This document shows positions 1-64,000 of a DNA stretch of 64,000 nucleotides, piece after piece. The translations under genes and the position numbers were made by a program. Origin of the DNA: a virus. Lineage: Duplodnaviria; Caudoviricetes. The notes under the pieces are model-generated. The model worked only from the letters and a program-made list of their open reading frames with translations, was not told the origin of the DNA and made no database searches. Location of the stretch: positions 192,001-256,000 of IMG/VR virus record IMGVR_UViG_3300013121_000005; one strand, written 5' to 3'. Position 1 is the stretch's first letter, and each line of letters opens with the position of its first letter.

Positions 1-76
1 CCTACCCCAACTCATCATCAAGTTGAAGTCCTAGAGACCCTGCAAGTCGACGAGGCTTGAGCACGGAGCAGTAGTC

Positions 77-511
77 ATGGATAAGATTTTCGATTCTTTT
101 GTGAATGCTCAAACCTTGATCCTGTGTCTTGCGATCTACCTGATGACGTTTGTCATCCGAAAAGTGGTCGAAGGGTTCTGGAAGGGGGCCAAAAGCAATC
201 GTCTTTGGCGAGAAGTATGGTTGCCCATTGGGCCGGTGGCTAACGGAGCCTTCATTGGTGTAGTTGCCAAAACGTTTGTTTGGCCAGACTTTGTGGGCAC
301 CTCACTTGCTGGGCGCATCATGTACGGTGCGATTTGTGGAGTGTTCTCTGCTCTCGTTTACGGGCGTGTACGTTCTTTCGTTCAGAGTGCCCCCTCTAAG
401 AAGAAGGGTGCCTCAGAACCTCCTTCTCCTTTGATGCCTTCGGATCCCCCTTCTCCTTTGATGCCTTCGGATCCCCCTTCCTCTGTAGATGAGAAGAACC
501 CGGAGGGTTGA
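77..511 (+). CDS. Membrane protein with ~3 TM segments, holin-like
   Basis: Three hydrophobic stretches followed by a charged, Pro-rich tail; small size; next to other membrane/exported ORFs. Confidence 0.5.
   Translation: MDKIFDSFVNAQTLILCLAIYLMTFVIRKVVEGFWKGAKSNRLWREVWLPIGPVANGAFIGVVAKTFVWPDFVGTSLAGRIMYGAICGVFSALVYGRVRSFVQSAPSKKKGASEPPSPLMPSDPPSPLMPSDPPSSVDEKNPEG
422..480 (+). repeat. 27-bp in-frame tandem duplication (PSPLMPSDP x2)
   Basis: ccttctcctttgatgccttcggatccc repeated twice plus a partial third copy. Confidence 0.9.
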
Positions 512-1053
512 GCGTGAGTACAGAGCCATCCCAATCTTTCTGGGCGCGTACATGGGCTTCGGCCAAGACCGTGTTTAATTGGGTTGGCTCGAAGATTCTT
601 GGCCCAGTCCTTGCGGTTCTCCTTGTCCTTGTGGCCGTTCTTCTAGTTTCAATGGGCTTTAAGGAACTCCAGATTGGAGGTCTCTTAGGTAAGCTCTTCG
701 GGAAGAAGGATGAGGGGAAGCGAGTCCTTGACGTGGCCAATTCGGTCGACCCTGATCGTGTTGGTCCGGATGGGAAGCTGATCCAACCTGAGCAACCAGA
801 CTCTACGGGGCAAACCCAAGCCGTTGTCGTTCCCATTCAAGAGCCAGGTCTGTTTTCGGACCCTAAAAAAGTAATCTATGTCCCCCCTGGTGAAACGAAA
901 CCCATAGAGGTAGTGCTTCCTGACGGGGTAACCAACAAGGATGTGGCTCAAGTTGTGGTGGTCAAACCAGACGTAGTAGTCGTGACCGTGAAGGACAACT
1001 CCGGGATCGACGCGAAAAAGGTGGACGACTTGCTCAAGAAGTATGGGCCATGA
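508..1053 (+). CDS. Single-TM membrane-anchored protein (possible lysis/spanin-associated)
   Basis: Hydrophobic segment GPVLAVLLVLVAVLLVSMG; start overlaps the stop of the holin-like gene. Confidence 0.45.
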   Translation: MSVSTEPSQSFWARTWASAKTVFNWVGSKILGPVLAVLLVLVAVLLVSMGFKELQIGGLLGKLFGKKDEGKRVLDVANSVDPDRVGPDGKLIQPEQPDSTGQTQAVVVPIQEPGLFSDPKKVIYVPPGETKPIEVVLPDGVTNKDVAQVVVVKPDVVVVTVKDNSGIDAKKVDDLLKKYGP

Positions 1054-1083
1054 GGCCATGAGGATTGAAGAAGGGGAAGTCCA

Positions 1084-1965
1084 ATGCCCATAACACCGAA
1101 GAAGGCCAGTCTTGTCGATCAATTCATCGCTGCCAAGGTGAAGGATCGGTACACAATGGCCAAGGAAGCTGATGTGAATGACTATTCTAGCTCACTCCGC
1201 CTACTGAAGGCAGCGGATGCAGAGATTGCTAGTTTACTTACATTGACTCACAAGTATGAGTCTGCTGCCAAGAAGGCTTTTGACGACTTTGAGGAGGCTG
1301 CTACTGAGACCCTCCCTAGGGAGCTGGAAAAGATTGGGGTCCCCTCCAAAAACCTTCAGCGTTACTTTACTCAGATAGCCAATCTGCTCCAAACAGTAAA
1401 AAAGGGGCACCCTCTTCGAGCCTTCAGCTTCAAGAGTGAGTCTCCTGTCGCTAAGGTCCAAAAGGTCCTAGCAACCATTGGTAAGGCGATCTTGAAGGAA
1501 AGTGGGGCGGGGGCAGCAATAGTCAAGCCTGCTTTGGCCACTCACATATTCCAGAAGAGCATTTCTTCTCCCCTTGGACGCCTTAAGGACATTTGTGCTG
1601 ATTGGTATGCAGCAGTCCTAGAGGCTTCGAGTATTATCGAGAAGAGCGTTACCAAGGGTTCCATTTCGGAGGAACCTCATCGGATTGGTTTCGGGGATGA
1701 CGCTGAGTTCGACAGGTATGCTAAAGCTCAGCGGGAATTCGCTGCGGAGGCGAAAGACTTGTCTGACTTGCTCCGACACTGCGCTATTGGGTTGCCGTTG
1801 GCATCTTCTGGATTTGAGGATTGTGAGGATGTTGGTCTTTGTCTCAAGACAATGGCGAAAACGAGTTCGGATTTGATCCAGACTCACCTGGATTTCGGAA
1901 AGCGGTGGGGAGATTACCGAGCGAAGCTCCAGGATAGACAAGAGGGGCAATCGTCTCTATTCTAA
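1084..1965 (+). CDS. Hypothetical helical protein of the tagged (putative virion-internal) class; ends in QSSLF
   Basis: N-terminal KKA...AAKVKDRY...KEA leader; 293-aa ORF with purine-rich RBS. Confidence 0.55.
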   Translation: MPITPKKASLVDQFIAAKVKDRYTMAKEADVNDYSSSLRLLKAADAEIASLLTLTHKYESAAKKAFDDFEEAATETLPRELEKIGVPSKNLQRYFTQIANLLQTVKKGHPLRAFSFKSESPVAKVQKVLATIGKAILKESGAGAAIVKPALATHIFQKSISSPLGRLKDICADWYAAVLEASSIIEKSVTKGSISEEPHRIGFGDDAEFDRYAKAQREFAAEAKDLSDLLRHCAIGLPLASSGFEDCEDVGLCLKTMAKTSSDLIQTHLDFGKRWGDYRAKLQDRQEGQSSLF

Positions 1966-1975
1966 GGGGACACTT

Positions 1976-2587
1976 ATGCTTTTCCGGGCTCTCCTTGTTT
2001 CACTTCTTACATTTGTACCTCCTTCTTTGCCTGCCTATGCGTGCGAGGGGGGTGCTAAGTGTATCCCCCCTGAGGACCTGGAGGTTTTCGTCAAGCTTCT
2101 GAGGGAAAAGAAGTGCCTTCAGGATGAAAAGCCGGTCTACCAGATCGATCCTATCGTGATCACCACGGATGTGGATGGTCGTGTGTACTACTCAGGCGCT
2201 ATGCCTAAACCGTACACAATCCAAATGCGGTGGTGTAACTATGATGTGCAGGCCCAGGGTATCTTAGATGTGCAAGTGGCTAAGCGAGTGCCCCCTGAGT
2301 GGGGGTTTCGCTTTCGCCTCAAATTTTACGGGGGCTTTCTCTTTACAGATGCCTTCGAGAAGTACAATGACAAGTATGACCCGAGCCGAGCTGTAGACGC
2401 GGGACTTCAAGCGGACTTCTTTCACTGGCGGTCTGTCAACTTCAACGTAGGGGCTGGATTTCGGTCCGCTCAGGTCAGTGTAGGGGTTGATCTGACCAAA
2501 AACTTTGGAGTGTTCGGAGGTTATGCCTTCTCTTTTTGGTCGCTTAGGCATAACCCTCAGGTGGGGCTGTACTTTTCTTTCTGGTAG
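1976..2587 (+). CDS. Exported protein with C-terminal beta-strand/OMP-like domain
   Basis: Signal peptide ending AYA-C; alternating amphipathic strands; terminal QVGLYFSFW resembles a beta-signal. Confidence 0.55.
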   Translation: MLFRALLVSLLTFVPPSLPAYACEGGAKCIPPEDLEVFVKLLREKKCLQDEKPVYQIDPIVITTDVDGRVYYSGAMPKPYTIQMRWCNYDVQAQGILDVQVAKRVPPEWGFRFRLKFYGGFLFTDAFEKYNDKYDPSRAVDAGLQADFFHWRSVNFNVGAGFRSAQVSVGVDLTKNFGVFGGYAFSFWSLRHNPQVGLYFSFW

Positions 2588-2609
2588 AGGTTGAAGGATT
2601 GGGGGGTCG

Positions 2610-2872
2610 TTCGTTGAGTAGTCAGAGCTTAGTTAGGTTTTGGACGGGCAGGCCATCCGCCAACCCCTAACTTCTAGGTCTTGGGGTGGCTTCCAAGCAC
2701 TAGAACCCTTGACTGGAGTAGCTACCAGTTGAGGACATCCGGGTGAGACCGGATAGTCCCGGGTATACCGCAGGGCCAGAAGGGTCCTGACGGGTGACCG
2801 GAAACAGACAAATGCTCCCGTGGCGGTGGGCCCAAAAGGGGCAGGATCGAGACCTGCCGGGAGCCTCTTTTT
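2610..2872 (+). ncRNA. Candidate highly structured non-coding RNA, family not recognised
   Basis: About 325-nt intergenic gap with a series of pairable stems (agttagg/cctaact, ttctag-cttgg/ccaag-ctagaa, actgg/ccagt, atccgg/ccggat, cagggcc/ggtcctg, gctcccg/cgggagc) followed by a T-run. Confidence 0.5.
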
Positions 2873-2893
2873 ATGTATGCGCGACCCCGCTTT

Positions 2894-2899
2894 GGTGTA
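2894..2899 (+). promoter_or_regulatory. GGTGTA upstream motif (putative phage promoter, class 1)
   Basis: 13 nt before ATG 2913; same hexamer lies 9-13 nt before 13 gene starts. Confidence 0.65.
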
Positions 2900-2912
2900 T
2901 AGTTTCCCCCTC

Positions 2913-5900
2913 ATGAGTGAGGATCGAGCCAAGCAAATCTACGAGCATCTTCTTAAGGTTCGGGCCTCGAAGACTCTAGAGTTGAAACCGACCCCGATGT
3001 TCCGCCAGGAGATCGTGGGCCTAGATGGGCAGCCTCAACCCTTCCGGCTTCGGTATTACCAGGCGCAGGGCATCTACCACCTGCTCCTAGTTAACCGGAT
3101 GGTTCTTGGTGACGGCACCGGTTTGGGCAAGTGTGAGGTTCGGGGTACGATGATCCTTTCTTCGGAAGGGCTTGTGCCGATCGAGTCCTTTGCGCCGACA
3201 TCCTTCGACACTGGCCGACCAGAAGAGGGCTTCTATGACCTTGATCGTGAGGTCTCCGTCTGGACAGGCCGACGAATGGCGCCGGTCTCTCGTTTCTACT
3301 GGAGTGGAAAGAAGCCGACGAACAAGCTCACGACTCGGAATGGTTACCAAATCGAGGGATCGCTTGTTCACCCCGTGCGTGTTCGTGATGAGCACGGAGA
3401 ACACTGGAAAGAACTTAGCACCGTCCGGGAAGGGGACTTCCTCTGTGTGGATCGGTCTGAAGCCCCTTTCCCAGAGCGTGAACCTGCGATCACATTCGAC
3501 ACCTCAACGCTGGCTGCAAATGCGAGGGCGTACCAGTACCCAACGTCCTTGACCCCGGAGTTGGCGACACTCCTTGGTTACATCGTCGCGGAGGGCCACG
3601 CCCGGAAGTATGGGGTTACCGTCACCCAGTTTCGTGACTTGAACCCAGAGCCGCATGATGAAATCCGCAGGCTATTTCAAGGCGTCTTCGGGTGGGAAGG
3701 TAATTTCAACGACCTTGACCATGACACAGCAATCAAGGTGTCGAGTATCGGCATCCGGGAATTCCTTCGAGCCGTGGGGATTGGAGACGAGCTTTCGCGC
3801 GGTAAGTGTGTGCCGGAAGTCATATTCCGTGGGACTCGTGAGTCCATTCGTGGGTTCCTGTCGGCTCTCATTGAAGCGGAGGGGTCTGTCGCAGAGGGTG
3901 GGGTTGAGTTCTCGTCAGCTTCAGCAACCCTCGCCCGACAAGTACAACTTCTTCTGCTTCGCTTTGGGGTGGTCTCTGCACTGTCAGAGAAGCGTATCAA
4001 GGGCAACGACCACATTTACTGGCGTCTAACCTTCTTCAGCGACTCCGCACGCATCTTTCATGATCAGATCGGATTCCGATCTGATCGGAAGACAGAGGCC
4101 CTTCGGAATAGTTTTTCGACTACTTCCAATCCGAACAAGGATCTTATCCCTCATGCGGCGGGCCCCGTGGGTGCCCTCAAGGCTCGGATCTTGGAAGCCA
4201 CCTCGCGTTCGGGGGCAAATGAGAACCGTAAGGGTTCAGGGATCAAGCAGTTCGGAGAGACTTTCCAGAGTACCTTGAAGCACATTTTGAATGGATATCG
4301 AAACCCGAGCTATGCGTGGCTTGGAAAGCTTCTAGAAGTTGCATATGCTGTTGGGGTTTCGGCGACGCCAGAATATGCAGCGGTTCTCGCTTTGACTGAA
4401 CGTCGTTTTTTCTACGACCCAGTGGTGAAGGTCGAGCGAGGCGAAGCCGAGGTGATGGACATCGAGGTCGACGATCCCGAGCATTGCTACATTGCGAATG
4501 GGCTTCTTAGCCACAACACTCTCCAGGCCATTGGGGCACTCTGCTACCTCTGGGAGCGTGACCCCGAGATCAAGCCGATCGTTGTATGCCCCAAGAGCGC
4601 CATTAGGCAGTGGGCATCCGAGGTCGAGAAATTCACTCACGGGGTTCAGACCTTTGTGGTCTCAGGGTCCCAGGAACAGCGAAAGGCCACCTACAAAACT
4701 TGGGCGTCGGCCCCTTCTGGGCCTAACGACCCCAAGTCGATCCTGATCGTCAACTACCACCTTCTCGTCCGGGACTGGGACCATGGGATTGTCAAGCACG
4801 CCCCACCCGAAGGCGCCAAGCATGGCACTCAACCAGTCGCAGGTCGAGGGCTTCTAGACGAACTAACTTTTCGGCTTCCCAAGGTCGTTACCATCTTCGA
4901 CGAGGCGACGGCCTTCAAGAACCCAAGCACGAAAACCCACCAGACGTGCCGGTTCCTCTCGGAGCGGTCGAAACGATGTTGGGGGCTCACGGCGACCCTC
5001 TTGAAAAACAGCCTCATCGAGGGGTTCGGCATCTACAAGGTCATCCGCCCCGAGACCTTCGGCTCCAAGACCGCCTTCCTGAACTCGTACTGCGTCACCG
5101 AGCTTCAGCGGGTGAAAGGTGGGGCCAAGGTGCCCATCATCGTCGGGTACCGGAACCTTTCCGACTTCCGGGCAACCATCGACAAGTTCTTCTATGGGCG
5201 GCCCAAGCACCTTGTGAGTGACGAGCTGCCAGCTCTTACCACAAGGGAGGTCCTTTGCGAGCTGACCCCAGCCGAGGATCGGAAGTACGCGGAAGCTCTC
5301 AACGGCATCCTGGAGGTTGGGAGTGGCGACCTGAAAGACTACCGTGAGACAAAAGAGCTAACGAGTCTTATCTACTGTCAGGAGGTCGTCGATTCGATAG
5401 CCCTTCTTGGATTTGACGAAGAAGGTCTTGAGGGCTCTTTTTCCGGCAAGAGCGCAAAAGAGCAGGCTCTTTTGGATTTGGTCTCGGAAGAATTCGCGGA
5501 TGAAAAGGTTATCGTATACACTCGATTTGAGAAGCTCGTAACTAGACTGCAAAAGCTGCTAGCGGCGGAGCGTATCAAGAGCGTGCGCATCACGGGTAAG
5601 GAAAAAGACCACGAACGAAAGAAGAATCAGGACGCCTTCCAGAATCTCGAAAGCAATGTCAAGGTGGTATTCATCACGGACGCTGGATCAGAGGCTATTA
5701 ACCTCCAAGCGGCAGTGGGGATGATCTTCTTTGATTCGCCATGGTCTTGGGGGCATTACGTTCAACTCATTGGGCGTATGATTCGGATTGGGTCGCCTCA
5801 TCAAAATGTACTCGCTGTCCATCTTATTGCGGAGCGCCCAAACAAGGATAGCTCCAAACGAGAGACCATTGACCATAAGGTCATCAAGAAGCTTCGGAAG

Positions 5901-6020
5901 AAAAAGGGGCTCATTGACCAGGTTATCGGGGAAGCAGCCGTTGGGGCTCTCAAGTTTGAGCGGTCTGAAAGTGACCTTCGGGATCTCTTCACGTCCTTGC
6001 GCGAGGACGTGAAGAAGTAA
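2913..6020 (+). CDS. SNF2-family (SF2) helicase/ATPase with an intein
   Basis: LRYYQ Q-motif, GDGTGLGK/T Walker A split by the intein, IFDEAT motif II, LTAT motif III, AGSEAINLQ and QLIGRMIRIG C-terminal motifs; start placed at ATG 2913. Confidence 0.9.
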   Translation: MSEDRAKQIYEHLLKVRASKTLELKPTPMFRQEIVGLDGQPQPFRLRYYQAQGIYHLLLVNRMVLGDGTGLGKCEVRGTMILSSEGLVPIESFAPTSFDTGRPEEGFYDLDREVSVWTGRRMAPVSRFYWSGKKPTNKLTTRNGYQIEGSLVHPVRVRDEHGEHWKELSTVREGDFLCVDRSEAPFPEREPAITFDTSTLAANARAYQYPTSLTPELATLLGYIVAEGHARKYGVTVTQFRDLNPEPHDEIRRLFQGVFGWEGNFNDLDHDTAIKVSSIGIREFLRAVGIGDELSRGKCVPEVIFRGTRESIRGFLSALIEAEGSVAEGGVEFSSASATLARQVQLLLLRFGVVSALSEKRIKGNDHIYWRLTFFSDSARIFHDQIGFRSDRKTEALRNSFSTTSNPNKDLIPHAAGPVGALKARILEATSRSGANENRKGSGIKQFGETFQSTLKHILNGYRNPSYAWLGKLLEVAYAVGVSATPEYAAVLALTERRFFYDPVVKVERGEAEVMDIEVDDPEHCYIANGLLSHNTLQAIGALCYLWERDPEIKPIVVCPKSAIRQWASEVEKFTHGVQTFVVSGSQEQRKATYKTWASAPSGPNDPKSILIVNYHLLVRDWDHGIVKHAPPEGAKHGTQPVAGRGLLDELTFRLPKVVTIFDEATAFKNPSTKTHQTCRFLSERSKRCWGLTATLLKNSLIEGFGIYKVIRPETFGSKTAFLNSYCVTELQRVKGGAKVPIIVGYRNLSDFRATIDKFFYGRPKHLVSDELPALTTREVLCELTPAEDRKYAEALNGILEVGSGDLKDYRETKELTSLIYCQEVVDSIALLGFDEEGLEGSFSGKSAKEQALLDLVSEEFADEKVIVYTRFEKLVTRLQKLLAAERIKSVRITGKEKDHERKKNQDAFQNLESNVKVVFITDAGSEAINLQAAVGMIFFDSPWSWGHYVQLIGRMIRIGSPHQNVLAVHLIAERPNKDSSKRETIDHKVIKKLRKKKGLIDQVIGEAAVGALKFERSESDLRDLFTSLREDVKK
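3132..4517 (+). mobile_element. Intein (462 aa) with LAGLIDADG homing endonuclease in the SNF2 Walker A
   Basis: Starts with Cys (CEVRGT), ends SHN followed by Thr; LLGYIVAEG and FLSALIEAEG motifs. Confidence 0.93.
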
Positions 6021-6086
6021 GCCCCCGTAAGTCTTCGGTCTTCTTCTGAGGGGGTAGTAGTTAGTCTGGGTCGGGTTAGGCCCCCT

Positions 6087-6092
6087 GGTGTA
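6087..6092 (+). promoter_or_regulatory. GGTGTA motif heading the replication operon
   Basis: Intergenic, 17 nt before ATG 6110. Confidence 0.55.
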
Positions 6093-6109
6093 TATTGGTC
6101 TCTCCTACT

Positions 6110-7009
6110 ATGCAGCAAGCAGAGAACCAACCTCCTTGCCCCAACTGCTCAAAGTGTGGTGGCTCTGGGTTCACCATGAAGGACGATACGACCCAGATAG
6201 AGTGTGAGAATCTCTTCTGGCGTCGAGTTGGACTCAAGCTTGGAGTGGAGATCGCAACGGCACGCCCGCTATCTGGCACGCCTCTTTTTGATTCCTCTGT
6301 AGATCCCCCTGTCGACAGAACTCAGCGAAATGTCTTTCTTCATGGGCATTGGGATGACCTCTTGGCACACCTCAAATGTGCCTTCATCCGTAAATACCAC
6401 ATGACAGGTAGGGTTGAGGCGTTTTCCTTTCAGATCGTCACGGATGAACGTCTGAAAAACGTATACCTGTCCAATGAAGCTTACTCCACAAAGCAGCGGA
6501 AGAAGAGAGATGAAGGGGAGACCTTCAACGCCCTTTCAGACCTCATCGGGAATTTTTACCAGCTAGTGGTCATTCGGCTTGGCTTTCTTGGATACAAGAA
6601 TGTGGCTATGCCGGGGATCCTCAAGGAAGCTCTTCTCCTTCGCCAAGGGATGAACTTACCCGTATGGTTGGTGGAAGAACCTGAAAGCCCATTTGGGCCT
6701 GGGCATTTCTCGTGGAGTTTGGAGGTTAATGAGTACGTGGGTAGACGTTTTGAAAACCTAGACTTGACTCAACCCCGAGATTCTTCCTCTCAGCCCCAAT
6801 ACCGAGGGGTAGAAGGGGCTTCGCCTTTTCAGAATGAACCTGGAATGGCCCTAGATTCGGAAGAGATTCTCCCTTCTAAGCCTTCCCCTAAGCCTAAGTC
6901 TCCTCCCCCCTCTGAAGCTGAAGCTGTTGTGTTCGACAACGACCCAATCCTTATGGGCAATGGGAAGAAGAACTACAAGAAGGGTTCACGTCGAGGGGGT
7001 AGTGAATGA
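6110..7009 (+). CDS. Zn-finger protein upstream of the helicase; possible degenerate helicase loader
   Basis: CPNCSKCGGSG...C N-terminus; translationally coupled to the DnaB-like gene; no intact Walker A. Confidence 0.4.
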   Translation: MQQAENQPPCPNCSKCGGSGFTMKDDTTQIECENLFWRRVGLKLGVEIATARPLSGTPLFDSSVDPPVDRTQRNVFLHGHWDDLLAHLKCAFIRKYHMTGRVEAFSFQIVTDERLKNVYLSNEAYSTKQRKKRDEGETFNALSDLIGNFYQLVVIRLGFLGYKNVAMPGILKEALLLRQGMNLPVWLVEEPESPFGPGHFSWSLEVNEYVGRRFENLDLTQPRDSSSQPQYRGVEGASPFQNEPGMALDSEEILPSKPSPKPKSPPPSEAEAVVFDNDPILMGNGKKNYKKGSRRGGSE

Positions 7010-8469
7010 AGGGCCTTCTTCGTAGCGTAATCGACATCAATGATGGGATCTCTCAAGAGAACCTCATTGCCAACTTCCAAAAGCTCATGGCGTCCCGAAT
7101 TGAGTGGGCGCAACCGGCTGACCAAAGGATCTACAATTACATCCTTGCTTACTTCCAGCAGCGGTTAGAAATCCCAGCCCGGCAGACTCTTGTAGATTAC
7201 TTTGAGGCCAAACGGGATCAGGAGGTAATCGAGAGAATCAAGGACCTTGATGGGGTCCAAGCGTACCTACGGACGAATTACGCTCATCTTCTCTCAGTTA
7301 CGATAGAGGAGCAGAACAAGGTCAAGGCTATTACTCTCCTAAAGGAAGCTCAGGAGATCATTGCCAGGGGTCTGGTTTTCGATAAGGAAAAGAAACAAGG
7401 GCTTCGGGACGGAATCCTCCACTTTACCCAACAAGCTCATAGGCTTATCACCCCAGAGCATAGCTCTCGTATTCAAGGTAACATCCGTGAAGATGGCCAA
7501 GAAGTCTGGGATTCCTATGCGGAGGCTAAAGCTAACAAGGGTCTTGCTTGGGGTAAGTTTTGCGGCCTTAACGAAATCGATAGGGTCGTCAGGGGCATCA
7601 AAAAAGGGGAGCTTTGGCTTCACGCAGCCTACACGGGCGAGCTGAAGACCACGTTCGCTCTCAACTGGGCTTACAACCTCGTCACACGCTACCGGTCGAA
7701 TGTCTACTACGTCACCCTGGAGATGCCATACGAGCAGGTCCGGGCGATGATCTACGCCATGCATTCGTCGAACCCTCGTTTCCAAGTAATGGGGTTTCAA
7801 GCTCTTGACTATGAGAAAATCAAGTCAGGCACGCTTACTAAGGAAGAAGAGACCTTCTACCAGCTTGTTATCGACGACTTCGCCAACAACGACGAGTATG
7901 GGTCGTTTGATGTTTGGGGCCCAGATGATGATGTAACGACTGACGACATCAAAATGCAAGCTGAGCTGGCCCACCAGAAAAGTGAAGTGGACCTTTTGGT
8001 CATCGACCACGGTGGCCTAGTCGAGCCTCGACGCAAGAAGCGCTCGAAGGACTACGTGATCGAGTTGAACTCGGTCCTTCGCGATTCAAAGAAGATAGCT
8101 CTGCACTTCAACCGGGGGCAGAAGGTGCCTGTCCTTTTGCTTTTCCAGATCAACCGTGATGGGAAAGATGCTGCGGATAAAGCTGAAGGTCGGTATAAGC
8201 TCCGGGCCTTGTCCTACGCAAACGAGGCTGAACGTTCTGCGGATATGGTCACGACAACCTACTTGAATGATGAGCACAGAAACGCAGGGACTACCTTCTT
8301 TGACTGCTTGAAACGTCGAGACGGACCTAGGTTTGACCCCTTCATTGCTGGAGTTAACTGGACTTGCCGTCGCATTTACAACCGAGAACGGTTTACTGCG
8401 GATAGGGGGATGAGCCTTGATACAGAGCGGGATATCTCCAACACCATTTCGGGGATGTTCTCGATATGA
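7006..8469 (+). CDS. dnaB: DnaB-like (SF4) replicative helicase
   Basis: GIKKGELWLHAAYTGELKT Walker A, TLEM, LLVIDH, LLFQINR, ERSADMV, KRRDGP motifs. Confidence 0.85.
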   Translation: MKGLLRSVIDINDGISQENLIANFQKLMASRIEWAQPADQRIYNYILAYFQQRLEIPARQTLVDYFEAKRDQEVIERIKDLDGVQAYLRTNYAHLLSVTIEEQNKVKAITLLKEAQEIIARGLVFDKEKKQGLRDGILHFTQQAHRLITPEHSSRIQGNIREDGQEVWDSYAEAKANKGLAWGKFCGLNEIDRVVRGIKKGELWLHAAYTGELKTTFALNWAYNLVTRYRSNVYYVTLEMPYEQVRAMIYAMHSSNPRFQVMGFQALDYEKIKSGTLTKEEETFYQLVIDDFANNDEYGSFDVWGPDDDVTTDDIKMQAELAHQKSEVDLLVIDHGGLVEPRRKKRSKDYVIELNSVLRDSKKIALHFNRGQKVPVLLLFQINRDGKDAADKAEGRYKLRALSYANEAERSADMVTTTYLNDEHRNAGTTFFDCLKRRDGPRFDPFIAGVNWTCRRIYNRERFTADRGMSLDTERDISNTISGMFSI

Positions 8470-8499
8470 GCATGTACCCACTCGCTTTGACCGGTTGGG

Positions 8500-9147
8500 A
8501 TGATGACAACACCTCGAAATAGCTTCCGAGAAGCTCTTCAAGAAGCTCAACAAAATGAGGTCTACAAGGAATGGGTCCGACAAAGAGCTGACACGCTTCG
8601 GAGCCGAGTAACAGTTTACGATGTGCTTCGGCATTTTGGCGTCCCCTTGAAGTATGCAGGGGACTCGAATGAGGAGCAAATATCCTGCCCTTTCCATGGG
8701 CAGGATGCTTCTCCCTCAGCCCGAGTTTATCCGGAGAGTGCGCGCTCTGCGAGTCACGTTTGGTGTTTCGTGTGTCAGGAACGCTGGGACATCTTCTCGT
8801 TGTGGAAGAAGTTTCAAGCTCAAGACGATCTGCGTTTTACTCAGGTTCTCTTTGGACTAGAGAGGGCGTTTGGCATCCTCACGCCAGAGGCCCCAGAGAT
8901 GAGTCGGGAGGTCAAGTCAAGAGGCCCGACCGAAGAGGAGCAGGAGGTGCTTCAGCTTCTAGAGGTTTGCGAGCGGCGTCTGCGCCAGGCTAAGCCCTTC
9001 TGTGAAATGGTAAGCTTTTTAAGGATGAGTCAAGTTCTTGACGCCTTGCATTACAAGGTCTCAACAAGAGACCTTGCACCAGCTACCGCTAAAGGGGTGT
9101 CCAAAGCCCTTCTTGACAAGATAGGAGAGAAAATTCGCAGTGCCTAG
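8500..9147 (+). CDS. Stand-alone CHC2 primase-type zinc-finger protein
   Basis: CPFH...PSARV...WCFVC...DIF motif with no TOPRIM domain following. Confidence 0.75.
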   Translation: MMTTPRNSFREALQEAQQNEVYKEWVRQRADTLRSRVTVYDVLRHFGVPLKYAGDSNEEQISCPFHGQDASPSARVYPESARSASHVWCFVCQERWDIFSLWKKFQAQDDLRFTQVLFGLERAFGILTPEAPEMSREVKSRGPTEEEQEVLQLLEVCERRLRQAKPFCEMVSFLRMSQVLDALHYKVSTRDLAPATAKGVSKALLDKIGEKIRSA

Positions 9148-9607
9148 ACAGCTCAAGCTTCGGACAAATGAGCTTGGGGATCTCAACCTGTTCTTGATTT
9201 ACCAGTACGGGGATACCTGGGAGGAATCGTGGAAGGCAGCCCAGAACTTACCGCTTACCGCCCTTTTTACGGTAGTTACCAAAGAACTGATGACCCATGC
9301 TCTTGCAGGTTGGACAGCCCCTTTGGTGAAAGCGCTCGGAATCCCGCCTGAGGGCGCTATCCGAAAACTGTCTGTCCAGAATCAAACTTGTGAGCGTAAG
9401 GCCCTATGCCCCTTTTTCCAACGTAAGGAATGTCTTCCTACGTCCCCCAAGATGCCTTGGTGTTTCGAGCCAGGGGGGATTGAAGACCCTAATTCGAGGG
9501 GTCTTGCTGTAGAAGTTATTCGCTTATGGCGCTTAGGGACTCATATCATTGTGGTAGTTCAACCTCTAGAAGATGGAGCCTTACATGTCGGACCCATTCG
9601 CGAGTGA
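9140..9607 (+). CDS. Hypothetical Cys-cluster protein
   Basis: C-x5-C-x6-C-x8-C cluster; overlaps neighbours in the operon. Confidence 0.55.
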   Translation: MPRQLKLRTNELGDLNLFLIYQYGDTWEESWKAAQNLPLTALFTVVTKELMTHALAGWTAPLVKALGIPPEGAIRKLSVQNQTCERKALCPFFQRKECLPTSPKMPWCFEPGGIEDPNSRGLAVEVIRLWRLGTHIIVVVQPLEDGALHVGPIRE

Positions 9608-12377
9608 TGACCTTGCTAGTTTCATGGCAGAGGTGCAGCAGCAACGAGATGTGCCTGACATCACGCTCCCTTGGATGAGGTACCATGAGTTTGAGCGAGT
9701 CCAAAGCATTGAGCAGCTTAACGAAATTGTAGATGCGGCCATCAAAGCTGGGCATTGTGCCTTGGACTTAGAAGGACATGGGTTAGACTCCCGCATCTAC
9801 TACAAGAAGCTTGACGAGCTTCAAGCCCCCTACGAAATCTGGTGGGACGAAGCAAACCCGCCTGAGCGAGTCCCTCAGACGGTTCACAAGATCGTTGGGT
9901 ATTGCCTTTCCTATGACGGGAAGAAGGGGTGGTATGCTCCCATCCGGCACACAGCAGAGGATTCTCCGAACCTCAATGTTGTCGAAGCTGGGAAGGCTAT
10001 TACACGCCTTTGCCGTGCAGCCATCCCCGAGCTGACTGAGGAGGGGATGCAGACAGACCCTATTGCGAGTTCGTCTATCAAGAAACCTGGGATTAAGCTG
10101 TACTTCTGGAATGCCAAGTTTGACCAGGAATTCTTGTTCCCTGTCACTGGCATCGATTTCTGGCACCCTGACTCCTATGAGGATGGGATGCTCCTGTACT
10201 TTTGTCGGTACACCAACGACAAGAATGTAGGTCTCAAAGCTAAGTCCAAGAAGGAGTTGTTTATCAAAGACGCGCAAGGAGAGGCTATCAAGGAAAACAA
10301 CGTCCCTATTCCGTACGAAATGATCGAGCTGAAGCAGTTGTTCATTCGAGGGCGAAAGATCGACTTTGCTAGCCTTCATCCCGATGAACCCGGGGTTCTT
10401 AAGTACGCTTGTTCTGATGCTATCTGCACATTTCTGCACTGTGTTCGACCCGAACTTGTGGCTATGACCAAGGACCCTCAATATGCGGGTACCTATCGGT
10501 TGGAGAAACAGGCGGCTCAAGCACTTCGCGCAATGGAACGCAATCGGGTCAAGCTAGACCTTCCTTACATTCGTTCCTTGTTCAAGGAAGCTCTAAAAGA
10601 GGCTAATCAATATCGTGAAGAGATTGTGGCTTTGGCAGCACTCCATGGGTACCCAGGGTTTGACCCTAACTCGACAATGCAGCTTTCAGCCTTCCTTTTC
10701 AAAGACCCAAATGGGCTCAACATTCATCCTAAGCCCGCGACCAATGAAGCATCCGGGCAGTACAAGACTGATGCAGATACCCTGGAGAAGCTCATCGAGG
10801 AGCACCCGGAGATCAACCCGATTCTCCTGAAGATCGTCAAGTACCGCCAAGTTGAGAAGGTCATCGGGACCTACCTCGAATCCATGGTGGCTAACTGCGA
10901 CCACAATGACGAAGCTCGGGTGCAGTTCAAGCAGCACGGGGCTGCGACGGGCCGCATCTCGGCTCCTGCGGGCGACCCTGAGCACGGGTTCGGTGGCTTC
11001 CCGCCTCACGGGATCCCGAGCACCTACGACGACAAGAAGCCGAAGGTGGCAACCTCCCTCCGGCAGGCGTTCATCGCTCGCCCTGGGTTCACGATGGTGA
11101 AGGTCGACTTTGCGGGCGAAGAGCTTCGGATCGTCACCAACCTCTCCAAGGAGCCAGTCTGGGTCAAGGAGTTCTTGGAGGGTTCGGGCGACCTACACAG
11201 CATCACGGCCCGAGCCTTCTTCAACAAGCAGGACATCACCAAGCAGGAGCGCCAGCAGGGGAAGATCGCGAACTTCTCCCTCGTGTACGGTGGTGGGGTC
11301 CAGGCCATCATGCGAGCAACGGGCTGCAACCAGCATGAGGCAGCCCGAAGGAAGGCCAACTTCGACAAGACCCTTCCGACCTTCGCCAGTTGGGTGAAGA
11401 GCCAGAAAGCGCTCGTCCATAAGCACAAGGGCATCTTCACGCCATTTCGTCGTTGGATCGCTATCCCAGAGGTGGACTCCCTAGACAAGGCTCTTGTAGG
11501 GGCGGCTGAACGATGGTCTATCAACTATCCGATCCAAGGTGCGGGTGCCGACATCATGAAGATGGCGCTCGTCCTACTTCACAAGGAATTCCACAAGCTT
11601 GGGTGGTACGCCAAGGACCTCATCCGGATGCTTCTGACCGTCCACGACGAGATCGTGTTCGAGATCAAGCACGAGCTGGTACCGGAAGCCATGCCGGTCA
11701 TCGAGCGGCTCATGACGGAGCCCGGGCGGATGGCTCGGTGGCAGGTTCCCCTCTTGGTCGAGCCCCTCATCGACTCCTCTTGGGACGCCAAGTACGACTA
11801 CCACAAGATCCTCCACGGGGAGTTCAAGCCCCCGAAGGAAGGGGATAAGCCTCCGAAGGGGGTGGAAGTCCGAGTCGGAAACTACATCTTCCACAAGGTT
11901 CCCCCGTGGCTGGAGGGCATCGTCATCCCCGACTGGCAGCGAGAGGGTTGGGACCCAAACGCCAAGCAACAGCAGAAGCTTGGAAAGGCATCTTCGGAAC
12001 CTTCCTCCAGCCCAACTCAGGCAGCCCCAGCCTCAGAAGCTTCAACTCAGGCTCAGGCAGCCCCAGCCTCAGAAGCTTCAAAGGCAGCCGCACCTTCAAC
12101 TCAGGCAGCCTCAGTCTCACCTCAGGCAGCCCCACCGTCACCGACGCCTAAGCCTGACAAGAAGGAAGTTGAAACCTTTACATATGGGCTCTATCTTACA
12201 ACAGAAGCTACTATTCGGCAGGTTGCAGCTATTTGCATCTCCCTTGTAGGGGTAGGAAAAGGTAAAGTGCTACATCTAGTAGACTCGAAAACAGGTGAGA
12301 CCCTGATTGACCCGGCTATGGGCATCCAAGTAGACCCGGAAGAATTCGATCGTAAGATGCGAGAGGCCAACCTGTAG
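9573..12377 (+). CDS. polA: Family A DNA polymerase with 3'-5' exonuclease domain
   Basis: ALDLE exo I, WNAKFD exo II, YACSD exo III; ATGRIS, DFAGEELR (motif A), KIANFSLVYG (motif B), TVHDEIV (motif C); alternative start at 9585. Confidence 0.95.
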   Translation: MEPYMSDPFASDDLASFMAEVQQQRDVPDITLPWMRYHEFERVQSIEQLNEIVDAAIKAGHCALDLEGHGLDSRIYYKKLDELQAPYEIWWDEANPPERVPQTVHKIVGYCLSYDGKKGWYAPIRHTAEDSPNLNVVEAGKAITRLCRAAIPELTEEGMQTDPIASSSIKKPGIKLYFWNAKFDQEFLFPVTGIDFWHPDSYEDGMLLYFCRYTNDKNVGLKAKSKKELFIKDAQGEAIKENNVPIPYEMIELKQLFIRGRKIDFASLHPDEPGVLKYACSDAICTFLHCVRPELVAMTKDPQYAGTYRLEKQAAQALRAMERNRVKLDLPYIRSLFKEALKEANQYREEIVALAALHGYPGFDPNSTMQLSAFLFKDPNGLNIHPKPATNEASGQYKTDADTLEKLIEEHPEINPILLKIVKYRQVEKVIGTYLESMVANCDHNDEARVQFKQHGAATGRISAPAGDPEHGFGGFPPHGIPSTYDDKKPKVATSLRQAFIARPGFTMVKVDFAGEELRIVTNLSKEPVWVKEFLEGSGDLHSITARAFFNKQDITKQERQQGKIANFSLVYGGGVQAIMRATGCNQHEAARRKANFDKTLPTFASWVKSQKALVHKHKGIFTPFRRWIAIPEVDSLDKALVGAAERWSINYPIQGAGADIMKMALVLLHKEFHKLGWYAKDLIRMLLTVHDEIVFEIKHELVPEAMPVIERLMTEPGRMARWQVPLLVEPLIDSSWDAKYDYHKILHGEFKPPKEGDKPPKGVEVRVGNYIFHKVPPWLEGIVIPDWQREGWDPNAKQQQKLGKASSEPSSSPTQAAPASEASTQAQAAPASEASKAAAPSTQAASVSPQAAPPSPTPKPDKKEVETFTYGLYLTTEATIRQVAAICISLVGVGKGKVLHLVDSKTGETLIDPAMGIQVDPEEFDRKMREANL
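12016..12081 (+). repeat. 36-bp-period in-frame duplication in the Ala/Ser/Pro linker of the polymerase
   Basis: ctcaggcagccccagcctcagaagcttcaa occurs at 12016 and 12052. Confidence 0.85.
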
Positions 12378-12401
12378 TTCGTTTATGGGCGAGTCTAGTA
12401 G

Positions 12402-13031
12402 ATGTCGGTAGTACGTAAGGATTGTCTGAAGGAGTGTAACGAGCACAGTGTGCCGTTAGACCAATTCCAAGAGCAGTTTTGCTCTCATTGCGTTCAGCCT
12501 GAATGTACCCGTAGTCAGTACGGGACCTTCAAGTTTGATCGTCGTGTAGCTACTTGGAAGGAAAGGCTTTTCACTAAGGTCCCGCTTATGGACCCAAAGG
12601 ACCCTAGGTTCCCTGAAATTTCAGGGAAGCAGTTCAAGATGATGGTGCCTACTTCTAGGTTACCAGAGGTAGGGAACTGGGTTGAACCCTCCTCACTTTC
12701 TTCTGAGGGTTTGCCTAAGGTAGGGGAAAAGACGACAGAGCCGTCTTTTGAACCTCTTCCTCCCGAACCTCCCCCCAAGGAGGAGCTTCTTCCTCCCGAA
12801 CCTCCCCCCAAGGAGGAGGTTCGGGAGGGCCGACCTGGCAATGCTGGTAGTTACCATCGTGCGGCAACGCTCAATACTAGGGGGCAGAGCGGGAAAGTTC
12901 TACAAGGAGCCCCACCTCCTCAGGACCCTTGGAAAGAGCACCCCGCCCCTAAAATGAAGGCCCAGGGCGAGACAATCGTAAAACGAGGTGCTACAATCCG
13001 GCTTGGGGGTGGTGGGAACGGTGTAGAGTAG
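12402..13031 (+). CDS. Hypothetical protein with Cys-rich N-terminus and Pro-rich tail
   Basis: CxxxC...CxxCxxxxC; 33-bp duplication at 12755-12818. Confidence 0.6.
   Translation: MSVVRKDCLKECNEHSVPLDQFQEQFCSHCVQPECTRSQYGTFKFDRRVATWKERLFTKVPLMDPKDPRFPEISGKQFKMMVPTSRLPEVGNWVEPSSLSSEGLPKVGEKTTEPSFEPLPPEPPPKEELLPPEPPPKEEVREGRPGNAGSYHRAATLNTRGQSGKVLQGAPPPQDPWKEHPAPKMKAQGETIVKRGATIRLGGGGNGVE
13020..13025 (+). promoter_or_regulatory. GGTGTA motif
   Basis: Overlaps the end of the preceding CDS; upstream of AGGAG RBS and ATG 13067. Confidence 0.5.
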
Positions 13032-13066
13032 ACCAACCCAACATCTTAGGGGCGTAGGAGAAGACA

Positions 13067-13243
13067 ATGGAATTCAAGGTCACGATTAGTATGGATGGTA
13101 AAACGGTGGTAGAGGTGATCAATCGTAACGAGCACCTCTGCACGGACGTTTACAAGGTAACCAATCGCTTGGGGCGGCAAATTTCCGATGAGGAGTTGCC
13201 GGACTGTGCTTCTCCAACTGTCCACGAAATTTCCCGAACGTAG
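13067..13243 (+). CDS. DUF2997-like small protein (58 aa, not in the ORF track)
   Basis: Translated by hand as MEFKVTISMDGKTVVEVINRNEHLCTDVYKVTNRLG...; AGGAG RBS; next to DUF1257-like and AAA genes. Confidence 0.6.
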   Translation: MEFKVTISMDGKTVVEVINRNEHLCTDVYKVTNRLGRQISDEELPDCASPTVHEISRT

Positions 13244-13284
13244 TCCGTTGCTCTCTGCTGCAACGAGAAAGAACATACATCATC

Positions 13285-13617
13285 ATGTCTCACCGAGTTA
13301 CTATCGAAACCCAAATGAAAGATGCTTCGGTCCTCAAGAAGACTCTGGAGGAATCTGGTATCGCGTTCTCGCAGAGCGGGGCCATCTTCAATCTCTCCTC
13401 TGGAGACTTCAAGGGGGCAAGCGTCAACGTGAGTACCGGAACCATCACGTCGGGTGACGTGGACTACTTCAAGGTGGATGCTTCCAAGTTGGGTCTTTTG
13501 CGACAGAAGTACGCAGAGACCCTGTACAAGGAGGAAGCGTTCAAAGAGGGGATCCTTGTCGAAAGCCGAACGGTGGAGAAAGACGGCTCAATCACCCTCA
13601 TGTGCCGAATGGCTTAG
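13285..13617 (+). CDS. DUF1257/Ycf35-like protein
   Basis: MSHRVTIETQMKD...L..TL N-terminus, L.QKYA and DGSITL C-terminus. Confidence 0.65.
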   Translation: MSHRVTIETQMKDASVLKKTLEESGIAFSQSGAIFNLSSGDFKGASVNVSTGTITSGDVDYFKVDASKLGLLRQKYAETLYKEEAFKEGILVESRTVEKDGSITLMCRMA

Positions 13618-13640
13618 CGCCATCTTCTAACTCCGGGTTC

Positions 13641-13678
13641 AAGCAGAAAGGCTCACGAAAGTGGGCCTTTCTGCTTTT
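13641..13678 (+). terminator. Intrinsic terminator
   Basis: aagcagaaaggctcac-gaaa-gtgggcctttctgctt hairpin followed by T residues. Confidence 0.8.
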
Positions 13679-13786
13679 AGGGGGCTTGCCCTTTTGTGCT
13701 TGCCCTCAAGTTTTTCATTCTCTCCGCTTGAGTTTTGGTGTAAGAGTTGTTGAAAGCTGTTTCCGAGAAACTATGAAGGGGCTGAC

Positions 13787-15346
13787 ATGTTGAGTCCAGA
13801 GTTTGTGAATCTCTTGCGTGCATATACGCGCGTGATCTACTACGTCACTCCTGAAGAGGATGTGTTCCTCCGCGATTTTCATGAGATGATGGTTAAGCAC
13901 GAAGCTCGCACGTGGGTCTTTGTAGGGACCAATGGGCTTATGCCCATTGCAAAGCTACGGAATGACTGGTCTACTAGGGCGCATCATGTAGAATCGCCCA
14001 ACAACATCCATGACGCACTCATTCGGATGTACCAGGATAGCTCGGTTGATGATGAGCTGTTCTACATCATTACGGATCCAGACCGGTGGTTGAAGGATGA
14101 CCACGTTGTACGGAGAATTCTGAACATTGTCCACCAGCTCCATCAAGAGCCGACCAATGTCAAGTCGTTGATTTTCGTTGGTCCCCGTCTGGTGATTCCT
14201 GAGAAGCTTCAGCCCTACGTCAACGTGGTCCATGACCCTGGGATGACGAGTGTTGAAATTAACGAGCTGGTAGCTCGGGTTGCCACGCTACTGAAGACCC
14301 CTACCCCTAAGGGGGATGTGTCCAAGGATTACCGGGGGCTGAATCGTTACCAAGTCGAGGAAGCTACCTTTCTGTCGGTCGCCATGACTCGGAAGGAGAA
14401 TAGGCGAGTCGATTTGGGAATCATCCAGAAGTACCGAAGGGGTCAACTCCAAAAGACAGGTTTGCTCCAGTACGTGAATCATGACGTTACCTTCGACCAA
14501 ATTGGGGGTGCTGACCGATTCAAAACTTGGGCGAAGCAAACCGCAGCTTGTTGGACCCCTGAGGGTCAAGCTTTCGGCTTGTCTCCCCCCCGAGGTGTAC
14601 TCCTCGTTGGGGTGTACGGCTGCGGTAAGTCGATCTGTGCCAAAGCTTTGGCGAAGGAATGGGACCTGCCGCTGGTCCAATTTGAGATGGGACGGTTGCG
14701 GTCGTCTGGGGTAGGGGATTCCGAAAACAACCTGTACCGAGCTTTGAGCCTCGTGGAAAGTGCGGCTCCTTGCATCATGTGGGTGGACGAAGCGGAGAAA
14801 AGTCTTTCTGGAGGTGAGTCCTCCGCACAATCTGATGCAGGCACCACCTCACGGTTGCTTGGGATCCTGTCCACCTGGGCTCAGGAATCAAAGGCCCCCG
14901 TCTGTATCGTCCTGACGGCTAACAGCCTGGATACCTTGCCAGTCGAAATGGTCAACCGGATGCCTCAAAGGTTCTTTTTCGATCTCCCGAACGAGGAGAA
15001 CCGTATCGACATCCTCAAGATCCACGCCAAGAAGGCTGGGCAGGATGTGTCTTCCTTCAATCTCGTGGACTTGGCTGAAAAGGCTAAGAATCTGGTGGGG
15101 CGAGAGATTGAACAGGCAATCACTGAGGCTATGGTCAGGTCCTTCCATGCCAAGAAGAAAGGTTTGGATGAAACCTTGTTGGGGGAGGTACTGACTCGGA
15201 AGCCTCGCATCATTCGGACCATGACGGATGAGATTAATCGGGTTCTCGTCTGGGTTGGTTACGACCCGGATGCAGACGATGGTATTCGAGCCCATCTGGC
15301 ATCGAGTAACCGAAGTGAGCAATTCCTTTCGATCACAGCAGGGTAA
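13787..15346 (+). CDS. Ycf46-like AAA+ ATPase
   Basis: GVYGCGKS Walker A, MWVDEAEK Walker B, TAN sensor, FFFDLP; degenerate N-terminal AAA domain. Confidence 0.85.
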   Translation: MLSPEFVNLLRAYTRVIYYVTPEEDVFLRDFHEMMVKHEARTWVFVGTNGLMPIAKLRNDWSTRAHHVESPNNIHDALIRMYQDSSVDDELFYIITDPDRWLKDDHVVRRILNIVHQLHQEPTNVKSLIFVGPRLVIPEKLQPYVNVVHDPGMTSVEINELVARVATLLKTPTPKGDVSKDYRGLNRYQVEEATFLSVAMTRKENRRVDLGIIQKYRRGQLQKTGLLQYVNHDVTFDQIGGADRFKTWAKQTAACWTPEGQAFGLSPPRGVLLVGVYGCGKSICAKALAKEWDLPLVQFEMGRLRSSGVGDSENNLYRALSLVESAAPCIMWVDEAEKSLSGGESSAQSDAGTTSRLLGILSTWAQESKAPVCIVLTANSLDTLPVEMVNRMPQRFFFDLPNEENRIDILKIHAKKAGQDVSSFNLVDLAEKAKNLVGREIEQAITEAMVRSFHAKKKGLDETLLGEVLTRKPRIIRTMTDEINRVLVWVGYDPDADDGIRAHLASSNRSEQFLSITAG

Positions 15347-15362
15347 GGAAAATAAGGACAGA

Positions 15363-15398
15363 AAAGGCGCAAGGGGTTACTCTCCCCTTGCGCCTTTC
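15363..15398 (+). terminator. Intrinsic terminator-like hairpin
   Basis: aaaggcgcaagggg / ccccttgcgccttt perfect 14-bp stem. Confidence 0.75.
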
Positions 15399-15423
15399 GT
15401 CTTAGTGCAGGAGAGTCTTTCCT

Positions 15424-16602
15424 ATGGAAGAACGCAGTCTTGTAAAGGTAGACCTAGAGATCCAATCAGACGCTCAACCTGAGCCTGGTCTTCTTCGGCT
15501 CGCTCGACACGTAGTTCAACGGAATCCTGATGTGTCGCAGCTTTTTGTAGCGGCTAAGCAGCAGTCACAGCCCACGTCTTGGCTACAGGAACAACTCCAG
15601 ATAGAGTTGAACAAGATTTTCATCGGGGAAGAAGCGAACGTCCGAGAGGTATCTAGGTATCTATCGGATGAGTACTTCCAGATTGGAGATGGGATCCTCC
15701 TCATTTCGTCTGATACTGGACGGGCTATTGCCAAGTTGACAGATGAAGACTTCTATCAGCCTTCTCCAGTACCTCGTGAGGGGTCCTCGAAGATGGCTAC
15801 GCCTGGGCTGCGGATTCGTCCAGAGCTTGAGGGGTTTATTGTCCAGTGGACCTTTGATCGGAGTAAGGAAAAGGAGAATGTAGAAGCGCTCCGTATGCGT
15901 AACTCTGCTCCAACTGTACTCCTGCAAGAGGAGGGGGATAATCGCCTACACTTTACGACCCTTGCTGGTCGACGGGCATTGGTCAATCAAGTCAGAGAAA
16001 GCCTTCCGAACCTATCGCTGACCACCAAAGCTTTCCCGTTCTTCGACTTCCTCTTTACCTGGGGGGTGCCGTCAGACACCTCGAAATTCGAGGCTGTCCC
16101 AATCCAGGTGTACTCTTCTTTCAGGGTCTCACTGCATGACCCTCTGACAAGGAATATTCAGCACTCTATCGAGAAAATGTTACTCTCTACGATTCCTGTG
16201 GGGTGGGTGCGACAGCTCCTAACCGAAATCTTGAGAGCTGCTTTGAAATCGGGTAGGGCTGTCACTTCTGGTACTTTTGATGAGTTTGTTCAAGGTCGAG
16301 ACTTTGGGGTTTGGGTTGTCCCAACCAACCTGTACCTTGAACTTCAACGTCGAGGGTCCCCCACGTACATTGCGGCTCACGAAGCAGCAGAGGGGCATGC
16401 CCTGTATCTGTCTTACCGTGATGCGGTAGTTGGGCACCTAGCCAACTTGAAGTTTGATTGCTCTAGTCGGGAGCTGTTCGACAGGTGGACCCTTGACTCG
16501 AAAATGGAGGGTACCCTTTGGATCGACTGGTCAAAGATAGAGGTCTTTGCCCTAGAAGGGGTAATCCCAACTGGAATAAGCATCGAACCTAAACCCCTTT
16601 GA
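15424..16602 (+). CDS. Hypothetical protein
   Basis: 392-aa ORF with AGGAG RBS; no motif recognised. Confidence 0.65.
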   Translation: MEERSLVKVDLEIQSDAQPEPGLLRLARHVVQRNPDVSQLFVAAKQQSQPTSWLQEQLQIELNKIFIGEEANVREVSRYLSDEYFQIGDGILLISSDTGRAIAKLTDEDFYQPSPVPREGSSKMATPGLRIRPELEGFIVQWTFDRSKEKENVEALRMRNSAPTVLLQEEGDNRLHFTTLAGRRALVNQVRESLPNLSLTTKAFPFFDFLFTWGVPSDTSKFEAVPIQVYSSFRVSLHDPLTRNIQHSIEKMLLSTIPVGWVRQLLTEILRAALKSGRAVTSGTFDEFVQGRDFGVWVVPTNLYLELQRRGSPTYIAAHEAAEGHALYLSYRDAVVGHLANLKFDCSSRELFDRWTLDSKMEGTLWIDWSKIEVFALEGVIPTGISIEPKPL

Positions 16603-16608
16603 GGTCCC

Positions 16609-16845
16609 ATGTTCTACTCGTTTGTGGTTCAATGTAAGGAAGAAATCGTAATCCCAGAGTACCTAGTCACTCTGGATCAAGGTGTAAACGTATTCAATGT
16701 AGTCGTGAAGGATCTTGATGGCTTTCTACGACAGCTTCAAGAGGCTGGGGTGATGGTCCAACAAGTCCACCGGCTTGAAGAGGAAGCGTTTCACCGGCTT
16801 GAAGAGGAAACGCCTGAATATAGGTTGCCCGATGGGACTTCGTAA
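16609..16845 (+). CDS. Hypothetical small protein
   Basis: GAGG RBS; 24-bp duplication (HRLEEE x2). Confidence 0.55.
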   Translation: MFYSFVVQCKEEIVIPEYLVTLDQGVNVFNVVVKDLDGFLRQLQEAGVMVQQVHRLEEEAFHRLEEETPEYRLPDGTS

Positions 16846-17095
16846 GCGTAAGAATGACTTGATCATGGTGCTTCGGGCACATGAAGTTGCAAAAGTACTT
16901 ACCCCTGCCCAAGTAGCTACCTTTAGGGATATGTACTCTCGTGCTCGTACCGAATCAGAGCAAGATGAAGTACGTAAGGTAGTACAGAATTTTGTGGATG
17001 ATACAGGGGCTGATCGCTTTTCTAGGCTTCTCCGAAAGTCACGCCAAGATGAAGATGACGATGAGATTGTGATTCCGCCTCATGCCCGCCCCTAA
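16832..17095 (+). CDS. Hypothetical protein with DRFSRLL-acidic tag
   Basis: ATG 16832 overlaps the upstream ORF. Confidence 0.55.
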   Translation: MGLRKRKNDLIMVLRAHEVAKVLTPAQVATFRDMYSRARTESEQDEVRKVVQNFVDDTGADRFSRLLRKSRQDEDDDEIVIPPHARP

Positions 17096-17110
17096 GAAAG
17101 AAGAGCCTCG

Positions 17111-17680
17111 ATGCCATCTAGAAAACGACTACTCCTCGATGTAGATGAGGTCCTTGCTGAGTTCCAAGTCTCAACTTTTCAAGTCGTCTATAGGCTATTC
17201 GGGAGAAAGCTGACTCCCCATGACTATGACACTTGGGACATTTTCTCCGCCTTCACGGCGGAAGAGAAGAGGGTCCTTTTCGAGGAGTTGGAGAAACCCG
17301 GCTTCTGTCAAAGTATTTCGCCTACCCCAGGGTCCCATGAGGCTGTCCGTGAGCTTCGGAAAATCGTAGATGTGTATCCCGTAACTTTCCCCTTCCATAG
17401 CCCGACTTGGGTCTATGAGCGTAACGTTTGGCTACAGGATCACTACGGATTTACGAAACAGGAGATCGTCTATACGGGGTCGAAGTTCCTAGTCACTGGG
17501 GACGCCCTCCTAGACGACAACCCAAGCCATGTGACTGCGTGGATGGGAGAGCATCCCCACGGGGTAGGGATGCTTTGGCATATCCCCAACACGCGAAATA
17601 TGGGGTACGGAGACCTTCGGGTCCATACGTGGGAAGAGGTCCTTCGCAGGGTTGAGGCTTTGGTTTCGCGGGCGGTGTAG
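17111..17680 (+). CDS. HAD-family 5'(3')-deoxyribonucleotidase (NT5C-like)
   Basis: LLDVDEVL motif I, K...GDALLDDNP motifs III/IV. Confidence 0.85.
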   Translation: MPSRKRLLLDVDEVLAEFQVSTFQVVYRLFGRKLTPHDYDTWDIFSAFTAEEKRVLFEELEKPGFCQSISPTPGSHEAVRELRKIVDVYPVTFPFHSPTWVYERNVWLQDHYGFTKQEIVYTGSKFLVTGDALLDDNPSHVTAWMGEHPHGVGMLWHIPNTRNMGYGDLRVHTWEEVLRRVEALVSRAV

Positions 17681-17710
17681 TCTGTCTCTCTAGTACCCCT
17701 GGAGTAACTC

Positions 17711-18361
17711 ATGTTCAAAACTGGCAGCCCTAACCTCAACAAGCTTCTTCCGAACGGTGGGTTTCCTACGGGTGGGTTGTCTCTTATCACTTCAGACGAG
17801 CTTAAAGACGAAGACAATGATGTAAACCTATCCCTCTTGTTGTTGTCCGTCGCCAAATGTGCGGGTAGGAAACAAGTACACGTTCACTACCTTGATTGCT
17901 TGCGCCTATACGAAAAGAGTAGGGCAACCAAGGGTATCCCTAACCTCCAAATGTATTGGCCTGAGTCCCTTGATGATTGCTTGGACTTAGCACTTGCCGC
18001 TGTAGAAACTGTAGGAAATAGCGTAAACCTTGTGGTTCTTGATTCCCCTAATGCTCTACCCGCTAAGCGAGGTCGAATCGTTTCCCTCGTGGGGAAGGCT
18101 ACTAACTGGTTAGCAAAGACCAAATCCTTGCTCAGTAGGTACCCTAAAACTGGGGTTGTCATTGGGCTGGGCCCCATTGGGGACTACAATCACCTCATTG
18201 AGAATGAGGCGATTGTAGCACTTTCGTTGAGTGCGGGGGGCCACATTAGAGTGCATAAGCCCAAACAAGGGGTGTGTCGTATCCTGGCAACAGAACGTGG
18301 TCTCAAGGACCTTTTGATTGAGCCAACTCCCATTGCCCGAAGTCGGTATGACCTGATTTAG
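17711..18361 (+). CDS. Degenerate RecA-like protein lacking Walker A; ends SRYDLI
   Basis: FKTGSPNLNKLLPNGGFPTG resembles the RecA STGS..LD..LG.GG.P.G motif; YLD and LVVLDS (Walker B) retained; GKT absent. Confidence 0.55.
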   Translation: MFKTGSPNLNKLLPNGGFPTGGLSLITSDELKDEDNDVNLSLLLLSVAKCAGRKQVHVHYLDCLRLYEKSRATKGIPNLQMYWPESLDDCLDLALAAVETVGNSVNLVVLDSPNALPAKRGRIVSLVGKATNWLAKTKSLLSRYPKTGVVIGLGPIGDYNHLIENEAIVALSLSAGGHIRVHKPKQGVCRILATERGLKDLLIEPTPIARSRYDLI

Positions 18362-18367
18362 GTCCTA

Positions 18368-18823
18368 ATGACTGTCCTAATGACTGCCCTACCCTTCAGT
18401 ATGACTTGGGGTCCGGTCCTGCTTACGACCGTCATGTTGGAAAAGGCAACTAAGGATGCTTTAAGTCTAGAAGGGTGTGTCATTGTTATTGGCTGTACTA
18501 GAGCCCACTCTAACGAGTTAGGTCACCAACTTACAGCTAAGTTACTTGAGGTTCCTGGTACTCAAATACTCAGTCGAGGGTGCAGTGGGGGAGATATTCT
18601 TTTTAACTCAGCCAGTAAGAAGGAAGGAGAGATTTGGGTTGTCACTGACTACTCCACCTTCTTTGGGAAAGAAGAGACTTGGGTTACCTCTGAGTACCTT
18701 CAGAAAAAAGTCCGAGGGCGAAAGCTAGCCTCGCTATTCCTTCTTAGCGGTTCGTCTGGGTGGAGGAGAGGGTGTCCTCAACCCCCTCCCAAAACACGGT
18801 ATGAGCTTCTCTTAGGCACCTAG
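18368..18823 (+). CDS. Hypothetical protein ending TRYELLLGT
   Basis: ORF in operon context; 12-bp duplication at its start. Confidence 0.5.
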   Translation: MTVLMTALPFSMTWGPVLLTTVMLEKATKDALSLEGCVIVIGCTRAHSNELGHQLTAKLLEVPGTQILSRGCSGGDILFNSASKKEGEIWVVTDYSTFFGKEETWVTSEYLQKKVRGRKLASLFLLSGSSGWRRGCPQPPPKTRYELLLGT

Positions 18824-18840
18824 ACGGAGGGGTCGGAAAG

Positions 18841-19344
18841 TTGAAGTCAAAACCTAGGGTCATTGTAGCAACCAGTTCAACTGGGCTCATTGGGATTAAT
18901 GGTCGACTTCCTTGGGTTAAGCCTGCGGATCTCAAACGTTTTAAGCGGGTTACGATGGGAGGGGTACTCATTGTAGGTCGTACTACTTGGGAGTCCATTG
19001 GGCGGCCTCTTCCTGGGCGTAAGACCTTTGTTCTGACTCGATCCGAAACCAAGTGGGAAGGGGTAGAGGTCTTTCGGACTTTACCTGAAGCAATCGAAGC
19101 TGCCGGAGAGGGTACCCCTGTTTGGATTGCGGGGGGGACTTCGGTCTATGCTGAGGGGCTCTCCTTTTGCGATGAGTTGGACATCACCGTGGTGAGAGAC
19201 CCCAAAGTTCCTATCTGGGGTCGAAGCCTTGCTACAATCGATTGGTACCAGAATGGACAAGTCGCCGGATTCACGCTTCGCCACGAGGAAGTGAATCCGG
19301 AGGACCCTACTCTCACCCACCAGACTTTCACACGAGACCAATGA
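18841..19344 (+). CDS. folA: Dihydrofolate reductase
   Basis: IGINGRLPW..PADLKRFKRVT, GRTTWESIGRPLPGR, IAGG..VY. Confidence 0.93.
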   Translation: MKSKPRVIVATSSTGLIGINGRLPWVKPADLKRFKRVTMGGVLIVGRTTWESIGRPLPGRKTFVLTRSETKWEGVEVFRTLPEAIEAAGEGTPVWIAGGTSVYAEGLSFCDELDITVVRDPKVPIWGRSLATIDWYQNGQVAGFTLRHEEVNPEDPTLTHQTFTRDQ

Positions 19345-19709
19345 TTCGCTTTGCTATCCAAGCTTGTGACGAGGAAGTTGAGTTTCATCTTGCTGATGTG
19401 GTCCTTCAAGCTTCTTCGCAACTTAAGCTGAAGTTCAAGCACCTAGGGGTGGTGGACTGGATCACCATAGGGACCTCTAAATTTCTAGTGTTTCAGTCTG
19501 ATATGACCCAGGCTGATCAGCTCTTGGACCTCATCTTTCAAAACGGCCGAGCTGTTGTAAGAAGGACCTTAACGGGGTTTCAAGTTCGGATGCTGAATAA
19601 CCGAACAGGCTCTGTACCGACGTATGTGATGCAAAACACACGTAAAACAGGGCAGTTCTTTCGAGGCACCTTAGACCCCCATTGGGAGCGTCAGTTCAAG
19701 AGGAACTGA
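19341..19709 (+). CDS. Hypothetical protein
   Basis: ATGA-coupled to folA. Confidence 0.55.
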   Translation: MIRFAIQACDEEVEFHLADVVLQASSQLKLKFKHLGVVDWITIGTSKFLVFQSDMTQADQLLDLIFQNGRAVVRRTLTGFQVRMLNNRTGSVPTYVMQNTRKTGQFFRGTLDPHWERQFKRN

Positions 19710-19755
19710 GAAGGTTCCTATACGTCTACCTTGGGTAGACGAGGGACCTCTTCTC

Positions 19756-21486
19756 ATGTTCTTGATGTTGGCAGCTAGTAAGACGGCAGGGAAACGAAAA
19801 GTCCCTATCGATGCGTCTCTAGATGAGGTGGTTGAGATCGACGAAGGTCTTAGGGATCTGGAGTCGGCCGCCGCTTTGGCACGTCAAGGACGTGCTAGTC
19901 CGTACTGGCCTAAGATTCGGGAACGACTACTTCAGTACTCCTCTTCGGATAATGTAGATGAAGCAATCCGAGAGTGGGCAGATGAAGGTAACCCTTTTGT
20001 CTCGCATGGTACATGTGAGCTATGTGACAAGAACCCAATCAAATTCCACTTCCCCATTAAGAACCGGGTAACAGGAAAGTCTCTGGTCGTTGGGAGTGAG
20101 TGTGTGCTCAACTATCTGCTGATCAATGGGTATGAGTCCATTGAAGCACTCCGTAAGCGGCTTGTGGCTCAACGCAACATCTTGAAGAAGCAGGAGAAGG
20201 GGGAAGCTTCTCTTGACCAGGTTAGCGCTGTGAATGAAGCTTTCTCGACAGAGAAAGAAATTCGCGACCGTATCGGCGTAGTAGCTGGCGCAGGGCAGGA
20301 TTTCAACGTCCGGGAGTACTACCAGACTCTCTGGGAGGTGATCTCCATTGGCAATGCCTTGAAGATCACTTCTTCAGCATTTGAGTCAGCTCGGGAAGCC
20401 CATCGAGCTTGTCGATCGTTGATGAAGTTCATGGAGTCTACCCGGAAGCGTCAGAAAGGTTTCCAAGGGTTTGGGTTGGCAAGCCTTGTTTCGACGGTCA
20501 TGAGGCAACGAGAGCCTACCGGACGTCTTACCTCGCTTGTAACTTTACGCCGACATCTGAACACACTCTTTCAGTCAGGGTTACCTGCGGATGTCATCTC
20601 TCGGGCTTGGGGGGCCATCCGAGACAGCAAGGAGGACCTCCTGGAGGAGGTCACGAAGAAGTGCGATCTGGGTAAGGCCAACCTCTTGGCTAGGTATAAG
20701 TCTGAGCTAAGCTTGGCTAAGCCTTACAGTCATCTCAACTTCATTCTGACTCAGGGTCTAATTGCTCAGCGTAGAGAGTTTGACGCTCAGGTAGCCAAAA
20801 TTGAAAGAGCCCTACAATCGGAGGACTTTCTCGACCAGTTGAAGAATGACCGGGAGGGCTCTGGGGTTGCGAAGCTTCTCAACCTTACCTTCTACCCAGA
20901 TTTGGGGAACTCCGATGGATCGTTGGAAGCAGCCGCTTACAACATTGGTCGTTTTCTCAGCCTCATCAGTGGGGGCTACACGGGTAGCGTAACCAAGGCA
21001 GTGGTGGAAGCGTTCCAAGCGGATCGGATTCGAGATTTGCCTGGGATTCGAGTTGCCCTTTTGCGAGCCGCAGACGATGGGATCGTAGATGCAGACATAC
21101 TGGGAGAACGAACCCTCGTTGAGTTTGAAAAGCTAGTTCGAGCTAAAGACCCAAGAGTCGTTGACTTGCTCTATGCGGAAGTCGATGACTTTAAGGCTCT
21201 AGCTAAGGCGGTAGGCACTTACAAAGTGTACGAGGTCATGAGTGATGACTTCGGGTTTGATGTGTCGAAGGCTTACAAACTCTACTCCAAGGACAATGAC
21301 TTCGAGTACAACTTCTGTTTGGACATTCTCGCTCGATGGAAGCAAAACCGGGGCAGTTTCTCTCTATCCCCAGCCCAGATGGAGAACTTCAAACGACAGT
21401 TGGTGATGAAGGGTCGAATTGGAGAGGTGCCCAATTCGATGTGGGATGCACTTAGGAGTGAGCTTACGGCTCACTTTAAGGGTTGA
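19756..21486 (+). CDS. Hypothetical protein with Zn-ribbon and helical C-terminal region
   Basis: CELC...IKNRVTGKSLVVGSEC motif; N-terminal KTA. Confidence 0.65.
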   Translation: MFLMLAASKTAGKRKVPIDASLDEVVEIDEGLRDLESAAALARQGRASPYWPKIRERLLQYSSSDNVDEAIREWADEGNPFVSHGTCELCDKNPIKFHFPIKNRVTGKSLVVGSECVLNYLLINGYESIEALRKRLVAQRNILKKQEKGEASLDQVSAVNEAFSTEKEIRDRIGVVAGAGQDFNVREYYQTLWEVISIGNALKITSSAFESAREAHRACRSLMKFMESTRKRQKGFQGFGLASLVSTVMRQREPTGRLTSLVTLRRHLNTLFQSGLPADVISRAWGAIRDSKEDLLEEVTKKCDLGKANLLARYKSELSLAKPYSHLNFILTQGLIAQRREFDAQVAKIERALQSEDFLDQLKNDREGSGVAKLLNLTFYPDLGNSDGSLEAAAYNIGRFLSLISGGYTGSVTKAVVEAFQADRIRDLPGIRVALLRAADDGIVDADILGERTLVEFEKLVRAKDPRVVDLLYAEVDDFKALAKAVGTYKVYEVMSDDFGFDVSKAYKLYSKDNDFEYNFCLDILARWKQNRGSFSLSPAQMENFKRQLVMKGRIGEVPNSMWDALRSELTAHFKG

Positions 21487-21490
21487 GTAG

Positions 21491-22231
21491 ATGAAGCTAG
21501 CTGCTGTCCAATTCGCCCCGGGCTTCAAAGAGATTGCTCGGAATACTAGCCGAATAGTTGAGCTTGCAACAAGAGCTGCAATGCAAGGGGCAAAATTGAT
21601 TGTCTTCCCTGAATTGGCCACTACAGGCTATTCGTTCATGGGTCCAGAGGAGGCAGCCCCATTTGCAGAGACCATTGGGGACTTTTCCAAGGGGAGTCAA
21701 TACTCTTTGCTCAGAGTCGCCGAGACCTTCAACGTAGCCATTGTGTGGGGCTTGGTCGGGAAGTCTGGGAACGGGTCACTTTACAACACTCAGATGTACG
21801 TAGATCCGAATGGTAGGTATGAGTCCTACTTCAAGATCAATCTATGGGGCAATGACTTTCTCTGGGCTTCAGAGGGAAGGGCTAACCCGCCAATCGTGCA
21901 TTGTGAAGTAACCAAGAAAAAGGTGGGGTTGCTCATTTGTCGAGACGTTCGGGACAAAGCAAGCGACGACTGGAAAAACTTCTACTCTCCAGGGGATGCA
22001 GATATTGTAGCCTTCTCCTCCAATTGGGGGGATGGTGGTTTCCCGGCAGTTTCTTGGGTGGACTTTGCTAAAGAGAACCGTACGGTTCTCGTCGTAGCTA
22101 ACCGCTACGGTCAAGAAACTTGTAATAACTTTGGCGAGGGTGGCGTGTGTGTCATTGAGCCCAAGGGTAAAGTCCATTGCCAAGGGCTTCAGTGGAATCA
22201 AGATTGCATTGTGTATGCGGAGACACCATGA
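21491..22231 (+). CDS. Carbon-nitrogen hydrolase (nitrilase superfamily)
   Basis: AAVQ, IVFPEL, YFK.NL and LLICRD give the E-K-C triad; VANRYG. Confidence 0.9.
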   Translation: MKLAAVQFAPGFKEIARNTSRIVELATRAAMQGAKLIVFPELATTGYSFMGPEEAAPFAETIGDFSKGSQYSLLRVAETFNVAIVWGLVGKSGNGSLYNTQMYVDPNGRYESYFKINLWGNDFLWASEGRANPPIVHCEVTKKKVGLLICRDVRDKASDDWKNFYSPGDADIVAFSSNWGDGGFPAVSWVDFAKENRTVLVVANRYGQETCNNFGEGGVCVIEPKGKVHCQGLQWNQDCIVYAETP

Positions 22232-22731
22232 GTAACCTTGTTCAGCGAGTTGTATCAAGATTTTCAAGAAGGTTGGCTGCTGCCTCCCCTCATGTGTGTT
22301 GGTACCGAGTAACCAAGTATAAGGGGGGTAATCGCTCAGTACTTGTATCGGTAGTAGCGGCTTGGAAGCCTACTTCTGACATCCCTATCAGAAAAGAGAC
22401 CCACAACAATTGGCTATCAGTGGAGTACTATGATGTCCCTGACGAGTTTTTCCAGCAGGTTGAGCGGGATTGCCGTCAGATTTCTGCGAAGGCCAAAGCA
22501 CTCGTGGAGGGGCTAGGGCTCAAGCTGCGGGAAAATCGGATGGAACCTCTCAAGAAGTGGGTAGAGAAATCTGTGAATTCCCTTACAGGTGACTATGTGA
22601 ACTTCTTCTGGTTGTCCGTTGAGGTCCCATTTGGGGCAGGTCAGAAGCAGAAGATCGAGGCTGTCACGTCAGCATTCGCAGAGCTGTCATCAGGTTTCTC
22701 TAATGTGATGCAAATTGAGCTAGAGAAGTGA
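22228..22731 (+). CDS. Tagged-class hypothetical protein (QRVVSRF leader)
   Basis: ATGA-coupled start MSNLVQRVVSRFSRRLAA. Confidence 0.65.
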   Translation: MSNLVQRVVSRFSRRLAAASPHVCWYRVTKYKGGNRSVLVSVVAAWKPTSDIPIRKETHNNWLSVEYYDVPDEFFQQVERDCRQISAKAKALVEGLGLKLRENRMEPLKKWVEKSVNSLTGDYVNFFWLSVEVPFGAGQKQKIEAVTSAFAELSSGFSNVMQIELEK

Positions 22732-22732
22732 T

Positions 22733-23725
22733 ATGGTGCCGCTCAAGGACCTAACGTTAGCGAAACGGGTAGCCTTCTTCTATCAAGATCGAATGGCTCG
22801 TCGGATCGCGGCTAGATTCTTGTTCTCAGCAAGTTTGTTGGACGGTCTGGTTCACCGGATGGATTCCTTGTTTGCGAACTATACGAACAAGGGAGCGGCT
22901 GAAGCAGCTAAGTGGTTCGAGGCGAATTTCCGTTTTGACATGTCCAAAACACCGCAAGGGCAGAAGGACCTCAAAAACAAGGCAGCCAAGTTCCATTGGT
23001 TTTTGCGGTCAGCGGCAGGTCTTGAGGCGTATGGTAAGGATGACCCAAACAATGAAGAGGGTTGGTCCCGAGCAGGCAAGGAAGCAGCTCGTATTTGGGA
23101 GCACGAGATCAAACCCTTGGTTGGGGATCTCGTAAGATACTTTACCGACGAAGGGGGTAAAATCGTCCCCAAGGAAGTGAAGGTTGGGGGAAACACCTAC
23201 CTCAACCTCGTCGGGTTCGACCAGAAGAAGCTGGGGCACTACGTTACGACGCTGGAGAGCCTCTGGGACGACCTGAAGGGTTGGCGCCGGAAAGCCCTTT
23301 CGGGGGGCCTCAAGGTCGTCTTGGCGAGCCCCAAGGAGTTTCATGGTACCGTGGGGGGCAAGTACAAGTCGTCGGAAGACCTCCTTCTCGTTCGTGCAAC
23401 CCCCCATGTTCTTAAACGAACGCAAGGTACCTACGGCGCCCTTGATTACATCCTCATCCATGAGCTAGGGCATCGCTACGAACGAAAGCAGAATCTTCCC
23501 GAGGACTTCGACAAATCCTACTGGTGGACCAGTACGTACAGCCGTAAAGAAGGGGAGAGCTTTGCAGAGCTGTTCGCTCTCGGGCACTTCAAGATCAAGG
23601 GGCAAGGCGCTGAAGCGACACAGGACCGTTTCGAGAAGCTCATGGCTGGACACGACAACATACCTCGGCCCGAATTGCCGGAGCATCTGCAAAAAGTCGT
23701 CCAATCAAAAGCTGGGGTGGTGTAG
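22733..23725 (+). CDS. Zincin-like metallopeptidase, tagged class
   Basis: IHELGHRY...STYS....ESFAELF; leader RRIAARF. Confidence 0.75.
   Translation: MVPLKDLTLAKRVAFFYQDRMARRIAARFLFSASLLDGLVHRMDSLFANYTNKGAAEAAKWFEANFRFDMSKTPQGQKDLKNKAAKFHWFLRSAAGLEAYGKDDPNNEEGWSRAGKEAARIWEHEIKPLVGDLVRYFTDEGGKIVPKEVKVGGNTYLNLVGFDQKKLGHYVTTLESLWDDLKGWRRKALSGGLKVVLASPKEFHGTVGGKYKSSEDLLLVRATPHVLKRTQGTYGALDYILIHELGHRYERKQNLPEDFDKSYWWTSTYSRKEGESFAELFALGHFKIKGQGAEATQDRFEKLMAGHDNIPRPELPEHLQKVVQSKAGVV
23719..23724 (+). promoter_or_regulatory. GGTGTA motif upstream of clpX
   Basis: 10 nt before ATG 23735; no SD in between. Confidence 0.65.
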
Positions 23726-23734
23726 TTGTAGAGT

Positions 23735-26077
23735 ATGAGCGTTCCCATCTGCTGCGGTTTTTGTAAGCGTCCTCGAAACGAGGTGAAGAACCTCATTGCG
23801 GCAAACCCCGATGATGGGCCTTTCATCTGTAACCGGTGCATCGAGACGGCTTTTAAGGAGCTAGAAGCTGGCGCTAAGCGAGTAGAAGGGCTTGGGCAGA
23901 AAAAGGAAGAGCCCCAACTCCGTGCTCCGAAAGAAATCAAGGCGTACCTCGATGATTTCGTGATCGGTCAGGACAAGGCCAAGCGAGCGATTGCGACAGC
24001 GGTTTACAATCACTTCAAGCGCCGAAAGTTGAAGGACGCAAAGCCGGAGATCGAAGTCAACGGCAAGAGAGAAGAGGTGGAGGTAGACAAGGCGAACATC
24101 CTTCTCCTTGGTCCCTCAGGTTGTCATCGTAAAGGCCAGCTTGTCCTGATGTACGATGGTACCTTCAAGGCTGTTGAAGATATCCAGATCGGCGACCTTC
24201 TCATGGGGCCGGACAGTACGCCCCGATCGGTGCTGGAGCTGCACCGGGGCGTGGAGAACATGGTCGAGGTCATCCCATTCAAAGGAGAACCGTGGGTGGT
24301 TAACGAGGGGCACATTCTCACGATTGTCCGGACAGCCTACAACGGGGGTTCCGGGTACCGCTCCGTCAACGAAGTTAAGGATGTGGCTTTGCGTGAATAC
24401 CTTGCTTGGTCCCGTACGCAGAAGGCTTGCCACAAGCTCTTCCGTGTTCCGGTAGACTTCAAGCCTATCGGGCCATTGCCGCTCGATCCGTACTTCCTTG
24501 GAGTGCTCCTCGGGGACGGCTCTCTTGCCGTATCTCCTCGTGTGACGACGGAAGACCCTGAGATTCTTCGTGAGTTGGAAGACCAGGCAAGTCGATTTGA
24601 ACTTCAAGTGGTGAAGTACCAATACGACGCAAACAAGTGCCCTTCCTACGCCCTCACCTCTGGTAAGCGTGGCGGGAGTGCAGGCGAGGATCGGGTGAAC
24701 CCCATTGCGATGCGCCTGGCTCAGCTCGACTTGCTCAATGTGGTCGGAGAGGAGAAGTTCATCCCCCACGTCTACAAAACAGCCTCACGCGAACACCGTT
24801 TGGCGATTATGGCAGGGCTCCTCGATACAGACGGGTCCTTAGATGAGGCGGGGGTGGGTTTCGACTTCGTGAACAAGTCAAAGCAGCTCGTTGAAGACCT
24901 GGCCTTTATCGCACGTAGTCTTGGTTTCGCTGCGTATCCCCAAGCATGCAAGAAAGGGTGCCAGACCGGCGCCGAGGGCATGTACTACCGGATGTTCATC
25001 TCGGGTGACGTATCGAAGATCCCAGTACGCATTCCTCGAAAGAAGGCTCCTGTCCGGGAATCTTCTAAGGATGTTCTTCGGACGGGATTTAAGACTCGCC
25101 CACTGCCCCCCGAGGAGTATTTTGGATTCGTTCTCGACAGGGATCATCGTTACCTACTCGATGACTTTACGGTGACCCACAACACAGGTAAGACCCACAT
25201 TGCCCGTACGATCGCTCGCTTGCTGAATGTGCCCTTTTTCATCGGGGATGCAACTCGATTGACTCAGGCAGGGTACGTAGGGGATGACGTAGAAACCCTT
25301 CTTCAAGGTCTTGTGCAAAACGCAGGGGGGGACGTGGAGCGCGCCCAATGGGGCATCGTGTTCCTCGATGAGGTAGACAAGATCGCTCGCTCAGGGGGTC
25401 GCGATCGGGCAGGGTACCGAGACGTGACAGGTGAGGGAGTCCAACAGTCTCTCCTAAAGCTCCTCGAAGGTTCGAGGGTCAATGTCCCACGGGCCGGTAA
25501 GGCTGGGATGATGACTGCTTACGATGCAGTGGACACCACAAACATCCTCTTTATCTGCGCTGGTTCTTTCGCTGGGATTGAGCCAATCGTAGAAAAGCGA
25601 GTCAACAGCAAGGCTTCTCTTGGTTTCGGCTCGGCCTCTAGGGAGAAGTTCGACCCTACACAGACGTACTTGTCAGTGACCCCAGATGACTTGTTGAACT
25701 TCGGGATCATTCCTGAAATGCTTGGGCGCCTTCAAGTGGTTACCACTACGGTGGAGTTGGGGGAGGATGACCTGGTACGTGTGCTTCTTGAGCCTCGAAA
25801 CAGCATTGTCAAGCAATTTCAAGCGCTTTTCCAGCAGGATGGGATCTCTTTGGATTTTGAACCCGATGCGCTCCGAGCCGTAGCCAGGGCAGCGAAGAAA
25901 CGGAACACAGGAGCTAGGGCTCTACGGTCCATTGTAGAGGCAGCCCTGGAACAGCTCATGTTCGAGTTACCAGGAGACAAGCGAGTCCGACGAGTGTTGG
26001 TAACAGAGCAGACCATCGATACTGGAGTGGCTGTTTTGACCATGGCGGAGGAAGCTGAACATAGCCAAGAGGCATGA
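23735..26077 (+). CDS. clpX: ClpX ATP-dependent unfoldase with an intein
   Basis: CGFC...ICNRC zinc domain, VIGQ..AK, GPSG/TGKT, DATRLTQAGYVGDDVE, DEVDK, RDVTGEGVQQ, LGF loop, TGARALR. Confidence 0.95.
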   Translation: MSVPICCGFCKRPRNEVKNLIAANPDDGPFICNRCIETAFKELEAGAKRVEGLGQKKEEPQLRAPKEIKAYLDDFVIGQDKAKRAIATAVYNHFKRRKLKDAKPEIEVNGKREEVEVDKANILLLGPSGCHRKGQLVLMYDGTFKAVEDIQIGDLLMGPDSTPRSVLELHRGVENMVEVIPFKGEPWVVNEGHILTIVRTAYNGGSGYRSVNEVKDVALREYLAWSRTQKACHKLFRVPVDFKPIGPLPLDPYFLGVLLGDGSLAVSPRVTTEDPEILRELEDQASRFELQVVKYQYDANKCPSYALTSGKRGGSAGEDRVNPIAMRLAQLDLLNVVGEEKFIPHVYKTASREHRLAIMAGLLDTDGSLDEAGVGFDFVNKSKQLVEDLAFIARSLGFAAYPQACKKGCQTGAEGMYYRMFISGDVSKIPVRIPRKKAPVRESSKDVLRTGFKTRPLPPEEYFGFVLDRDHRYLLDDFTVTHNTGKTHIARTIARLLNVPFFIGDATRLTQAGYVGDDVETLLQGLVQNAGGDVERAQWGIVFLDEVDKIARSGGRDRAGYRDVTGEGVQQSLLKLLEGSRVNVPRAGKAGMMTAYDAVDTTNILFICAGSFAGIEPIVEKRVNSKASLGFGSASREKFDPTQTYLSVTPDDLLNFGIIPEMLGRLQVVTTTVELGEDDLVRVLLEPRNSIVKQFQALFQQDGISLDFEPDALRAVARAAKKRNTGARALRSIVEAALEQLMFELPGDKRVRRVLVTEQTIDTGVAVLTMAEEAEHSQEA
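24122..25183 (+). mobile_element. Intein (354 aa) with LAGLIDADG endonuclease in the ClpX Walker A
   Basis: Starts CHRKG, ends VTHN followed by Thr; LGVLLGDG and MAGLLDTDG motifs. Confidence 0.93.
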
Positions 26078-26104
26078 TGATCTGTTGATGATGAAGGTCC
26101 TGTG

Positions 26105-27316
26105 ATGGACCTTCATCTTATCCGGAATATCATTGCTAGGTTTAGGATCTCCAAGTCTATGGGAGATCCTAAGGAATTGGTACACGAGTATGAGCAAATG
26201 CTCAACAAGTTTACCCTTCCGGAAGACCAGGTAGCTTCGGCCAAAGCTGTGATGCAAAGGCTGATTTCCAATGGGCTGGGACAAGCGCAAGGTATCACCG
26301 ACCCAGGGTTTGATGCTGCTCACACTACATCCCTGCTAGCTAGTGTGAAGATTGAGCGAGGTTGGCCCTACGTTTACGACCCTGGCAGCAAGCTGTTTCT
26401 GGCTCTACTACAGTCCTATACGTTACCTGCGCCGCTTCGGAAAAAGATTGAGATTGCGTCTCGGCTATACCTAAAGGGTATGCGCCCAAGGTACAAAGCA
26501 AAAAGGCCCGGCCCAGAAAGGGACCTGGAATACCTCCTCTCCTATGAGAAAGTCATGGGGGTATGGCGAGAGCACCTTGCTTACGCTAAAGAGGCCATTG
26601 CTAAGGGCAAAGAGCACGCAACGGAAGGCGAAGGGGCCACAAAGCTCAATGTAGGGCCGTTTACCGTTGTCAACACGGGAGGTTTCTCTGAAGAGCAGAT
26701 GGGCTCGGTTGTTGAGGTTGTCAGGAAGGCTCATAGCCTTTTGCAAAGCTCAGGCTTCAATGAAGTGTGTTACGGTGAAATTCAAGTCACCAACACAATT
26801 CACAAGGGGTCAGTCTGGGCTTTCTACATGGTCACTAAGGACGAGTTGTTTGTTCGAGCCAACCTCAAACCCACCGTCGACATAGTTCACAACGTCCTGC
26901 ATGAATTAGGGCATCGCTACGAGCACAAGTTCCTCAAGGGGGGTGAAGCCCCCCTTTGGAGGCTCTACCATACGATGGAGTCTCAAGAGAGAACAAGTCT
27001 TAAGGATGCCAAATTTCCTGACCCTGGTACAACCTTGGTAAACAAGGGTCGTACCTTCATTGTCACCCATACTACTGCGGACTTCCGTAATGGATACGTA
27101 GTCCACCTCAAGATGGAAGGTGGGACTGCGAAGGTACCCCTAAGCTCGTTTTGGGCTCTCAAAGGTGAGAATCTCAAGGACCCAAGTCTTGGGTTTGTTA
27201 CCCCTTACGCGAAAAAGAGCCCTAACGAGAACTTTGCGGAGATGTTTGCCTTCTATTGTATGGGCAAACTGTCAGGGTCGCAGAAGGAAGCCTTTGAGCA
27301 AGCTATTGCGAAGTAG
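26105..27316 (+). CDS. Zincin-like metallopeptidase, tagged class
   Basis: LHELGHRY...TPYA....ENFAEMF; leader RNIIARF. Confidence 0.75.
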   Translation: MDLHLIRNIIARFRISKSMGDPKELVHEYEQMLNKFTLPEDQVASAKAVMQRLISNGLGQAQGITDPGFDAAHTTSLLASVKIERGWPYVYDPGSKLFLALLQSYTLPAPLRKKIEIASRLYLKGMRPRYKAKRPGPERDLEYLLSYEKVMGVWREHLAYAKEAIAKGKEHATEGEGATKLNVGPFTVVNTGGFSEEQMGSVVEVVRKAHSLLQSSGFNEVCYGEIQVTNTIHKGSVWAFYMVTKDELFVRANLKPTVDIVHNVLHELGHRYEHKFLKGGEAPLWRLYHTMESQERTSLKDAKFPDPGTTLVNKGRTFIVTHTTADFRNGYVVHLKMEGGTAKVPLSSFWALKGENLKDPSLGFVTPYAKKSPNENFAEMFAFYCMGKLSGSQKEAFEQAIAK

Positions 27317-27352
27317 AGGGTTAGATTCTTTTGATAGGGAGGTCTGAGAGAG

Positions 27353-28678
27353 ATGCTGACTCCCAACCCCCCTCAAGTTGGTTCCAATCGAGAAACCTTT
27401 AAAGAGCGTTATGCTCGGTTGCTTCTCTCAATGTCTCTTCAGGAGGCCAAAGATATCCTAGGGTTCCCCCCTGGATACTCTCCGAGCCCTGACGAGATTG
27501 CCAAGGCTTATCGACGCAAGGCTTTGGAGAACCATCCGGATCGTGGGGGCAGTCACGAAAAGATGGTGGAGGTCAATGTCGCCAAGGACCTTCTGGAGGG
27601 TAAGGGGCGTGCAACTTGGACCCCTGAGCCTGCACCTCGTCGAGAGCGACCAAAGCCAACTCCAGTTGAATACGACGCAACCCTAAAAGGGGCCTCGTTT
27701 GAGGCCGCATGGGGTTCCGCAGGTGTCCCAGCCTCGGTAGAGTGGAAGTTTGTGAGCATCCCTGAGTGGTATTGGCCTAGCTCGAATCACCCAGGTCATC
27801 GAGTCTGGTGCCTCTATGGCCAGAACGAGCAGAAGCACGTCTTCCTTGCCTTCAAGGAGCGCGGAGAGAGTGCCGGGGGCGTCTGGCTGGATGACCAGGG
27901 GAAGCAGGCACCCCCTGGGACCGGCAAGTTCACGAAGATCGAGCAGGACTGGCAGTCGAGCCTCATCGAGATCCCGATCGCTCAGAACGTCGCCAAGATC
28001 GCGCCCAAGTACCTGAAAGAGGTTGGGACGGCGTGGGCGGATGGGGCCAAGCCGAAGCCCCCAAGGAAGTTTGTTGCGTGGCCCGGTGGTAAGCCAACAG
28101 AACAGATTATCAGCAAGATTCCCCGTTCAGGTGGAGCCGCTCTAAAGGACATCCTCGTGGGCACTGGCCTTCTGACGGACGAGGACCCCGCAGTGGCAGG
28201 CCGCAAGAGCGTGGTGGAAATCTTCACGAAGTACAGCAAAGAACGCTTCGAGCGGGCGAAGAAGTTGAAGGCCGAGGGTAAGCTCAAGGGGCTCAACAAT
28301 GCCCACCAGTACGACTTCTTCGTCCGGGTCAATGGGAAGACCGAGAAGCTCGAAGACGACACTATTTCCAAGATGGAGCGGTCCTTCATCCCATGGGTTC
28401 TAAGCTGGGAGATCAGCGAAGGGGCCCCGAAAAATCTCACCCGGATGCGAGGAGGTCGGCTCAAGTACGGCCCAGCAGACGCTATTCGGGAACTAGCTAA
28501 TTGCCTTACGACAGAACCCTCTTGGCTTCATATCGCTCTAGAGAAAGCTATCGAGGAGTATGAGGTCCCAGCTAAGGTGGCATACAGGGAACCTCTTCGA
28601 GCCTTTCATGACGCTCTGATCACCCGCAACGTGGTTGCGCGAGTTCTCTCGACCCGCAAGAGCAAGGTGAAGGTATAG
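27353..28678 (+). CDS. J-domain (DnaJ-like) protein, tagged class
   Basis: ILG...EIAKAYRRKALENHPDRGG; C-terminal RNVVARV. Confidence 0.8.
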   Translation: MLTPNPPQVGSNRETFKERYARLLLSMSLQEAKDILGFPPGYSPSPDEIAKAYRRKALENHPDRGGSHEKMVEVNVAKDLLEGKGRATWTPEPAPRRERPKPTPVEYDATLKGASFEAAWGSAGVPASVEWKFVSIPEWYWPSSNHPGHRVWCLYGQNEQKHVFLAFKERGESAGGVWLDDQGKQAPPGTGKFTKIEQDWQSSLIEIPIAQNVAKIAPKYLKEVGTAWADGAKPKPPRKFVAWPGGKPTEQIISKIPRSGGAALKDILVGTGLLTDEDPAVAGRKSVVEIFTKYSKERFERAKKLKAEGKLKGLNNAHQYDFFVRVNGKTEKLEDDTISKMERSFIPWVLSWEISEGAPKNLTRMRGGRLKYGPADAIRELANCLTTEPSWLHIALEKAIEEYEVPAKVAYREPLRAFHDALITRNVVARVLSTRKSKVKV

Positions 28679-28679
28679 G

Positions 28680-30101
28680 ATGGCTTCGCCAGTCAGGAGC
28701 AGAGATTTGCTTCGGGATTATGCCCGTACCTTAGTAGCTCTGGAGTTCTCAACCCCAGAGGCTCTTAAGGAGTACCTTCACGATCATCCGAAAGCTGACA
28801 AGAGCAAGCACACGGTCAAAAAGGATGAGGAAGGTCATCACGAAGAGGAGCCCAAGAAGAGTTGGAAGGAACGGCTCAAGGGTCTCAGTGAGAAAGCTTC
28901 GAGCCTTGTCCGAAATGCCCCCAAGGCAGTCAAGCAATTTATCGAGGATGATTCATTCCGTCGAAAGACGCTTATGGAGGCTCACAAAGCCCTAACTGAG
29001 GCGCCAGAGAAGATTGCGAAGAATGCCCTCAATACAGTCAAGCACGAAGTCAAAGAGTTCAAAGAGGCTGGACAAGGCATCGCCGCTGTGATGAGGGGGC
29101 AGAAGATGACCCCTCATCAAAAGAAAGCGCTTAAAACCGTAGCAACCCACATGGCAATTAGTGTTACTGCGGCGGCTTTGACGGCCTCAGGGCCTCTTGC
29201 TGCTGCGGGTATGGTGGGTAAGGGTCTCGTAAAACACACAGCTATGAAAGCTGTCTCCAATTTGCTTGGTCACACCCATATCCTCGAAGAGCTTGGGCAT
29301 ATTGGGCATGGCGTGAAGCACCTTATGGAGAAGCTTGCTGTAGAGGGTAAAGAGGCTGATCCAGAGGAAGTCCTTGGCAACCTTGTGCTAGCTGCTGTCG
29401 CCAAGGAACTTAAGGGTCTCAGTGACGAGGACATCAAGAAAGCTCTAGAGGGTGTGGAGGAGAAGACCATGGAGGAGAAGAGTATGGAGAAGAGTATGGA
29501 GAAGAAGGCTTCTCCTCTTCAAGAGTTCAAGGATGCTCTGATTGTCCGAAATGTCACAGCTCGATTCATGACTCGTGGGATGGAGCACCCATCGGAGGAA
29601 GCTAAGAAGAAGTACCTCCATGAGCACCCTGGGGCAGACCCCAAGAACCACAAGGTCAAGAAGAACCCAGATAGCACTGCTTCAAGTGGGATTGGCTCAG
29701 AGTCTACAAAGGCAGACTCTAGGTCGAAAGACCTTACAAAGAACCTCGACAGTATGAAGGCCCTCAAGCGCAAGGTAGACAATGCAGAGCCTTCCGCGAA
29801 GAAGAAGTTCGACCAAACCTACACCAAACTGTATGAGGGTGGGGAATCGTCAGCAAAAGCTGCTGAGAGGTTGGTCAAGAAGTTCGAGGATGATGACAGG
29901 AAAGATGTCCAAATCGCGGTTGAGCTTCTTTCAGACTCAGTGCGCCAATGGGAGCGTAACAAGTTTGATCACCATAAGCAGACTGCGGAGTTTACCCACA
30001 CCCACGAAAAACTTCGTCAAGCTGAACAAACCTTTGGCTACGCTATGAAGGTCAATGACTATATTGAGCTGCTTAACAAGACTCTCCAGGGAGATCGGTA
30101 A
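28680..30101 (+). CDS. Multi-module tagged-class protein with two YLHxHPxAD repeats
   Basis: EFSTPEALKEYLHDHPKAD and KYLHEHPGAD; internal RNVTARF. Confidence 0.7.
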   Translation: MASPVRSRDLLRDYARTLVALEFSTPEALKEYLHDHPKADKSKHTVKKDEEGHHEEEPKKSWKERLKGLSEKASSLVRNAPKAVKQFIEDDSFRRKTLMEAHKALTEAPEKIAKNALNTVKHEVKEFKEAGQGIAAVMRGQKMTPHQKKALKTVATHMAISVTAAALTASGPLAAAGMVGKGLVKHTAMKAVSNLLGHTHILEELGHIGHGVKHLMEKLAVEGKEADPEEVLGNLVLAAVAKELKGLSDEDIKKALEGVEEKTMEEKSMEKSMEKKASPLQEFKDALIVRNVTARFMTRGMEHPSEEAKKKYLHEHPGADPKNHKVKKNPDSTASSGIGSESTKADSRSKDLTKNLDSMKALKRKVDNAEPSAKKKFDQTYTKLYEGGESSAKAAERLVKKFEDDDRKDVQIAVELLSDSVRQWERNKFDHHKQTAEFTHTHEKLRQAEQTFGYAMKVNDYIELLNKTLQGDR

Positions 30102-31717
30102 TGCCTGCTAAAGTCGATGAGTTGTTCAAGGAAGTCAAGAAAGACAACCCGTCGTACACAGATGAGCGGGCGTGGGCAACGGCTTGGTCGATCTACTGCA
30201 AGCATGTAGAGCCTGGATCAGACCATTGCTCTCGGCCTCCTAGCGAGTACTTGAAGGGCAAGAATGCGGCTGGGGCTTTTGCTAGGGCTTTGCTGGCTCG
30301 TGAGTTTGCAACTCCTGAAGCTCTGAAGGAGTACCTTCATGAGCACCCAAAGGCAGATAAGAGCAAGCACACTGTCAAAAAAGAGGAGGAGGGCAAAGGG
30401 GGTAAGAAAGAAGAGCCCAAAGCCCCAGCTAAGCCAAAAGGTCTCGATTTCGGAGACACCTCGAAGCTAGGTAAAGATGTTACCCAACCTGTCAAAGACC
30501 CTGATAAGCTGTTTGAAGAAGCTGCGAAAGCCCATGACCATCAGCTAGATTGGCTAAATCGAGGGAAAGGTCTTGACAAGGCGATTGGGGGCAAAGTCAT
30601 TCGTGCGGACAAGGGCGACACGATTGACTTTGATAAACCAGGGCCGATCATCCTCATTGGCCCGATGAAGAAGCAGGATCGTTCCAAAGAGAAGGTCGAA
30701 GCTGACTTTGGAGGGGACTGGTCTCGTCTGGGGGATATTGTCCGAGCGTCCGTGGCAGTAGACTCTTTCGATCAAGTGGAAGAGGTTCTAGCCCAACTAA
30801 AGAAGACTGGTTTGAAGCTCGCTCGTCAACCTAAGGATCGTTTTGACACTCCAACAAGCGCAGGTTACCGCGACGTAATGATCAATGTCGTGTACCCTAA
30901 TGGGCATGTGGGAGAGCTTCAACTCCACCTCAAGGGGGTCCTCAAGGCGAAGGATGCAGGGCACAAGTTCTACGAGGAAGTTCGCTCCATTGAGGGGAAG
31001 GCCAAGAAGGAAGGGCGAGATACCCTTACGGAGGAAGAACTCAAGGTCATCACGGAGGCTAACGACAAGATGAAAGCTCTCTACGATGAAGCTTGGGCTT
31101 CAGCTTCTAAGGCTAAGGGCAAGGGCAGCAAGGGTAGGAAAACCAAAGAAGCTGCATCCGGACCCACAAAGTATGACTACAATGGGCTACCTGCATATTG
31201 GGACAAAAATCGGTTCCCAATGGTCGTAACCCCTAAGGGCGAGAAGCCAATCTACGATATCGAGAAGTTCTTCCGAGAAGCAGATGAGGTTACGGAAGCG
31301 GAGTTCAAAGCTCTCAAAGATCGTAGTAAGCCAGAGAAGAAGTCCCCTGCTGGGAAGAAGAAGAGTGCAGTTATGAATGCCCTGATGGCTCGTAAAGTGG
31401 TGGCTCGGTTCTTGGCAGCGGATAGCCATAATCCAGACCCACTTTCTTTCAATGCTTTCCTTTCGGAGTTTAGGCAAGGAGAGAAGTCAGGCAAGGACTT
31501 GGCTTCAGCAGAAGATGCTGAAGCCAAGCTAGAGCTAGCTCAAGAGAAGGTATCTCAGGCTGCTACGGATCTACTTGAGCTTGCTCGACGCATCGACGCG
31601 ATTGCTCAACGAGGCCCTCTTGGGGTAAACGAAACGAAGCTCTCCGCTAAGTTGAGTGGAATCCTGTCTACACTCTTTTACCAGGCAGGAGTTGCTAAGG
31701 GACTTGGAAAGGCATGA
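30101..31717 (+). CDS. Multi-module protein with a RelA/SpoT-like nucleotidyltransferase domain, tagged class
   Basis: MKK.DRS.EK...GDIVRAS...KDRF...GYRD...ELQLH; third YLHEHPKAD copy; RKVVARF. Confidence 0.7.
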   Translation: MPAKVDELFKEVKKDNPSYTDERAWATAWSIYCKHVEPGSDHCSRPPSEYLKGKNAAGAFARALLAREFATPEALKEYLHEHPKADKSKHTVKKEEEGKGGKKEEPKAPAKPKGLDFGDTSKLGKDVTQPVKDPDKLFEEAAKAHDHQLDWLNRGKGLDKAIGGKVIRADKGDTIDFDKPGPIILIGPMKKQDRSKEKVEADFGGDWSRLGDIVRASVAVDSFDQVEEVLAQLKKTGLKLARQPKDRFDTPTSAGYRDVMINVVYPNGHVGELQLHLKGVLKAKDAGHKFYEEVRSIEGKAKKEGRDTLTEEELKVITEANDKMKALYDEAWASASKAKGKGSKGRKTKEAASGPTKYDYNGLPAYWDKNRFPMVVTPKGEKPIYDIEKFFREADEVTEAEFKALKDRSKPEKKSPAGKKKSAVMNALMARKVVARFLAADSHNPDPLSFNAFLSEFRQGEKSGKDLASAEDAEAKLELAQEKVSQAATDLLELARRIDAIAQRGPLGVNETKLSAKLSGILSTLFYQAGVAKGLGKA

Positions 31718-31980
31718 GTCTTTCCCTCATCCGCCAAGTAGTTCGTCGGTTCATGGCGTTCAAGTACGAACCCAAGGAGACGAAGCAACACAAGGTAGAA
31801 AGGCTCTCCAAAGCTATTCGGGAAGAGACTGGAATTTCTCGGGGGCAAGCAGAAGCTATTGCTGATGCTTACATACGTGGACGAGAGATCGAACGATTAG
31901 CTATCCAGAAGGGTTGGCCCCTTGCGGATGGGATTGTGACCGGTCCTGATGGGGCGTTTGAACTGTCTAAGTCACTTTGA
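31714..31980 (+). CDS. Small tagged-class protein (RQVVRRF leader)
   Basis: ATGA-coupled; 88 aa. Confidence 0.65.
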   Translation: MSLSLIRQVVRRFMAFKYEPKETKQHKVERLSKAIREETGISRGQAEAIADAYIRGREIERLAIQKGWPLADGIVTGPDGAFELSKSL

Positions 31981-31991
31981 ACCAGAAAGAC

Positions 31992-32225
31992 ATGAATATG
32001 AACAAGCAACCTCCAGAGTACATCATGCAGTTCTTCACCTTCGAGCACTTGCCTGAGCACCTCAAGGTAGTGTCGCGCCAATTTGCGGAATTGGCAGAAC
32101 GTATGGTGAGCACCTTGCCGCGTAACCCAGAGCGTACGGTTGCTCTTCGTAAGCTCTTGGAAAGCAAAGACGCGGCTGTGAGGGCTGTCCTTTCAAAAGA
32201 GGTTTCCGAATCCGAAAGTAAGTAG
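31992..32225 (+). CDS. Small helical-hairpin phage protein, possibly Acb2/Tad1-hairpin-like
   Basis: FF.FEHLPEHL...LP.NPERTVALRKLLESKD.AVRA. Confidence 0.5.
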   Translation: MNMNKQPPEYIMQFFTFEHLPEHLKVVSRQFAELAERMVSTLPRNPERTVALRKLLESKDAAVRAVLSKEVSESESK

Positions 32226-32235
32226 CTGGAGTAGC

Positions 32236-32583
32236 TTACCCCAGCTTGCCTTCCCAGTAGCGGGCGAACAGAGCCGCCAAACCATCCGCTACCCGGTTCG
32301 TGAACTCATCCTGTTGACGAGTCATCACGTCCAGACTGTCGTCCCCGAGCCAGACCTCCAGGTGCCGCCCCTCCCAGCCTGGCTCTGGCTCCAGCTTGAC
32401 CAAGGGGGAGACAGCAACCCGTTGAAGCGGGTTGCTGTGCTTGCCTACCAAGGTGACGAAGAACCGATCCTTGACCCACCTGATCTCGGTGGCTGTCTCA
32501 GCGAAGAAGTCTTCTAGGACGAGTTGAGCTTCTTGGCGTGTAGGCTTTTTCCCACCCCACCGCACATACCGATCATAAGCCAT
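32236..32583 (-). CDS. Hypothetical protein
   Basis: Start MAYDRY lies 9 nt after GGTGTA. Confidence 0.6.
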   Translation of the reverse strand: MAYDRYVRWGGKKPTRQEAQLVLEDFFAETATEIRWVKDRFFVTLVGKHSNPLQRVAVSPLVKLEPEPGWEGRHLEVWLGDDSLDVMTRQQDEFTNRVADGLAALFARYWEGKLG

Positions 32584-32606
32584 ACCTTCAAATACACCGT
32601 TGGGGA

Positions 32607-33284
32607 TCACTCCTCTTCACTGTCGAGAGTGATCCCCTCATCGGTTACCTTGGCTAAATCCACCAAGTTCGCAGACTTTTTCTTGGCTGAGGGCAGATAG
32701 TTCTTCCGATGGACTTGGCAAGGTCCGAGCTTCTCTATGGCTTTGAGATGAGCTGGAGTCCCATACCCAACATTTTCTCCTAGGCCATACCCAGGGTACC
32801 TCAGAGCCAGCTCTCTCATATACTGATCGTGAGTGAACTTCCCAATGACGCTGGCAGCCATGACAGCGGGGACGATTCCGTCTGCTTTAGGGAAGTTGAT
32901 ATGGTCAATCCCAGGAAGAGTGACATTACCATCTAGGATGATAAGGGCATCAGGGTACCTTTCCTGAAGGTTAAGGACCACGGTTCTGTAGCAGCGGTTC
33001 AAAGCATTTATGACCCCTAAGTCTATCTCCTCTGGGTGCGCCATTTCAATCGCATAGGGGACGATTTCGCGAAGTCGGTAGAACAACTCTTCGTGTTTCT
33101 TCTTTCCGATGTTCTTGGAATCATCAAGCCCTTTCAAAGGGGGCCAGTTAGGAGGTACAGCTACAGCACATACAACTAAGGGTCCGGCCAGACTACCGTA
33201 TCCGCATTCATCTGCTCCAATAATCTTAGACCGGCCCTTAGCCAATTCTTTCCAGTCAGGGATCTTCAGAATGTCTTTACTCAA
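32607..33284 (-). CDS. rnhB: Ribonuclease HII
   Basis: GADECGYGSLAGP, DDSK, LDG, KAD...AASV.GK, GYGT..H. Confidence 0.93.
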   Translation of the reverse strand: MSKDILKIPDWKELAKGRSKIIGADECGYGSLAGPLVVCAVAVPPNWPPLKGLDDSKNIGKKKHEELFYRLREIVPYAIEMAHPEEIDLGVINALNRCYRTVVLNLQERYPDALIILDGNVTLPGIDHINFPKADGIVPAVMAASVIGKFTHDQYMRELALRYPGYGLGENVGYGTPAHLKAIEKLGPCQVHRKNYLPSAKKKSANLVDLAKVTDEGITLDSEEE

Positions 33285-33700
33285 GCCAATTTACCCCCAT
33301 GAAGCTTAGCTCTGCCCGAATTGTAGGCCATTTTTACCGCAACTGCTTTGGCTACATCCACTCCGTGGGCTTCAGCCTTGTCTAGGATGCGAATGAGTTC
33401 GTCGGCAATCTCTTCCTCCCCATTGGTCAATGGGGGAAGACCAAGCGCAGCCATCTTTTCAGCCTTGTCGCAGGGGTTGTTGAGGGTACCATTGCGAAAA
33501 GCCTCCCAGAATTCCGATGCTTCCCCATGTTGATTAGCCGTGAAGGTAGCAGCTCGAATGAGCTGCCCAAGAGGCCCCTCCCATTGAGCATCGGTTAGGT
33601 CCTTCTTCATCTGGTCTCTGAATCCCTTGTTCTTTGCATTTTCAGCAATGTGATCACGTAGGGTGTTGAGCAATTGGAGAGCATCGGGGGTTAGTTCCAT
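33281..33700 (-). CDS. MazG-like NTP pyrophosphohydrolase
   Basis: EASE.WEA...EEEIADELIRILD...KMAYN..R. Confidence 0.7.
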   Translation of the reverse strand: MELTPDALQLLNTLRDHIAENAKNKGFRDQMKKDLTDAQWEGPLGQLIRAATFTANQHGEASEFWEAFRNGTLNNPCDKAEKMAALGLPPLTNGEEEIADELIRILDKAEAHGVDVAKAVAVKMAYNSGRAKLHGGKLA

Positions 33701-33711
33701 AGGTAACCTTG

Positions 33712-33739
33712 TACACCGCCCCTTTAGGTTTCTTCTTAT
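33712..33739. promoter_or_regulatory. Divergent promoter region: GGTGTA (minus strand) and CTTAT (plus strand)
   Basis: TACACC 33712-33717 lies 11 nt from ATG 33700; CTTAT 33735-33739 lies 14 nt from ATG 33754. Confidence 0.6.
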
Positions 33740-33753
33740 CTATCTTAGCGGGT

Positions 33754-34911
33754 ATGAGGTATAGAGTAGCTCGGCTTATCCGGAAAGTTGTGACTAGGTA
33801 CGTAGTTGCTAAGATGTCCATTCCGGAAGCAGAGAAGATTCTTGGGGTTCGACCTGGAGCGTCGGCTGAAGAGATCAAGGCTGCGCACAGAAAAAAGGTC
33901 CTAGAGCTGCATCCGGACTTGAATCGGGACCGTGATACCACGTCTGAAATGGCTCTAGCCAACGCAGCAAAGGACGTTCTGGAAGGACGCTCAGCCCCTT
34001 CGTATAGGGATGATGGGGGTGACGAAGAGTACTCTCCTCCCCGCACTCGTTACGAGCCACCAGAACCAAAGGTTGTTACGTTTGAGGAGGCTTACTCAAC
34101 AGCAGGTGTCCCTTCTGGAGTTGAGTGGCTGTTTGTCACGGATATGCAACGAGGTACCGGGTACTCCTCGGATGAATTCACTCGGTCTACCAATGGTCGT
34201 GTTGCTTACGGCCGCACAGGCACAAAGCATGTGTTCGTAGGTATGTGCCGTAAAGTGTACAAAGAACACTACATTGGAGGGCGTAAAGACGACGACCTGT
34301 GGTCCGTGGTCTCGTTTGAGTACCCGATCTCTGGGGATGAGGGGAAGACTCCTGCTTGGCTCTACGGTAACGTGGTGAAAACCCTTAAGGCTTCTGGGTG
34401 CGACGCCAAATTCAACTCCAAGGTCCATGACCTCAAGGGGAAGGGTTGGCATCCCAAGGACAAGGGGATGGGCTCGCTTGGGTCCACGATGTCGATCAAG
34501 CATTGGCTCGTCAACGCCGAGGAAGTAGCTGCTGACGATGAAGCGGTCGCGACCCGGAAGCAGGTCGTCGAGCTGAAAACAACTGAAGACCGTCTCTATG
34601 GGGACGAGAAACCAAAGCCAGGGTTCTTTAGAAACCCTGGCTCCGAGTGGGACACTACCTACTACAAGCTCACGCTCATCATCAACGCCAAGGAATTCGA
34701 CTTGTCGAAAGACGACTTCGCCTCTTTCATGAAGATTCGTGGGTTGTACGCTAGAGTCTTCGGGGACTACATCTATGGCTCTAAGTCCAAGATGCTCACG
34801 AGGCTAAGGGACGGTAAGAAAATCCTGGCATGGATGGCAGCGAAGTTTACCGATCTACCGCAGCAAGCCCGAGATGCGTTACTCGCTGCTTCTGCTCAGA
34901 TGAAAGGTTGA
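33754..34911 (+). CDS. J-domain protein, paralog of 27353, tagged class
   Basis: RKVVTRY leader; LHPD; shared blocks AGVP..VEW.FV, KHVF, RK.VVE, K.LTR.R.G. Confidence 0.8.
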   Translation: MRYRVARLIRKVVTRYVVAKMSIPEAEKILGVRPGASAEEIKAAHRKKVLELHPDLNRDRDTTSEMALANAAKDVLEGRSAPSYRDDGGDEEYSPPRTRYEPPEPKVVTFEEAYSTAGVPSGVEWLFVTDMQRGTGYSSDEFTRSTNGRVAYGRTGTKHVFVGMCRKVYKEHYIGGRKDDDLWSVVSFEYPISGDEGKTPAWLYGNVVKTLKASGCDAKFNSKVHDLKGKGWHPKDKGMGSLGSTMSIKHWLVNAEEVAADDEAVATRKQVVELKTTEDRLYGDEKPKPGFFRNPGSEWDTTYYKLTLIINAKEFDLSKDDFASFMKIRGLYARVFGDYIYGSKSKMLTRLRDGKKILAWMAAKFTDLPQQARDALLAASAQMKG

Positions 34912-34924
34912 CCTCTCTTCGGGG

Positions 34925-35422
34925 TCAAGGGGGGTACTTAGGGAGGTCCTGAGGGGGCAGTAGAGAGGTCTTCTTCTCTCGGATCCTGTCGAGTAGAATG
35001 TTCCGGAGGGTCTGCGAGACTACTCGGTCGCGGTCGTTTTTCGTCCGCTGGTACCAATCGCTCAACTCCTCTAGAGTTGTCAAAGTATCCAACTCCATTA
35101 GCAGCCTTTTCTGTACGTCGTACTCCTGAAATTCGGCAGGAGGAGCGGTAAAGGCTTCTGAGGCTTTTGTTCGGAACTCCGGGGGTACCTCTTGGAATCG
35201 GCTGCTCAACTCTGTAACGCTTCGAGCGGCCTCCAACGACTTTTCAAAAGCTTCTCGGGTTGTGATTACCCTCTGGGGGTCTAAAGAGAAGGTCGCGTCC
35301 ATTAGGTGTCGGAATGCGTCAAGGCAGATTAGGAATGCCGTAAGCTGAGCTTGGGTCTTCAGACTTGGCATTTGGTCCCGAAGAGCTTCGGCCATCATTT
35401 GCTGCATATCTTGAGGGGGCAT
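34925..35422 (-). CDS. Hypothetical helical protein
   Basis: 165-aa ORF in a minus-strand operon. Confidence 0.6.
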   Translation of the reverse strand: MPPQDMQQMMAEALRDQMPSLKTQAQLTAFLICLDAFRHLMDATFSLDPQRVITTREAFEKSLEAARSVTELSSRFQEVPPEFRTKASEAFTAPPAEFQEYDVQKRLLMELDTLTTLEELSDWYQRTKNDRDRVVSQTLRNILLDRIREKKTSLLPPQDLPKYPP

Positions 35423-35617
35423 TTACAGTTTCCTTTTCGTAGAGGTCTTTTCTTGTAGACACTTTGGGCAGAGCCACCCTTTTTCCCTAGTGAGTCTCCA
35501 CCCTAGTTTTTTCCAGTACTGGATTGCCTTGGACTTCAGCCCTATCGCGACTTGGTGCCATTGGAAACAGGTGCCGCACCAAACAGTGAACTCGTTCGAG
35601 ATGTACCCCTTACTCAT
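35423..35617 (-). CDS. Small Zn-ribbon protein
   Basis: CGTC...GW...W.CPKC. Confidence 0.55.
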   Translation of the reverse strand: MSKGYISNEFTVWCGTCFQWHQVAIGLKSKAIQYWKKLGWRLTREKGWLCPKCLQEKTSTKRKL

Positions 35618-35625
35618 CTTAGCCC

Positions 35626-35928
35626 TCAAGATACCGGCTTTGGTTTTACTTTACCAAGGAGACGTGCCTTGTACCTGTCGGCAAACCCGTCTGCATTCGG
35701 AACCCCAAAAGCTTGGGCGTAATTACGCACCACCCCTCGCATCAACTCGATTGCAGAGGCCGGGTTCTCTACGACCCGCATACAAGGTCGGCAGTAGTAG
35801 TACACTTCTTGGGGATTTGTCTCTCCCAATTTGATCAGGTTGGCACGCTCTGCTTTCGTTGGCTTGAACGCCCTGCAAACTTGCTCATCCCTCTTACGAT
35901 TGCATATCGCGCAAGAAACCTTCGCCAT
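35626..35928 (-). CDS. Small Zn-finger protein
   Basis: CAIC...YCRPC. Confidence 0.55.
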   Translation of the reverse strand: MAKVSCAICNRKRDEQVCRAFKPTKAERANLIKLGETNPQEVYYYCRPCMRVVENPASAIELMRGVVRNYAQAFGVPNADGFADRYKARLLGKVKPKPVS

Positions 35929-35931
35929 CTT

Positions 35932-36564
35932 TCAGCCCCTCTCGATGTACTCGTGGTACAGAGTCTCATTGATAGCATCGATAGCGATCTCCCCTTCGCA
36001 GAGTTTCGCACCTAGGAGTACAGCAGTCCCAATAGGCATAGTGAGGAATTGGAGTTTGTGGCGCCGAAGGAGCTTTTCTTGCTCCTGATGATACCTGTCA
36101 ACCACTGCCTCTCGTTGTACAATTTCTGTCTCGGTTCCAAGTCGATGAGGGTGACAGTTGAAGGGATCCCCCACTGAGTAGTAGGTCCGACAGATAAGGG
36201 GTCGTGCTTTGTAAGCACTACAGCGCTTGTTCTCGTCCAAAAGTGGACAGGGGATCAAAGCGAGTAGCCACACCTCAAATGAAACCCCGTATTGGCGGTC
36301 GGAAACTTCTTTGAGCTTTTCTCGGAGTTTTAGAGTCCATTGGTTTTGGCTGACTAGCCAACGGTAGATGAGAACCCCCTCGAAAACCGAAATGTGGATG
36401 GGGTGGTAGCAACACCAAGAGCAACCTACTGTACAGGTAACTCTCTTCTCGCCACTCTGGCGAACAGCCATGTCGAACTTTGAGGCGAGATCCGTGCGGA
36501 GAACTTGGGTCTGTCCGATGGACCCTTCAACGAGGATTGGCAATTTTCGCTTCTTAGTTGCCAT
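35932..36564 (-). CDS. YkgJ-family (CxxCxxCC) cysteine-cluster protein
   Basis: CTVGCSWCC...CPLL...CSAY.ARPLICR. Confidence 0.8.
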   Translation of the reverse strand: MATKKRKLPILVEGSIGQTQVLRTDLASKFDMAVRQSGEKRVTCTVGCSWCCYHPIHISVFEGVLIYRWLVSQNQWTLKLREKLKEVSDRQYGVSFEVWLLALIPCPLLDENKRCSAYKARPLICRTYYSVGDPFNCHPHRLGTETEIVQREAVVDRYHQEQEKLLRRHKLQFLTMPIGTAVLLGAKLCEGEIAIDAINETLYHEYIERG

Positions 36565-37064
36565 CAGTCTTCGTCTTTGAGTCTGCTGAATCTGGTAGCG
36601 GGTTCAGCAGGCTTTAGGTCCTTTTGAGGTAGCCTATTCCTACGTTGCGTAATTGTGCCAAATGCAGGGGGGACGGTAATCCGTACTCGGTGGGAAGACC
36701 TGTGTTGGGCTAACAGTACAGTTCCTGGCCGAAGGTTTAAAGAGGGGTTCAGGAAAATACTACCCCCATGTCGAGTCGGGTCACTTTGCATCCAAAATTC
36801 AAACGGTTCCAGTACACGGTCTCCCCCCTGTCCAGGTAGGGCAGGAATGGACAGGAGCAGGAACGGCCCTGCTCCTGTCTTTATTGGGGCCATGATTACA
36901 GGCCAATCCGTAGCAGGGTGCGCAATATGCACTAGATCCTTCGCGTCATTGAAAATCTCGCACTCCCCAGTAGTATTGACCGCATGTCCTACCTGCATGC
37001 GAAGGTCATAACTGCGGATATACCAGATAGCCCCATTGTAGCTTACGAGGTCTCCTGCTTGCAT
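36564..37064 (-). CDS. Hypothetical protein ending TRFSRLKDED
   Basis: ORF coupled to the downstream gene. Confidence 0.6.
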   Translation of the reverse strand: MQAGDLVSYNGAIWYIRSYDLRMQVGHAVNTTGECEIFNDAKDLVHIAHPATDWPVIMAPIKTGAGPFLLLSIPALPGQGGDRVLEPFEFWMQSDPTRHGGSIFLNPSLNLRPGTVLLAQHRSSHRVRITVPPAFGTITQRRNRLPQKDLKPAEPATRFSRLKDED

Positions 37065-37068
37065 TTAC

Positions 37069-37371
37069 TTACCCTAGGGGTTGGAATTGGTCTAGGATAA
37101 ACTGGATATCTGAGATTCGCTCTCTTAGTAAATCCGCAGTCTCTACTTTTGCCTGGGGTAAAGCTGCTGCGATAACAGATTGCTCATTTGAGCACAGCGT
37201 GCGAACCTCATCCCACTCATTACGTGCGCCCGCTAAAAAGGATTGCTCTACAAGTAGCATTGGCTCCCATATGTCTGGAGCTTCTTTGCTTTTTACCTGA
37301 TAGGCAAATTGACGCATCTGAGCTTTGAGGTAGCGGACAGCCGCTTGTCTAGTTCTTTCCTGGTTAGGCAC
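37069..37371 (-). CDS. Hypothetical protein
   Basis: GTG start 9 nt after GGTGTA (37381-37386). Confidence 0.6.
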   Translation of the reverse strand: MPNQERTRQAAVRYLKAQMRQFAYQVKSKEAPDIWEPMLLVEQSFLAGARNEWDEVRTLCSNEQSVIAAALPQAKVETADLLRERISDIQFILDQFQPLG

Positions 37372-37386
37372 AACCCCGTATACACC

Positions 37387-37421
37387 AAAAAGGCAAAGAG
37401 CATCTGGGCTCTTTGCCTTTT
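37387..37421 (-). terminator. Intrinsic terminator, possibly bidirectional, abutting a GGTGTA motif
   Basis: aaaaggcaaagagc / gctctttgcctttt stem with A/T runs on both sides. Confidence 0.75.
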
Positions 37422-37445
37422 CTTTCTTGTACTTAGGAGAGGGGT

Positions 37446-38162
37446 TCAGGAGAAGGGGTTGTCACCCGCCAAGTCAATCCCTGCTCCCCGGAGGATCGCA
37501 TCCGCTACGGCCTTAGGGTCATCCATAGGGTCTTCAACCTTGGGGGGAACTGCTACTACCTTGGGGGGAACTGCTACTACCTTGGGTGCGGGGGCAGCTA
37601 CCTTAGGGGCTGCCTCAGCCTCCTCAGCCTTGGGGGCGGCAGCGGGGGCAGGAGCCACCTCCTTTGCAGCCTCCGCAGCCTTGGCCTTAGGCGCCGCCTT
37701 AGCCTTAGGCTTTTCTTCTACAGCCTCTTCGTCGTCTCCGGAAGTCTTGGGCGCCGAGTCCAAGTAGTACTGGCCCCGAGCCTCAGGATCCCGCTTGAAA
37801 ATGTCATGCTCCTTCGAGAGCGTGTACCGAATGTACCCCAGGGGGTCATCGCTCTTTGGAAGCCACCCTTTGGCTTCCAGGGCTTTGTAACAGTCCAATG
37901 CCCCCATCGTCGACTTCTTGCCCGTCGTCGAGGTCATCACGATTTGGATAGCCTCAATGAGACGAGGCACTGAGGAAGCCCCACGCTTCCCACGCTTCCC
38001 AGCCTTGGGCTTTGGTCCTGGCTTCTTCTTTCGGAGCCGGGAGGGGATTCCCCCCGCTTTCTCCAGCTCAAGAGTCACCTCTCGGTATGCCGAGAGTGCC
38101 TTGGTTTGCTCCTTGAGCAAACCAAGGAGCCGATCAATCTGAGCTACGCTTAGCTTCTTCAT
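37446..38162 (-). CDS. Putative nucleoid-type DNA-binding protein (basic linker, wHTH-like core, Ala/Lys/Pro tail)
   Basis: KKKPGPKPK..KRGKRG; L.EAI..VM...Y..L...GW...YIRYTLS...FKR...RG.Y; 21-bp tandem repeat 37537-37586; GGAG RBS. Confidence 0.55.
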   Translation of the reverse strand: MKKLSVAQIDRLLGLLKEQTKALSAYREVTLELEKAGGIPSRLRKKKPGPKPKAGKRGKRGASSVPRLIEAIQIVMTSTTGKKSTMGALDCYKALEAKGWLPKSDDPLGYIRYTLSKEHDIFKRDPEARGQYYLDSAPKTSGDDEEAVEEKPKAKAAPKAKAAEAAKEVAPAPAAAPKAEEAEAAPKVAAPAPKVVAVPPKVVAVPPKVEDPMDDPKAVADAILRGAGIDLAGDNPFS

Positions 38163-38287
38163 TCTATTTGTCTCCATGTGACTCGGAAAGGCTGAGGGAA
38201 ATCTCAACCTGGAACCATCGAGGTTTCAATGTACAGTAGCCACACTGAAAATCAAGCCTCGGGTAGCACTTAAATTTTGAAACTGGT

Positions 38288-38755
38288 CTACTTCGGCAAC
38301 TTACCTAGTAAATTGATGAGCTTACGTTGATGTGGAGGGTCTTCTCCCTCCTTAAGGTTCGTGTAGTCACATCTACGCGCCTGAAAACATGTAGCTGCCA
38401 CCCCTGGACCTGCTTGGAGTCCTTCGCAATGGGAGCACATTGGGGTTCCAAAATTCAACTTAAATCGAAGTTTAGCCCCATCAAGGATAGCTTCGTGGTA
38501 TGCTGAGGTAAGCTCAACGGCAGCATTGTAGGCGAGATCAAAGTCACCTGCCAAGAATGCTCGGATGAGCACGTCGGAAGGGTCTACCTCTCTACGTCCG
38601 GGAATTCCCGATCGATGTCGGTTCCGGAAAGAATCCCGAGACGACGTAACGTTAGTTCCGCTTTCCCCTCGGTCATTGCTCGTTGGAGCCCCGGAAGTCT
38701 CGGGTCCTGCCTCTTTTCCGCTCGTTGGATCGTCTGTGCTAGGAGGGTCGCCCAT
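38288..38755 (-). CDS. Hypothetical protein with C-terminal Cys cluster (start uncertain)
   Basis: CSHC...C...C; disordered N-terminus. Confidence 0.4.
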   Translation of the reverse strand: MGDPPSTDDPTSGKEAGPETSGAPTSNDRGESGTNVTSSRDSFRNRHRSGIPGRREVDPSDVLIRAFLAGDFDLAYNAAVELTSAYHEAILDGAKLRFKLNFGTPMCSHCEGLQAGPGVAATCFQARRCDYTNLKEGEDPPHQRKLINLLGKLPK

Positions 38756-38813
38756 TCGTGAGGCCCTGCTGGGTAGGGGTTCCTTGTTGCCTTGTCCTGT
38801 ATTCGTCGAGTCG

Positions 38814-39143
38814 TCATGGACTATCCGATAGCTGGTTAGAGTCGAATTCAGCTCTGAGGGTCTCCTCAAGTGCTATAAAGCCTTCTAGGGTAGTAGGGGG
38901 GTTAGCTCTCCCAAAAAGCTGTTGTGTTACCCATCTTTGGCGTCTTTGCTCAAGCTCCAGCCTGGCGTTAGCTTCGGCAAGCTGGGTCATAAGCTCTCGA
39001 AAGCCCTCGAAGGTCTGGGCAAACTGTTGGATCTCTTGGGCTGCTTGGGTAAAGGCAGATACTTTTTGCTGAAACCCTCCGAGCTGAAGCCCTCCGAGCT
39101 GAGCCCCCACCCTACGTTGTCTCCTAGCGGCACTGCTACTCAT
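38814..39143 (-). CDS. Hypothetical coiled-coil protein
   Basis: 109-aa ORF; 15-bp duplication (QLGGL/QLGGF). Confidence 0.55.
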   Translation of the reverse strand: MSSSAARRQRRVGAQLGGLQLGGFQQKVSAFTQAAQEIQQFAQTFEGFRELMTQLAEANARLELEQRRQRWVTQQLFGRANPPTTLEGFIALEETLRAEFDSNQLSDSP

Positions 39144-39152
39144 AGAGGACTA

Positions 39153-39488
39153 CTACCGATCTGTGGTGTTGCCACGGTAAACTGTGTAATAGGGCAAGCA
39201 ATCTGCTTTATTGAGTTGTCTTTGCAGAGCGTCATCCTCTTGTACGGTAGGTAGAAGTGGGACATCCACAAGAAGTTGCAACAGCTCCTCACAGGTGGTG
39301 ACTTTTACCAAATCCTGACGAGCTTTTGGGTTGTGTTCAAGCGTATAGACCACTTGGGCCCTACTCATAGAGTCTAGGAGACAGATGCCCCCCTCTACCC
39401 AACAGTTGTTCCGAGTATCCCCATCGCAGAGAGTAGGGGGAGGCCCTTCTCCTGTTTGACAGGGGCCACAATCATTTGGGTCACTCAT
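39153..39488 (-). CDS. Hypothetical Cys-rich protein
   Basis: TAATG-coupled to the upstream ORF. Confidence 0.55.
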   Translation of the reverse strand: MSDPNDCGPCQTGEGPPPTLCDGDTRNNCWVEGGICLLDSMSRAQVVYTLEHNPKARQDLVKVTTCEELLQLLVDVPLLPTVQEDDALQRQLNKADCLPYYTVYRGNTTDR

Positions 39489-39775
39489 TAGCTGTTACCT
39501 CTCAACCATTCGACTTGGAAAAGTCTACGTTGTGTGCCTACAGAAACTCTACTGAAGAGAACCCCTCCCTTTCGACGAAGTTCCATTCTCGGGGAGGTAG
39601 AAAAGGTATTCACTCCTCCAAGAAAGGTGTTCACCTGCTGTATGAAATCTCTCATGTTTTCAGTGTGTGCAGCTTCTGCAACTTCAACCTCAGTCACATC
39701 GGGGGAATCTTCCTCCAAGGTGACTCCGAGGTCATTAAGGGTCACATGGGGTGAGGGGGGTCGCTGAGGGGTCAT
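39488..39775 (-). CDS. Hypothetical protein
   Basis: Coupled at both ends. Confidence 0.5.
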   Translation of the reverse strand: MTPQRPPSPHVTLNDLGVTLEEDSPDVTEVEVAEAAHTENMRDFIQQVNTFLGGVNTFSTSPRMELRRKGGVLFSRVSVGTQRRLFQVEWLRGNS

Positions 39776-40611
39776 GGCAAGATTGGAAGGCTTCGAGTAG
39801 TGTTCCGCTTTTTCTCAGATAGGGTCTTATCAGCAGCATAGCAGTACTTACAGCCCATGTTGCAACTTTCGTTAATCGTGAAGGGGTCCACCATCAGGAC
39901 GCACCCACAACCCTCCGAGGGCGGTTTCGCCAGCCCGGGCATCGAGAAGTCTTCCGGCGGGGCACAGACTCCAGAGAAGAGGTTCGGGTGAAAGCCCGGG
40001 TACTTGGCGAGGAGCCGGTCCTCGTTGCAGAGGAAGACCTGGAGCCCCCGCGACTGTCCTACCTCGGCCACCTGGGCCAAGATGTTGAGGCGTTTTTGTT
40101 CGTCCCGGGTCTCAGGCATCAGGTCGTTCTCTTGGAGGAACGACAAGTAGACGCTCTTGAGCCCCGCATGGGAAGCGAGAGCCGCGATGGACTCGAACCG
40201 CCCCACAACATCCTGGACCATCGGAACCGGGGAGAACCGCCAGGTGACGTTCTCCGAGCCGAAGACCGAGGCCGCCATCGAGAGCTTGGCCGCCCCCTCC
40301 TGGAGACTAGGAGCCCCCTTTTCAACCTCTTCCCACCCGGTCAAGGTCACGTGGATCTTCACCTTGTACCTGGAGAGCCGCTTCGCCTCAAAAATCAGGT
40401 TGGTCGGGTCTTTCGTCCAAAAGATGAGCCCGAGCGTGTCTTCTGGGTGTAACAACCATAGGGCTGGGATTGCAGTCCGAGGGTCAAACGCCTGCATGAA
40501 TCCACGATCCAACTGGGCTAGGAACCAGGCCCACTTAGCCGCTGGGACATCGGTCCACCTAGACAAGGAGTAGGGAAGTCCAGCTTTTTTACCGCTTCGT
40601 AGTAGCGCCAT
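39772..40611 (-). CDS. DUF1848-family protein with C-terminal CxxxCxYC cluster
   Basis: SRWTDVPA, IFWTKDP, WRFSPV, CGC, CNMGCKYCYA. Confidence 0.75.
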   Translation of the reverse strand: MALLRSGKKAGLPYSLSRWTDVPAAKWAWFLAQLDRGFMQAFDPRTAIPALWLLHPEDTLGLIFWTKDPTNLIFEAKRLSRYKVKIHVTLTGWEEVEKGAPSLQEGAAKLSMAASVFGSENVTWRFSPVPMVQDVVGRFESIAALASHAGLKSVYLSFLQENDLMPETRDEQKRLNILAQVAEVGQSRGLQVFLCNEDRLLAKYPGFHPNLFSGVCAPPEDFSMPGLAKPPSEGCGCVLMVDPFTINESCNMGCKYCYAADKTLSEKKRNTTRSLPILP

Positions 40612-40638
40612 GCTTTAACTTACACCGGAAGGTTGAAA

Positions 40639-40668
40639 GACACCCCCTTCAAACGTTGAGGGGGTGTC
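40639..40668. promoter_or_regulatory. Inverted repeat in a divergent intergenic region
   Basis: gacaccccc...gggggtgtc with inner tcaa/ttga. Confidence 0.5.
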
Positions 40669-40688
40669 CCCTTCAAGAAAAGAGCTAT

Positions 40689-41519
40689 ATGATTTCCAAG
40701 TTCGTAGTCCACAAGCCTAGCAACGTCCCCATCTCATGGTGGGGTAAAACGTTCAAGGAGCCGCGTACCTTCGAGTTTCAGCCTGGGTTGAATATCTTGT
40801 GGGGACGTAATGGTTCAGGTAAGAGCACGCTCATTAAGTGCCTTGCTCGTCTGTTTCATTGTGAGCAGTCTGGTTTTCCGGTAGTGACTGAGACGTCCGT
40901 CGGAGAATTGTTCTGCCAGTGGAGGTTTTCCGAGGAGTCCCGTCATGGGGCAAAGTTGCTTTTGGATGCACTGAGCCTCACACACGATGGTCAAGGTGTG
41001 CGTTACTTCGACCCTTCGCATGCAGTTGGGCTGACAGGGGGCGGGTCAGCTTTTGACTGGGACTTTGGGATGGATGGCATCCAGAATGCATTGTTTAAGG
41101 GCTCATCTGGGCAAATTACCATGTTCCGCTCTAACCGGGTTCTGCGGGCATTGCTGGATAAGGGGGCCACTCCTCCAAAGGTTGAGTATCGGATTCATGC
41201 TTCCCAGGTCAATTCCTTGTGGGCAGAGCGTATTCACACAGTAAAGTCAATTCTGACCGGGAATTCCGAGGAGGGACCCCCTACCATCCTTTTGGATGAG
41301 CCTGAGCGCAGCTTTGATCTGCCTTACCAGTCTATGCTGTGGCAGTTTCTACGGACTATCGCCAAGAAGAATCAGGTGATTGTTGCATCTCACTCTCTGT
41401 TTGCGCTACGCATCCCAGAGGCACATTATGTGGAGATGTCCCCAAACTACCTGAAAGAGTCGTTAGAGGTTAGCCGCCGTCTACATGAAGGGTGGCCGAC
41501 GGAGCCCGGAAAGCTATGA
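40689..41519 (+). CDS. Stand-alone ABC-type ATPase
   Basis: GRNGSGKST, SSGQ signature, LLDEPE, ASHS H-loop. Confidence 0.85.
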   Translation: MISKFVVHKPSNVPISWWGKTFKEPRTFEFQPGLNILWGRNGSGKSTLIKCLARLFHCEQSGFPVVTETSVGELFCQWRFSEESRHGAKLLLDALSLTHDGQGVRYFDPSHAVGLTGGGSAFDWDFGMDGIQNALFKGSSGQITMFRSNRVLRALLDKGATPPKVEYRIHASQVNSLWAERIHTVKSILTGNSEEGPPTILLDEPERSFDLPYQSMLWQFLRTIAKKNQVIVASHSLFALRIPEAHYVEMSPNYLKESLEVSRRLHEGWPTEPGKL

Positions 41520-41965
41520 CCCAGAAAAGTCTTGCCCAAACCTATCTGTCCCTTCTGGACCAAATTAGCATTCTAGACCCTTTGGATGCTGCTTATGAGA
41601 GAGAACAGGCCAAAGCTGATGCAATTTGGAGACAACTTGACTTGGAGGGTCGGATCTATGCTGACCCTTTGACTCAAGTACCAAAGGCTGTCCAAGAAGG
41701 GTACATCAGTGTAGATGGTTGCGTGACTTCTTCCGAAGAGCACGCCCACTTCGACTTTGTAGTTAGGTTTCTCAAAGGGGCATATCCAAATCCCATAAGG
41801 GTTTCGACTACTTATCCGTGGGAGACTTTGGATGTCCTACGGCCGGACCTTTACCAAGCCATTGCAGAGGTCTTTGGTTTTACTCGATCTCAAAAGGTCG
41901 AAGTCTTCCATCAATTTCTCCACAGCTACTCTGAGCTGAACTTGACTCCAAATGCTAGAGGCTAA
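41516..41965 (+). CDS. Hypothetical protein
   Basis: ATGA-coupled. Confidence 0.55.
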   Translation: MTQKSLAQTYLSLLDQISILDPLDAAYEREQAKADAIWRQLDLEGRIYADPLTQVPKAVQEGYISVDGCVTSSEEHAHFDFVVRFLKGAYPNPIRVSTTYPWETLDVLRPDLYQAIAEVFGFTRSQKVEVFHQFLHSYSELNLTPNARG

Positions 41966-42015
41966 CAAATGCACCGTATTGGGATTCGTGGAGTTCCTCC
42001 CCATAGGAGGATTCC

Positions 42016-42213
42016 ATGTCAAACACAAACCACCGACGAAAGTGCAACCGACACCACAAGGCGTACTCTAGCTGGACTGGGAACAAACAGTACCGGCAAG
42101 TTGAATGGGGTAAGTTTCGTGCTCGGGAGCGGGACTGCTTGAAGAAGTGGTCCTACGATGACTTGCCCCAAAAGGTACCGCCGACCGCCTGGTACTACAT
42201 CTACTGGTACTGA
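42016..42213 (+). CDS. Small basic protein
   Basis: Strong AGGAGG RBS; Arg/Lys-rich. Confidence 0.6.
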   Translation: MSNTNHRRKCNRHHKAYSSWTGNKQYRQVEWGKFRARERDCLKKWSYDDLPQKVPPTAWYYIYWY

Positions 42214-42273
42214 GCACAGAAGTGATGTTGAGTGAGAACCTTTTGGTGTACCTTCCCTAGCGGAGGTTCCAAG

Positions 42274-42495
42274 ATGGAAGATAGTATTCTCAAGGATATT
42301 CATGATGATGCCGTAAAAACAGCATCGATGGTTGGGGCTCCTGGGTGTGTCATACGCACCCGAGCCCTAAACGTAGTACGCCTTGTGGGGCACTATCGCG
42401 AGGCTCAATATCTTGCCCAAGAAATCAAGGAAGCGGGGCTCGACAACAACTTACCTCCTCTCTGGGCTGAGCTTTTAGCTCGGTTGGGCGCTTGA
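42274..42495 (+). CDS. Hypothetical protein
   Basis: GGTGTA and GGAGG upstream. Confidence 0.55.
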   Translation: MEDSILKDIHDDAVKTASMVGAPGCVIRTRALNVVRLVGHYREAQYLAQEIKEAGLDNNLPPLWAELLARLGA

Positions 42496-42524
42496 AGAGC
42501 TAGGTGTACCTTCGTTAAAGAGTC

Positions 42525-42758
42525 ATGTTGTTCTCTCTCGCCCAAGTTGAAAAGGTTGCCCAAGGGAAGCCCGTTGCATCGATCCTCGTTCACTACGAGG
42601 GGCGTGAGGAGCCCGTTCGTTACCCTTGGGAGAACCGTAAACAAATTCGCTGGGGTAACGTACGTCGCGTACGCCTTGACTTTGCGAACGCAAAGCAGAT
42701 TTACGTAGGGAACGGGGATCATGGGACTCGCCCAGGATTTCGTATCAAGCCTCATTGA
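42525..42758 (+). CDS. Hypothetical protein
   Basis: GGTGTA 16 nt upstream. Confidence 0.55.
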   Translation: MLFSLAQVEKVAQGKPVASILVHYEGREEPVRYPWENRKQIRWGNVRRVRLDFANAKQIYVGNGDHGTRPGFRIKPH

Positions 42759-42770
42759 AAAAGAGGGGCC

Positions 42771-43073
42771 ATGAAGAAAGTCACGAAGAAACCTTTGGTG
42801 AAGGCCCCAGCCACCCCCAAGGTAAAGCATTGGGAGGTTCCGGAGGCTTGGGCAGCTTGGGCAAAGTCAGACCTACTCCGACGCATCCGTAATGGGTGTA
42901 AGGCAGAGGAGTTGCTTTGGGAAAGCAACTACCCGCATCTCCTTCCTACCTTGATCCAAGAGTTGGCTGAAGCAGGGGAGCTAATCTCTGTCGAGTACAC
43001 GCTTCCGGGGGATCCCACGAAGATATACAGATTCCTCCTGCCAAAGGGCTCAGTGGTACTGAGCCAGGATTGA
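42771..43073 (+). CDS. Hypothetical protein
   Basis: GAGG RBS. Confidence 0.55.
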   Translation: MKKVTKKPLVKAPATPKVKHWEVPEAWAAWAKSDLLRRIRNGCKAEELLWESNYPHLLPTLIQELAEAGELISVEYTLPGDPTKIYRFLLPKGSVVLSQD

Positions 43074-43076
43074 GAA

Positions 43077-43238
43077 ATGAGCTACCTCCTAAACCTAGAT
43101 GAGTGTACGGAGCTTCAATTGTTGGAAGAATTGAAGCTCCGTGCTGAGAGACGTTCGATTGGCCGGTGTGATTACTGCAACCGGCCAATCGAAACAAAAT
43201 CCTGCAAGTTCCCCGAACGTCACAACCCCACTCGTTAA
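43077..43238 (+). CDS. Small Zn-binding protein (53 aa, not in the ORF track)
   Basis: Translated by hand: MSYLLNLD...CDYCNR...CKFPERH. Confidence 0.5.
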   Translation: MSYLLNLDECTELQLLEELKLRAERRSIGRCDYCNRPIETKSCKFPERHNPTR

Positions 43239-43290
43239 CAAGGTCGATCTCACACTCTGGGTGTATGACTCAGGAACCCGTAAAGAAGAA

Positions 43291-43854
43291 ATGAAACAGC
43301 CACTTAAGAATGTAGGGCATAGAGGGGTGATCGAGCGGTGTGCCCTTGCTTTTGGCAAAGGAAAACGGGGAAGCCGGTCGTGTGTCCTTGCTTTTGTCGG
43401 TCCTTCTTTCGATGCGATAGAGCAATCCGGAGAGTACTCTGACTTGGATGACCTCCTTTATGGAGCAGAAGAGGAGGAAGAGGGTATCTACGTATGGGAA
43501 GGGTACCCTGTAGGCATTTACTGCGGGGGAGATGGATACCCAGAATTTGATGGGTACACATTTGGCGACGGTATCTGGCGAAAACCTACAAATGAAGAGG
43601 GGGTTGCTCTACTCGCAGGGGATAACCCGTGGGTAAAGGAGTGTCCTGATTGTGAGCTATGTTCATGCATGACTAGGGGGGGCTCGATAGGGTCCAAGAA
43701 TGATTGCACCCTATGCAGTTTCGGATGGAAGCAGGCTAAGCACCTACCCCCACCTCCACTCCCACCCTCTGGCCCAACTCTAGTCCCTCTGTGGACCTGC
43801 CCTCGTTGCAAGGGGCGAAGATTTGTACGTAAGGACCTTGAAGATCATGCATAA
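43291..43854 (+). CDS. Hypothetical Cys-rich protein
   Basis: Start after GGTGTA; CPDC, CTLC, CPRC. Confidence 0.55.
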   Translation: MKQPLKNVGHRGVIERCALAFGKGKRGSRSCVLAFVGPSFDAIEQSGEYSDLDDLLYGAEEEEEGIYVWEGYPVGIYCGGDGYPEFDGYTFGDGIWRKPTNEEGVALLAGDNPWVKECPDCELCSCMTRGGSIGSKNDCTLCSFGWKQAKHLPPPPLPPSGPTLVPLWTCPRCKGRRFVRKDLEDHA

Positions 43855-44179
43855 TCTCGATTACTTCCCGCCAAACGGGACAAAGTATCCGTGGCACCCC
43901 AAGAGGCTGAATACTTCACCTTGGGTTTGTTTGTTTTGGGCGTGCTGGCCTGCTGAAGTTCAAGCCTATGTAGACCGGAAAGAGGATGGCCAGTTTATCT
44001 GGTGGGTCACTGTCTGTGCTTTCGACTTCAGTCGCCAGACCTATGAAGGAACAGCTTCAGGGGCCCTTGCGGCTTGTCAAGAGGCTGAGAAATGCGCTGA
44101 GGAGCAGAAGGGGTTGCTCTTCCAACCTTGGATGGAGCAAGCACTTGCGGCAGGATGGCGACCCCCCGGAGATAACTGA
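43847..44179 (+). CDS. Hypothetical protein
   Basis: Overlapping start; ends ALAAGWRPP. Confidence 0.55.
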   Translation: MHNLDYFPPNGTKYPWHPKRLNTSPWVCLFWACWPAEVQAYVDRKEDGQFIWWVTVCAFDFSRQTYEGTASGALAACQEAEKCAEEQKGLLFQPWMEQALAAGWRPPGDN

Positions 44180-44182
44180 CCT

Positions 44183-44887
44183 ATGGCTTTTCTTGTAGCT
44201 GTTTCAGCCCTCGTTGGGTTTATCTGGTTTGTCTTTGGCCTTCTTGTAATGAGAGGGGCTCTTAGGTTGGAACAGAAAGCCCACTCAGTGAGTAAGCTCC
44301 AGATTACGCATCTGACGCAGCAGGTGGAGCAACTAACGACCGAGCTAGAGAGGAGAACCAACAACTCTCCTCTGTCAGCGGAACACAGAGACACCCTCAA
44401 TTCTTTCCTAGCTGACAGTACGCTGAGGTGGAACACTTACAAAAATCAGGTCAATGCAACTTTCCTTCGTCAGCTAGACCTTCTGTCTGCTGGCCATGGC
44501 ATAAAGTATGCTTTGGTGTGCAACCAGTTCGAGAGCGATCTTAACTTGAACACTGGTCAGTTGCGTCGTTACCTAGAATGGCGTTTTCGAGGGCTACTGC
44601 AACAACGGGCTGAGTCTCCTTACCGTAGTATGTCGTCTCGACGTAGTATGTCGTCTCGAAGCGAGACGGAAACCGGGGAAACCGAGGAAACCAGGACAGA
44701 CCTACATAGGGCAACAGAAGACCTACATAGAACTATAATGGAAATGACTAAGGACCTCGACGTCAAGATTGCCCGAGAGGATCTGACCAAAGTGGCGGAA
44801 GAGGTTCTGAAGAGCTTCCTAGCTCAACCAACCCCCCCACGTCCCCCGCCTGCAACTAGGTACGACCACATCTCAAAGGAAGAATGA
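44183..44887 (+). CDS. Membrane-anchored coiled-coil protein ending TRYDHISKEE
   Basis: N-terminal TM; 18-bp and 21-bp duplications. Confidence 0.6.
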   Translation: MAFLVAVSALVGFIWFVFGLLVMRGALRLEQKAHSVSKLQITHLTQQVEQLTTELERRTNNSPLSAEHRDTLNSFLADSTLRWNTYKNQVNATFLRQLDLLSAGHGIKYALVCNQFESDLNLNTGQLRRYLEWRFRGLLQQRAESPYRSMSSRRSMSSRSETETGETEETRTDLHRATEDLHRTIMEMTKDLDVKIAREDLTKVAEEVLKSFLAQPTPPRPPPATRYDHISKEE

Positions 44888-44894
44888 GACGTAA

Positions 44895-45188
44895 ATGTTG
44901 ACTGAGGAAGTAATCCTACAAGCTCGAAACGTCCTTATTCTTGCTGGGCTCTATGTGTGCCCAGAACCCAGTCGTGGGTGTTTGATCAACGGAGGGACCC
45001 ATACCGAACGGACGCCAGACCTGTTCGTCATTCATGGGACATTCTCGGTGGAAGAACGCAATGGGGCATATCTCGTACAAGGAGCTGCGCATGTACCCGC
45101 GAGCTTTGATACCATTCTTGAGGCTGTGGAACATGTAGTTCGGTTTTGGAAACCGATCCAACCAGGTACGCCTCTCCGAAGGGGTTAG
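44895..45188 (+). CDS. Hypothetical protein
   Basis: ORF in operon. Confidence 0.5.
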   Translation: MLTEEVILQARNVLILAGLYVCPEPSRGCLINGGTHTERTPDLFVIHGTFSVEERNGAYLVQGAAHVPASFDTILEAVEHVVRFWKPIQPGTPLRRG

Positions 45189-45565
45189 CCCCAAATGGTG
45201 TCCCACCACTTCTTGGCCTGATATTGGATGCGAACCCAAAGAGAGGGTTGGGAGGGAGGCCACATCACCCACTCCCCATTTTTCTCACCGGTTATACTCA
45301 TATCATGGTGTAACCGGTAGCGGAATGGGGTCAGTAGTTCGCATTGGGGGCAATAGCCGAGGGAGTCTACGACGTAGACCTTCACAGCGTGAGATGGCCC
45401 CCATGGAATGATGTTCCCTCGTAAGTAGTTGGGTGCAATTGGTTGGTGGCAGTGAGCACAATGCCCTATGAACTCGTCCCAATGAGCACCGGAAGCGAAG
45501 ACCAAGGGGAACCCACTTGCGATGGTAGGTAACTTCATAAAGTTGCTGTATGTGGAACGAGCCAT
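45185..45565 (-). CDS. Hypothetical Zn-ribbon protein
   Basis: CAHC...CPQC; TAATG-coupled. Confidence 0.55.
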   Translation of the reverse strand: MARSTYSNFMKLPTIASGFPLVFASGAHWDEFIGHCAHCHQPIAPNYLRGNIIPWGPSHAVKVYVVDSLGYCPQCELLTPFRYRLHHDMSITGEKNGEWVMWPPSQPSLWVRIQYQAKKWWDTIWG

Positions 45566-46416
45566 TACTCAACTTCGGTTAGAACGTTGAAAAAGCGTTC
45601 GTGGTCTACAGCTACGCTAATCCGTGTAAGGCTTTGAGGATTAAGGCGGGAACCCCATTCTCCGCGTTCCCGATAAACATCGACGCGGGCAAAAGTACAG
45701 ACCGTTGGGTCGAGGGCCACAGTGAGTGCAAGCAGGTCGTGGAGCTTCTTGCCGTTGGGGTTCTTTTTCAGGTATAGGGTCATACCTTCAAATACGAGAT
45801 TGAGTCCCGCGCTCCGTTGCGGCAAAGCTGCAACACGATCATGGAATGCCTGGTCCCAGATGACTCCGTGACAGACGTTCTTAGCTACAAGAAGCCGCTC
45901 ATGGAACGACGGGTTGGCGAGCATGGCGAGGGCAGCATTAGGAGCCCCATTGAAATTGAAGGTGGGGTACGTTTCACGCCCGTCAAACTTCGCGAGCCGT
46001 TGAGGTTTGGGGACCACGGAATCTCCAGCGAAGCCTCCTTGACCAACCCATCGAGGATGTTGTGGCAACCTCTCAGAAAAATTGCGGAGCGGACCTCCGG
46101 TGAGAAGTGTCGCGCCAAGGAGTGCGGTCCTGTGCAGAACGTCTTGCGAGGAGTGAACTACGTCCGCCTCGTGCTTCCCTAGCCACTTGTCATGAAAAAC
46201 GCTGACACACTCCTTCTTACGCATCGGGTCGCCACCAACAGGTACCTCTGGTTTGTTGAGACGATCGAGCACGTAACGAACGAGACCTACCTGGTCACGC
46301 CCACCAGGCATAAGAGAAACACCTACTAGATTGGCATGAGGGTGTGTCGCCAAGATGGCGAGCGTCATCATGTCATCGGGATCTTGCGTTTCCATGTCAA
46401 AGTGGATCAAAACCAT
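45565..46416 (-). CDS. Inosine/uridine-preferring nucleoside hydrolase family protein
   Basis: DMETQDPDD acidic motif, GGPLRN, TFNF, LHD. Confidence 0.8.
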   Translation of the reverse strand: MVLIHFDMETQDPDDMMTLAILATHPHANLVGVSLMPGGRDQVGLVRYVLDRLNKPEVPVGGDPMRKKECVSVFHDKWLGKHEADVVHSSQDVLHRTALLGATLLTGGPLRNFSERLPQHPRWVGQGGFAGDSVVPKPQRLAKFDGRETYPTFNFNGAPNAALAMLANPSFHERLLVAKNVCHGVIWDQAFHDRVAALPQRSAGLNLVFEGMTLYLKKNPNGKKLHDLLALTVALDPTVCTFARVDVYRERGEWGSRLNPQSLTRISVAVDHERFFNVLTEVE

Positions 46417-46462
46417 GAACGTAACTATGCCCTTAAAATCGATCTTGGTGTAGCATTAAGGA

Positions 46463-47308
46463 ATGCTCTCCCAATCCCAACCTTCTTCAGACTCAGTTAC
46501 CCAGGTCCTGCGAAATTGGGAAACCCTTGGCCATATTGTAAAGAGAGTCACTGGGCGTACCCTGGTAGGTACTGAGGGAGGGCTGTACAGTTTTTCTCAG
46601 ACTGAACTACGTATACCCCGATATGACCTTGAGGCAGGTATCCATGAATTGTGCCATTACGTTGTAGCCTCAGAAGAGGAACGAAAACAACCGAATATGG
46701 GGCTTTCTCTTGACTGGTCTCATCCTCGATTTGGTCGAATGGTCTGGTGCGAAGAGGCTGCATGGTCACTTGAGTTCTTTCTTTTCGGGGACCCCAGTGT
46801 TTCCCAAATGGCTAGTTACCTGACCCCAGAGGCACGTGCTTCTGGAGGGGGTTACTACATTACCATGGAGCAAGAGGAGGCGGAGGAGGCTGCCCGAGCT
46901 GAGGCTGCCCGAGCTGCCCGTCTCGTTAGGAAAAGGGAGCGGCTTCGTCGAGAAGCTTTAGCAAAAGCTGAGAGCATCCTACCAGTTGAGATAGTCTACC
47001 TTAGCCGTTCTGTTCGGGACGAGCACCACCGAGAAGAGAGACGACGACAAGAAGAGGCAAACGAGAGAGCTACGAGAATCGCATTCCTAGAGAATCACAT
47101 TCAACTACGTCGAGCTGACCTCCAAACGTGTCGACTTGAACTTTCAAAGTTAAAGGCCGAGCTTCGGCAACTTCAAAAGCAATTCCCAACGAAGAGGTGC
47201 CCTGCTACCTTTAATGGCCTTCAGTGCGACTTTACTGGGTACCATACAGAGCATGGGTTGCATGATGTTTACGGGAACGTCATGTTGACCTGGGGAAGCA
47301 AAAATTAG
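46463..47308 (+). CDS. HExxH-motif protein with coiled coil
   Basis: IHELCH; GGTGTA 10 nt upstream. Confidence 0.55.
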   Translation: MLSQSQPSSDSVTQVLRNWETLGHIVKRVTGRTLVGTEGGLYSFSQTELRIPRYDLEAGIHELCHYVVASEEERKQPNMGLSLDWSHPRFGRMVWCEEAAWSLEFFLFGDPSVSQMASYLTPEARASGGGYYITMEQEEAEEAARAEAARAARLVRKRERLRREALAKAESILPVEIVYLSRSVRDEHHREERRRQEEANERATRIAFLENHIQLRRADLQTCRLELSKLKAELRQLQKQFPTKRCPATFNGLQCDFTGYHTEHGLHDVYGNVMLTWGSKN

Positions 47309-47357
47309 TTGACGCTCGTCTTTCTCGTTCGTTCAAAGAAAGGGAAGAGAGGAAGTT

Positions 47358-47543
47358 ATGGCAACCAGCAGCAAATTTAGGGGACCCGCCAAGCGGGGCG
47401 GAATGTCCGGAGGCAGCTTGGCTTGCCACAACACTTGTAGCTGCCACCCTCAGCAGTGGGGGGCCAAAAAGGGGGCTCGAAGGTTGCGTAGGCGAATCTC
47501 CAAGCAGATCATTCGAGAGGAGCTGGGAGGTAAGGTGAAATGA
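47358..47543 (+). CDS. Small basic protein
   Basis: GAGG RBS; CxxxCxC then an Arg-rich helix. Confidence 0.55.
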   Translation: MATSSKFRGPAKRGGMSGGSLACHNTCSCHPQQWGAKKGARRLRRRISKQIIREELGGKVK

Positions 47544-47698
47544 AGACTATCTACTCACGGCTTGCAGAACCTTCTAAGGAAGAGGCAGCCCAGGAGGACT
47601 TGACAGAGCTGACCAAAGCTCTAGCTAAGGGGGATCTTCTTTCTAGGCTTTTGGAGCATGAGTTGCGTCGAAACCTCCGAGCAGCAAAGAAGAAGTAA
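47540..47698 (+). CDS. Small protein (52 aa, not in the ORF track)
   Basis: ATGA-coupled, MKTIYSRLAEP...; AAGGTGA RBS. Confidence 0.5.
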   Translation: MKTIYSRLAEPSKEEAAQEDLTELTKALAKGDLLSRLLEHELRRNLRAAKKK

Positions 47699-47699
47699 A

Positions 47700-47894
47700 G
47701 TGGCAACGACAAAACTTACCCGACAAGGAGTTCGGGACCTCAACTCTCTAAAGGGTACCTCCAAAGGGTATCGATTGGCTCAACCTCCCCTGGCTGTGTT
47801 GTGCAGTCACTTTCGGGTGAAAGTACAGTTTGACCAAGGTCTAAATTGGAGGGTGTGTGAGGACTGCAAAGAGGTACTCGGAGACCCTTGGTAG
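47700..47894 (+). CDS. Small Zn-ribbon protein
   Basis: GTG start right after the upstream stop; CSH...CEDC. Confidence 0.45.
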   Translation: MATTKLTRQGVRDLNSLKGTSKGYRLAQPPLAVLCSHFRVKVQFDQGLNWRVCEDCKEVLGDPW

Positions 47895-47955
47895 GGAAAA
47901 TCGGAGGGGGGGGTCTCTGTAGGACCCCCCCCCCTCCGATTTTCCCTACCAAGGG
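47885..47955. repeat. Long inverted repeat (29-bp perfect arms) with G/C homopolymer core
   Basis: cccttggtagggaaaatcgga-G8 pairs with C8-tccgattttccctaccaaggg. Confidence 0.9.
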
Positions 47956-47979
47956 AGAGGGGTGGTGTATTGCCCCCTT

Positions 47980-48453
47980 ATGAATGATGCCCAAACTTCG
48001 GACGCCCACTTCTCCCGTGAGGTGTTCTTGGTCGAAACGGCTCGGAGATACTGGGAAGCTCGAAGACAAGAACAGCTTCTTGGGGATTCACTTGAGGACC
48101 TAGGGGTCAATTTTGACGACCGAAAGGCAGCTAATCGCCTTATCGAGGCGTTGGCCACCAACAGTGACGAAAAGGCCGTTGAAGTTGCACGCCGCTTTCT
48201 AAGTGTCTTAGATGAGGCTACGTCTACTTCCCAGGGGCCCAACGTAGATTCGGTCTTCCAACAGATTTACACAGTCGTTCAGGAAGAACGTACAACCTTC
48301 GTTCAGGACATTGCAAGCAAACTAGGCTTGGCAATCCCAACCGTTCGTCGCAACCTGCTTGCGATGAGTACCCATGTTTACCTTAAGGGGAATGAAGTTC
48401 AAGACCTCGGGGATGGGTCCTCACGGCCTCGATGGACACAGGGAGGGAGATGA
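47980..48453 (+). CDS. HTH DNA-binding protein
   Basis: VQDIASKLGLAIPTVRRNL HTH pattern; GGTGTA 10 nt upstream. Confidence 0.6.
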   Translation: MNDAQTSDAHFSREVFLVETARRYWEARRQEQLLGDSLEDLGVNFDDRKAANRLIEALATNSDEKAVEVARRFLSVLDEATSTSQGPNVDSVFQQIYTVVQEERTTFVQDIASKLGLAIPTVRRNLLAMSTHVYLKGNEVQDLGDGSSRPRWTQGGR

Positions 48454-49418
48454 TGTTGCCCCTTTGGAGAATCGTCTCTTATGTCCCTACTGACATTTCC
48501 GTAAGCCTACGGGAAATGATCCAGAGTACCGCAAACAAGTGGTCGAGTCTCCCTTCTGCGGAGAAGTTCGAGACCCTTGAGCGTATCCTCACTGCCTACT
48601 TTGCGGAAAAGCGGCCGAAATTTCCCCATCAGGTAGAAGAGAATCAAGTACTTACGTTGCTTTTCAGGAGCACGCTAGGTCTTGAGAAGAGTTGGAGTTC
48701 CAATACCTTCAGTTACTTTCGACTTATCGGTAAGGACAAAGAATTAGCCCCACTACTCTGGGACCTAATTGATACCCATAAGTGGCAACCCTCCCGTGCT
48801 CGCCAGGTTAGTCACATCGTCAACCAGATTGTCCGGGAAACCGGAAAGGATCGAGTTGAAACTTGTCGAGAGGTTCTCCGCCTTAGTGGGGGCAAGGTTT
48901 GGTCCCCTAAGGCTGTCAACTCCATCTACGAAGCTTTTCAGGTCACAGCCTTTAGGCGGTCGAGAAGGGCCCGAGTTCCTAAACTCACTTCTATGTCCGA
49001 AGGGCAGAAGTCTTCCTACGTAAACCTCATGGAAGCAATGGAGGAATTCTGTCGAGAGATTTACGCTGACGCTCCTGTCAATGCCCTGGAGAAAAGCGAT
49101 GTCTTTCTGGACTTAGACCTCCTTGCCCGCAAAATTTGGGTGACCTCTCGAACTCAGCAGCGAGACAGTCTGAAGTCAGACTTGGCCCGGTACAAGGAAG
49201 CGTGTCGAGACTTAGGTCTCGCAGTTCCTTCCAAAGGTAGCCTTGTTGATCTAGGTGACGCCAAAAAGGCATATCGAAATAGGGTTTTTACGGTACACCC
49301 AGATCGCAATGCAGGGGCTGGAGCAGCAGAGCAATTTCGCGCTTACACTTCAGCTATCACGATCATTGAAAGTTATCACCAGAGAGTCTCAACCTTCACT
49401 CAAGGAGTTTTACCTTGA
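48450..49418 (+). CDS. Protein with C-terminal J-domain
   Basis: LGL...AKKAYR....VHPDRN....F......A. Confidence 0.7.
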   Translation: MMLPLWRIVSYVPTDISVSLREMIQSTANKWSSLPSAEKFETLERILTAYFAEKRPKFPHQVEENQVLTLLFRSTLGLEKSWSSNTFSYFRLIGKDKELAPLLWDLIDTHKWQPSRARQVSHIVNQIVRETGKDRVETCREVLRLSGGKVWSPKAVNSIYEAFQVTAFRRSRRARVPKLTSMSEGQKSSYVNLMEAMEEFCREIYADAPVNALEKSDVFLDLDLLARKIWVTSRTQQRDSLKSDLARYKEACRDLGLAVPSKGSLVDLGDAKKAYRNRVFTVHPDRNAGAGAAEQFRAYTSAITIIESYHQRVSTFTQGVLP

Positions 49419-50098
49419 CTACTAACATCTTCATTTCTTCAGACATCTCCGACGATGTACTACGAGGGGCTTGTCGTAGGGTTCCTCTCAGGCAGCACTC
49501 TCCTCAGCGCTCTGCACAGCGGGACATGGCAGGACATTGCCATGGAACTGCCTACAGCAAACTTGAGGGAGACCTGCTCGCTCGGTTCAAACGGGAAGGT
49601 GGCCCCCAGATGATGAACCCTGCTACTATGGCAGTTGCCACTTGTATTGTGAACGCATCCCTTTGGATCGATAGAGTCTCTCCAGGAGCCCGTATTTCGT
49701 ATCAGGTGTACGCGGAAATGATCTTCGGAAGCCTCTACACCAATGCCCCTTCGGCAGATGAGCAGGCTAAGTACTGTGAGAAGATCAGCAAGTCCTCTAC
49801 CCATGCTCGCAAAATCCTCCAGCGAGATAGGGCGTTTGACCTGTTTGCGCAAAATCGAACGTTCATGCTTCTTACGACTCGCGACCAGATCCGCAATTTC
49901 AGTCTCCGTCGAGAGTACTTTTTTCGCCAGAAAGTTCAAAAGCGCCAGCGTAGCCTACTAGCTCTCCTCCAACGTGCTACAGAAGGTCCGCGACCTACCC
50001 GCGAACTGCTGGACTTCGAGGCTCAGATGGCTGAGGCACTTACAACGGGGGAGGTAGCATTCGCGAGGGTCCAGCTCCCCGCTCCCCTTGAGGGGTAA
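49415..50098 (+). CDS. Hypothetical protein
   Basis: Coupled TTG start with AGGAG RBS. Confidence 0.55.
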   Translation: MTTNIFISSDISDDVLRGACRRVPLRQHSPQRSAQRDMAGHCHGTAYSKLEGDLLARFKREGGPQMMNPATMAVATCIVNASLWIDRVSPGARISYQVYAEMIFGSLYTNAPSADEQAKYCEKISKSSTHARKILQRDRAFDLFAQNRTFMLLTTRDQIRNFSLRREYFFRQKVQKRQRSLLALLQRATEGPRPTRELLDFEAQMAEALTTGEVAFARVQLPAPLEG

Positions 50099-50107
50099 GT
50101 AAGCCTT

Positions 50108-50145
50108 TAGAGCTGGCTCCGAAAGGTCTTTCGGTGCCAGCTCTA
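50108..50145. terminator. Hairpin between convergent genes
   Basis: tagagctggc-t-ccgaaag / ctttcgg-t-gccagctcta. Confidence 0.7.
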
Positions 50146-51879
50146 CTGTTGTTGATACCGTCGAGCGACCTGCTCTTCGAGCATCGCGGTCTTCAGGACA
50201 GACCGGAAGCTCTCTACTTGGTCTCGGCTGATGTTGTATTCCAGGATGTAATGGGCGAAGACTTCGGCGAACGCCTCGTCCACGTTGCTCGCCCCATACG
50301 TTGAGACGGGGGCGACGGGGGCCGGGTTCTTCTCGTAGCTCTCCATCCATTCGAGCGTGGCCGGATCGTTCTTGAGCTTCTCCTTGGCTCGCTCGTTGTG
50401 CTTTTGGACGGCGAAGTCTATGAAGATGAGGGCCTCGCTCACAATCTGAGAGATAAGCTGACGAGCCTCAGTGAGCCAGGTGTCTTTCCCTTCGGGCCTG
50501 AGGAGGGTGAAGTCCTCGAAGTGCTCGGTGAGCTTGGCCTTGGTCTTGTACACGTCGTCCTTGAGGCGATCGACTTCGGACCCGAGGTCCTTGTCCACGT
50601 CGAGGGACGTGACGGCATCGATGATGTCGTTTCCAAAGACCCAGCCGTCCTTCCCCACGCCATCCCGGGCGAGGGGGGTCAAGTTGGCGAGGTTGTAGTT
50701 GACGACTCGGGTGAGCCGCTGCTCAGCACGGTCCTGGGCTCGGAGCACTTTCCGCTTTGAGTCGTCGATGTCCGCGTCCTTGAACATTCGGACATCGACG
50801 GTTGGCTTCGAGGGACGAGGCTTTGTGTGCGTCTTGACCAGGGCCTCGAACTTCGCACGTTGGGACGACCCCATCTGCTTGAACCAGTAGCGATGCCCAA
50901 GCTCGTGGACCATCAGCTCCACGATGAACACTCCGGGACGGTTGAAGATCGTCACCGTGTCTCGGCCGATCTCGTACCAACCTCCAACACCCCCACCTGT
51001 ATTCTGGTTTACCCCTCCACACTCAGTGCATTGGATGAAGACATTTCCGTACCAAGCCTTCTCGAACCCCTTGCTTTTCAGCTTGGAGTAGGCTTCAGAT
51101 AGGTACCGCACGTACTTCTTGATGAGATCCGTGTCAACGGTCCGGTCATCCACAATGACCTTCATCCCGTGAAGGTCAAACTCCCGGAACCCCCCAGCCT
51201 CTTGAATCGTCTGCTCTGAGTAGTTCGCCGCGAGCATCTCGTAGATGCGGTCGACCCACTTGTTGGGGTCCCAGTCAAGTTTGCTTCGCTTGGCCAAGCG
51301 GGCAGCAGCTTTACTGAAGCCTACTCGATGCAGAAAGTCATACTTGACCTGGTAGACATCATCATCTACCAGGGCTTTCAACTCCTCTGGCTTTGCAGCT
51401 CTAAGTGTTTTCTCGACAAGACGTTCAATTCCTGCCTTGTCGACAGTCCATTCCGACTTGAAGAGGTCCCCCACAGTTGAGGTAACTTCCTTCATCTTAT
51501 CGAAGACGTCTTGGTAAGCTCTCCATGTAAGGTACCCTTTTGGGTCCTTGAAGTTGGTATACCCAAGGTCTAAGCCATCGTACTTATTTGCAATGGCCTC
51601 TACATACCCCCTGGCCATTTCAACCCTATTCTTGATGGAATCTAGAGCCGTGTCGAGCGTTACCAGATTCGCGAACTCTTTCCAGAAACGATCAAAGAAG
51701 GGGAGTACCTTGTCGTGGAGAATCCACTTCCAGTAGGGCGGGTTGTCACTACTCCTGAGGGGTTCTTTGAGGATAGCCTTAAGTGTATCTTTCTGGGCTT
51801 TGAACCACTTCGCAGAAAGATAAGCTGCGACAACCTGCCTTCGGTAACGGGTTGCGACTCTTAGGGTAAGAGATTCCAC
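50143..51879 (-). CDS. Zincin-like metallopeptidase, tagged at both ends
   Basis: VHELGHRY...STYG....EAFAEVF; LRVATRY at the N-terminus, KTA...QVARRY at the C-terminus. Confidence 0.75.
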   Translation of the reverse strand: MESLTLRVATRYRRQVVAAYLSAKWFKAQKDTLKAILKEPLRSSDNPPYWKWILHDKVLPFFDRFWKEFANLVTLDTALDSIKNRVEMARGYVEAIANKYDGLDLGYTNFKDPKGYLTWRAYQDVFDKMKEVTSTVGDLFKSEWTVDKAGIERLVEKTLRAAKPEELKALVDDDVYQVKYDFLHRVGFSKAAARLAKRSKLDWDPNKWVDRIYEMLAANYSEQTIQEAGGFREFDLHGMKVIVDDRTVDTDLIKKYVRYLSEAYSKLKSKGFEKAWYGNVFIQCTECGGVNQNTGGGVGGWYEIGRDTVTIFNRPGVFIVELMVHELGHRYWFKQMGSSQRAKFEALVKTHTKPRPSKPTVDVRMFKDADIDDSKRKVLRAQDRAEQRLTRVVNYNLANLTPLARDGVGKDGWVFGNDIIDAVTSLDVDKDLGSEVDRLKDDVYKTKAKLTEHFEDFTLLRPEGKDTWLTEARQLISQIVSEALIFIDFAVQKHNERAKEKLKNDPATLEWMESYEKNPAPVAPVSTYGASNVDEAFAEVFAHYILEYNISRDQVESFRSVLKTAMLEEQVARRYQQQ

Positions 51880-51903
51880 ATTTACCCTAGGGAGATAACT
51901 AGA

Positions 51904-52227
51904 TTACAACGACGATTTGCTCGTTGCCTCTTGGTGAAGAGTATGCCAAGTCTTGAATAAGGCTTCCTTATGCTTACGCCTTGCTTCAAGCTGCTCTAGT
52001 TCTTCTTTGGCTAGATTGGCCTCTTGAAAGAACCGTACTGCTGCGAGTACATCCGCAAGCTCATCGACTAAGCGCTCCCTTAGGTTGGACCCGTCAAAGT
52101 GCCTCGCTTCTCCATGAGCCCCGATCAGTTTACCCAAAATTTGCTGAAGCTCTCCCATCTCTTCTATGAGCTTCGAGGTTCCTGGCCACACATCACTTCC
52201 AATTGAGAACTCTCCTTGTGCAGGCAC
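51904..52227 (-). CDS. MazG-like protein
   Basis: KLIEEMGEL...DELADV. Confidence 0.65.
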   Translation of the reverse strand: MPAQGEFSIGSDVWPGTSKLIEEMGELQQILGKLIGAHGEARHFDGSNLRERLVDELADVLAAVRFFQEANLAKEELEQLEARRKHKEALFKTWHTLHQEATSKSSL

Positions 52228-52236
52228 TTACTTCTC

Positions 52237-52428
52237 CTAGGCTGAAGGGTTTCGGTAACGCTGAGCTTTCATCGGGTTGAACCGACGTACGAAGTAGCGA
52301 AAGCTGAACTCCTGCAATACCCCGCTAATACGGACTTGAATGGTCTGGTCCCCACAACCGCCCACGAGGACAGCCTTTCGGATACCATCGGACCAAACGT
52401 CTCTGGCTCGAATGTTGAGCACCCTCAT
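52237..52428 (-). CDS. Hypothetical small protein
   Basis: ATGA-coupled. Confidence 0.45.
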   Translation of the reverse strand: MRVLNIRARDVWSDGIRKAVLVGGCGDQTIQVRISGVLQEFSFRYFVRRFNPMKAQRYRNPSA

Positions 52429-52718
52429 GTCCAATCCTCGCAAATAGGAGTACCACGGCCAAGACCTGGGCGCTCACCATGTTTTTGATAGAACCATATG
52501 GTTGAGCAGATGGGGTAGTCGATGTACCACTTCTCCCAATGGCCCCCACGGAGTCGTCGATACCAACGGAAGTTACTGAAGAAGTAATCCAAGAGGTCAG
52601 CATTGCGATACCCCCAAGTGCCAACTGCACACCTAGGGCACCCACTCTGTTCTTTTTGGTGCGCTGAGCACACGGAATAGAATTCCTGAGTAAATGGCCA
52701 AATTCCTCGTGTTCTCAT
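52425..52718 (-). CDS. Hypothetical Cys/Trp-rich protein
   Basis: GAGGAG RBS; CSAH...CPRC. Confidence 0.55.
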   Translation of the reverse strand: MRTRGIWPFTQEFYSVCSAHQKEQSGCPRCAVGTWGYRNADLLDYFFSNFRWYRRLRGGHWEKWYIDYPICSTIWFYQKHGERPGLGRGTPICEDWT

Positions 52719-52741
52719 GGGCTCTCCTCAGGGCTTCACTC

Positions 52742-53113
52742 TCATTCGTCTCCCAACGGGAGACTTAAGTTTAGCTCGTCTACGGTCACTCGCCGCTTCA
52801 CAGCTTTGACCTCTTCAGTTAGCTCTTCCCGAATATCGGGCTTCCTAGCCAATACGTCTGAGAAGTTCAGAATCTCTCCTCCTAATACTCCCATAGTCGG
52901 CGACTTAGAAGGGGAATCAGGAATAGAGTCAAGGTTCTTTACATTTAGGTTTTCCAGAGGGTCCCTAATGGTCCAGGTCCACTCTGGAAGGTCCCACTCA
53001 TCAAAGTCATAACTTGATAGAGAACCAAGAGCTTCCTCAAGCTCTTCCTTGGTGTCGGCTACAATAGTGCAGTCGAATGTACGTTGGAGAGACACATGGA
53101 AGACTCGTGGCAT
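52742..53113 (-). CDS. Hypothetical acidic protein ending NLSLPLGDE
   Basis: TAATG-coupled start MPRVFH. Confidence 0.55.
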   Translation of the reverse strand: MPRVFHVSLQRTFDCTIVADTKEELEEALGSLSSYDFDEWDLPEWTWTIRDPLENLNVKNLDSIPDSPSKSPTMGVLGGEILNFSDVLARKPDIREELTEEVKAVKRRVTVDELNLSLPLGDE

Positions 53114-54198
53114 TACTTCACCATTTCTTTCTGGCAGATTCGGGTTAAAGCAGCGTGGAAGACAGCATGGTTCTCCCATGCCTTCGCTTGGGGATCTTGG
53201 GGGCCCTGAGACGAAGAGGGATACCAACTGTACCGGATCCACGTAAGAGCCCAGTAAACGTGAGCCATTTCTGCTACATAGGAGAGAAATGACTTAGCTT
53301 TATGAAAGGGAACTTTCTTGGCAAGGAATAGCTTCCACTGGGAGGTAAGAGCTTCGGGTAAGTATAGGTTTGGCTCCAACCCCTCGCTTTGGGCTTTCTT
53401 GTACCCCTTGAATATGTGATCCCGAAAGTCCTGAAGGGATGTCAGCTTTCCTTCCCCAGCTCTTAGCTTCAGGAGGGCTTGCCACACATCTTCACGGATC
53501 ATTGCCTGTAGGACGGGGAGCGGCTTTTTGCTACTACTCTTTGGCCTTTCGGGGCACCCCCCAGGCTTGGTATGAACAAAGAGGTCTGCGGGATACGGGT
53601 AGTTACCTGTCCCTGCTCGAATGACCGTGGCAAAGTCCTTCTTCAGAACCTTCTGAGCCTTCTTCAGGGCAACTACTAAGTTGTCACCCTTCCAGCGAAC
53701 ACGAATGGTCCCATAGCCCTTTCGATCGACTAGAAACCCTTTACTCCAAAAGAGTTTGGCACCTACATAGCTTTGGAAAAGAGGCAACCCAGCCTTGGCT
53801 AAGCGGGCCTGTACTTTTCTTAGGGTGGGTACTTCTTTGGGTACTTTCCAGACACGACGAGAAGGGTAGGATGGAGGTCGAACAAGAATGCGCTCTTTCC
53901 TAAGAGCTACTAGGAGGTGCTCAAAGGTTAGGTTCTTATTGATGGCTATCTCATGAATCGAGTTGTCCCCCCAACCACGAGACACGAGATCAGCTTGAAA
54001 CCCTTCAAGCCAGAGGTCCTGTGCATGACCTTCCTCTACCTCTACAACAGATCCATAGCTGCTGTAGACGGCTCGTAAAGGAAAGGTTCGAGGGTACCAA
54101 TCTCTAGCTCCGTTAGAAACCAGTAAGAGAAATCGAACTGGGTCCCCTCCCTGAATGGGTAAGTTAGAGACTGCACAAGTGTAAGCGTAGTGCCCCAT
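53113..54198 (-). CDS. Hypothetical phage protein
   Basis: 361-aa ORF, MG....C.VSNLPI..GDPV N-terminus; GGTGTA 11 nt upstream. Confidence 0.65.
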   Translation of the reverse strand: MGHYAYTCAVSNLPIQGGDPVRFLLLVSNGARDWYPRTFPLRAVYSSYGSVVEVEEGHAQDLWLEGFQADLVSRGWGDNSIHEIAINKNLTFEHLLVALRKERILVRPPSYPSRRVWKVPKEVPTLRKVQARLAKAGLPLFQSYVGAKLFWSKGFLVDRKGYGTIRVRWKGDNLVVALKKAQKVLKKDFATVIRAGTGNYPYPADLFVHTKPGGCPERPKSSSKKPLPVLQAMIREDVWQALLKLRAGEGKLTSLQDFRDHIFKGYKKAQSEGLEPNLYLPEALTSQWKLFLAKKVPFHKAKSFLSYVAEMAHVYWALTWIRYSWYPSSSQGPQDPQAKAWENHAVFHAALTRICQKEMVK

Positions 54199-54220
54199 AG
54201 AGGCACAACTACACCGATTC

Positions 54221-56056
54221 TTAGTCGTCTAGATTGAGTTGGCATGCTGCATGTTCAGCCAACTCAATTTCCTGGCTTAGTTTGGCTGAGGCATTCTTAG
54301 GTGCATCTTCTGGGCTAAGAGGTTGGCCTGGGTTATCCGGGATAGGACACCTCCCTTCCGCACCAGAGGGAATTCCTTTGGGGTTTCCAACGAGTTTCTT
54401 AACCACGAGACCGATCCCTTCTAGCTTCCGAGCATAGTGAACCCCATCCTCTTGCGGAAGGATGGCCTTGCCCAGTACATTGGGCACATGTACGGCACAA
54501 ACGACAGGAGCACCTTCACTCAGTTTCTCCACTGAGTGGCTCACTTCACCATAGACACCGGGGCGTTTGTAGCGAGACCTGATATGCTCTTTGATAGCAG
54601 ACTTTCCGGCTGTTGAACCGTCAGAGCCAAGAAGCCCCGTTTTCAGTCCAAGGGGGGTAGTTTTGTAAAGATTGAAAGCAATGGGCCCTTCCTCATTGAA
54701 GATCACCTCCCATTTGTCGTACTCAAGTAGCCCCATTGGACTTGTCACATGCATCCCGATCTTTTGGTAGGATGCTCGGTACATCTCCCAGATGGCTTCC
54801 ATCAAGTCCTTGCGATCGTTTCCTGTAACCCACTTTGTGTCAACACTGGCTTTCTTCGACTCTTGGGCCCCTCCCTTTCCAGAACGGTACAAGGAGCGTA
54901 CTTTTACACCAAGGCTTTCCCCAAGCTCGACCAACCAATTTTCGAGTTTGACTCCTTGGTAGCCGAGGTCCCAAGCATACATCTCGACGGCACCCTTGAG
55001 ACTTGTAGCTTCTAGCCCCTCACTCTTCCAAATTTGCCTCATGTACTCTTCTTGAGACTCTCTCCCTGGTTTTGGGCCCTTACGAGCGGCGGCTGTCTTA
55101 GAGGTACGCTGTACAACCCCCTTGGCCCAGTCAAAGTCCTCTGGGTACCGCCAACGCTCCATACTGGGAGCGTTACGCCACTCTTCAGGGGCGATATCGA
55201 GGATGGCTTTCCCGATATCTGCGACAGCTTTCGTCATAACTTTTTCGTAAGTTTGGAGAGACCGGTTACTGAAGCCTGCCCAATCCCCAGCGAACGCATC
55301 TAAGATGTTATGGGGTCGATGATAGAGGTCATCCCAAGCAAGAGGGACATCCTCACTCGTCCGAATAAGCCCAATCAGCTTACGAGACTCTTGCCACATT
55401 TCGTGGAATGCAAGGAGGTACTTCCTGGTCTCTGCAAATAGGTTAGTCAGGGCCTCATAGTTCAAAGGCTTGCCGCCCATACCAAGAAGGCTGGCAGTCA
55501 TTTCCCCTTGAAGTTTCAATAGGTTAAGGTACTTCTTGCCAAGCCGTACAGACTTGTTGACTAAACTCTGACAAAGAGCCTCAGCCTTGCGCATGTCTGG
55601 GTGGTCCTTGTGAGGGGCCTCCTCGATCATGTCCTGCATCTTGTCCAAGGCATCAGAATACTCCTCCAGGAAAAAGTCACGGAGGTGAATCTTCCCTCGC
55701 CCTAGGTCTGTCGCAAGCATGCATGCATCTACGGCTTGGGCCACTTCTTTGCTTGCAATGTCAACAACAGTTAGTGCTACGTTCCGCTTTCGAGCCTGCT
55801 CTTCCTGTGGACTCTTAGAAGGTTGGAAACGGTCGTGCCGTCTACCTTCTAGAACCTCCTTGGCGACATTGATCTCCACCATCTTCTCGTGACTGCCCCC
55901 ACGATCTGGATGGTTTTGGATGGCCATTCGACGGTAGGCTTTGGCGATCTCCTCAGAGTTCGGAACGTACCCTGGGGGAAACCCTAGGGTAACTTTAGCC
56001 TCTTCCAGGGACATAGACAGGAGAAGTCGAATAGCCAAACGATCAAATCCACTCAT
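54221..56056 (-). CDS. Multi-module J-domain protein, tagged class
   Basis: J-domain nearly identical to that of 27353 (NHPDRGGSHEKMVE); KTA, KKA and KNA junctions. Confidence 0.8.
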   Translation of the reverse strand: MSGFDRLAIRLLLSMSLEEAKVTLGFPPGYVPNSEEIAKAYRRMAIQNHPDRGGSHEKMVEINVAKEVLEGRRHDRFQPSKSPQEEQARKRNVALTVVDIASKEVAQAVDACMLATDLGRGKIHLRDFFLEEYSDALDKMQDMIEEAPHKDHPDMRKAEALCQSLVNKSVRLGKKYLNLLKLQGEMTASLLGMGGKPLNYEALTNLFAETRKYLLAFHEMWQESRKLIGLIRTSEDVPLAWDDLYHRPHNILDAFAGDWAGFSNRSLQTYEKVMTKAVADIGKAILDIAPEEWRNAPSMERWRYPEDFDWAKGVVQRTSKTAAARKGPKPGRESQEEYMRQIWKSEGLEATSLKGAVEMYAWDLGYQGVKLENWLVELGESLGVKVRSLYRSGKGGAQESKKASVDTKWVTGNDRKDLMEAIWEMYRASYQKIGMHVTSPMGLLEYDKWEVIFNEEGPIAFNLYKTTPLGLKTGLLGSDGSTAGKSAIKEHIRSRYKRPGVYGEVSHSVEKLSEGAPVVCAVHVPNVLGKAILPQEDGVHYARKLEGIGLVVKKLVGNPKGIPSGAEGRCPIPDNPGQPLSPEDAPKNASAKLSQEIELAEHAACQLNLDD

Positions 56057-56087
56057 ACCCTGAAGGGTGCAATAAGAGGAATTTCAC

Positions 56088-57053
56088 CTAAGCCATGGTT
56101 AACGAAAGGAGGGCCATCCGTACATAGAGACCAGCTTTCACCTGGCGGAAGTAAGCAGCCCGAGGGTCGGTGTCGATCTCATTCGGAATCTCGTTGACTC
56201 TCGGGAGTGGATGGAGGATCCGAGCCTCCATCTTCATGTCCGCAACCAGCTCAGGGGTGAGGAGGCAGGAGTCCTTCACCTCATGGTATTCAGAATCGTG
56301 GGTGAACCGCTCTTTCTGGACGCGGGTCATGTAGACCACATCAGCCTGTTCAATGGCTCGGGCCGCTTCATGGAGCCCTGTTCGGACATGGTAGGTCTGG
56401 GCAACCTTGCTTTGAACTTCCTCGTAGAGGGGATTGTCTTCTCTATCAAGGCGAAGGAGCCAGGGGCTCACCAAGTAGAACTCGTTGCCTGAGAACCGGT
56501 TCAGAAGCCGAATCAGGCTATGAACCGTGCGGCTATGGGCGAGGTCCCCCACGAAGGCGACCTTCAAGTTGTCGGTCCGGTTCATCTCCAATTGGATCGT
56601 GAAGAGGTCCAGCAGGGCTTGGGTTGGGTGCTCGCCGATGCCATCCCCGGCGTTGATGAGGGGGACAGGGCTCACCTTGGCAGCCCGAGAGGCTGCCCCC
56701 ATCTCAGGATGGCGGAGGACGATTGCATCGGCATATTGGCCGAGGGTTACGATCGTGTCTTCCAACGACTCCCCCTTCGAGACGCTGGAGAACTGGACCC
56801 CTTGAGTGATAGGGATGACGTTGCCGCCCAGCTTTCCCATTGCAGCGATGAAGCTGGAAGAGGTCCTAGTCGATGGCTCGTAGAAGACACACGCGAGCGT
56901 CTTGCCCGCGAGGACCTGGAGAAGCTCCGTGGGTTTGGTCATCGCCATGGCTGTTGCGTGATGGAAAATGGTCTGAATCTTTTCCTTAGTGAACTGCCCG
57001 GCAGAAAGGATGTGTTGGTCTTCGAGGGGTCTCATTTGAGAGGGATACCCCAT
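56088..57053 (-). CDS. pyrB: Aspartate carbamoyltransferase catalytic subunit
   Basis: FYEPSTRT, KGESLEDT, NAGDG..EHPTQ, GDL..SRT, TRVQKER, HPLPR. Confidence 0.96.
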   Translation of the reverse strand: MGYPSQMRPLEDQHILSAGQFTKEKIQTIFHHATAMAMTKPTELLQVLAGKTLACVFYEPSTRTSSSFIAAMGKLGGNVIPITQGVQFSSVSKGESLEDTIVTLGQYADAIVLRHPEMGAASRAAKVSPVPLINAGDGIGEHPTQALLDLFTIQLEMNRTDNLKVAFVGDLAHSRTVHSLIRLLNRFSGNEFYLVSPWLLRLDREDNPLYEEVQSKVAQTYHVRTGLHEAARAIEQADVVYMTRVQKERFTHDSEYHEVKDSCLLTPELVADMKMEARILHPLPRVNEIPNEIDTDPRAAYFRQVKAGLYVRMALLSLTMA

Positions 57054-57072
57054 CAAAACTTCCACCGAATAG

Positions 57073-57200
57073 TAGAAGGCCCCTGAGATAAAACCCAGGG
57101 GCCTTCTAGCCGTTTCTTGGTTCGCGCTCCGGTCACTCGCGATATATGCCGGAGTCGACTCGGGCCTTACGGTTAGCCCGAAAGCTTGTTCACTTCACCT
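57073..57200 (-). promoter_or_regulatory. Structured leader or sRNA ending in a terminator-like hairpin upstream of pyrB
   Basis: 13-bp perfect stem 57073-57108; further stems cgggc/gcccg and ctccgg/ccggag. Confidence 0.5.
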
Positions 57201-57222
57201 AAACGAAGAGGTCCTCAGGCTC

Positions 57223-57450
57223 TCAACGAGATTTCTTCCTCTTGTGCATCGCCTTACACTTGGCACACTTTTTGTAACCTGGGCCCCAGGTACCACACCA
57301 TGTAAGTACCGAATCTGTGTCCTGTGCCTCTCCGCAAAGCGACGTTTCCGGCTTAGACTTGACAGTAGCAAACAAATGAAGCGTTAGCCTATCTCTTGTA
57401 GGCATTGCATCAATGCGACCAAGAGGGTAGGATTCGGTCCGCCACCGCAT
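57223..57450 (-). CDS. Small Zn-finger protein
   Basis: H...SLCG...CAKC. Confidence 0.5.
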   Translation of the reverse strand: MRWRTESYPLGRIDAMPTRDRLTLHLFATVKSKPETSLCGEAQDTDSVLTWCGTWGPGYKKCAKCKAMHKRKKSR

Positions 57451-57463
57451 GGGGTAACCCCTT

Positions 57464-57694
57464 TTAGTTCGGACCTGGTTGCGAGTCCTGGTTCTCTACT
57501 TGGTCAAGAGCTTTCTCTAGCTGATTCGCAAATTCAGGACGAGAACTAAGTTCCTGCTGAATAAGTGCCTCTAGCATGTGAGCCATAGGCCCACATGTAC
57601 TACACCAGTGGAGGTAGGTGTCAGGTTCGACGTCGGTGTAATCCATCCGAAACTTTGGGTCTGCTTCCTGGTTACAGTCGTTACACTTTGGCAT
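57464..57694 (-). CDS. Small Zn-finger protein
   Basis: CNDC...CSTC; GGTGTA 9 nt upstream. Confidence 0.55.
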   Translation of the reverse strand: MPKCNDCNQEADPKFRMDYTDVEPDTYLHWCSTCGPMAHMLEALIQQELSSRPEFANQLEKALDQVENQDSQPGPN

Positions 57695-57697
57695 GCT

Positions 57698-58051
57698 TTA
57701 CTCTACACCATCGGAGTCGGAGTCTTTTAGGAGCCGCTCAAACCGAGTGAGCGGGATAATAAGCAGATGGGCCGTTTTGGCGCTGGGGGGCTTCCGAAGG
57801 GGTCGCGGTGCCCTGAGCTTCGGAGGGTGAAGGCGCTCCTCCGCTGGGAGGATGTTGTCGAGGATCTCAAATATACGCCTGTCTTCCTCCGCCTGAATCT
57901 GAGCGACCTGATCTAAGGTCCGACCGGCCGGAACGGCCACTGCATCTAAGGCATGCCTCACGTTCGGATCTTCACGAATAGCAGTGAGCAAGGCTTGGGC
58001 CTGGGCCCCTACCCTTACGTCTGCTCGTATCTGGAAGGTCAATGTGGGCAT
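57698..58051 (-). CDS. Hypothetical protein with TRFERLLKDSD tag
   Basis: GGTGTA 11 nt upstream. Confidence 0.55.
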   Translation of the reverse strand: MPTLTFQIRADVRVGAQAQALLTAIREDPNVRHALDAVAVPAGRTLDQVAQIQAEEDRRIFEILDNILPAEERLHPPKLRAPRPLRKPPSAKTAHLLIIPLTRFERLLKDSDSDGVE

Positions 58052-58062
58052 GCCCCAGAGTT

Positions 58063-58080
58063 TACACCACCAATGGTGTA
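58063..58080. promoter_or_regulatory. Back-to-back GGTGTA motifs (bidirectional promoter)
   Basis: TACACCA-ccaa-TGGTGTA between divergent starts 58051 and 58093. Confidence 0.7.
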
Positions 58081-58092
58081 TATCAAGAGGTA

Positions 58093-58635
58093 ATGCCTGA
58101 TGACCTCAACGATGACCTTATGGAAGAGATGCGTGCCGCCGCTGAGCTAGCTGGTCTAGAGGGTCGTGTACTTCGCACCTCAGATGAACTTGCACGCCAA
58201 TTCCCTAAGCAGGAAAGAGGGCTGATTTGCCATCTTTGTGGGGCAAATCTCATCCTCAAGGATGGTCGCTATGGTCTTTTCTATGGGTGCAAACAGTGGG
58301 CAGAGACTCGTTGCAAAGGGTCTCAAAACTGCAACAGGGTAACGGCAGAAATCTATGAGCTTACCCAAGTACAACAAGTCTGCCAACTTATCCGTGCCAT
58401 CAAAGAAAAGGCACTTAGCACCGGGGAAACGATAACTCGAAAGTGGCTTAGGCAAACCCTAAACTTGAGGGAGGATGACCCTTGCCACTCTGAGTTGTAT
58501 GATAGCCTAAAGTACCCTCAGGTTAAGCGACTCTCTGAGACAAAGGACTACACTAAGTTCATCCGGGATGCCCAGGCATACCTCAGAAAGCGTGGGCCAT
58601 GGTCTCGGTATGATTTACTGGATAGGGAAGAGTAG
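58093..58635 (+). CDS. Topoisomerase-type C4 Zn-ribbon protein ending SRYDLLDREE
   Basis: CHLCGANLILKDGRYGLFYGC...C. Confidence 0.65.
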   Translation: MPDDLNDDLMEEMRAAAELAGLEGRVLRTSDELARQFPKQERGLICHLCGANLILKDGRYGLFYGCKQWAETRCKGSQNCNRVTAEIYELTQVQQVCQLIRAIKEKALSTGETITRKWLRQTLNLREDDPCHSELYDSLKYPQVKRLSETKDYTKFIRDAQAYLRKRGPWSRYDLLDREE

Positions 58636-58641
58636 ACCACA

Positions 58642-59238
58642 ATGAGTATGCTCATTGACCTGTCTAAAGCTGACCCCGTTCTGCGGGCGATGTCTCTATG
58701 CAGATCCCCTCTCATAATTAGGACTACTCAAGATAGTAGGCTATTCAAGGCCCAGTCGACTTTCAATGAGTTTTGGACCCCGATCAAAAAGTCAATCTTG
58801 TTCAACCCTACGACCGCGAGGACTTCGACTGAGGTACTACTCAATGTAGGGGGGCTCTACAAGATAGAGTACCAAGTAGAAGGTCACCCTCATACGATTG
58901 TTTTCGGGGTCAAAAAACTAGAAGACTTCAAGACTCAGGTTGAGCTATGCCATCCTTTTGCCCCCCTAGACATAGTAGTCCACCATCGTCATTTAGCGGG
59001 CCAAGTAGAGTATTGGCCTACTCCTCTTTGTGTTGACCTACCCCCCGACTATTGGGTGAAATGGGTCTTTGATGTACCCTCTCTCAGTACAGTCAACATG
59101 GATACTCTGGGGGAAGTCTACCAAATGTCATCTGAACAGCTCCTTAAAACTATCCAGTCCTATATTGGCCTAAGCGGCCGGTATAAGCTTCTTTTGAGTG
59201 AAAAGGATGAGAGGCCCCCACATGAATCTCATCTATGA
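58642..59238 (+). CDS. Hypothetical protein
   Basis: 198-aa ORF in operon. Confidence 0.55.
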   Translation: MSMLIDLSKADPVLRAMSLCRSPLIIRTTQDSRLFKAQSTFNEFWTPIKKSILFNPTTARTSTEVLLNVGGLYKIEYQVEGHPHTIVFGVKKLEDFKTQVELCHPFAPLDIVVHHRHLAGQVEYWPTPLCVDLPPDYWVKWVFDVPSLSTVNMDTLGEVYQMSSEQLLKTIQSYIGLSGRYKLLLSEKDERPPHESHL

Positions 59239-60073
59239 TAGTCTAGACCTTGAGGAGTGTCGAAGAGACTTACGCAGAGCATTCAAGCCCAACCGCTGCT
59301 GCCGTTCGACTTTTGAGCATCTAACCTCAGCCCCTCTTATGGAGTGGGCTTCCGGTTCTGACACAAGGGCACTTGTTATCCCTGGGGGTAGCCGAAGGGT
59401 CATTGTCAATGAATTTCGAGAAGTTTTCCCCGTTCTGGATTGGGAAAAAGGGTCTAACTTGACCTATCCCGTACGTAAGGCTTTGATCCCTATGCAGTTG
59501 AGGACTCAGGCTCGCAAGTTCAAGCTGATCCCGCCTAACCCCTCGCAGATTCAATGGGACTTCCTTTGGGGCCTTACCTTACTCAACTGGGTGAGCATTG
59601 AAGAACCCCTTCGAGGAATGATTGAACGAAAAAAGTCCAAGTTGGCAAAGGTGTTTCGAGCCTTAGAGGAAATTCGATGGCAAGCCGTCGATCAACCTCA
59701 CCTCATCGAAGAATGGGTAGAGCAATTTGGGTATTGGCTGGAAGGGCACTCAGAGGTCCCAAAGTACTTAGACAGCATTGACCCCCTGAAGGAAACCAGT
59801 GAGCAGCTTGAAGCCTTGTTATTTCTGGTGACCTTAGCAAAGCAGCATGGTTTACTTGAAAGTAAGCTGTTTATCCACATTGCGGATATCCAATACCTTC
59901 AGACAGCAGAAGCTGAAAGACTGAGCGACACCCTACAAGCTATTAACAAGTGGGCGGTTCTTGGTAGTCCTTTGCGATTGCTTCTTAGTTGGGATGGGCT
60001 AGGCTCTTTACGGAAAGCCATCAGCCCTAAGCTGGCTCGAAAATTACAAGGTGGATTAGCTTGGACGAAATGA
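59222..60073 (+). CDS. Hypothetical protein
   Basis: GAGG RBS before MNLIYD. Confidence 0.55.
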   Translation: MNLIYDSLDLEECRRDLRRAFKPNRCCRSTFEHLTSAPLMEWASGSDTRALVIPGGSRRVIVNEFREVFPVLDWEKGSNLTYPVRKALIPMQLRTQARKFKLIPPNPSQIQWDFLWGLTLLNWVSIEEPLRGMIERKKSKLAKVFRALEEIRWQAVDQPHLIEEWVEQFGYWLEGHSEVPKYLDSIDPLKETSEQLEALLFLVTLAKQHGLLESKLFIHIADIQYLQTAEAERLSDTLQAINKWAVLGSPLRLLLSWDGLGSLRKAISPKLARKLQGGLAWTK

Positions 60074-60130
60074 CTACTCAGATGATCTCTTGCCGAACCC
60101 TCCCCATCACAACTCCAAAAGGAGGTCGTG

Positions 60131-60325
60131 ATGGGCCATTTCAAGCGTTATCGAAGCAAGGATCGTCGAGCTGGGTGTTTACTCTGTAAGCCCCACAAAA
60201 GCTGTAAACTCAAGGACTCCTGGGGCAGTCTGCCTCAACAGGAAAAGCGGGCTATCCTTAGAGAGTTGGAACAGAAAGCTGAGGTTGAGTTTGGTCGAGG
60301 TGTGGACCGCGAGGATCTCGACTAG
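60131..60325 (+). CDS. Small basic protein with CxxCKxHK
   Basis: Strong AAGGAGGT RBS. Confidence 0.6.
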   Translation: MGHFKRYRSKDRRAGCLLCKPHKSCKLKDSWGSLPQQEKRAILRELEQKAEVEFGRGVDREDLD

Positions 60326-60659
60326 AGACCCTGACGCCTTCAACATCACGAGGAAGAGTGGGGACCCCATCTTCGCCCCTTCGTGGTCCCTTCTGCGTTC
60401 GGCTCTCGACATCCGAAAGGCAGGTCGGGAGCAGACCCAGGAGGAATGGCGAGCGTACGCCCAGCGGTACGCGGTCGAGATGCAGGCGTCCCGGGTGGCC
60501 CATCGGACCGCCTGGGACGCCCTCCTTGCCCGCCAGCGAGTCGTTCTGACGTGCTACTGCACCAACCCCCTCCGCTGTCATCGTCGCGTCCTAGGGCTTC
60601 TCCTGGGGCACCTGGGGGCCGACTTTCGAGGGGAGCTTACTCCCGGGAAGTCAGGTTGA
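60285..60659 (+). CDS. DUF488-like protein
   Basis: FAPSW.LL...Y..RY..EM...VVLTCYC.....CHR. Confidence 0.6.
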   Translation: MSLVEVWTARISTRDPDAFNITRKSGDPIFAPSWSLLRSALDIRKAGREQTQEEWRAYAQRYAVEMQASRVAHRTAWDALLARQRVVLTCYCTNPLRCHRRVLGLLLGHLGADFRGELTPGKSG

Positions 60660-61671
60660 TAGTCCTGGTGACAATCTTAGCGTCTTCAGGCCCCTTCCAG
60701 TAGGGCTCAATATGTATCAGTTTTCGGAGGGCTCGATTAGGCCCATGAGGCTGATTTTTCCAGTGCCCTCGAACGAAGAACTGGACGGTTAGCCTAGAAC
60801 CGACTGCTTGTCTCTGCCCCTGAATGAAGTTTCGGATTGAAGGCCGACAGTCAATCGTAACAGGTTTCCCTAAGACAAACGTCCTAACTTCAGGCACACT
60901 GCGATCCAACCTCCAGCGATTCCCTCTACCTTTACTCTTTTTTTGCTCGTGGTAGTTGGTAGGGTCGCTGAGGGAAAGACAAGTGGACACAATGAGCCTA
61001 CCTAGGAGTAGGATGACCCTTTCATCTTGAGTCTCAATTGACTCAGTAAAACTTGCCACTCCCCAATCAACGGTATCTTCTTTGCGGTTGAAGACCAGGC
61101 AGCCCTCCGTGGAAAATCCGTGGCGCCAGAGTTGGAGCCCATCGTTTGCTTCAGCGATGAAGTTCCAAACCTTTTCCCCGTCCTTGTTACAGACCTGGTG
61201 CACGAAAATCCGACGAAGAGAGGACTCTTTTCCAGTCTTCACGTTGAAGGAGGTCAGGAGCCCCTCAGGAATTTCAATCAGAAAGGCTTTCCAAGGAGGC
61301 ACTACCAAACTGGCTACCTCAGGACCCGCATCCGTAGACATGAGCAGTGAAGCAAACCGATCATCGAGAATGACTCTAGGGCATCCTTGGTCTACCCAAC
61401 GACTAATCCACATGACTTTGAGCTGTTCATGGGGGATGTGCATCAAAGCTTCGGCAAAGAAAGCCGTATCTGGATTACTGGAGATATGCTCAATGAGAGC
61501 CTCAAGGGCGGCATCATCATCGTCTGGGTAAAGCTTGTAGGTCAGGGGCCAGAGGGTCTGACCTACCTTTAGGAGCTGATCGTTACTCAGTATCCCGATT
61601 GCCTCCCCAAAATGGGCACAGAGTTTTTGGTAGGCCCGGTTAGCTAACGTAACTTGAGGGCTACTCTTCAT
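60637..61671 (-). CDS. Hypothetical phage protein with C-terminal VRGHW motif
   Basis: VRGHWKNQPHG...IEPYWKGP. Confidence 0.65.
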   Translation of the reverse strand: MKSSPQVTLANRAYQKLCAHFGEAIGILSNDQLLKVGQTLWPLTYKLYPDDDDAALEALIEHISSNPDTAFFAEALMHIPHEQLKVMWISRWVDQGCPRVILDDRFASLLMSTDAGPEVASLVVPPWKAFLIEIPEGLLTSFNVKTGKESSLRRIFVHQVCNKDGEKVWNFIAEANDGLQLWRHGFSTEGCLVFNRKEDTVDWGVASFTESIETQDERVILLLGRLIVSTCLSLSDPTNYHEQKKSKGRGNRWRLDRSVPEVRTFVLGKPVTIDCRPSIRNFIQGQRQAVGSRLTVQFFVRGHWKNQPHGPNRALRKLIHIEPYWKGPEDAKIVTRTINLTSRE

Positions 61672-62144
61672 TGCCCCGCCTCAACAAGACCTCTTACAAA
61701 CCATTGGGGGTACTTAGGATTTGCACAGTAGCCAAGAGCGGCCCACCTTTCAGGAGGTGCAGGATTTCTCCAATTTTCGACTGGGCCTAGTTGGAGTACC
61801 TCCAACCACTTTCGTACGTGAGCAATGGCTAACTGACCACGTTTCTCATTGAGAATGGGTCGAAGTCGGTCCATTGTAACTTTCGCTAGGTTGTGGATCC
61901 GACTAACCACCAATGATTTTTGGGCTGTGGGGAAGAACAAAAAGACTTCGTGGTACACTCTATCGGGGTTAGGGAGGTCAATGACCTGGGCCAGGGCTAG
62001 CACAAGCGTTGCGTCTACTAGTTCCTCAGTCACTTCAACAGAGCTAAATCCGTGAGCTGAGGGGTTTGAGTAGAGCGTTTGTTGACGTCCGGTAGGTAGA
62101 TACTTTGCGCCAAACAGGATAGAGCCAACTTCAAGAGGGTCCAT
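61668..62144 (-). CDS. Hypothetical protein
   Basis: GGTGTA 10 nt upstream. Confidence 0.55.
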   Translation of the reverse strand: MDPLEVGSILFGAKYLPTGRQQTLYSNPSAHGFSSVEVTEELVDATLVLALAQVIDLPNPDRVYHEVFLFFPTAQKSLVVSRIHNLAKVTMDRLRPILNEKRGQLAIAHVRKWLEVLQLGPVENWRNPAPPERWAALGYCANPKYPQWFVRGLVEAGQ

Positions 62145-62181
62145 TCCCCTTTTCTACACCGTAACGAGATAGGAGTACTCT

Positions 62182-62610
62182 ATGTCAGACGATTCTAACC
62201 CCCCTGAGTCCACAGCTCCTGAACACAAGCCTTCCATCCTGAAAGGTTGGGCAGCCATCATCACCTCAATTGCAGCTCTTGTTGCAGCTCTTGGGGCCAT
62301 TCTAAGACCCCCACAAGAACCTGCGGCTAAAGCAGCCTATGAGACAGTTGCTTCTGCTGTAAAGGCAAATTCCGAGGCCATTGCGAAAAACCACGATGAC
62401 ATCCAGGCTCTCCGTAACTACATGGAGGGGTACACAAAAGGGGCGGTTCCTTCAGCCCCTCCTTCAGCTCCCCCTTCGCCTGTATCCTCCTCCTCTCCTT
62501 TTACCCACATTCGGGTCGGGGCTGAACCAGTTCGACCAGCCCCCCCTCCATTGGGATCTCGTCCTTCTGTTTGGAACCCCCCAGACTTTAGCCAAATGAA
62601 GAAGAAGTAG
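62182..62610 (+). CDS. Single-TM protein with coiled coil and Pro-rich tail
   Basis: AGGAG RBS; WAAIITSIAALVAALGAIL. Confidence 0.6.
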   Translation: MSDDSNPPESTAPEHKPSILKGWAAIITSIAALVAALGAILRPPQEPAAKAAYETVASAVKANSEAIAKNHDDIQALRNYMEGYTKGAVPSAPPSAPPSPVSSSSPFTHIRVGAEPVRPAPPPLGSRPSVWNPPDFSQMKKK

Positions 62611-62614
62611 AGGG

Positions 62615-62866
62615 TCAGCTCAACACAAGGCTTTGGGTTGGGCGCACGTTGATAGGTGGGAGGTGTTTGGATGCTTCCCACTCTTCCCAAGCTAGCCTTA
62701 GGGCTCGATGAACCTGAGGGCTGCCGTTCACAAGGGTGAGACGTACCCGCAATACAAGAAGCTCGCTGGTCTTAGGCCACCAGTTGAACCTTGCAAGTTG
62801 TTGCCCCAATTCCCCTACGAGGTCATTGCGATTCTGTTGGGCAATGAGCCACTCCAAGAACAGCAT
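62615..62866 (-). CDS. YozE-like SAM-domain small protein
   Basis: F.EWL..Q..R.D.VG.L...WP...AW.EW. Confidence 0.55.
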   Translation of the reverse strand: MLFLEWLIAQQNRNDLVGELGQQLARFNWWPKTSELLVLRVRLTLVNGSPQVHRALRLAWEEWEASKHLPPINVRPTQSLVLS

Positions 62867-62906
62867 GATCGTACCCTCCACTCTGGAGGATTCTATGACG
62901 AGTTTA

Positions 62907-63590
62907 CTAACTCAGTGTTACTTTAGGGGTTAGATATACCTGGAAGTACTCACTTTGAAGTCGTAACTCTGAGGGGCCCAGGACTCGTCGGTCCTCCTCA
63001 TTATTTTGAATCCACTCTAGCCAATCCTCGTAGGGGGGAGTGAGGTTTTCTACGCACCATGTAGCTAGAGATTCAGCATTTGCACACACAGGGCTAACAG
63101 GGAATCCCTCTGGTGCAGGTTTCTCCCATAGCTGCCAACCAGATCCGAAGGGTGGCTCGATAGGCACCCATTCATCAAACAGGTTGACACCAGAATAGAG
63201 AGCTACAACGGATGGGTTAGGGTTGGGGACGAATTGTTCTCCGTTGCAATTTGCACAGGGCCCCCACACACCACGGCGTTGTGCTCGGATCTCGGTCAAT
63301 CGAGAACGTAGGGTTGGAGTGTCGAAGCCATTTTGGCGACGACGAACCCGCAGTACTTCTTGCTTGGTAACCCCACTATCTAACAAGCAAACTTCTTCTG
63401 CTAGGGTCATCTTGGGAGCCCAAGATCGAAATCGTTGGTAAAGCTTGCGGCTTTGCTCATTCAACCCTGTAGCTAAACAAGTCGGACAGGGTACAGGTCC
63501 TGGCCAAGGATTCTCGTACCCATGCCAGGTAAGACCAAGGGGCCACGCAAAATCCATAGGTACTCGTTTTACCCGCCACCATCGACTCAC
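62907..63590 (-). CDS. Hypothetical phage protein with CxxCxxxG repeats
   Basis: KRVP.DF.WPL, CPTC, CANC, PP.G.GWQLWE. Confidence 0.6.
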   Translation of the reverse strand: MSRWWRVKRVPMDFAWPLGLTWHGYENPWPGPVPCPTCLATGLNEQSRKLYQRFRSWAPKMTLAEEVCLLDSGVTKQEVLRVRRRQNGFDTPTLRSRLTEIRAQRRGVWGPCANCNGEQFVPNPNPSVVALYSGVNLFDEWVPIEPPFGSGWQLWEKPAPEGFPVSPVCANAESLATWCVENLTPPYEDWLEWIQNNEEDRRVLGPSELRLQSEYFQVYLTPKVTLS

Positions 63591-63644
63591 TATAACTCTT
63601 GAAGATCAATAAGAAAACTAACGGTCAGGTAGAGTCGGTGTATT

Positions 63645-63818
63645 AGGGGCCTCTTAGACCAGACTCAGCCCCTAAGACCTTGCCATACATTTTTTCTGTT
63701 GACTCCTTCAAAGTTCGTTGTAGAACTCGGCCTGGTTTCCTATCGAAAACCTAGTACGCACGAGTGGAGAGAACAACGAAAAAGTCCAGTATATAGGCTC
63801 ACTTTCAAGTGAGCCTTG
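63645..63818 (+). ncRNA. Candidate small RNA between a GGTGTA motif and a terminator-like hairpin
   Basis: GGTGTA 63637-63642; stems taggggc/gccccta and ttcgttgt/acaacgaa; final hairpin aggctcactt/aagtgagcct. Confidence 0.4.
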
Positions 63819-63868
63819 AGGAGACTCCCTACCGGTTGGGGTCTTCATCCCCCTACAGGAGGTGGAAC

Positions 63869-64000
63869 TTGAATATCATCATCGCATGGATCATCGCCCT
63901 AATTGTGTCGGCTGCCCCGCCTAGCCGTCGGCACCACATCCCAGAAGCAAGGGAAACCGAGCAAGAAGCTAGGGTTAGATACGCTAGCATTGCAAAGGAT
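63869..64000 (+). CDS. N-terminus of a signal-anchored protein, truncated by the window edge
   Basis: AGGAGG RBS, TTG start, NIIIAWIIALIVSAA; frame open to the end of the window. Confidence 0.55.
   Translation, partial: MNIIIAWIIALIVSAAPPSRRHHIPEARETEQEARVRYASIAKD

Follow-up and report, generated by a model that had tools for sequence, protein, structure and literature searches.

A short peptide tag is shared by many proteins of this uncultured phage and of its relatives, and it behaves like an address label for one partner. On balance, we read the peptide as a portable short linear docking motif with one partner, for which the best candidate would be a Ycf46-like AAA ATPase. That a single common partner exists is probable. 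The docking-motif reading is supported by the enrichment of the tag at protein termini, here and in relatives, by selection at the protein level, by the Pro/Lys-rich linker and the acidic context, by orthologues that retain the tag with diverged flanks, and by its occurrence in 105 of the 133 full-length proteins of one carrier family. A sequence-only reading of this DNA had proposed a docking motif on unrelated carriers, together with several possible hubs. The results support the first of these proposals; among the hubs, the Ycf46-like AAA ATPase best fits the comparative data, the partner itself being something that we infer.

Terminal tags in the phage genome

The genome is a contig of 363,484 bp, with 465 greedily called ORFs. 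The motif [ST]R[YF]..[LIVM] occurs in it 30 times, and 13 of these occurrences lie no more than 10 residues from the C-terminus. By comparison, 500 shuffles of each protein gave a terminal count of 0.70 ± 0.78, with a maximum of 4. A regular-expression search against shuffled controls was the check suggested for terminal enrichment, and the genome-wide excess that it gives is replicated in relatives.

It might be argued that the motif has no function, and recurs by chance or composition, or as a nucleotide-level element that is read in frame. The motif is indeed a short, degenerate one, and false positives do arise with loose patterns. Against this, the number of terminal copies is far above expectation, the enrichment is repeated in relatives, and the tag is conserved among the homologues of one carrier (see below). 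The codons for T/S, R, Y/F and L vary synonymously between copies, which contradicts a nucleotide-level element, and selection therefore acts on the peptide. We regard a lack of function as extremely improbable.

About 20 otherwise unrelated small proteins of this phage end in the tag, at a distance of 0–21 residues from the C-terminus, and the main form usually ends in D or E. Over 27 tags, the 15 upstream residues are enriched in P (2.3-fold) and K (2.2-fold), and the residues downstream in D (4.1-fold) and E (2.8-fold). The Pro-rich spacer and acidic residues described earlier are thus borne out, the upstream region being K-rich as well. Two carriers have a single N-terminal hydrophobic segment that is followed by basic residues, and the tag of these two would therefore be cytoplasmic.

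Any tblastn match in four relatives was found for 6 of 20 carriers, as against 278 of 496 ORFs overall. As far as can be judged from sequence, the tag carriers are accessory genes. They lie in accessory regions at 208–340 kb, some on each strand, and lack the candidate late-promoter word. Their location bears on the possibility that the tag is a virion cargo signal, which would direct proteins to the capsid or the ejection apparatus in the manner of the T4 capsid-targeting sequence or encapsulin cargo peptides. The latter are terminal peptides that follow a flexible linker on unrelated cargo, an architecture that the tag shares, and one carrier in the relative G005, which has no signal peptide, is a glucosaminidase, an activity typical of virions. 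However, the carriers are outside the head module, and no gene of the structural region (about 76–192 kb) has a conserved tag, the single N-terminal match there being unconserved. Acidic tails and N-terminal membrane anchors also suit virion cargo poorly, and we consider such a signal improbable.

All seven of the tag-bearing C-termini quoted in the sequence-only reading exist in the translated window, that is, the whole 64-kb stretch of DNA analysed here. The gene at 16775–17095 (+; 106 aa, or shorter if it starts at the ATG at 16832) carries ...GADRFSRLLRKSRQDEDDDE, with DRFSRL at nt 17012–17029, then an acidic run, and the tag 21 residues short of the C-terminus; its orthologue in G001 retains TDRFSRVL and the acidic run. 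The protein encoded at 17711–18361 (+; 216 aa) ends in ...ARSRYDLI, with SRYDLI (nt 18341–18358) at the very C-terminus, and its orthologues in G001, G005 and G002 have a C-terminal PTRF[DN]RE[DG]P[VL]. A RecA-like carrier had been listed, which Pfam did not confirm, the P-loop/RecA-like look of this protein being apparent by eye only. The product of 18368–18823 (+; 151 aa), for which no known family was matched, ends in ...PPPKTRYELLLGT, with TRYELL (nt 18794–18811) preceded by PQPPPK. The gene at 36564–37064 (−; 166 aa) encodes an all-β tandem SH3/Tudor-like fold ending in ...EPATRFSRLKDED, with TRFSRL (nt 36579–36596) followed by KDED. Base 36564 is common to its stop codon and to the start of the next gene, which encodes a CxxCxxCC protein (35932–36564), and in relatives the homologue adjoins the same neighbour.

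The protein encoded at 44183–44887 (+; 234 aa) has a hydrophobic N-terminal segment (residues 1–19), then basic residues and a coiled-coil-like body, for which the positive-inside rule suggests an N-out/C-in topology; its C-terminus is ...PPPATRYDHISKEE, with TRYDHI (nt 44855–44872) preceded by PPRPPPA. At 57698–58051 (−; 117 aa) the C-terminus is ...IPLTRFERLLKDSDSDGVE, with TRFERL (nt 57731–57748) followed by LKDSDSDGVE, and at 58042–58635 (+; 197 aa, or 180 aa from 58093) it is ...PWSRYDLLDREE, with SRYDLL (nt 58603–58620) followed by DREE. This last protein has a domain match to Zn_ribbon_Top1, in agreement with the Zn ribbon listed among the carriers, and its orthologue in G005 has the C-terminal sequence NTRFDRVLEDD. 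A probable further carrier, which was overlooked in the first reading, is found at 58642–59238 (+; 198 aa): it contains ...SGRYKLLLSEKDE..., with GRYKLL (nt 59176–59193) followed by LSEKDE, 14 residues from the end. It is less certain because G replaces S/T and because no orthologue was found. There is also an N-terminal copy (nt 47546–47563) in a 52-aa ORF at 47540–47698 (+), which opens MKTIYSRLAE. KTIYSRLAE had been suggested as a variant, and it fits the family-wide T-[VAI]-Y-[DS]-R-L, as a single instance.

The carriers are otherwise unrelated, as claimed, with no Pfam or PHROG family common to them, and by eye the R-x-V-V-A-R-F tag is absent from all. Two loose matches, DRFEKLM in 22733–23725 and RERYRLI at 258271–258960 of the genome, were rejected as false positives, since each is a structured helix that all relatives conserve.

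The tag in related phages

The tag is present in four relatives, the most distant of which (G003) uses a Trp form. G001 has 5 terminal tags where 0.53 are expected, and G005 has 7 where 0.73 are expected, with many more in small ORFs. In G003 the R[FY] form is not enriched (1 compared to 0.9 expected), and L-W-[DET]-R-[LI]-[LG]-acidic is found on at least six C-termini. Conservation in orthologues was a named check, and it was found that the tag is kept while the flanks diverge.

One carrier family comprises 178 metagenomic cluster representatives. Among the 150 of these that were listed, 133 are full-length, and 105 of the 133 have the tag within the last 30 residues. Its general form in this family is T-x-Y-D-R-L-L-acidic. 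The form in the clade of the present phage is [ST]-R-[YF]-[DES]-x-[LI], and that of the wider family is [RPK]-[TSN]-x-[YF(W)]-[D/s/t/e]-[R/h]-[LI]-[LM], then Asp/Glu. G005 has two sub-forms side by side. One has an acidic tail; the other is a fixed form of nine residues at the C-terminus, [ST]RF[DE]R[ED]xx[VLI]-COOH, and is the sole form that ends in V, L or I. These two might have different readers.

G006, a phage of 469 kb, has x-R-[YF]-[DE]-I-x-L on its N-termini (8 compared to 0.33 expected). The core is similar, and the hydrophobic spacing is different, namely Y-D-I-x-L as against Y-D-R-L-L in the present phage. In LR745208.1 there is no enrichment of the tag (21 compared to 15.1 ± 3.7). 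No cultured relative was found.

Candidate partners

The leading candidate for the reader of the tag would be a Ycf46-like classic-clade AAA ATPase of 519 residues, encoded at 13787–15346 (+). All five close tag-bearing genomes encode it at full length, and if G006, which has two copies, is counted, it is present in all six examined; it was not found in the tag-free LR745208.1. G006 has no ClpX (by tblastn), J-protein or detectable clamp homologue. Only six proteins of the present phage have this phyletic pattern, the others being HolB, LigA, an exoribonuclease-like protein, a nucleoside hydrolase and a head-region protein. The order DnaB-PolA-AAA-tagged genes recurs in this phage and in G001, G002, G005 and G006, and may simply be a conserved gene order adjoining an accessory region. 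As judged by comparison of genomes, phyletic pattern and gene order favour the AAA ATPase over ClpX, the β-clamp, capsid loading and a host protein, the phyletic argument being based on one tag-free genome and on tblastn thresholds, and presuming that the phage encodes the reader and that the tag on the N-termini of G006 belongs to the same system. Its identification as the reader is tentative.

The AAA module scores as Cdc48/PAN/CdvC-like, and we propose that the protein is an unfoldase of the Cdc48/PAN type that has a non-ATPase N-domain. This N-domain matches cyanobacterial Ycf46 models. In a low-confidence AF2 model (mean pLDDT 60.6) it is α/β, with no known peptide-binding fold. Nothing has been published on the clients of Ycf46. 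Vps4 and p97 pick clients or cofactors via short terminal motifs.

In our reading, the tag is displayed on an exposed Pro/Lys-rich tail, C-terminal as a rule and occasionally N-terminal, by some 20 carriers per genome, which are mostly fast-evolving, small, otherwise unrelated, and cytoplasmic or membrane-anchored. In the proposed mechanism, the aromatic residue and, three positions further on, the Leu/Ile would fit into a hydrophobic groove on a cytoplasmic partner common to all carriers, and the acidic tail would contact a basic rim of the same partner, which would thereby treat all carriers as one client set. If the partner is the Ycf46-like AAA ATPase, it would bind carriers by their tag and go on to remodel, unfold or release them.

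A rival candidate for the reader is the phage ClpX (23735–26077, +), whose gene is interrupted by an intein. Carriers would dock on its zinc-binding N-domain in the manner of the SspB tail, and would then be degraded on schedule by ClpX paired with host ClpP, or be themselves adaptors. The phage ClpX is intact, with its C4 zinc finger, GYVG pore loop and LGF ClpP-docking loop kept. No phage ClpP was found in this genome or in G001, G002 and G005, and ClpX would therefore rely on host ClpP. Adaptors and substrates are known to dock on the zinc-binding domain of ClpX (PMC7804408). Each of the five close tag-bearing genomes encodes ClpX, its gene is syntenic in relatives, and the tag-free LR745208.1 lacks it. 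Tag and ClpX occur together in the present phage (G000) and on through G005, and in Logan relatives, but G006 has a similar core motif and no ClpX by tblastn, the homology of the two tags being unproven. SspB is built likewise, with a short motif closing a flexible linker, and the fixed sub-form ending in V, L or I could supply a pore-engaged element. However, the XB consensus is hydrophobic and basic (L-R-V-V-K-like) and is found at the extreme C-terminus, whereas the order in the tag is aromatic-acidic-R-L, and its tail is acidic. To our knowledge, the tag resembles none of the known ClpX degron classes. Degrons of the ssrA type occupy the extreme C-terminus and close with non-polar residues whose carboxylate is free, unlike the main tag form with its variable distance and acidic ends. 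ClpX is on this evidence an unlikely reader.

A second rival is the divergent DnaN-like sliding clamp of the phage, to which the tag would bring accessory proteins, and hence to phage DNA. A protein of 441 residues matches β-clamps (E = 3e-4), and DnaX, HolA and HolB are also encoded. The polar-hydrophobic-[D/S/E]-x-hydrophobic pattern of the tag parallels Q-L-[S/D]-L-F, clamp motifs are also found at disordered termini, and some carriers have a DNA-related look (Zn_ribbon_Top1, P-loop/RecA-like, RlaP nucleotidyltransferase). Nevertheless, the conserved Gln of the clamp consensus is not found, the tag having R/V/A/I at position 1 and an aromatic at position 2. A search for DnaE found none, and PolA is the only DNA polymerase found. 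The tag is absent from PolA, DnaB, ligase and 5'-3' exonuclease, and from the C-termini of DnaX and HolA; PolA has a conserved C-terminal motif of a different kind, F-x-x-x-[ML]-R. The δ-subunit segment that should touch the clamp does not look like the tag, and G003 has a deletion of it. The carriers include a glucosaminidase and proteins with a membrane anchor, which would be odd clients for a clamp, and we consider clamp binding improbable.

The tag could instead address a conserved host protein, for example DnaK via phage J-domain proteins, or another host machine. The window encodes two J-domain proteins (with Pfam DnaJ matches) and a weaker paralogue, and R-L-L-L-like cores in several tags recall model peptides of DnaK. 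Tag variants differ between phages of unlike GC content, as expected with different hosts. On the other hand, DnaK disfavours Asp/Glu within and after the core, which is where the tag has them, and the Leu-Leu pair is missing from many tags. A host hub therefore seems rather unlikely.

Comparison with known short-motif systems

The tag resembles the SspB XB tail and ssrA degrons in being a short C-terminal peptide after a flexible linker, with an intact ClpX encoded nearby, but there is no likeness in sequence, the distance of the tag to the C-terminus varies, and its ends are acidic. The QL[SD]LF and T4 gp45-binding tails are likewise motifs of 5–6 residues, which many clients of a single ring carry on disordered termini. 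They share with the tag the hydrophobic spacing and a small polar or acidic third position, and the phage does encode a DnaN-like clamp; the tag however lacks Gln, the replication enzymes are untagged, and the carriers are mostly of unknown function. The T4 capsid-targeting sequence and encapsulin peptides also place one short terminal peptide and a flexible linker on unrelated proteins, although the T4 signal is N-terminal and cleaved, and the head genes here are untagged.

The LIR/AIM motif, [W/F/Y]-x-x-[L/I/V], has a core spacing identical to that of the tag, the same three aromatics across lineages, and acidic flanks. It differs in being eukaryotic and read by Atg8-family ubiquitin-like proteins, and its acidic residues come before the core, rather than after it.

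In the MIM of ESCRT-III, read by Vps4/CdvC, and in the p97/Cdc48 cofactor motifs, several proteins have, as here, a short motif at a terminus, preceded by a flexible linker rich in Pro. The tag differs from the MIM1 consensus, (D/E)xxLxxRLxxL(K/R), and the N-domain in the MIM system is an MIT bundle, whereas that of the phage ATPase is Ycf46-like and α/β in the low-confidence model. In these systems one classic-clade AAA ATPase selects via its non-ATPase N-domain, and the genomes that carry the tag likewise encode a classic-clade AAA ATPase whose N-domain is separate.

Distribution of the tag in the genome and its relatives

The phage under study (G000) is a huge uncultured phage, represented by a single contig of 363,484 bp with a GC content of 53%, of which the window covers bases 192,001-256,000. 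No close relative was found among the GenBank phages searched; the nearest GenBank phage record is LR745208.1 (485 kb), with a DnaB match of 42% identity over half its length. Four relatives from IMG/VR, each fetched whole, were compared: G001 (286 kb), G002 (87 kb), G005 (a complete genome of 407 kb that has terminal repeats) and G003 (529 kb), which is the most distant of the four, its DnaB being 54% identical. Genes were called by a simple greedy longest-ORF rule, which was misleading twice on the absence of genes in relatives; by tblastn, ClpX is present in G003 and the AAA ATPase is full length in G005.

All the C-termini that the sequence-only reading had quoted are found in the window; in this clade the tag reads [ST]-R-[YF]-[DES]-x-[LI]. 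At least two further instances occur there: SGRYKLLLSEKDE on 58642-59238, and the N-terminus MKTIYSRLAE of a 52-aa ORF (47540-47698). KTIYSRL had been noted as a possible variant, and it matches the general form given by the family logo of the 166-aa carrier discussed below. A scan of the 465 ORFs of the whole genome gave 30 matches to [ST]R[YF]..[LIVM]. Of these, 13 lie no more than 10 residues from the C-terminus, compared with 0.70 ± 0.78 (maximum 4) in shuffled controls (500 shuffles per protein). With looser scans and small ORFs the carriers total about 20–25, all located between 208 and 340 kb.

The copies use different codons at each motif position (ACA/ACC/ACT/ACG, CGG/AGA/AGG, TAT/TAC, TTC/TTT and six Leu codons). 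Selection for the recurring motif thus acts on the protein, and a nucleotide-level element is ruled out. The 15 residues upstream of the tag are enriched in Pro (2.3-fold) and Lys (2.2-fold), and the residues downstream in Asp (4.1-fold) and Glu (2.8-fold). A candidate late-promoter word was not found upstream of the carriers. One further ending was rejected: at window 8414-8503 (+), a +1 frame that runs across the end of the DnaB-like gene (7006-8469) ends in PTRFDRLG. This ending (SRYEHVPTRFDRLG) is identical to the tail of another carrier, but the same frame is found at the DnaB 3' end of no relative, and its occurrence here is probably due to chance.

Strict C-terminal tags number 5 in G001 (0.53 expected) and 7 in G005 (0.73 expected), and both genomes have many additional tags on short ORFs. 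Two sub-forms coexist. One has an acidic tail, as in SRFERILNED or TRFDRVLEDD. The other is of fixed length and makes up the last nine residues of the protein, [ST]RF[DE]R[ED]xx[VLI], as in TRFDREDPV; G005 has nine copies of it, G001 two, and G002 and G000 one each. The R[FY] form is not enriched in G003 (1 versus 0.9 expected). When C-terminally enriched patterns were sought in G003 without bias, W.RL emerged, and at least six of its proteins end in L-W-[DET]-R-[LI]-[LG] followed by acidic residues. In LR745208.1 the tag is not enriched (21 versus 15.1 ± 3.7).

The tag is also conserved in orthologues, and is kept at carrier C-termini where the flanks diverge. Carrier 17711-18361, which on inspection looks P-loop/RecA-like, ends in SRYDLI, while its orthologues in G001, G005 and G002 end in PTRF[DN]RE[DG]P[VL], and apart from the tag the last 60 or so residues cannot be aligned. 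Similarly, the tag is the only C-terminal likeness between the Zn-ribbon carrier and its G005 orthologue, and the 106-aa carrier (16775-17095) has TG[AT]DRFSR[LV]L plus an acidic run in common with its G001 orthologue. The protein at genome 271328-271846 has an N-terminal copy, and its G005 orthologue has two.

The carrier proteins

Searches of Pfam and PHROG revealed no family common to the carriers, the PHROGs matching none of them, and a homologue search with two carriers returned only the queries themselves. The carriers that can be annotated are the Zn-ribbon protein (window 58042-58635, and its G005 orthologue) and, in G005, an RlaP-type nucleotidyltransferase and a glucosaminidase. Matches in the four relatives were found for 6 of 20 carriers, compared with 56% of all ORFs. 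The tag is thus mainly a feature of fast-turnover accessory genes, each phage having its own tagged set. Two carriers have a single N-terminal hydrophobic segment followed by basic residues, and by the positive-inside rule their tails would be cytoplasmic. No conserved tag was found in the structural region; a head-region protein at genome 138547 has an N-terminal match, which was discarded for lack of conservation.

The 166-aa carrier at 36564-37064 is a member of a large protein family. Searching 1.84 billion cluster representatives with a profile returned 178 family members, and among the 150 of these that were listed, a tag can be recognised within 30 residues of the end in 105 of the 133 full-length members. 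The family logo is [RPK]-[T63 S20 N15]-[V/A/R/I]-[Y66 F36 W3]-[D66 S T E]-[R62 H22]-[L73 I18]-[L56 M17], then D/E, often with a second Phe after another four to six residues. Since the logo varies before the aromatic residue, Arg at that position is a clade-specific feature. Syntenic Logan contigs with family members have tags on other ORFs too, for example TIFDRLCGVEDIV, PTRFDRIRVGDW and DVYDQLLSYEPERS. No homologue of the family was found in the GenBank phages searched. The AlphaFold2 model of the 166-aa protein (pLDDT 94) has an all-β tandem SH3/Tudor-like body, followed by a helix and a coil tail that bears the tag; a Foldseek search of the model against the PDB gave no significant match. 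The gene overlaps that of the next protein, which has a CxxCxxCC motif, by one base (window 35932-37064 (-)), and the pair is adjacent in distant relatives as well (L084, L086), which suggests a two-protein unit.

Some conserved proteins have other shared or tag-like endings. Two adjacent proteins between the gyrase/ligase genes and RecA (L075:18070-19050 (+) and genome 59220-60086 (+)) share a different C-terminal tail, DFDFSDLLSNL in one and DFSTEDLTNLLGNV in the other, which is kept in all relatives including G003 and is reminiscent of the acidic tail in single-strand-binding proteins of the T4 gp32 type. A conserved 397-aa protein (genome 116501-117694 (+)) ends in GRNNFYERIT; this ending is kept in all relatives (KFERIL in G003) and fits a loose tag pattern, and may belong to the fold. 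Apart from these, the phage codes for a peptidoglycan glycosyltransferase domain of the PBP type (PF00912, E = 6e-42; L079:1181-2827 (-)) and for a 772-aa VWA-domain protein (L079:4956-7274 (-)), both of which are conserved in G005 and G003.

Candidate readers

The ClpX at window 23735-26077 (+) keeps its zinc finger, the GYVG pore loop and the LGF ClpP-docking loop. With these elements intact, and with no phage ClpP found in four of the five genomes, a proteolytic role in partnership with host ClpP is plausible. In G000 and G005, ClpX is interrupted shortly behind the Walker A region by an intein with Hint and LAGLIDADG parts, which the copies of G001, G002 and G003 do not have. One of four HE[LF]GH zinc metallopeptidase-like paralogues (window 26102-27316 (+) and 50143-51879 (-); genome 270138-271319 and 310297-311442) always adjoins ClpX, in a Logan relative also. 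The four have a common C-terminal E-x-F-A-x-x-F/A-x-Y helix, and each opens with the other tag of the genome, R-x-x-x-A-R-[FY]-like. There are also two J-domain proteins and a weaker paralogue (window 27353-28678 (+), 54221-56056 (-) and 33709-34911 (+)). The first J-domain protein has an R-N-V-V-A-R-V tail in G000 and a helix-turn-helix-like ending in relatives; the [R/G]-[YF]-[AD]-R-L...LLL stretch just before the J-domain is tag-like, but looks structural.

The tag might alternatively be read by a β-clamp. A 441-aa protein does match β-clamps. PolA is the only polymerase found, a search for DnaE having given none, and PolA, DnaB, ligase, exonuclease, DnaX and HolA are all without the tag. 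A complex prediction of the clamp with the tail of carrier 36564-37064, run without controls, gave no answer (score 0.00), which counts neither for nor against the clamp. Near the C-terminus of the family-A DNA polymerase (window 9573-12377 (+)), some 7 residues before the end, all relatives keep a P-[ED]-x-F-x-x-x-[ML]-R motif, which is a candidate separate docking peptide. No PDZ domain was found in any of the five genomes.

The evidence that discriminates best between the candidates concerns the Ycf46-like AAA ATPase of 519 aa at window 13787-15346 (+). Its AAA module belongs to the classic clade (Cdc48, PAN, CdvC, FtsH), and its N-domain matches models of cyanobacterial Ycf46; the AlphaFold2 model is of low confidence. 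Classic-clade AAA ATPases typically pick their clients via short terminal motifs bound by their N-domains, as in Vps4-MIM and the p97 cofactors. A 469-kb phage, G006, was located by a pattern looser than MNRYDI.LGKKP, which itself matched nothing. G006 has a similar tag at the N-terminus (MNRYDIALGKKPPP): x-R-[YF]-[DE]-I-x-L is found on 8 N-termini (0.33 expected) and on 0 C-termini. G006 and G000 have 57 proteins in common. These do not include ClpX, the J-domain proteins, the VWA protein or a detectable clamp; they do include the Ycf46-like ATPase, of which G006 has two copies (full-length identities of 34% and 30%). Just six G000 proteins have counterparts in G005, G003 and G006 and none in the tag-free LR745208.1, namely the AAA ATPase, HolB, LigA, an exoribonuclease-like protein, a nucleoside hydrolase and a head-region protein. 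The gene order DnaB-PolA-AAA-tagged genes is repeated in G000, G001, G002, G005 and G006, although conserved gene order may have other causes.

On the basis of this phyletic pattern, the gene order and the habit of the clade to choose clients through the N-domain, we tentatively rank the AAA ATPase first among the candidate readers, a ranking that uses one tag-free genome, depends on the tblastn threshold, and assumes that the N- and C-terminal tags are homologous when their hydrophobic spacing differs. A second AAA ATPase of 1099 aa (L078:10238-13537 (-), genome 286238-289537) has its own intein with a homing endonuclease, and structure-based Atlas matches suggest that a Ycf46-type N-domain is common to intein-bearing phage ATPases.

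Interpretation and comparison with known systems

The reading of the tag as a docking signal is well supported: with accessory carriers, tails that would be cytoplasmic, and a structural region free of conserved tags, the sequences agree with a short, portable linear docking motif for which a single cytoplasmic partner is the reader. In each genome the tag thereby groups about twenty uncharacterised proteins as a functional set, and it does so in a widespread group of uncultured huge phages. It also provides a direct experimental handle on all the carriers. A synthetic peptide could serve to capture the reader, and a tagged reporter to tell apart degradation, remodelling, localisation and packaging as the meaning of the label. 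Being short and portable, a tag that has its own reader may moreover be of use as a tool.

A more far-reaching proposal, which we consider improbable as it stands, is that the phage encodes its own system of client selection, made up of the tag and the Ycf46-like ATPase, in which a Cdc48-like unfoldase would read a lineage-tuned terminal peptide on about 5% of phage proteins, across a large clade of huge phages, at the C-terminus here and at the N-terminus in another. A literature search on Ycf46 clients gave nothing relevant. If true, the proposal would open up a conserved protein of cyanobacteria and algal plastids that has no assigned function, and give this uncharacterised ATPase its first functional handle.

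A literature search for the motif found no description of it and nothing relevant. SspB-type tails, clamp-binding peptides, MIM motifs and cargo-loading peptides are built in a similar way to the tag, and LIR motifs have the same core spacing, but each of these families has a defining feature of sequence or distribution that the tag does not show. Shared terminal peptides that serve in docking or sorting are a known kind of signal; the sequence and distribution of this one are new.

Follow-up and report, generated by a model that had tools for sequence, protein, structure and literature searches.

Around 20 otherwise unrelated proteins of a 363-kb uncultured phage carry the same ten-residue peptide with a helical pattern, typically at one end of the protein. 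The peptide, here called the tag, has the consensus [LI]-x-x-R-[VI]-[AV]-[AST]-R-[FY] over about 10 residues and is amphipathic, with two arginines one helical turn (four residues) apart. The best explanation, which is circumstantial and to which we assign a probability of roughly 45%, is that the tag serves as a portable docking helix, an address label that loads its carriers into the assembling phage head. The tag would probably bind a conserved head component, and a changing set of enzymes would travel with the DNA. The carriers would thereby end up in the virion and be injected. In any case, the motif opens about 4% of the proteome to experiment in phages that have never been cultured.

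Recurrence of the tag

The motif core [VI][VAIT][ASTRK]R[FY] occurs 20 times in the 465 called genes, compared with 4.9 in shuffled proteins. Thirteen genes contain a copy within their first 30 residues, where 0.66 are expected (Poisson P = 4e-13). The terminal enrichment that the initial annotation had proposed to test is borne out. In a control set of unselected ORFs, most of them off-frame, the core was found in 3 of 1613. The codons for R, V and A differ freely from copy to copy, leaving synonymous choice unconstrained; selection therefore acts on the peptide, and the motif is real. The residues that follow the tag are polar or charged in most carriers, and no conserved residue or cleavage motif was found after it in 21 carriers and 120 zincin homologues.

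The window analysed here is a 64,000-nucleotide stretch of the phage genome, and most of its tags lie on the plus strand. The tag forms residues 4-13 of ORF 22228-22731 (22237..22266), a protein of 167 aa without a family match, and residues 21-30 of the zincin-like ORF 22733-23725 (22793..22822). A degenerate second copy is located just upstream of the latter, and both copies are retained in orthologues. Further N-terminal copies are present at residues 5-14 of the gluzincin-like ORF 26105-27316 (26117..26146), at residues 5-14 of the small ORF 31714-31980 (88 aa; 31726..31755) and at residues 8-17 of the J-domain ORF 33754-34911 (33775..33804), the last with a degenerate copy ahead of it. 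The J-domain protein encoded by ORF 27353-28678 carries a C-terminal tag at residues 423-432 of 441 (28619..28648). Internal tags are found at residues 288-297 of ORF 28680-30101 (29541..29570), at a fusion junction, and at residues 429-438 of ORF 30101-31717 (31385..31414). On the minus strand, the zincin-like ORF 50143-51879 has an N-terminal tag (51841..51870) and a second, C-terminal one (50152..50181) that is absent from the orthologue in the relative G2. An internal plus-strand match at residues 71-80 of ORF 47962-48453 (48172..48201) is doubtful: it is without the upstream hydrophobic pair, and no orthologue of the ORF was found. The window's tagged genes, together with clpX, form a tight same-strand block downstream of replication genes.

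Nine examples by which the initial annotation had argued for a recurrent motif are found where it placed them in the window. Its example in ORF 1084 is not supported as a true instance: the position of the small residue is taken by Asp, and the motif profile does not score it. The looser forms it described in ORFs 27353 and 54221 are the helix leading into the J domain, and the real tags of the orthologues lie upstream of this helix. The copies in the span 22228-34911 hold, while confinement to it does not, as at least eight further carriers are encoded elsewhere in the genome.

Carrier proteins

Many carriers are large enzymes of 250-960 aa. Gluzincin-like peptidases and J-domain proteins are among the tagged proteins, as are a Tas1/RelA-SpoT-like protein, a type IB topoisomerase and a CCA-adding enzyme. 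Their description as unrelated needs a qualification: the zincins, of which the genome encodes six paralogues, constitute one family and the J proteins another, while the rest are without mutual similarity. Five J-domain proteins are encoded, three of them tagged. Most of the small carriers were left without a name by Pfam and PHROGs.

The cargo named in the initial annotation (metallopeptidases, J-domains and a RelA/SpoT-like domain) stands. The J domains of the carriers score above the Pfam cut-off, and residues 179-285 of ORF 30101-31717 form a weak Tas1/RelA-SpoT-like stretch. The peptidase family has HExxH and a downstream Glu on a zincin fold, which are the marks of gluzincins, with H266, E267, H270, E375 and E379 invariant in 61 sequences. 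Its Pfam match is below the cut-off. The AF2 model (pLDDT 93) gives only gluzincins as fold matches, all of them weak (E 0.08-0.2). From motif and model, these carriers are predicted gluzincin-like metallopeptidases. In the AF2 model of ORF 26105-27316 the tag is a helix (residues 3-15, pLDDT 62-69) tethered to a domain modelled at 97.

Portability and conservation

The preferred end differs between relatives. Tags lie in the first 30 residues in G1 (7, with 0.41 expected) and in G2 (6, with 0.7 expected), while those of G22 are mostly C-terminal (8, with 0.48 expected). The J protein of ORF 27353, tagged at its C-terminus here, has orthologues in G1 and G2 with two to three tandem N-terminal tags. 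Among the 120 zincin homologues listed, roughly 15-20, counted by eye, lack the tag and begin directly at the domain. Internal tags are found only at fusion junctions. The downstream part of ORF 28680 is a separate gene in a relative, with the tag at its start, and G2 has the upstream part (41-296) built as a module into its portal-adjacent protein. At the sequence level, these comparisons demonstrate that the tag works from either terminus and has been grafted onto unrelated families, in agreement with the earlier proposal of a portable label at termini or module boundaries.

The tag recurs across a clade of huge phages whose defining feature is the type IB topoisomerase and which numbers at least 63 distinct members. 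It is nearly invariant across the clade and is conserved over 30-70% sequence divergence of its carriers. A K-for-R variant of the tag has spread in no genome, so that co-variation gives no handle on the reader, the component that would recognise the tag. Megablast and tblastn searches against cultured phages gave nothing usable, and the sole match in the phage collection was an uncultured record. Many genes are preceded by a GGTGTA element, which does not separate gene classes by expression timing.

Tagged genes in the head module

Three carriers are located inside the terminase-portal-protease module of this genome. Named by genome rather than window coordinates, the module begins with tagged gene 78342 and continues with gene 78728, the large terminase 79359, the tagged type IB topoisomerase 82720, three decoration-like paralogues, the portal 86260, tagged gene 88081, gene 91021, the HK97-like prohead protease 92958, a Q-rich scaffold-like protein 94708 and the HK97-type major capsid protein 96778 (290 aa). 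In 35 of the 63 distinct relatives the topoisomerase lies at most 3 kb from head-module genes, and in 28 of those the portal gene is its neighbour. In G22, the portal gene is followed by an ORF of 1798 aa that comprises the topoisomerase and the CCA enzyme; tags lie where its modules join. The equivalent ORF of G25 (1706 aa) contains a domain that resembles tagged gene 19274, together with the topoisomerase and the N-terminal segment of gene 88081. As judged by gene order and fusions, these data show that the tag, which is conserved across a large clade, is genetically tied to the head module. The modules may originally have been joined in one giant portal-adjacent protein, as they are in some relatives, and have been split in the present phage, with each gene keeping its tag.

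Our best guess for the reader is the major capsid protein, since its degree of conservation (76-97% identity across the same genomes) roughly matches that of the tag. The N-domain of the scaffold, the portal and gene 91021 are possible alternatives. The scaffold-like protein has a conserved C-terminal peptide that is unrelated to the tag. The prohead protease has no conserved tag, and a resembling C-terminal stretch occurs in close relatives only. We also screened for genes that are present in the tag-rich relatives G2, G20 and G22 and absent from the tag-poor G25 and G18. This screen is weak because G25 and G18 keep the tag on the topoisomerase. It returned 13 genes, among them methylases, an HNH protein, a primase-like zinc-finger protein, a DUF7487 protein and gene 83730, one of the three paralogues beside the topoisomerase. 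These paralogues are unlikely readers, since one of them, gene 85266, resembles external capsid-decoration proteins when modelled.

A phage ClpX among the tagged genes

Between two tagged zincin genes, the window encodes a phage ClpX that is itself untagged (23735..26077, plus strand). This ClpX has a zinc finger in its N-domain and contains a LAGLIDADG intein. It retains the GYVG loop and the LGF loop, responsible for ClpP docking, and has lost the RKH motif, the ClpX loop that sets substrate choice (PMC7112951). Tagged genes of differing families directly flank clpX in this window and in at least 11 of 15 relatives. A clpX match is absent from 12 of the 29 relatives searched, and five of these (G014, G022, G027, G029 and G030) have a clear excess of the tag DNA pattern over the control. 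G22, rated 100% complete, has no clpX and 13 tag-pattern matches, compared with 0 in the control. The topoisomerase tag is kept in the clpX-less G25 and G18. We did not find clpP in this phage record. A complex prediction that paired the N-terminus of tagged gene 78342 with two ClpX zinc-finger domains gave no answer (score 0.02) and counts neither way.

Discussion

The initial annotation had proposed that the tag directs packaging into the capsid. The three head-module carriers and the portal-adjacent fusions strengthen this proposal, which is still circumstantial. T4 provides a precedent, where a capsid-targeting sequence loads diverse internal proteins as well as foreign ones (PMC3012670, PMC7411985). 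Several observations speak against head loading. C-terminal tags cannot serve as cleaved leaders of the T4 type, the head protease is without a conserved tag, and the tight block with clpX near replication genes is unlike a late operon. Head loading also leaves the tagged genes that flank clpX unexplained. That arrangement would follow under the main rival reading, in which the tag is directed to ClpX, either tethering its carrier to the zinc-finger N-domain or acting as a terminal degron read by the RKH-less phage ClpX or by host ClpX, with timed degradation by host ClpP or zincin peptidases docked onto the unfoldase as the outcome. The L-R-V-[AV] part of the tag looks like the SspB tail. It also resembles the L-K-x-h consensus for zinc-domain binding (PMC7226468). 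Terminal placement fits engagement by an unfoldase, and tandem copies would fit a dimeric domain. The retained zinc finger, GYVG and ClpP-docking loops of the phage ClpX and its loss of RKH also count in favour. We nevertheless consider this reading unlikely, given tag-rich genomes without clpX, such as G22, which is rated complete. In G25 and G18 only host ClpX could read the topoisomerase tag. It is difficult to see why a topoisomerase found throughout the clade would keep a conserved degron, no clpP was found in the record, and the portal-adjacent fusions are left unexplained. It is also conceivable, at a much lower probability, that the RKH-less phage ClpX recognises the terminal tag and then hands its carriers over, or threads them, to the assembling head or the portal-adjacent giant protein. 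Phages without clpX would then rely on the host enzyme. Such ClpX-driven loading would account for both hot-spots of tagged genes, the head module and the ClpX island.

The fusions indicate that the carriers act together, not where. The tag may be a docking label for a hub other than the head, or tags may bind each other, so that carriers gather in a cytoplasmic body such as a replication or takeover complex. A short amphipathic helix that is independent of position and sometimes tandem would suit such a role, the window cluster adjoins replication genes, and a second, separable C-terminal tag system is present in the same genome. This reading is doubtful: the screen against the two tag-poor relatives, which gave only methylases and HNH, primase-like, DUF7487 and capsid-decoration-like proteins, offers no candidate hub, and the placement of the most conserved carriers in the head module is unexplained. 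The motif could instead be a recognition or cut site for a phage protease, persisting at the N-termini of genes split from polyproteins. Tags sit between modules in the giant portal-adjacent proteins, as they do in ORFs 28680 and 30101, and the genome encodes the HK97-like prohead protease and the zincin paralogues. Most copies lie either 2-8 residues from the initiator Met or right at the C-terminal end, and a cut there would be pointless. Terminal copies stay conserved while their carriers diverge, and no fixed residue flanks the motif, which makes a processing site very improbable. The least probable of the readings is a host chaperone or membrane signal, whether a DnaK-binding segment served by phage J proteins, a membrane amphipathic helix or a Tat-like signal. 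A hydrophobic core with basic flanks is the general DnaK-binding pattern and the tag fits it, and four tag-poor relatives have no J-domain proteins while this phage has five. Three of these J proteins are tagged themselves, and several tag-rich records, which are incomplete, show no J domain. The membrane helix was rejected on sequence grounds, as the fixed R, small, R and aromatic residues suit specific recognition by a protein better than binding to lipid. A Tat signal (S/T-R-R-x-F-L-K with an h-region and cleavage site) was likewise rejected: the arginines are four apart rather than twinned, no h-region follows, and some copies are C-terminal.

If head loading is correct, the huge phages of one clade send a sizeable set of enzymes, variable in content, into the host along with their DNA. 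Peptidases and Hsp70 co-chaperones would belong to this set, as would a type IB topoisomerase, a CCA-adding enzyme and a protein resembling alarmone synthetases. Loading would depend on a ten-residue label that functions from either end and may stay uncut. This would provide a simple sequence rule for predicting virion cargo in uncultured phages, a view of effector sets shuffling between free genes and a giant portal-adjacent protein, and a compact tag for packaging foreign proteins. If ClpX were the reader, no earlier case would exist of a phage-wide degron or tether system linked to an unfoldase that the phage itself encodes.

Comparison with known systems

The T4 capsid-targeting sequence (IPI-III, Alt; PMC3012670, PMC7411985) is likewise a short, portable terminal peptide on diverse proteins with variable, host-directed cargo, while the link to head genes here is genetic only. 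The tag has no sequence similarity to it and is not restricted to the N-terminus, and many of its carriers, the topoisomerase and the CCA-adding enzyme among them, are large. An N-terminal leader of the T4 type, as originally suggested, is only partly supported. It agrees with the N-terminal position in the 13 genes. The mostly C-terminal tags of G22, the C-terminal or internal tags in four window ORFs and the orthologues that switch ends speak against it; no consensus protease site directly follows the tag in the 21 carriers and 120 zincin homologues. In giant phages such as SPN3US, ejection proteins are head-internal and encoded near portal and protease genes, a gene position shared by some of the carriers here, but their propeptides span 110-130 residues (PMC7411985) rather than ten. 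ClpX recognition peptides (SspB tail XBR, UmuD tether, terminal degrons; PMC7226468) are short and terminal, combine Leu with basic and small hydrophobic residues and occur at either end, and a zinc-finger ClpX is encoded among the tagged genes. The tag is longer and helical in pattern, its second Arg is invariant and it includes an aromatic residue, and it does not track phage clpX in the 29 relatives, where host ClpX could act.

Encapsulin cargo-loading peptides offer a possible parallel: an uncleaved short peptide at either end docks unrelated cargo inside an HK97-fold shell, and a strongly conserved shell protein is paired with a strongly conserved tag. The motif is a different one, and the shell here is a DNA-filled head with a separate scaffold, built from the 290-aa capsid protein. 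MuF-linked polymorphic toxins of temperate phages are virion-delivered modules with enzyme or toxin functions, including peptidases and RelA/SpoT-like domains, that are shuffled between phages. They use a folded MuF domain, in contrast to the ten-residue label described here.

A short peptide tag at protein ends

The recurrent motif that the initial annotation had described is real. Its strict pattern has 7 matches versus 0.37 in shuffled proteins, and the five-residue core has 17 versus 4.0. With the core written as [VI][VAIT][ASTRK]R[FY], 13 of 20 matches lie within the first 30 residues, where 0.66 would be expected (Poisson P = 4e-13). In the control set of ORFs that were not picked as genes, most of them off-frame, the core is present in 3 of 1613. 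Codons for Arg, Val and Ala vary freely from copy to copy of the tag, indicating that the peptide is conserved and not the DNA.

The consensus of 58 terminal copies from five genomes reads hydrophobic-hydrophobic-x-R-V-[AV]-[AST]-R-[FY]-[L...]; its second Arg and aromatic residue were set by the search pattern, and the invariance of both is therefore not independent. The residues are spaced as in an amphipathic helix. An AF2 model of a zincin carrier places the tag in a helix at residues 3–15 (pLDDT 62–69), followed by a loop and then the domain (pLDDT ~97). Some of the initial examples had to be discarded: the one at ORF 1084 fails, and in ORFs 27353 and 54221 the looser forms correspond to the helix leading into the J domain. 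Literature searches aimed at subjects other than the motif itself turned up no paper on it.

The tagged block and other carriers

The virus record is a single sequence of 363,484 bp (53% G+C, estimated completeness 76%), of which the window covers bases 192001–256000. The deposited phages searched include no near relative. The tagged block of the window is a tight run of genes on the same strand, preceded by genes for a SNF2 helicase with an intein, DnaB, a primase-like protein, a family A polymerase and a Ycf46-like ATPase. The block opens with a CN-hydrolase and continues with ORF 22228, the zincin-like ORF 22733, ClpX with an intein (window 23735–26077), the zincin-like ORF 26105, the J-domain ORF 27353 and ORFs 28680, 30101 and 31714. 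The J-domain ORF 33754 lies past three minus-strand genes, again on the strand of the block.

Elsewhere in the genome, and in genome coordinates, tags are found on genes 9440 (a CCA-adding/poly(A) polymerase-HD enzyme), 11630, 19274, 20023, 22054, 78342 (129 aa), 82720 (a type IB topoisomerase), 88081 (962 aa, tag at residue 72) and 263149, and on two further zincins, 270138 and 310297. The carriers had been taken to be unrelated. The six zincins are in fact paralogues, as are the J proteins, whereas the other carriers resemble one another only in the tag. For the zincin family 266 homologues can be detected, and in most of them the tag comes first and a conserved segment next; by eye, about 15–20 of the 120 listed lack the tag and begin at the conserved segment. 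H-E-x-x-H and two downstream Glu residues are invariant in the zincins, and a fold search matched only gluzincins, all weakly. A weak similarity to Tas1 (E 1.4e-3) was detected in ORF 30101.

Five J-domain proteins are encoded in the genome (219452, 225835, 241257, 247847 and 358825), and the four tag-poor relatives lack such proteins. In ORF 28680 (twice) and ORF 30101, the tag is immediately succeeded by a His/Pro/Lys-rich module ~25 residues long (window 28743–30382). The same arrangement is seen in relatives, at loci L220:2169-3050 (minus strand) and L221:5963-7315; the module has no family match.

The element GGTGTA, often TGGTGTA[AG], is present across the whole genome, for example at window positions 13737, 17674 and, upstream of clpX, 23719. 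It is enriched ~4.6-fold in intergenic upstream DNA. Among the 51 genes with the element within 150 nt upstream, about half have it ~15–17 nt before the start codon, and a promoter role, as a -10-like element giving very short leaders, is possible.

The tag in related huge phages

The label is portable and clade-wide, and the earlier claim of portability holds. The tag is kept in orthologues at 50–80% identity. The J protein of ORF 27353 is tagged C-terminally here but has two or three tandem N-terminal copies in the relatives G1 and G2. In ORF 28680, the internal tag marks a fusion junction: in G1 the downstream part is a gene of its own, with the tag at its start. In G22 (536 kb) the tag is mostly C-terminal (8 versus 0.48 expected; 3 are N-terminal), and 13 genes of G20 have it at the N-terminus. 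Topoisomerase aside, no tagged genes were found in G18 and G25 (402 kb, with terminal repeats); the G25 CCA enzyme has a variant of the tag.

Using the type IB topoisomerase as a marker, we identified no fewer than 63 different huge phages related to this one, and nearly all of their topoisomerases have the motif at their start and a Lys-rich stretch next. Across 29 relatives, a DNA pattern for the tag peptide gave 181 matches versus 43 for the reversed control. A K-for-R variant is expanded in no genome. A separate C-terminal tag, [TS]-R-[FY]-[DES], has 16 copies in this genome and 1 in G20, and is separable from the ten-residue tag.

Tagged genes in the head module

The head module was located by PHROGs, Pfam and fold search. 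It encodes a large terminase with an intein, a portal, an HK97-like protease, a Q-rich scaffold-like protein, a 290-aa capsid protein and three decoration-like paralogues. Three tag carriers sit within it. Gene 78342 is found two genes before the large terminase, the topoisomerase gene lies between those for terminase and portal, and the portal gene is directly followed by gene 88081. In 35 of the 63 relatives, the topoisomerase and head-module genes are no more than 3 kb apart. Capsid protein identity is 76–97%, about as strongly conserved as the tag.

Genes right after the portal usually encode head-internal proteins (compare PMC7411985). At this position G22 has a 1798-aa ORF (143971–149367; L172-L173) combining a type IB topoisomerase and a CCA-adding enzyme, and G25 a 1706-aa ORF (345363–350483; L142) combining a gene 19274-like domain, a topoisomerase and the N-segment of gene 88081. 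Both giant proteins have tags at module junctions. The portal-adjacent protein of G2 includes a module that corresponds to residues 41–296 of window ORF 28680. These fusions therefore indicate that modules are exchanged between stand-alone tagged genes and the giant protein encoded next to the portal.

The three decoration-like paralogues (~175 aa each) are in tandem between topoisomerase and portal (genome 83730–85787; L002:13730-15787), and three copies are kept in all tag-rich relatives. The one modelled, gene 85266, has a predicted resemblance to capsid decoration/cement proteins of phages BB1, TW1 and T1 and to phi29 gp8.5. The Gln-rich scaffold-like protein (genome 94708–95997; L003:6708-7997) has a C-terminal peptide, L-S-x-L-W-x-S-x-P-[DN]-V-x-x-[VA]-F, conserved in 7 of 7 genomes, which may be its capsid-binding end. 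These seven genomes have roughly 36 proteins in common.

Possible functions of the tag

Incorporation into the head is the best-supported use predicted for the tag, with a probability of roughly 0.45. Unlike the T4 leader, the tag is predicted to act from either end, and no cleavage site is seen. It is less likely that the tag is instead directed at ClpX. In favour of this reading, clpX is flanked in at least 11 of 15 relatives by tagged genes whose identity varies, and the tag resembles the SspB tail and also the binding consensus of the ClpX zinc domain (PMC7226468). The phage ClpX has lost RKH but still has the zinc finger, GYVG and the ClpP-docking loop (compare PMC7112951). However, clpX was found in only 17 of 29 relatives and is absent from the tag-rich G22, which is rated complete; the topoisomerase tag persists in genomes without clpX, and this record contains no clpP. 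A putative role in binding another hub, or in self-assembly, is about as likely as a ClpX-directed one.

In the phage ClpX family (window 23735–26077; loci L211-L224), GYVG is retained, the ClpP-docking loop is [LIM]GF and a variable Gly-rich loop replaces the RKH loop. Some members, including the copy in the window, contain an intein. Three LAGLIDADG inteins occur in this one genome, in the SNF2 helicase (window 2820–6020), ClpX and the large terminase (genome 79359–82718).
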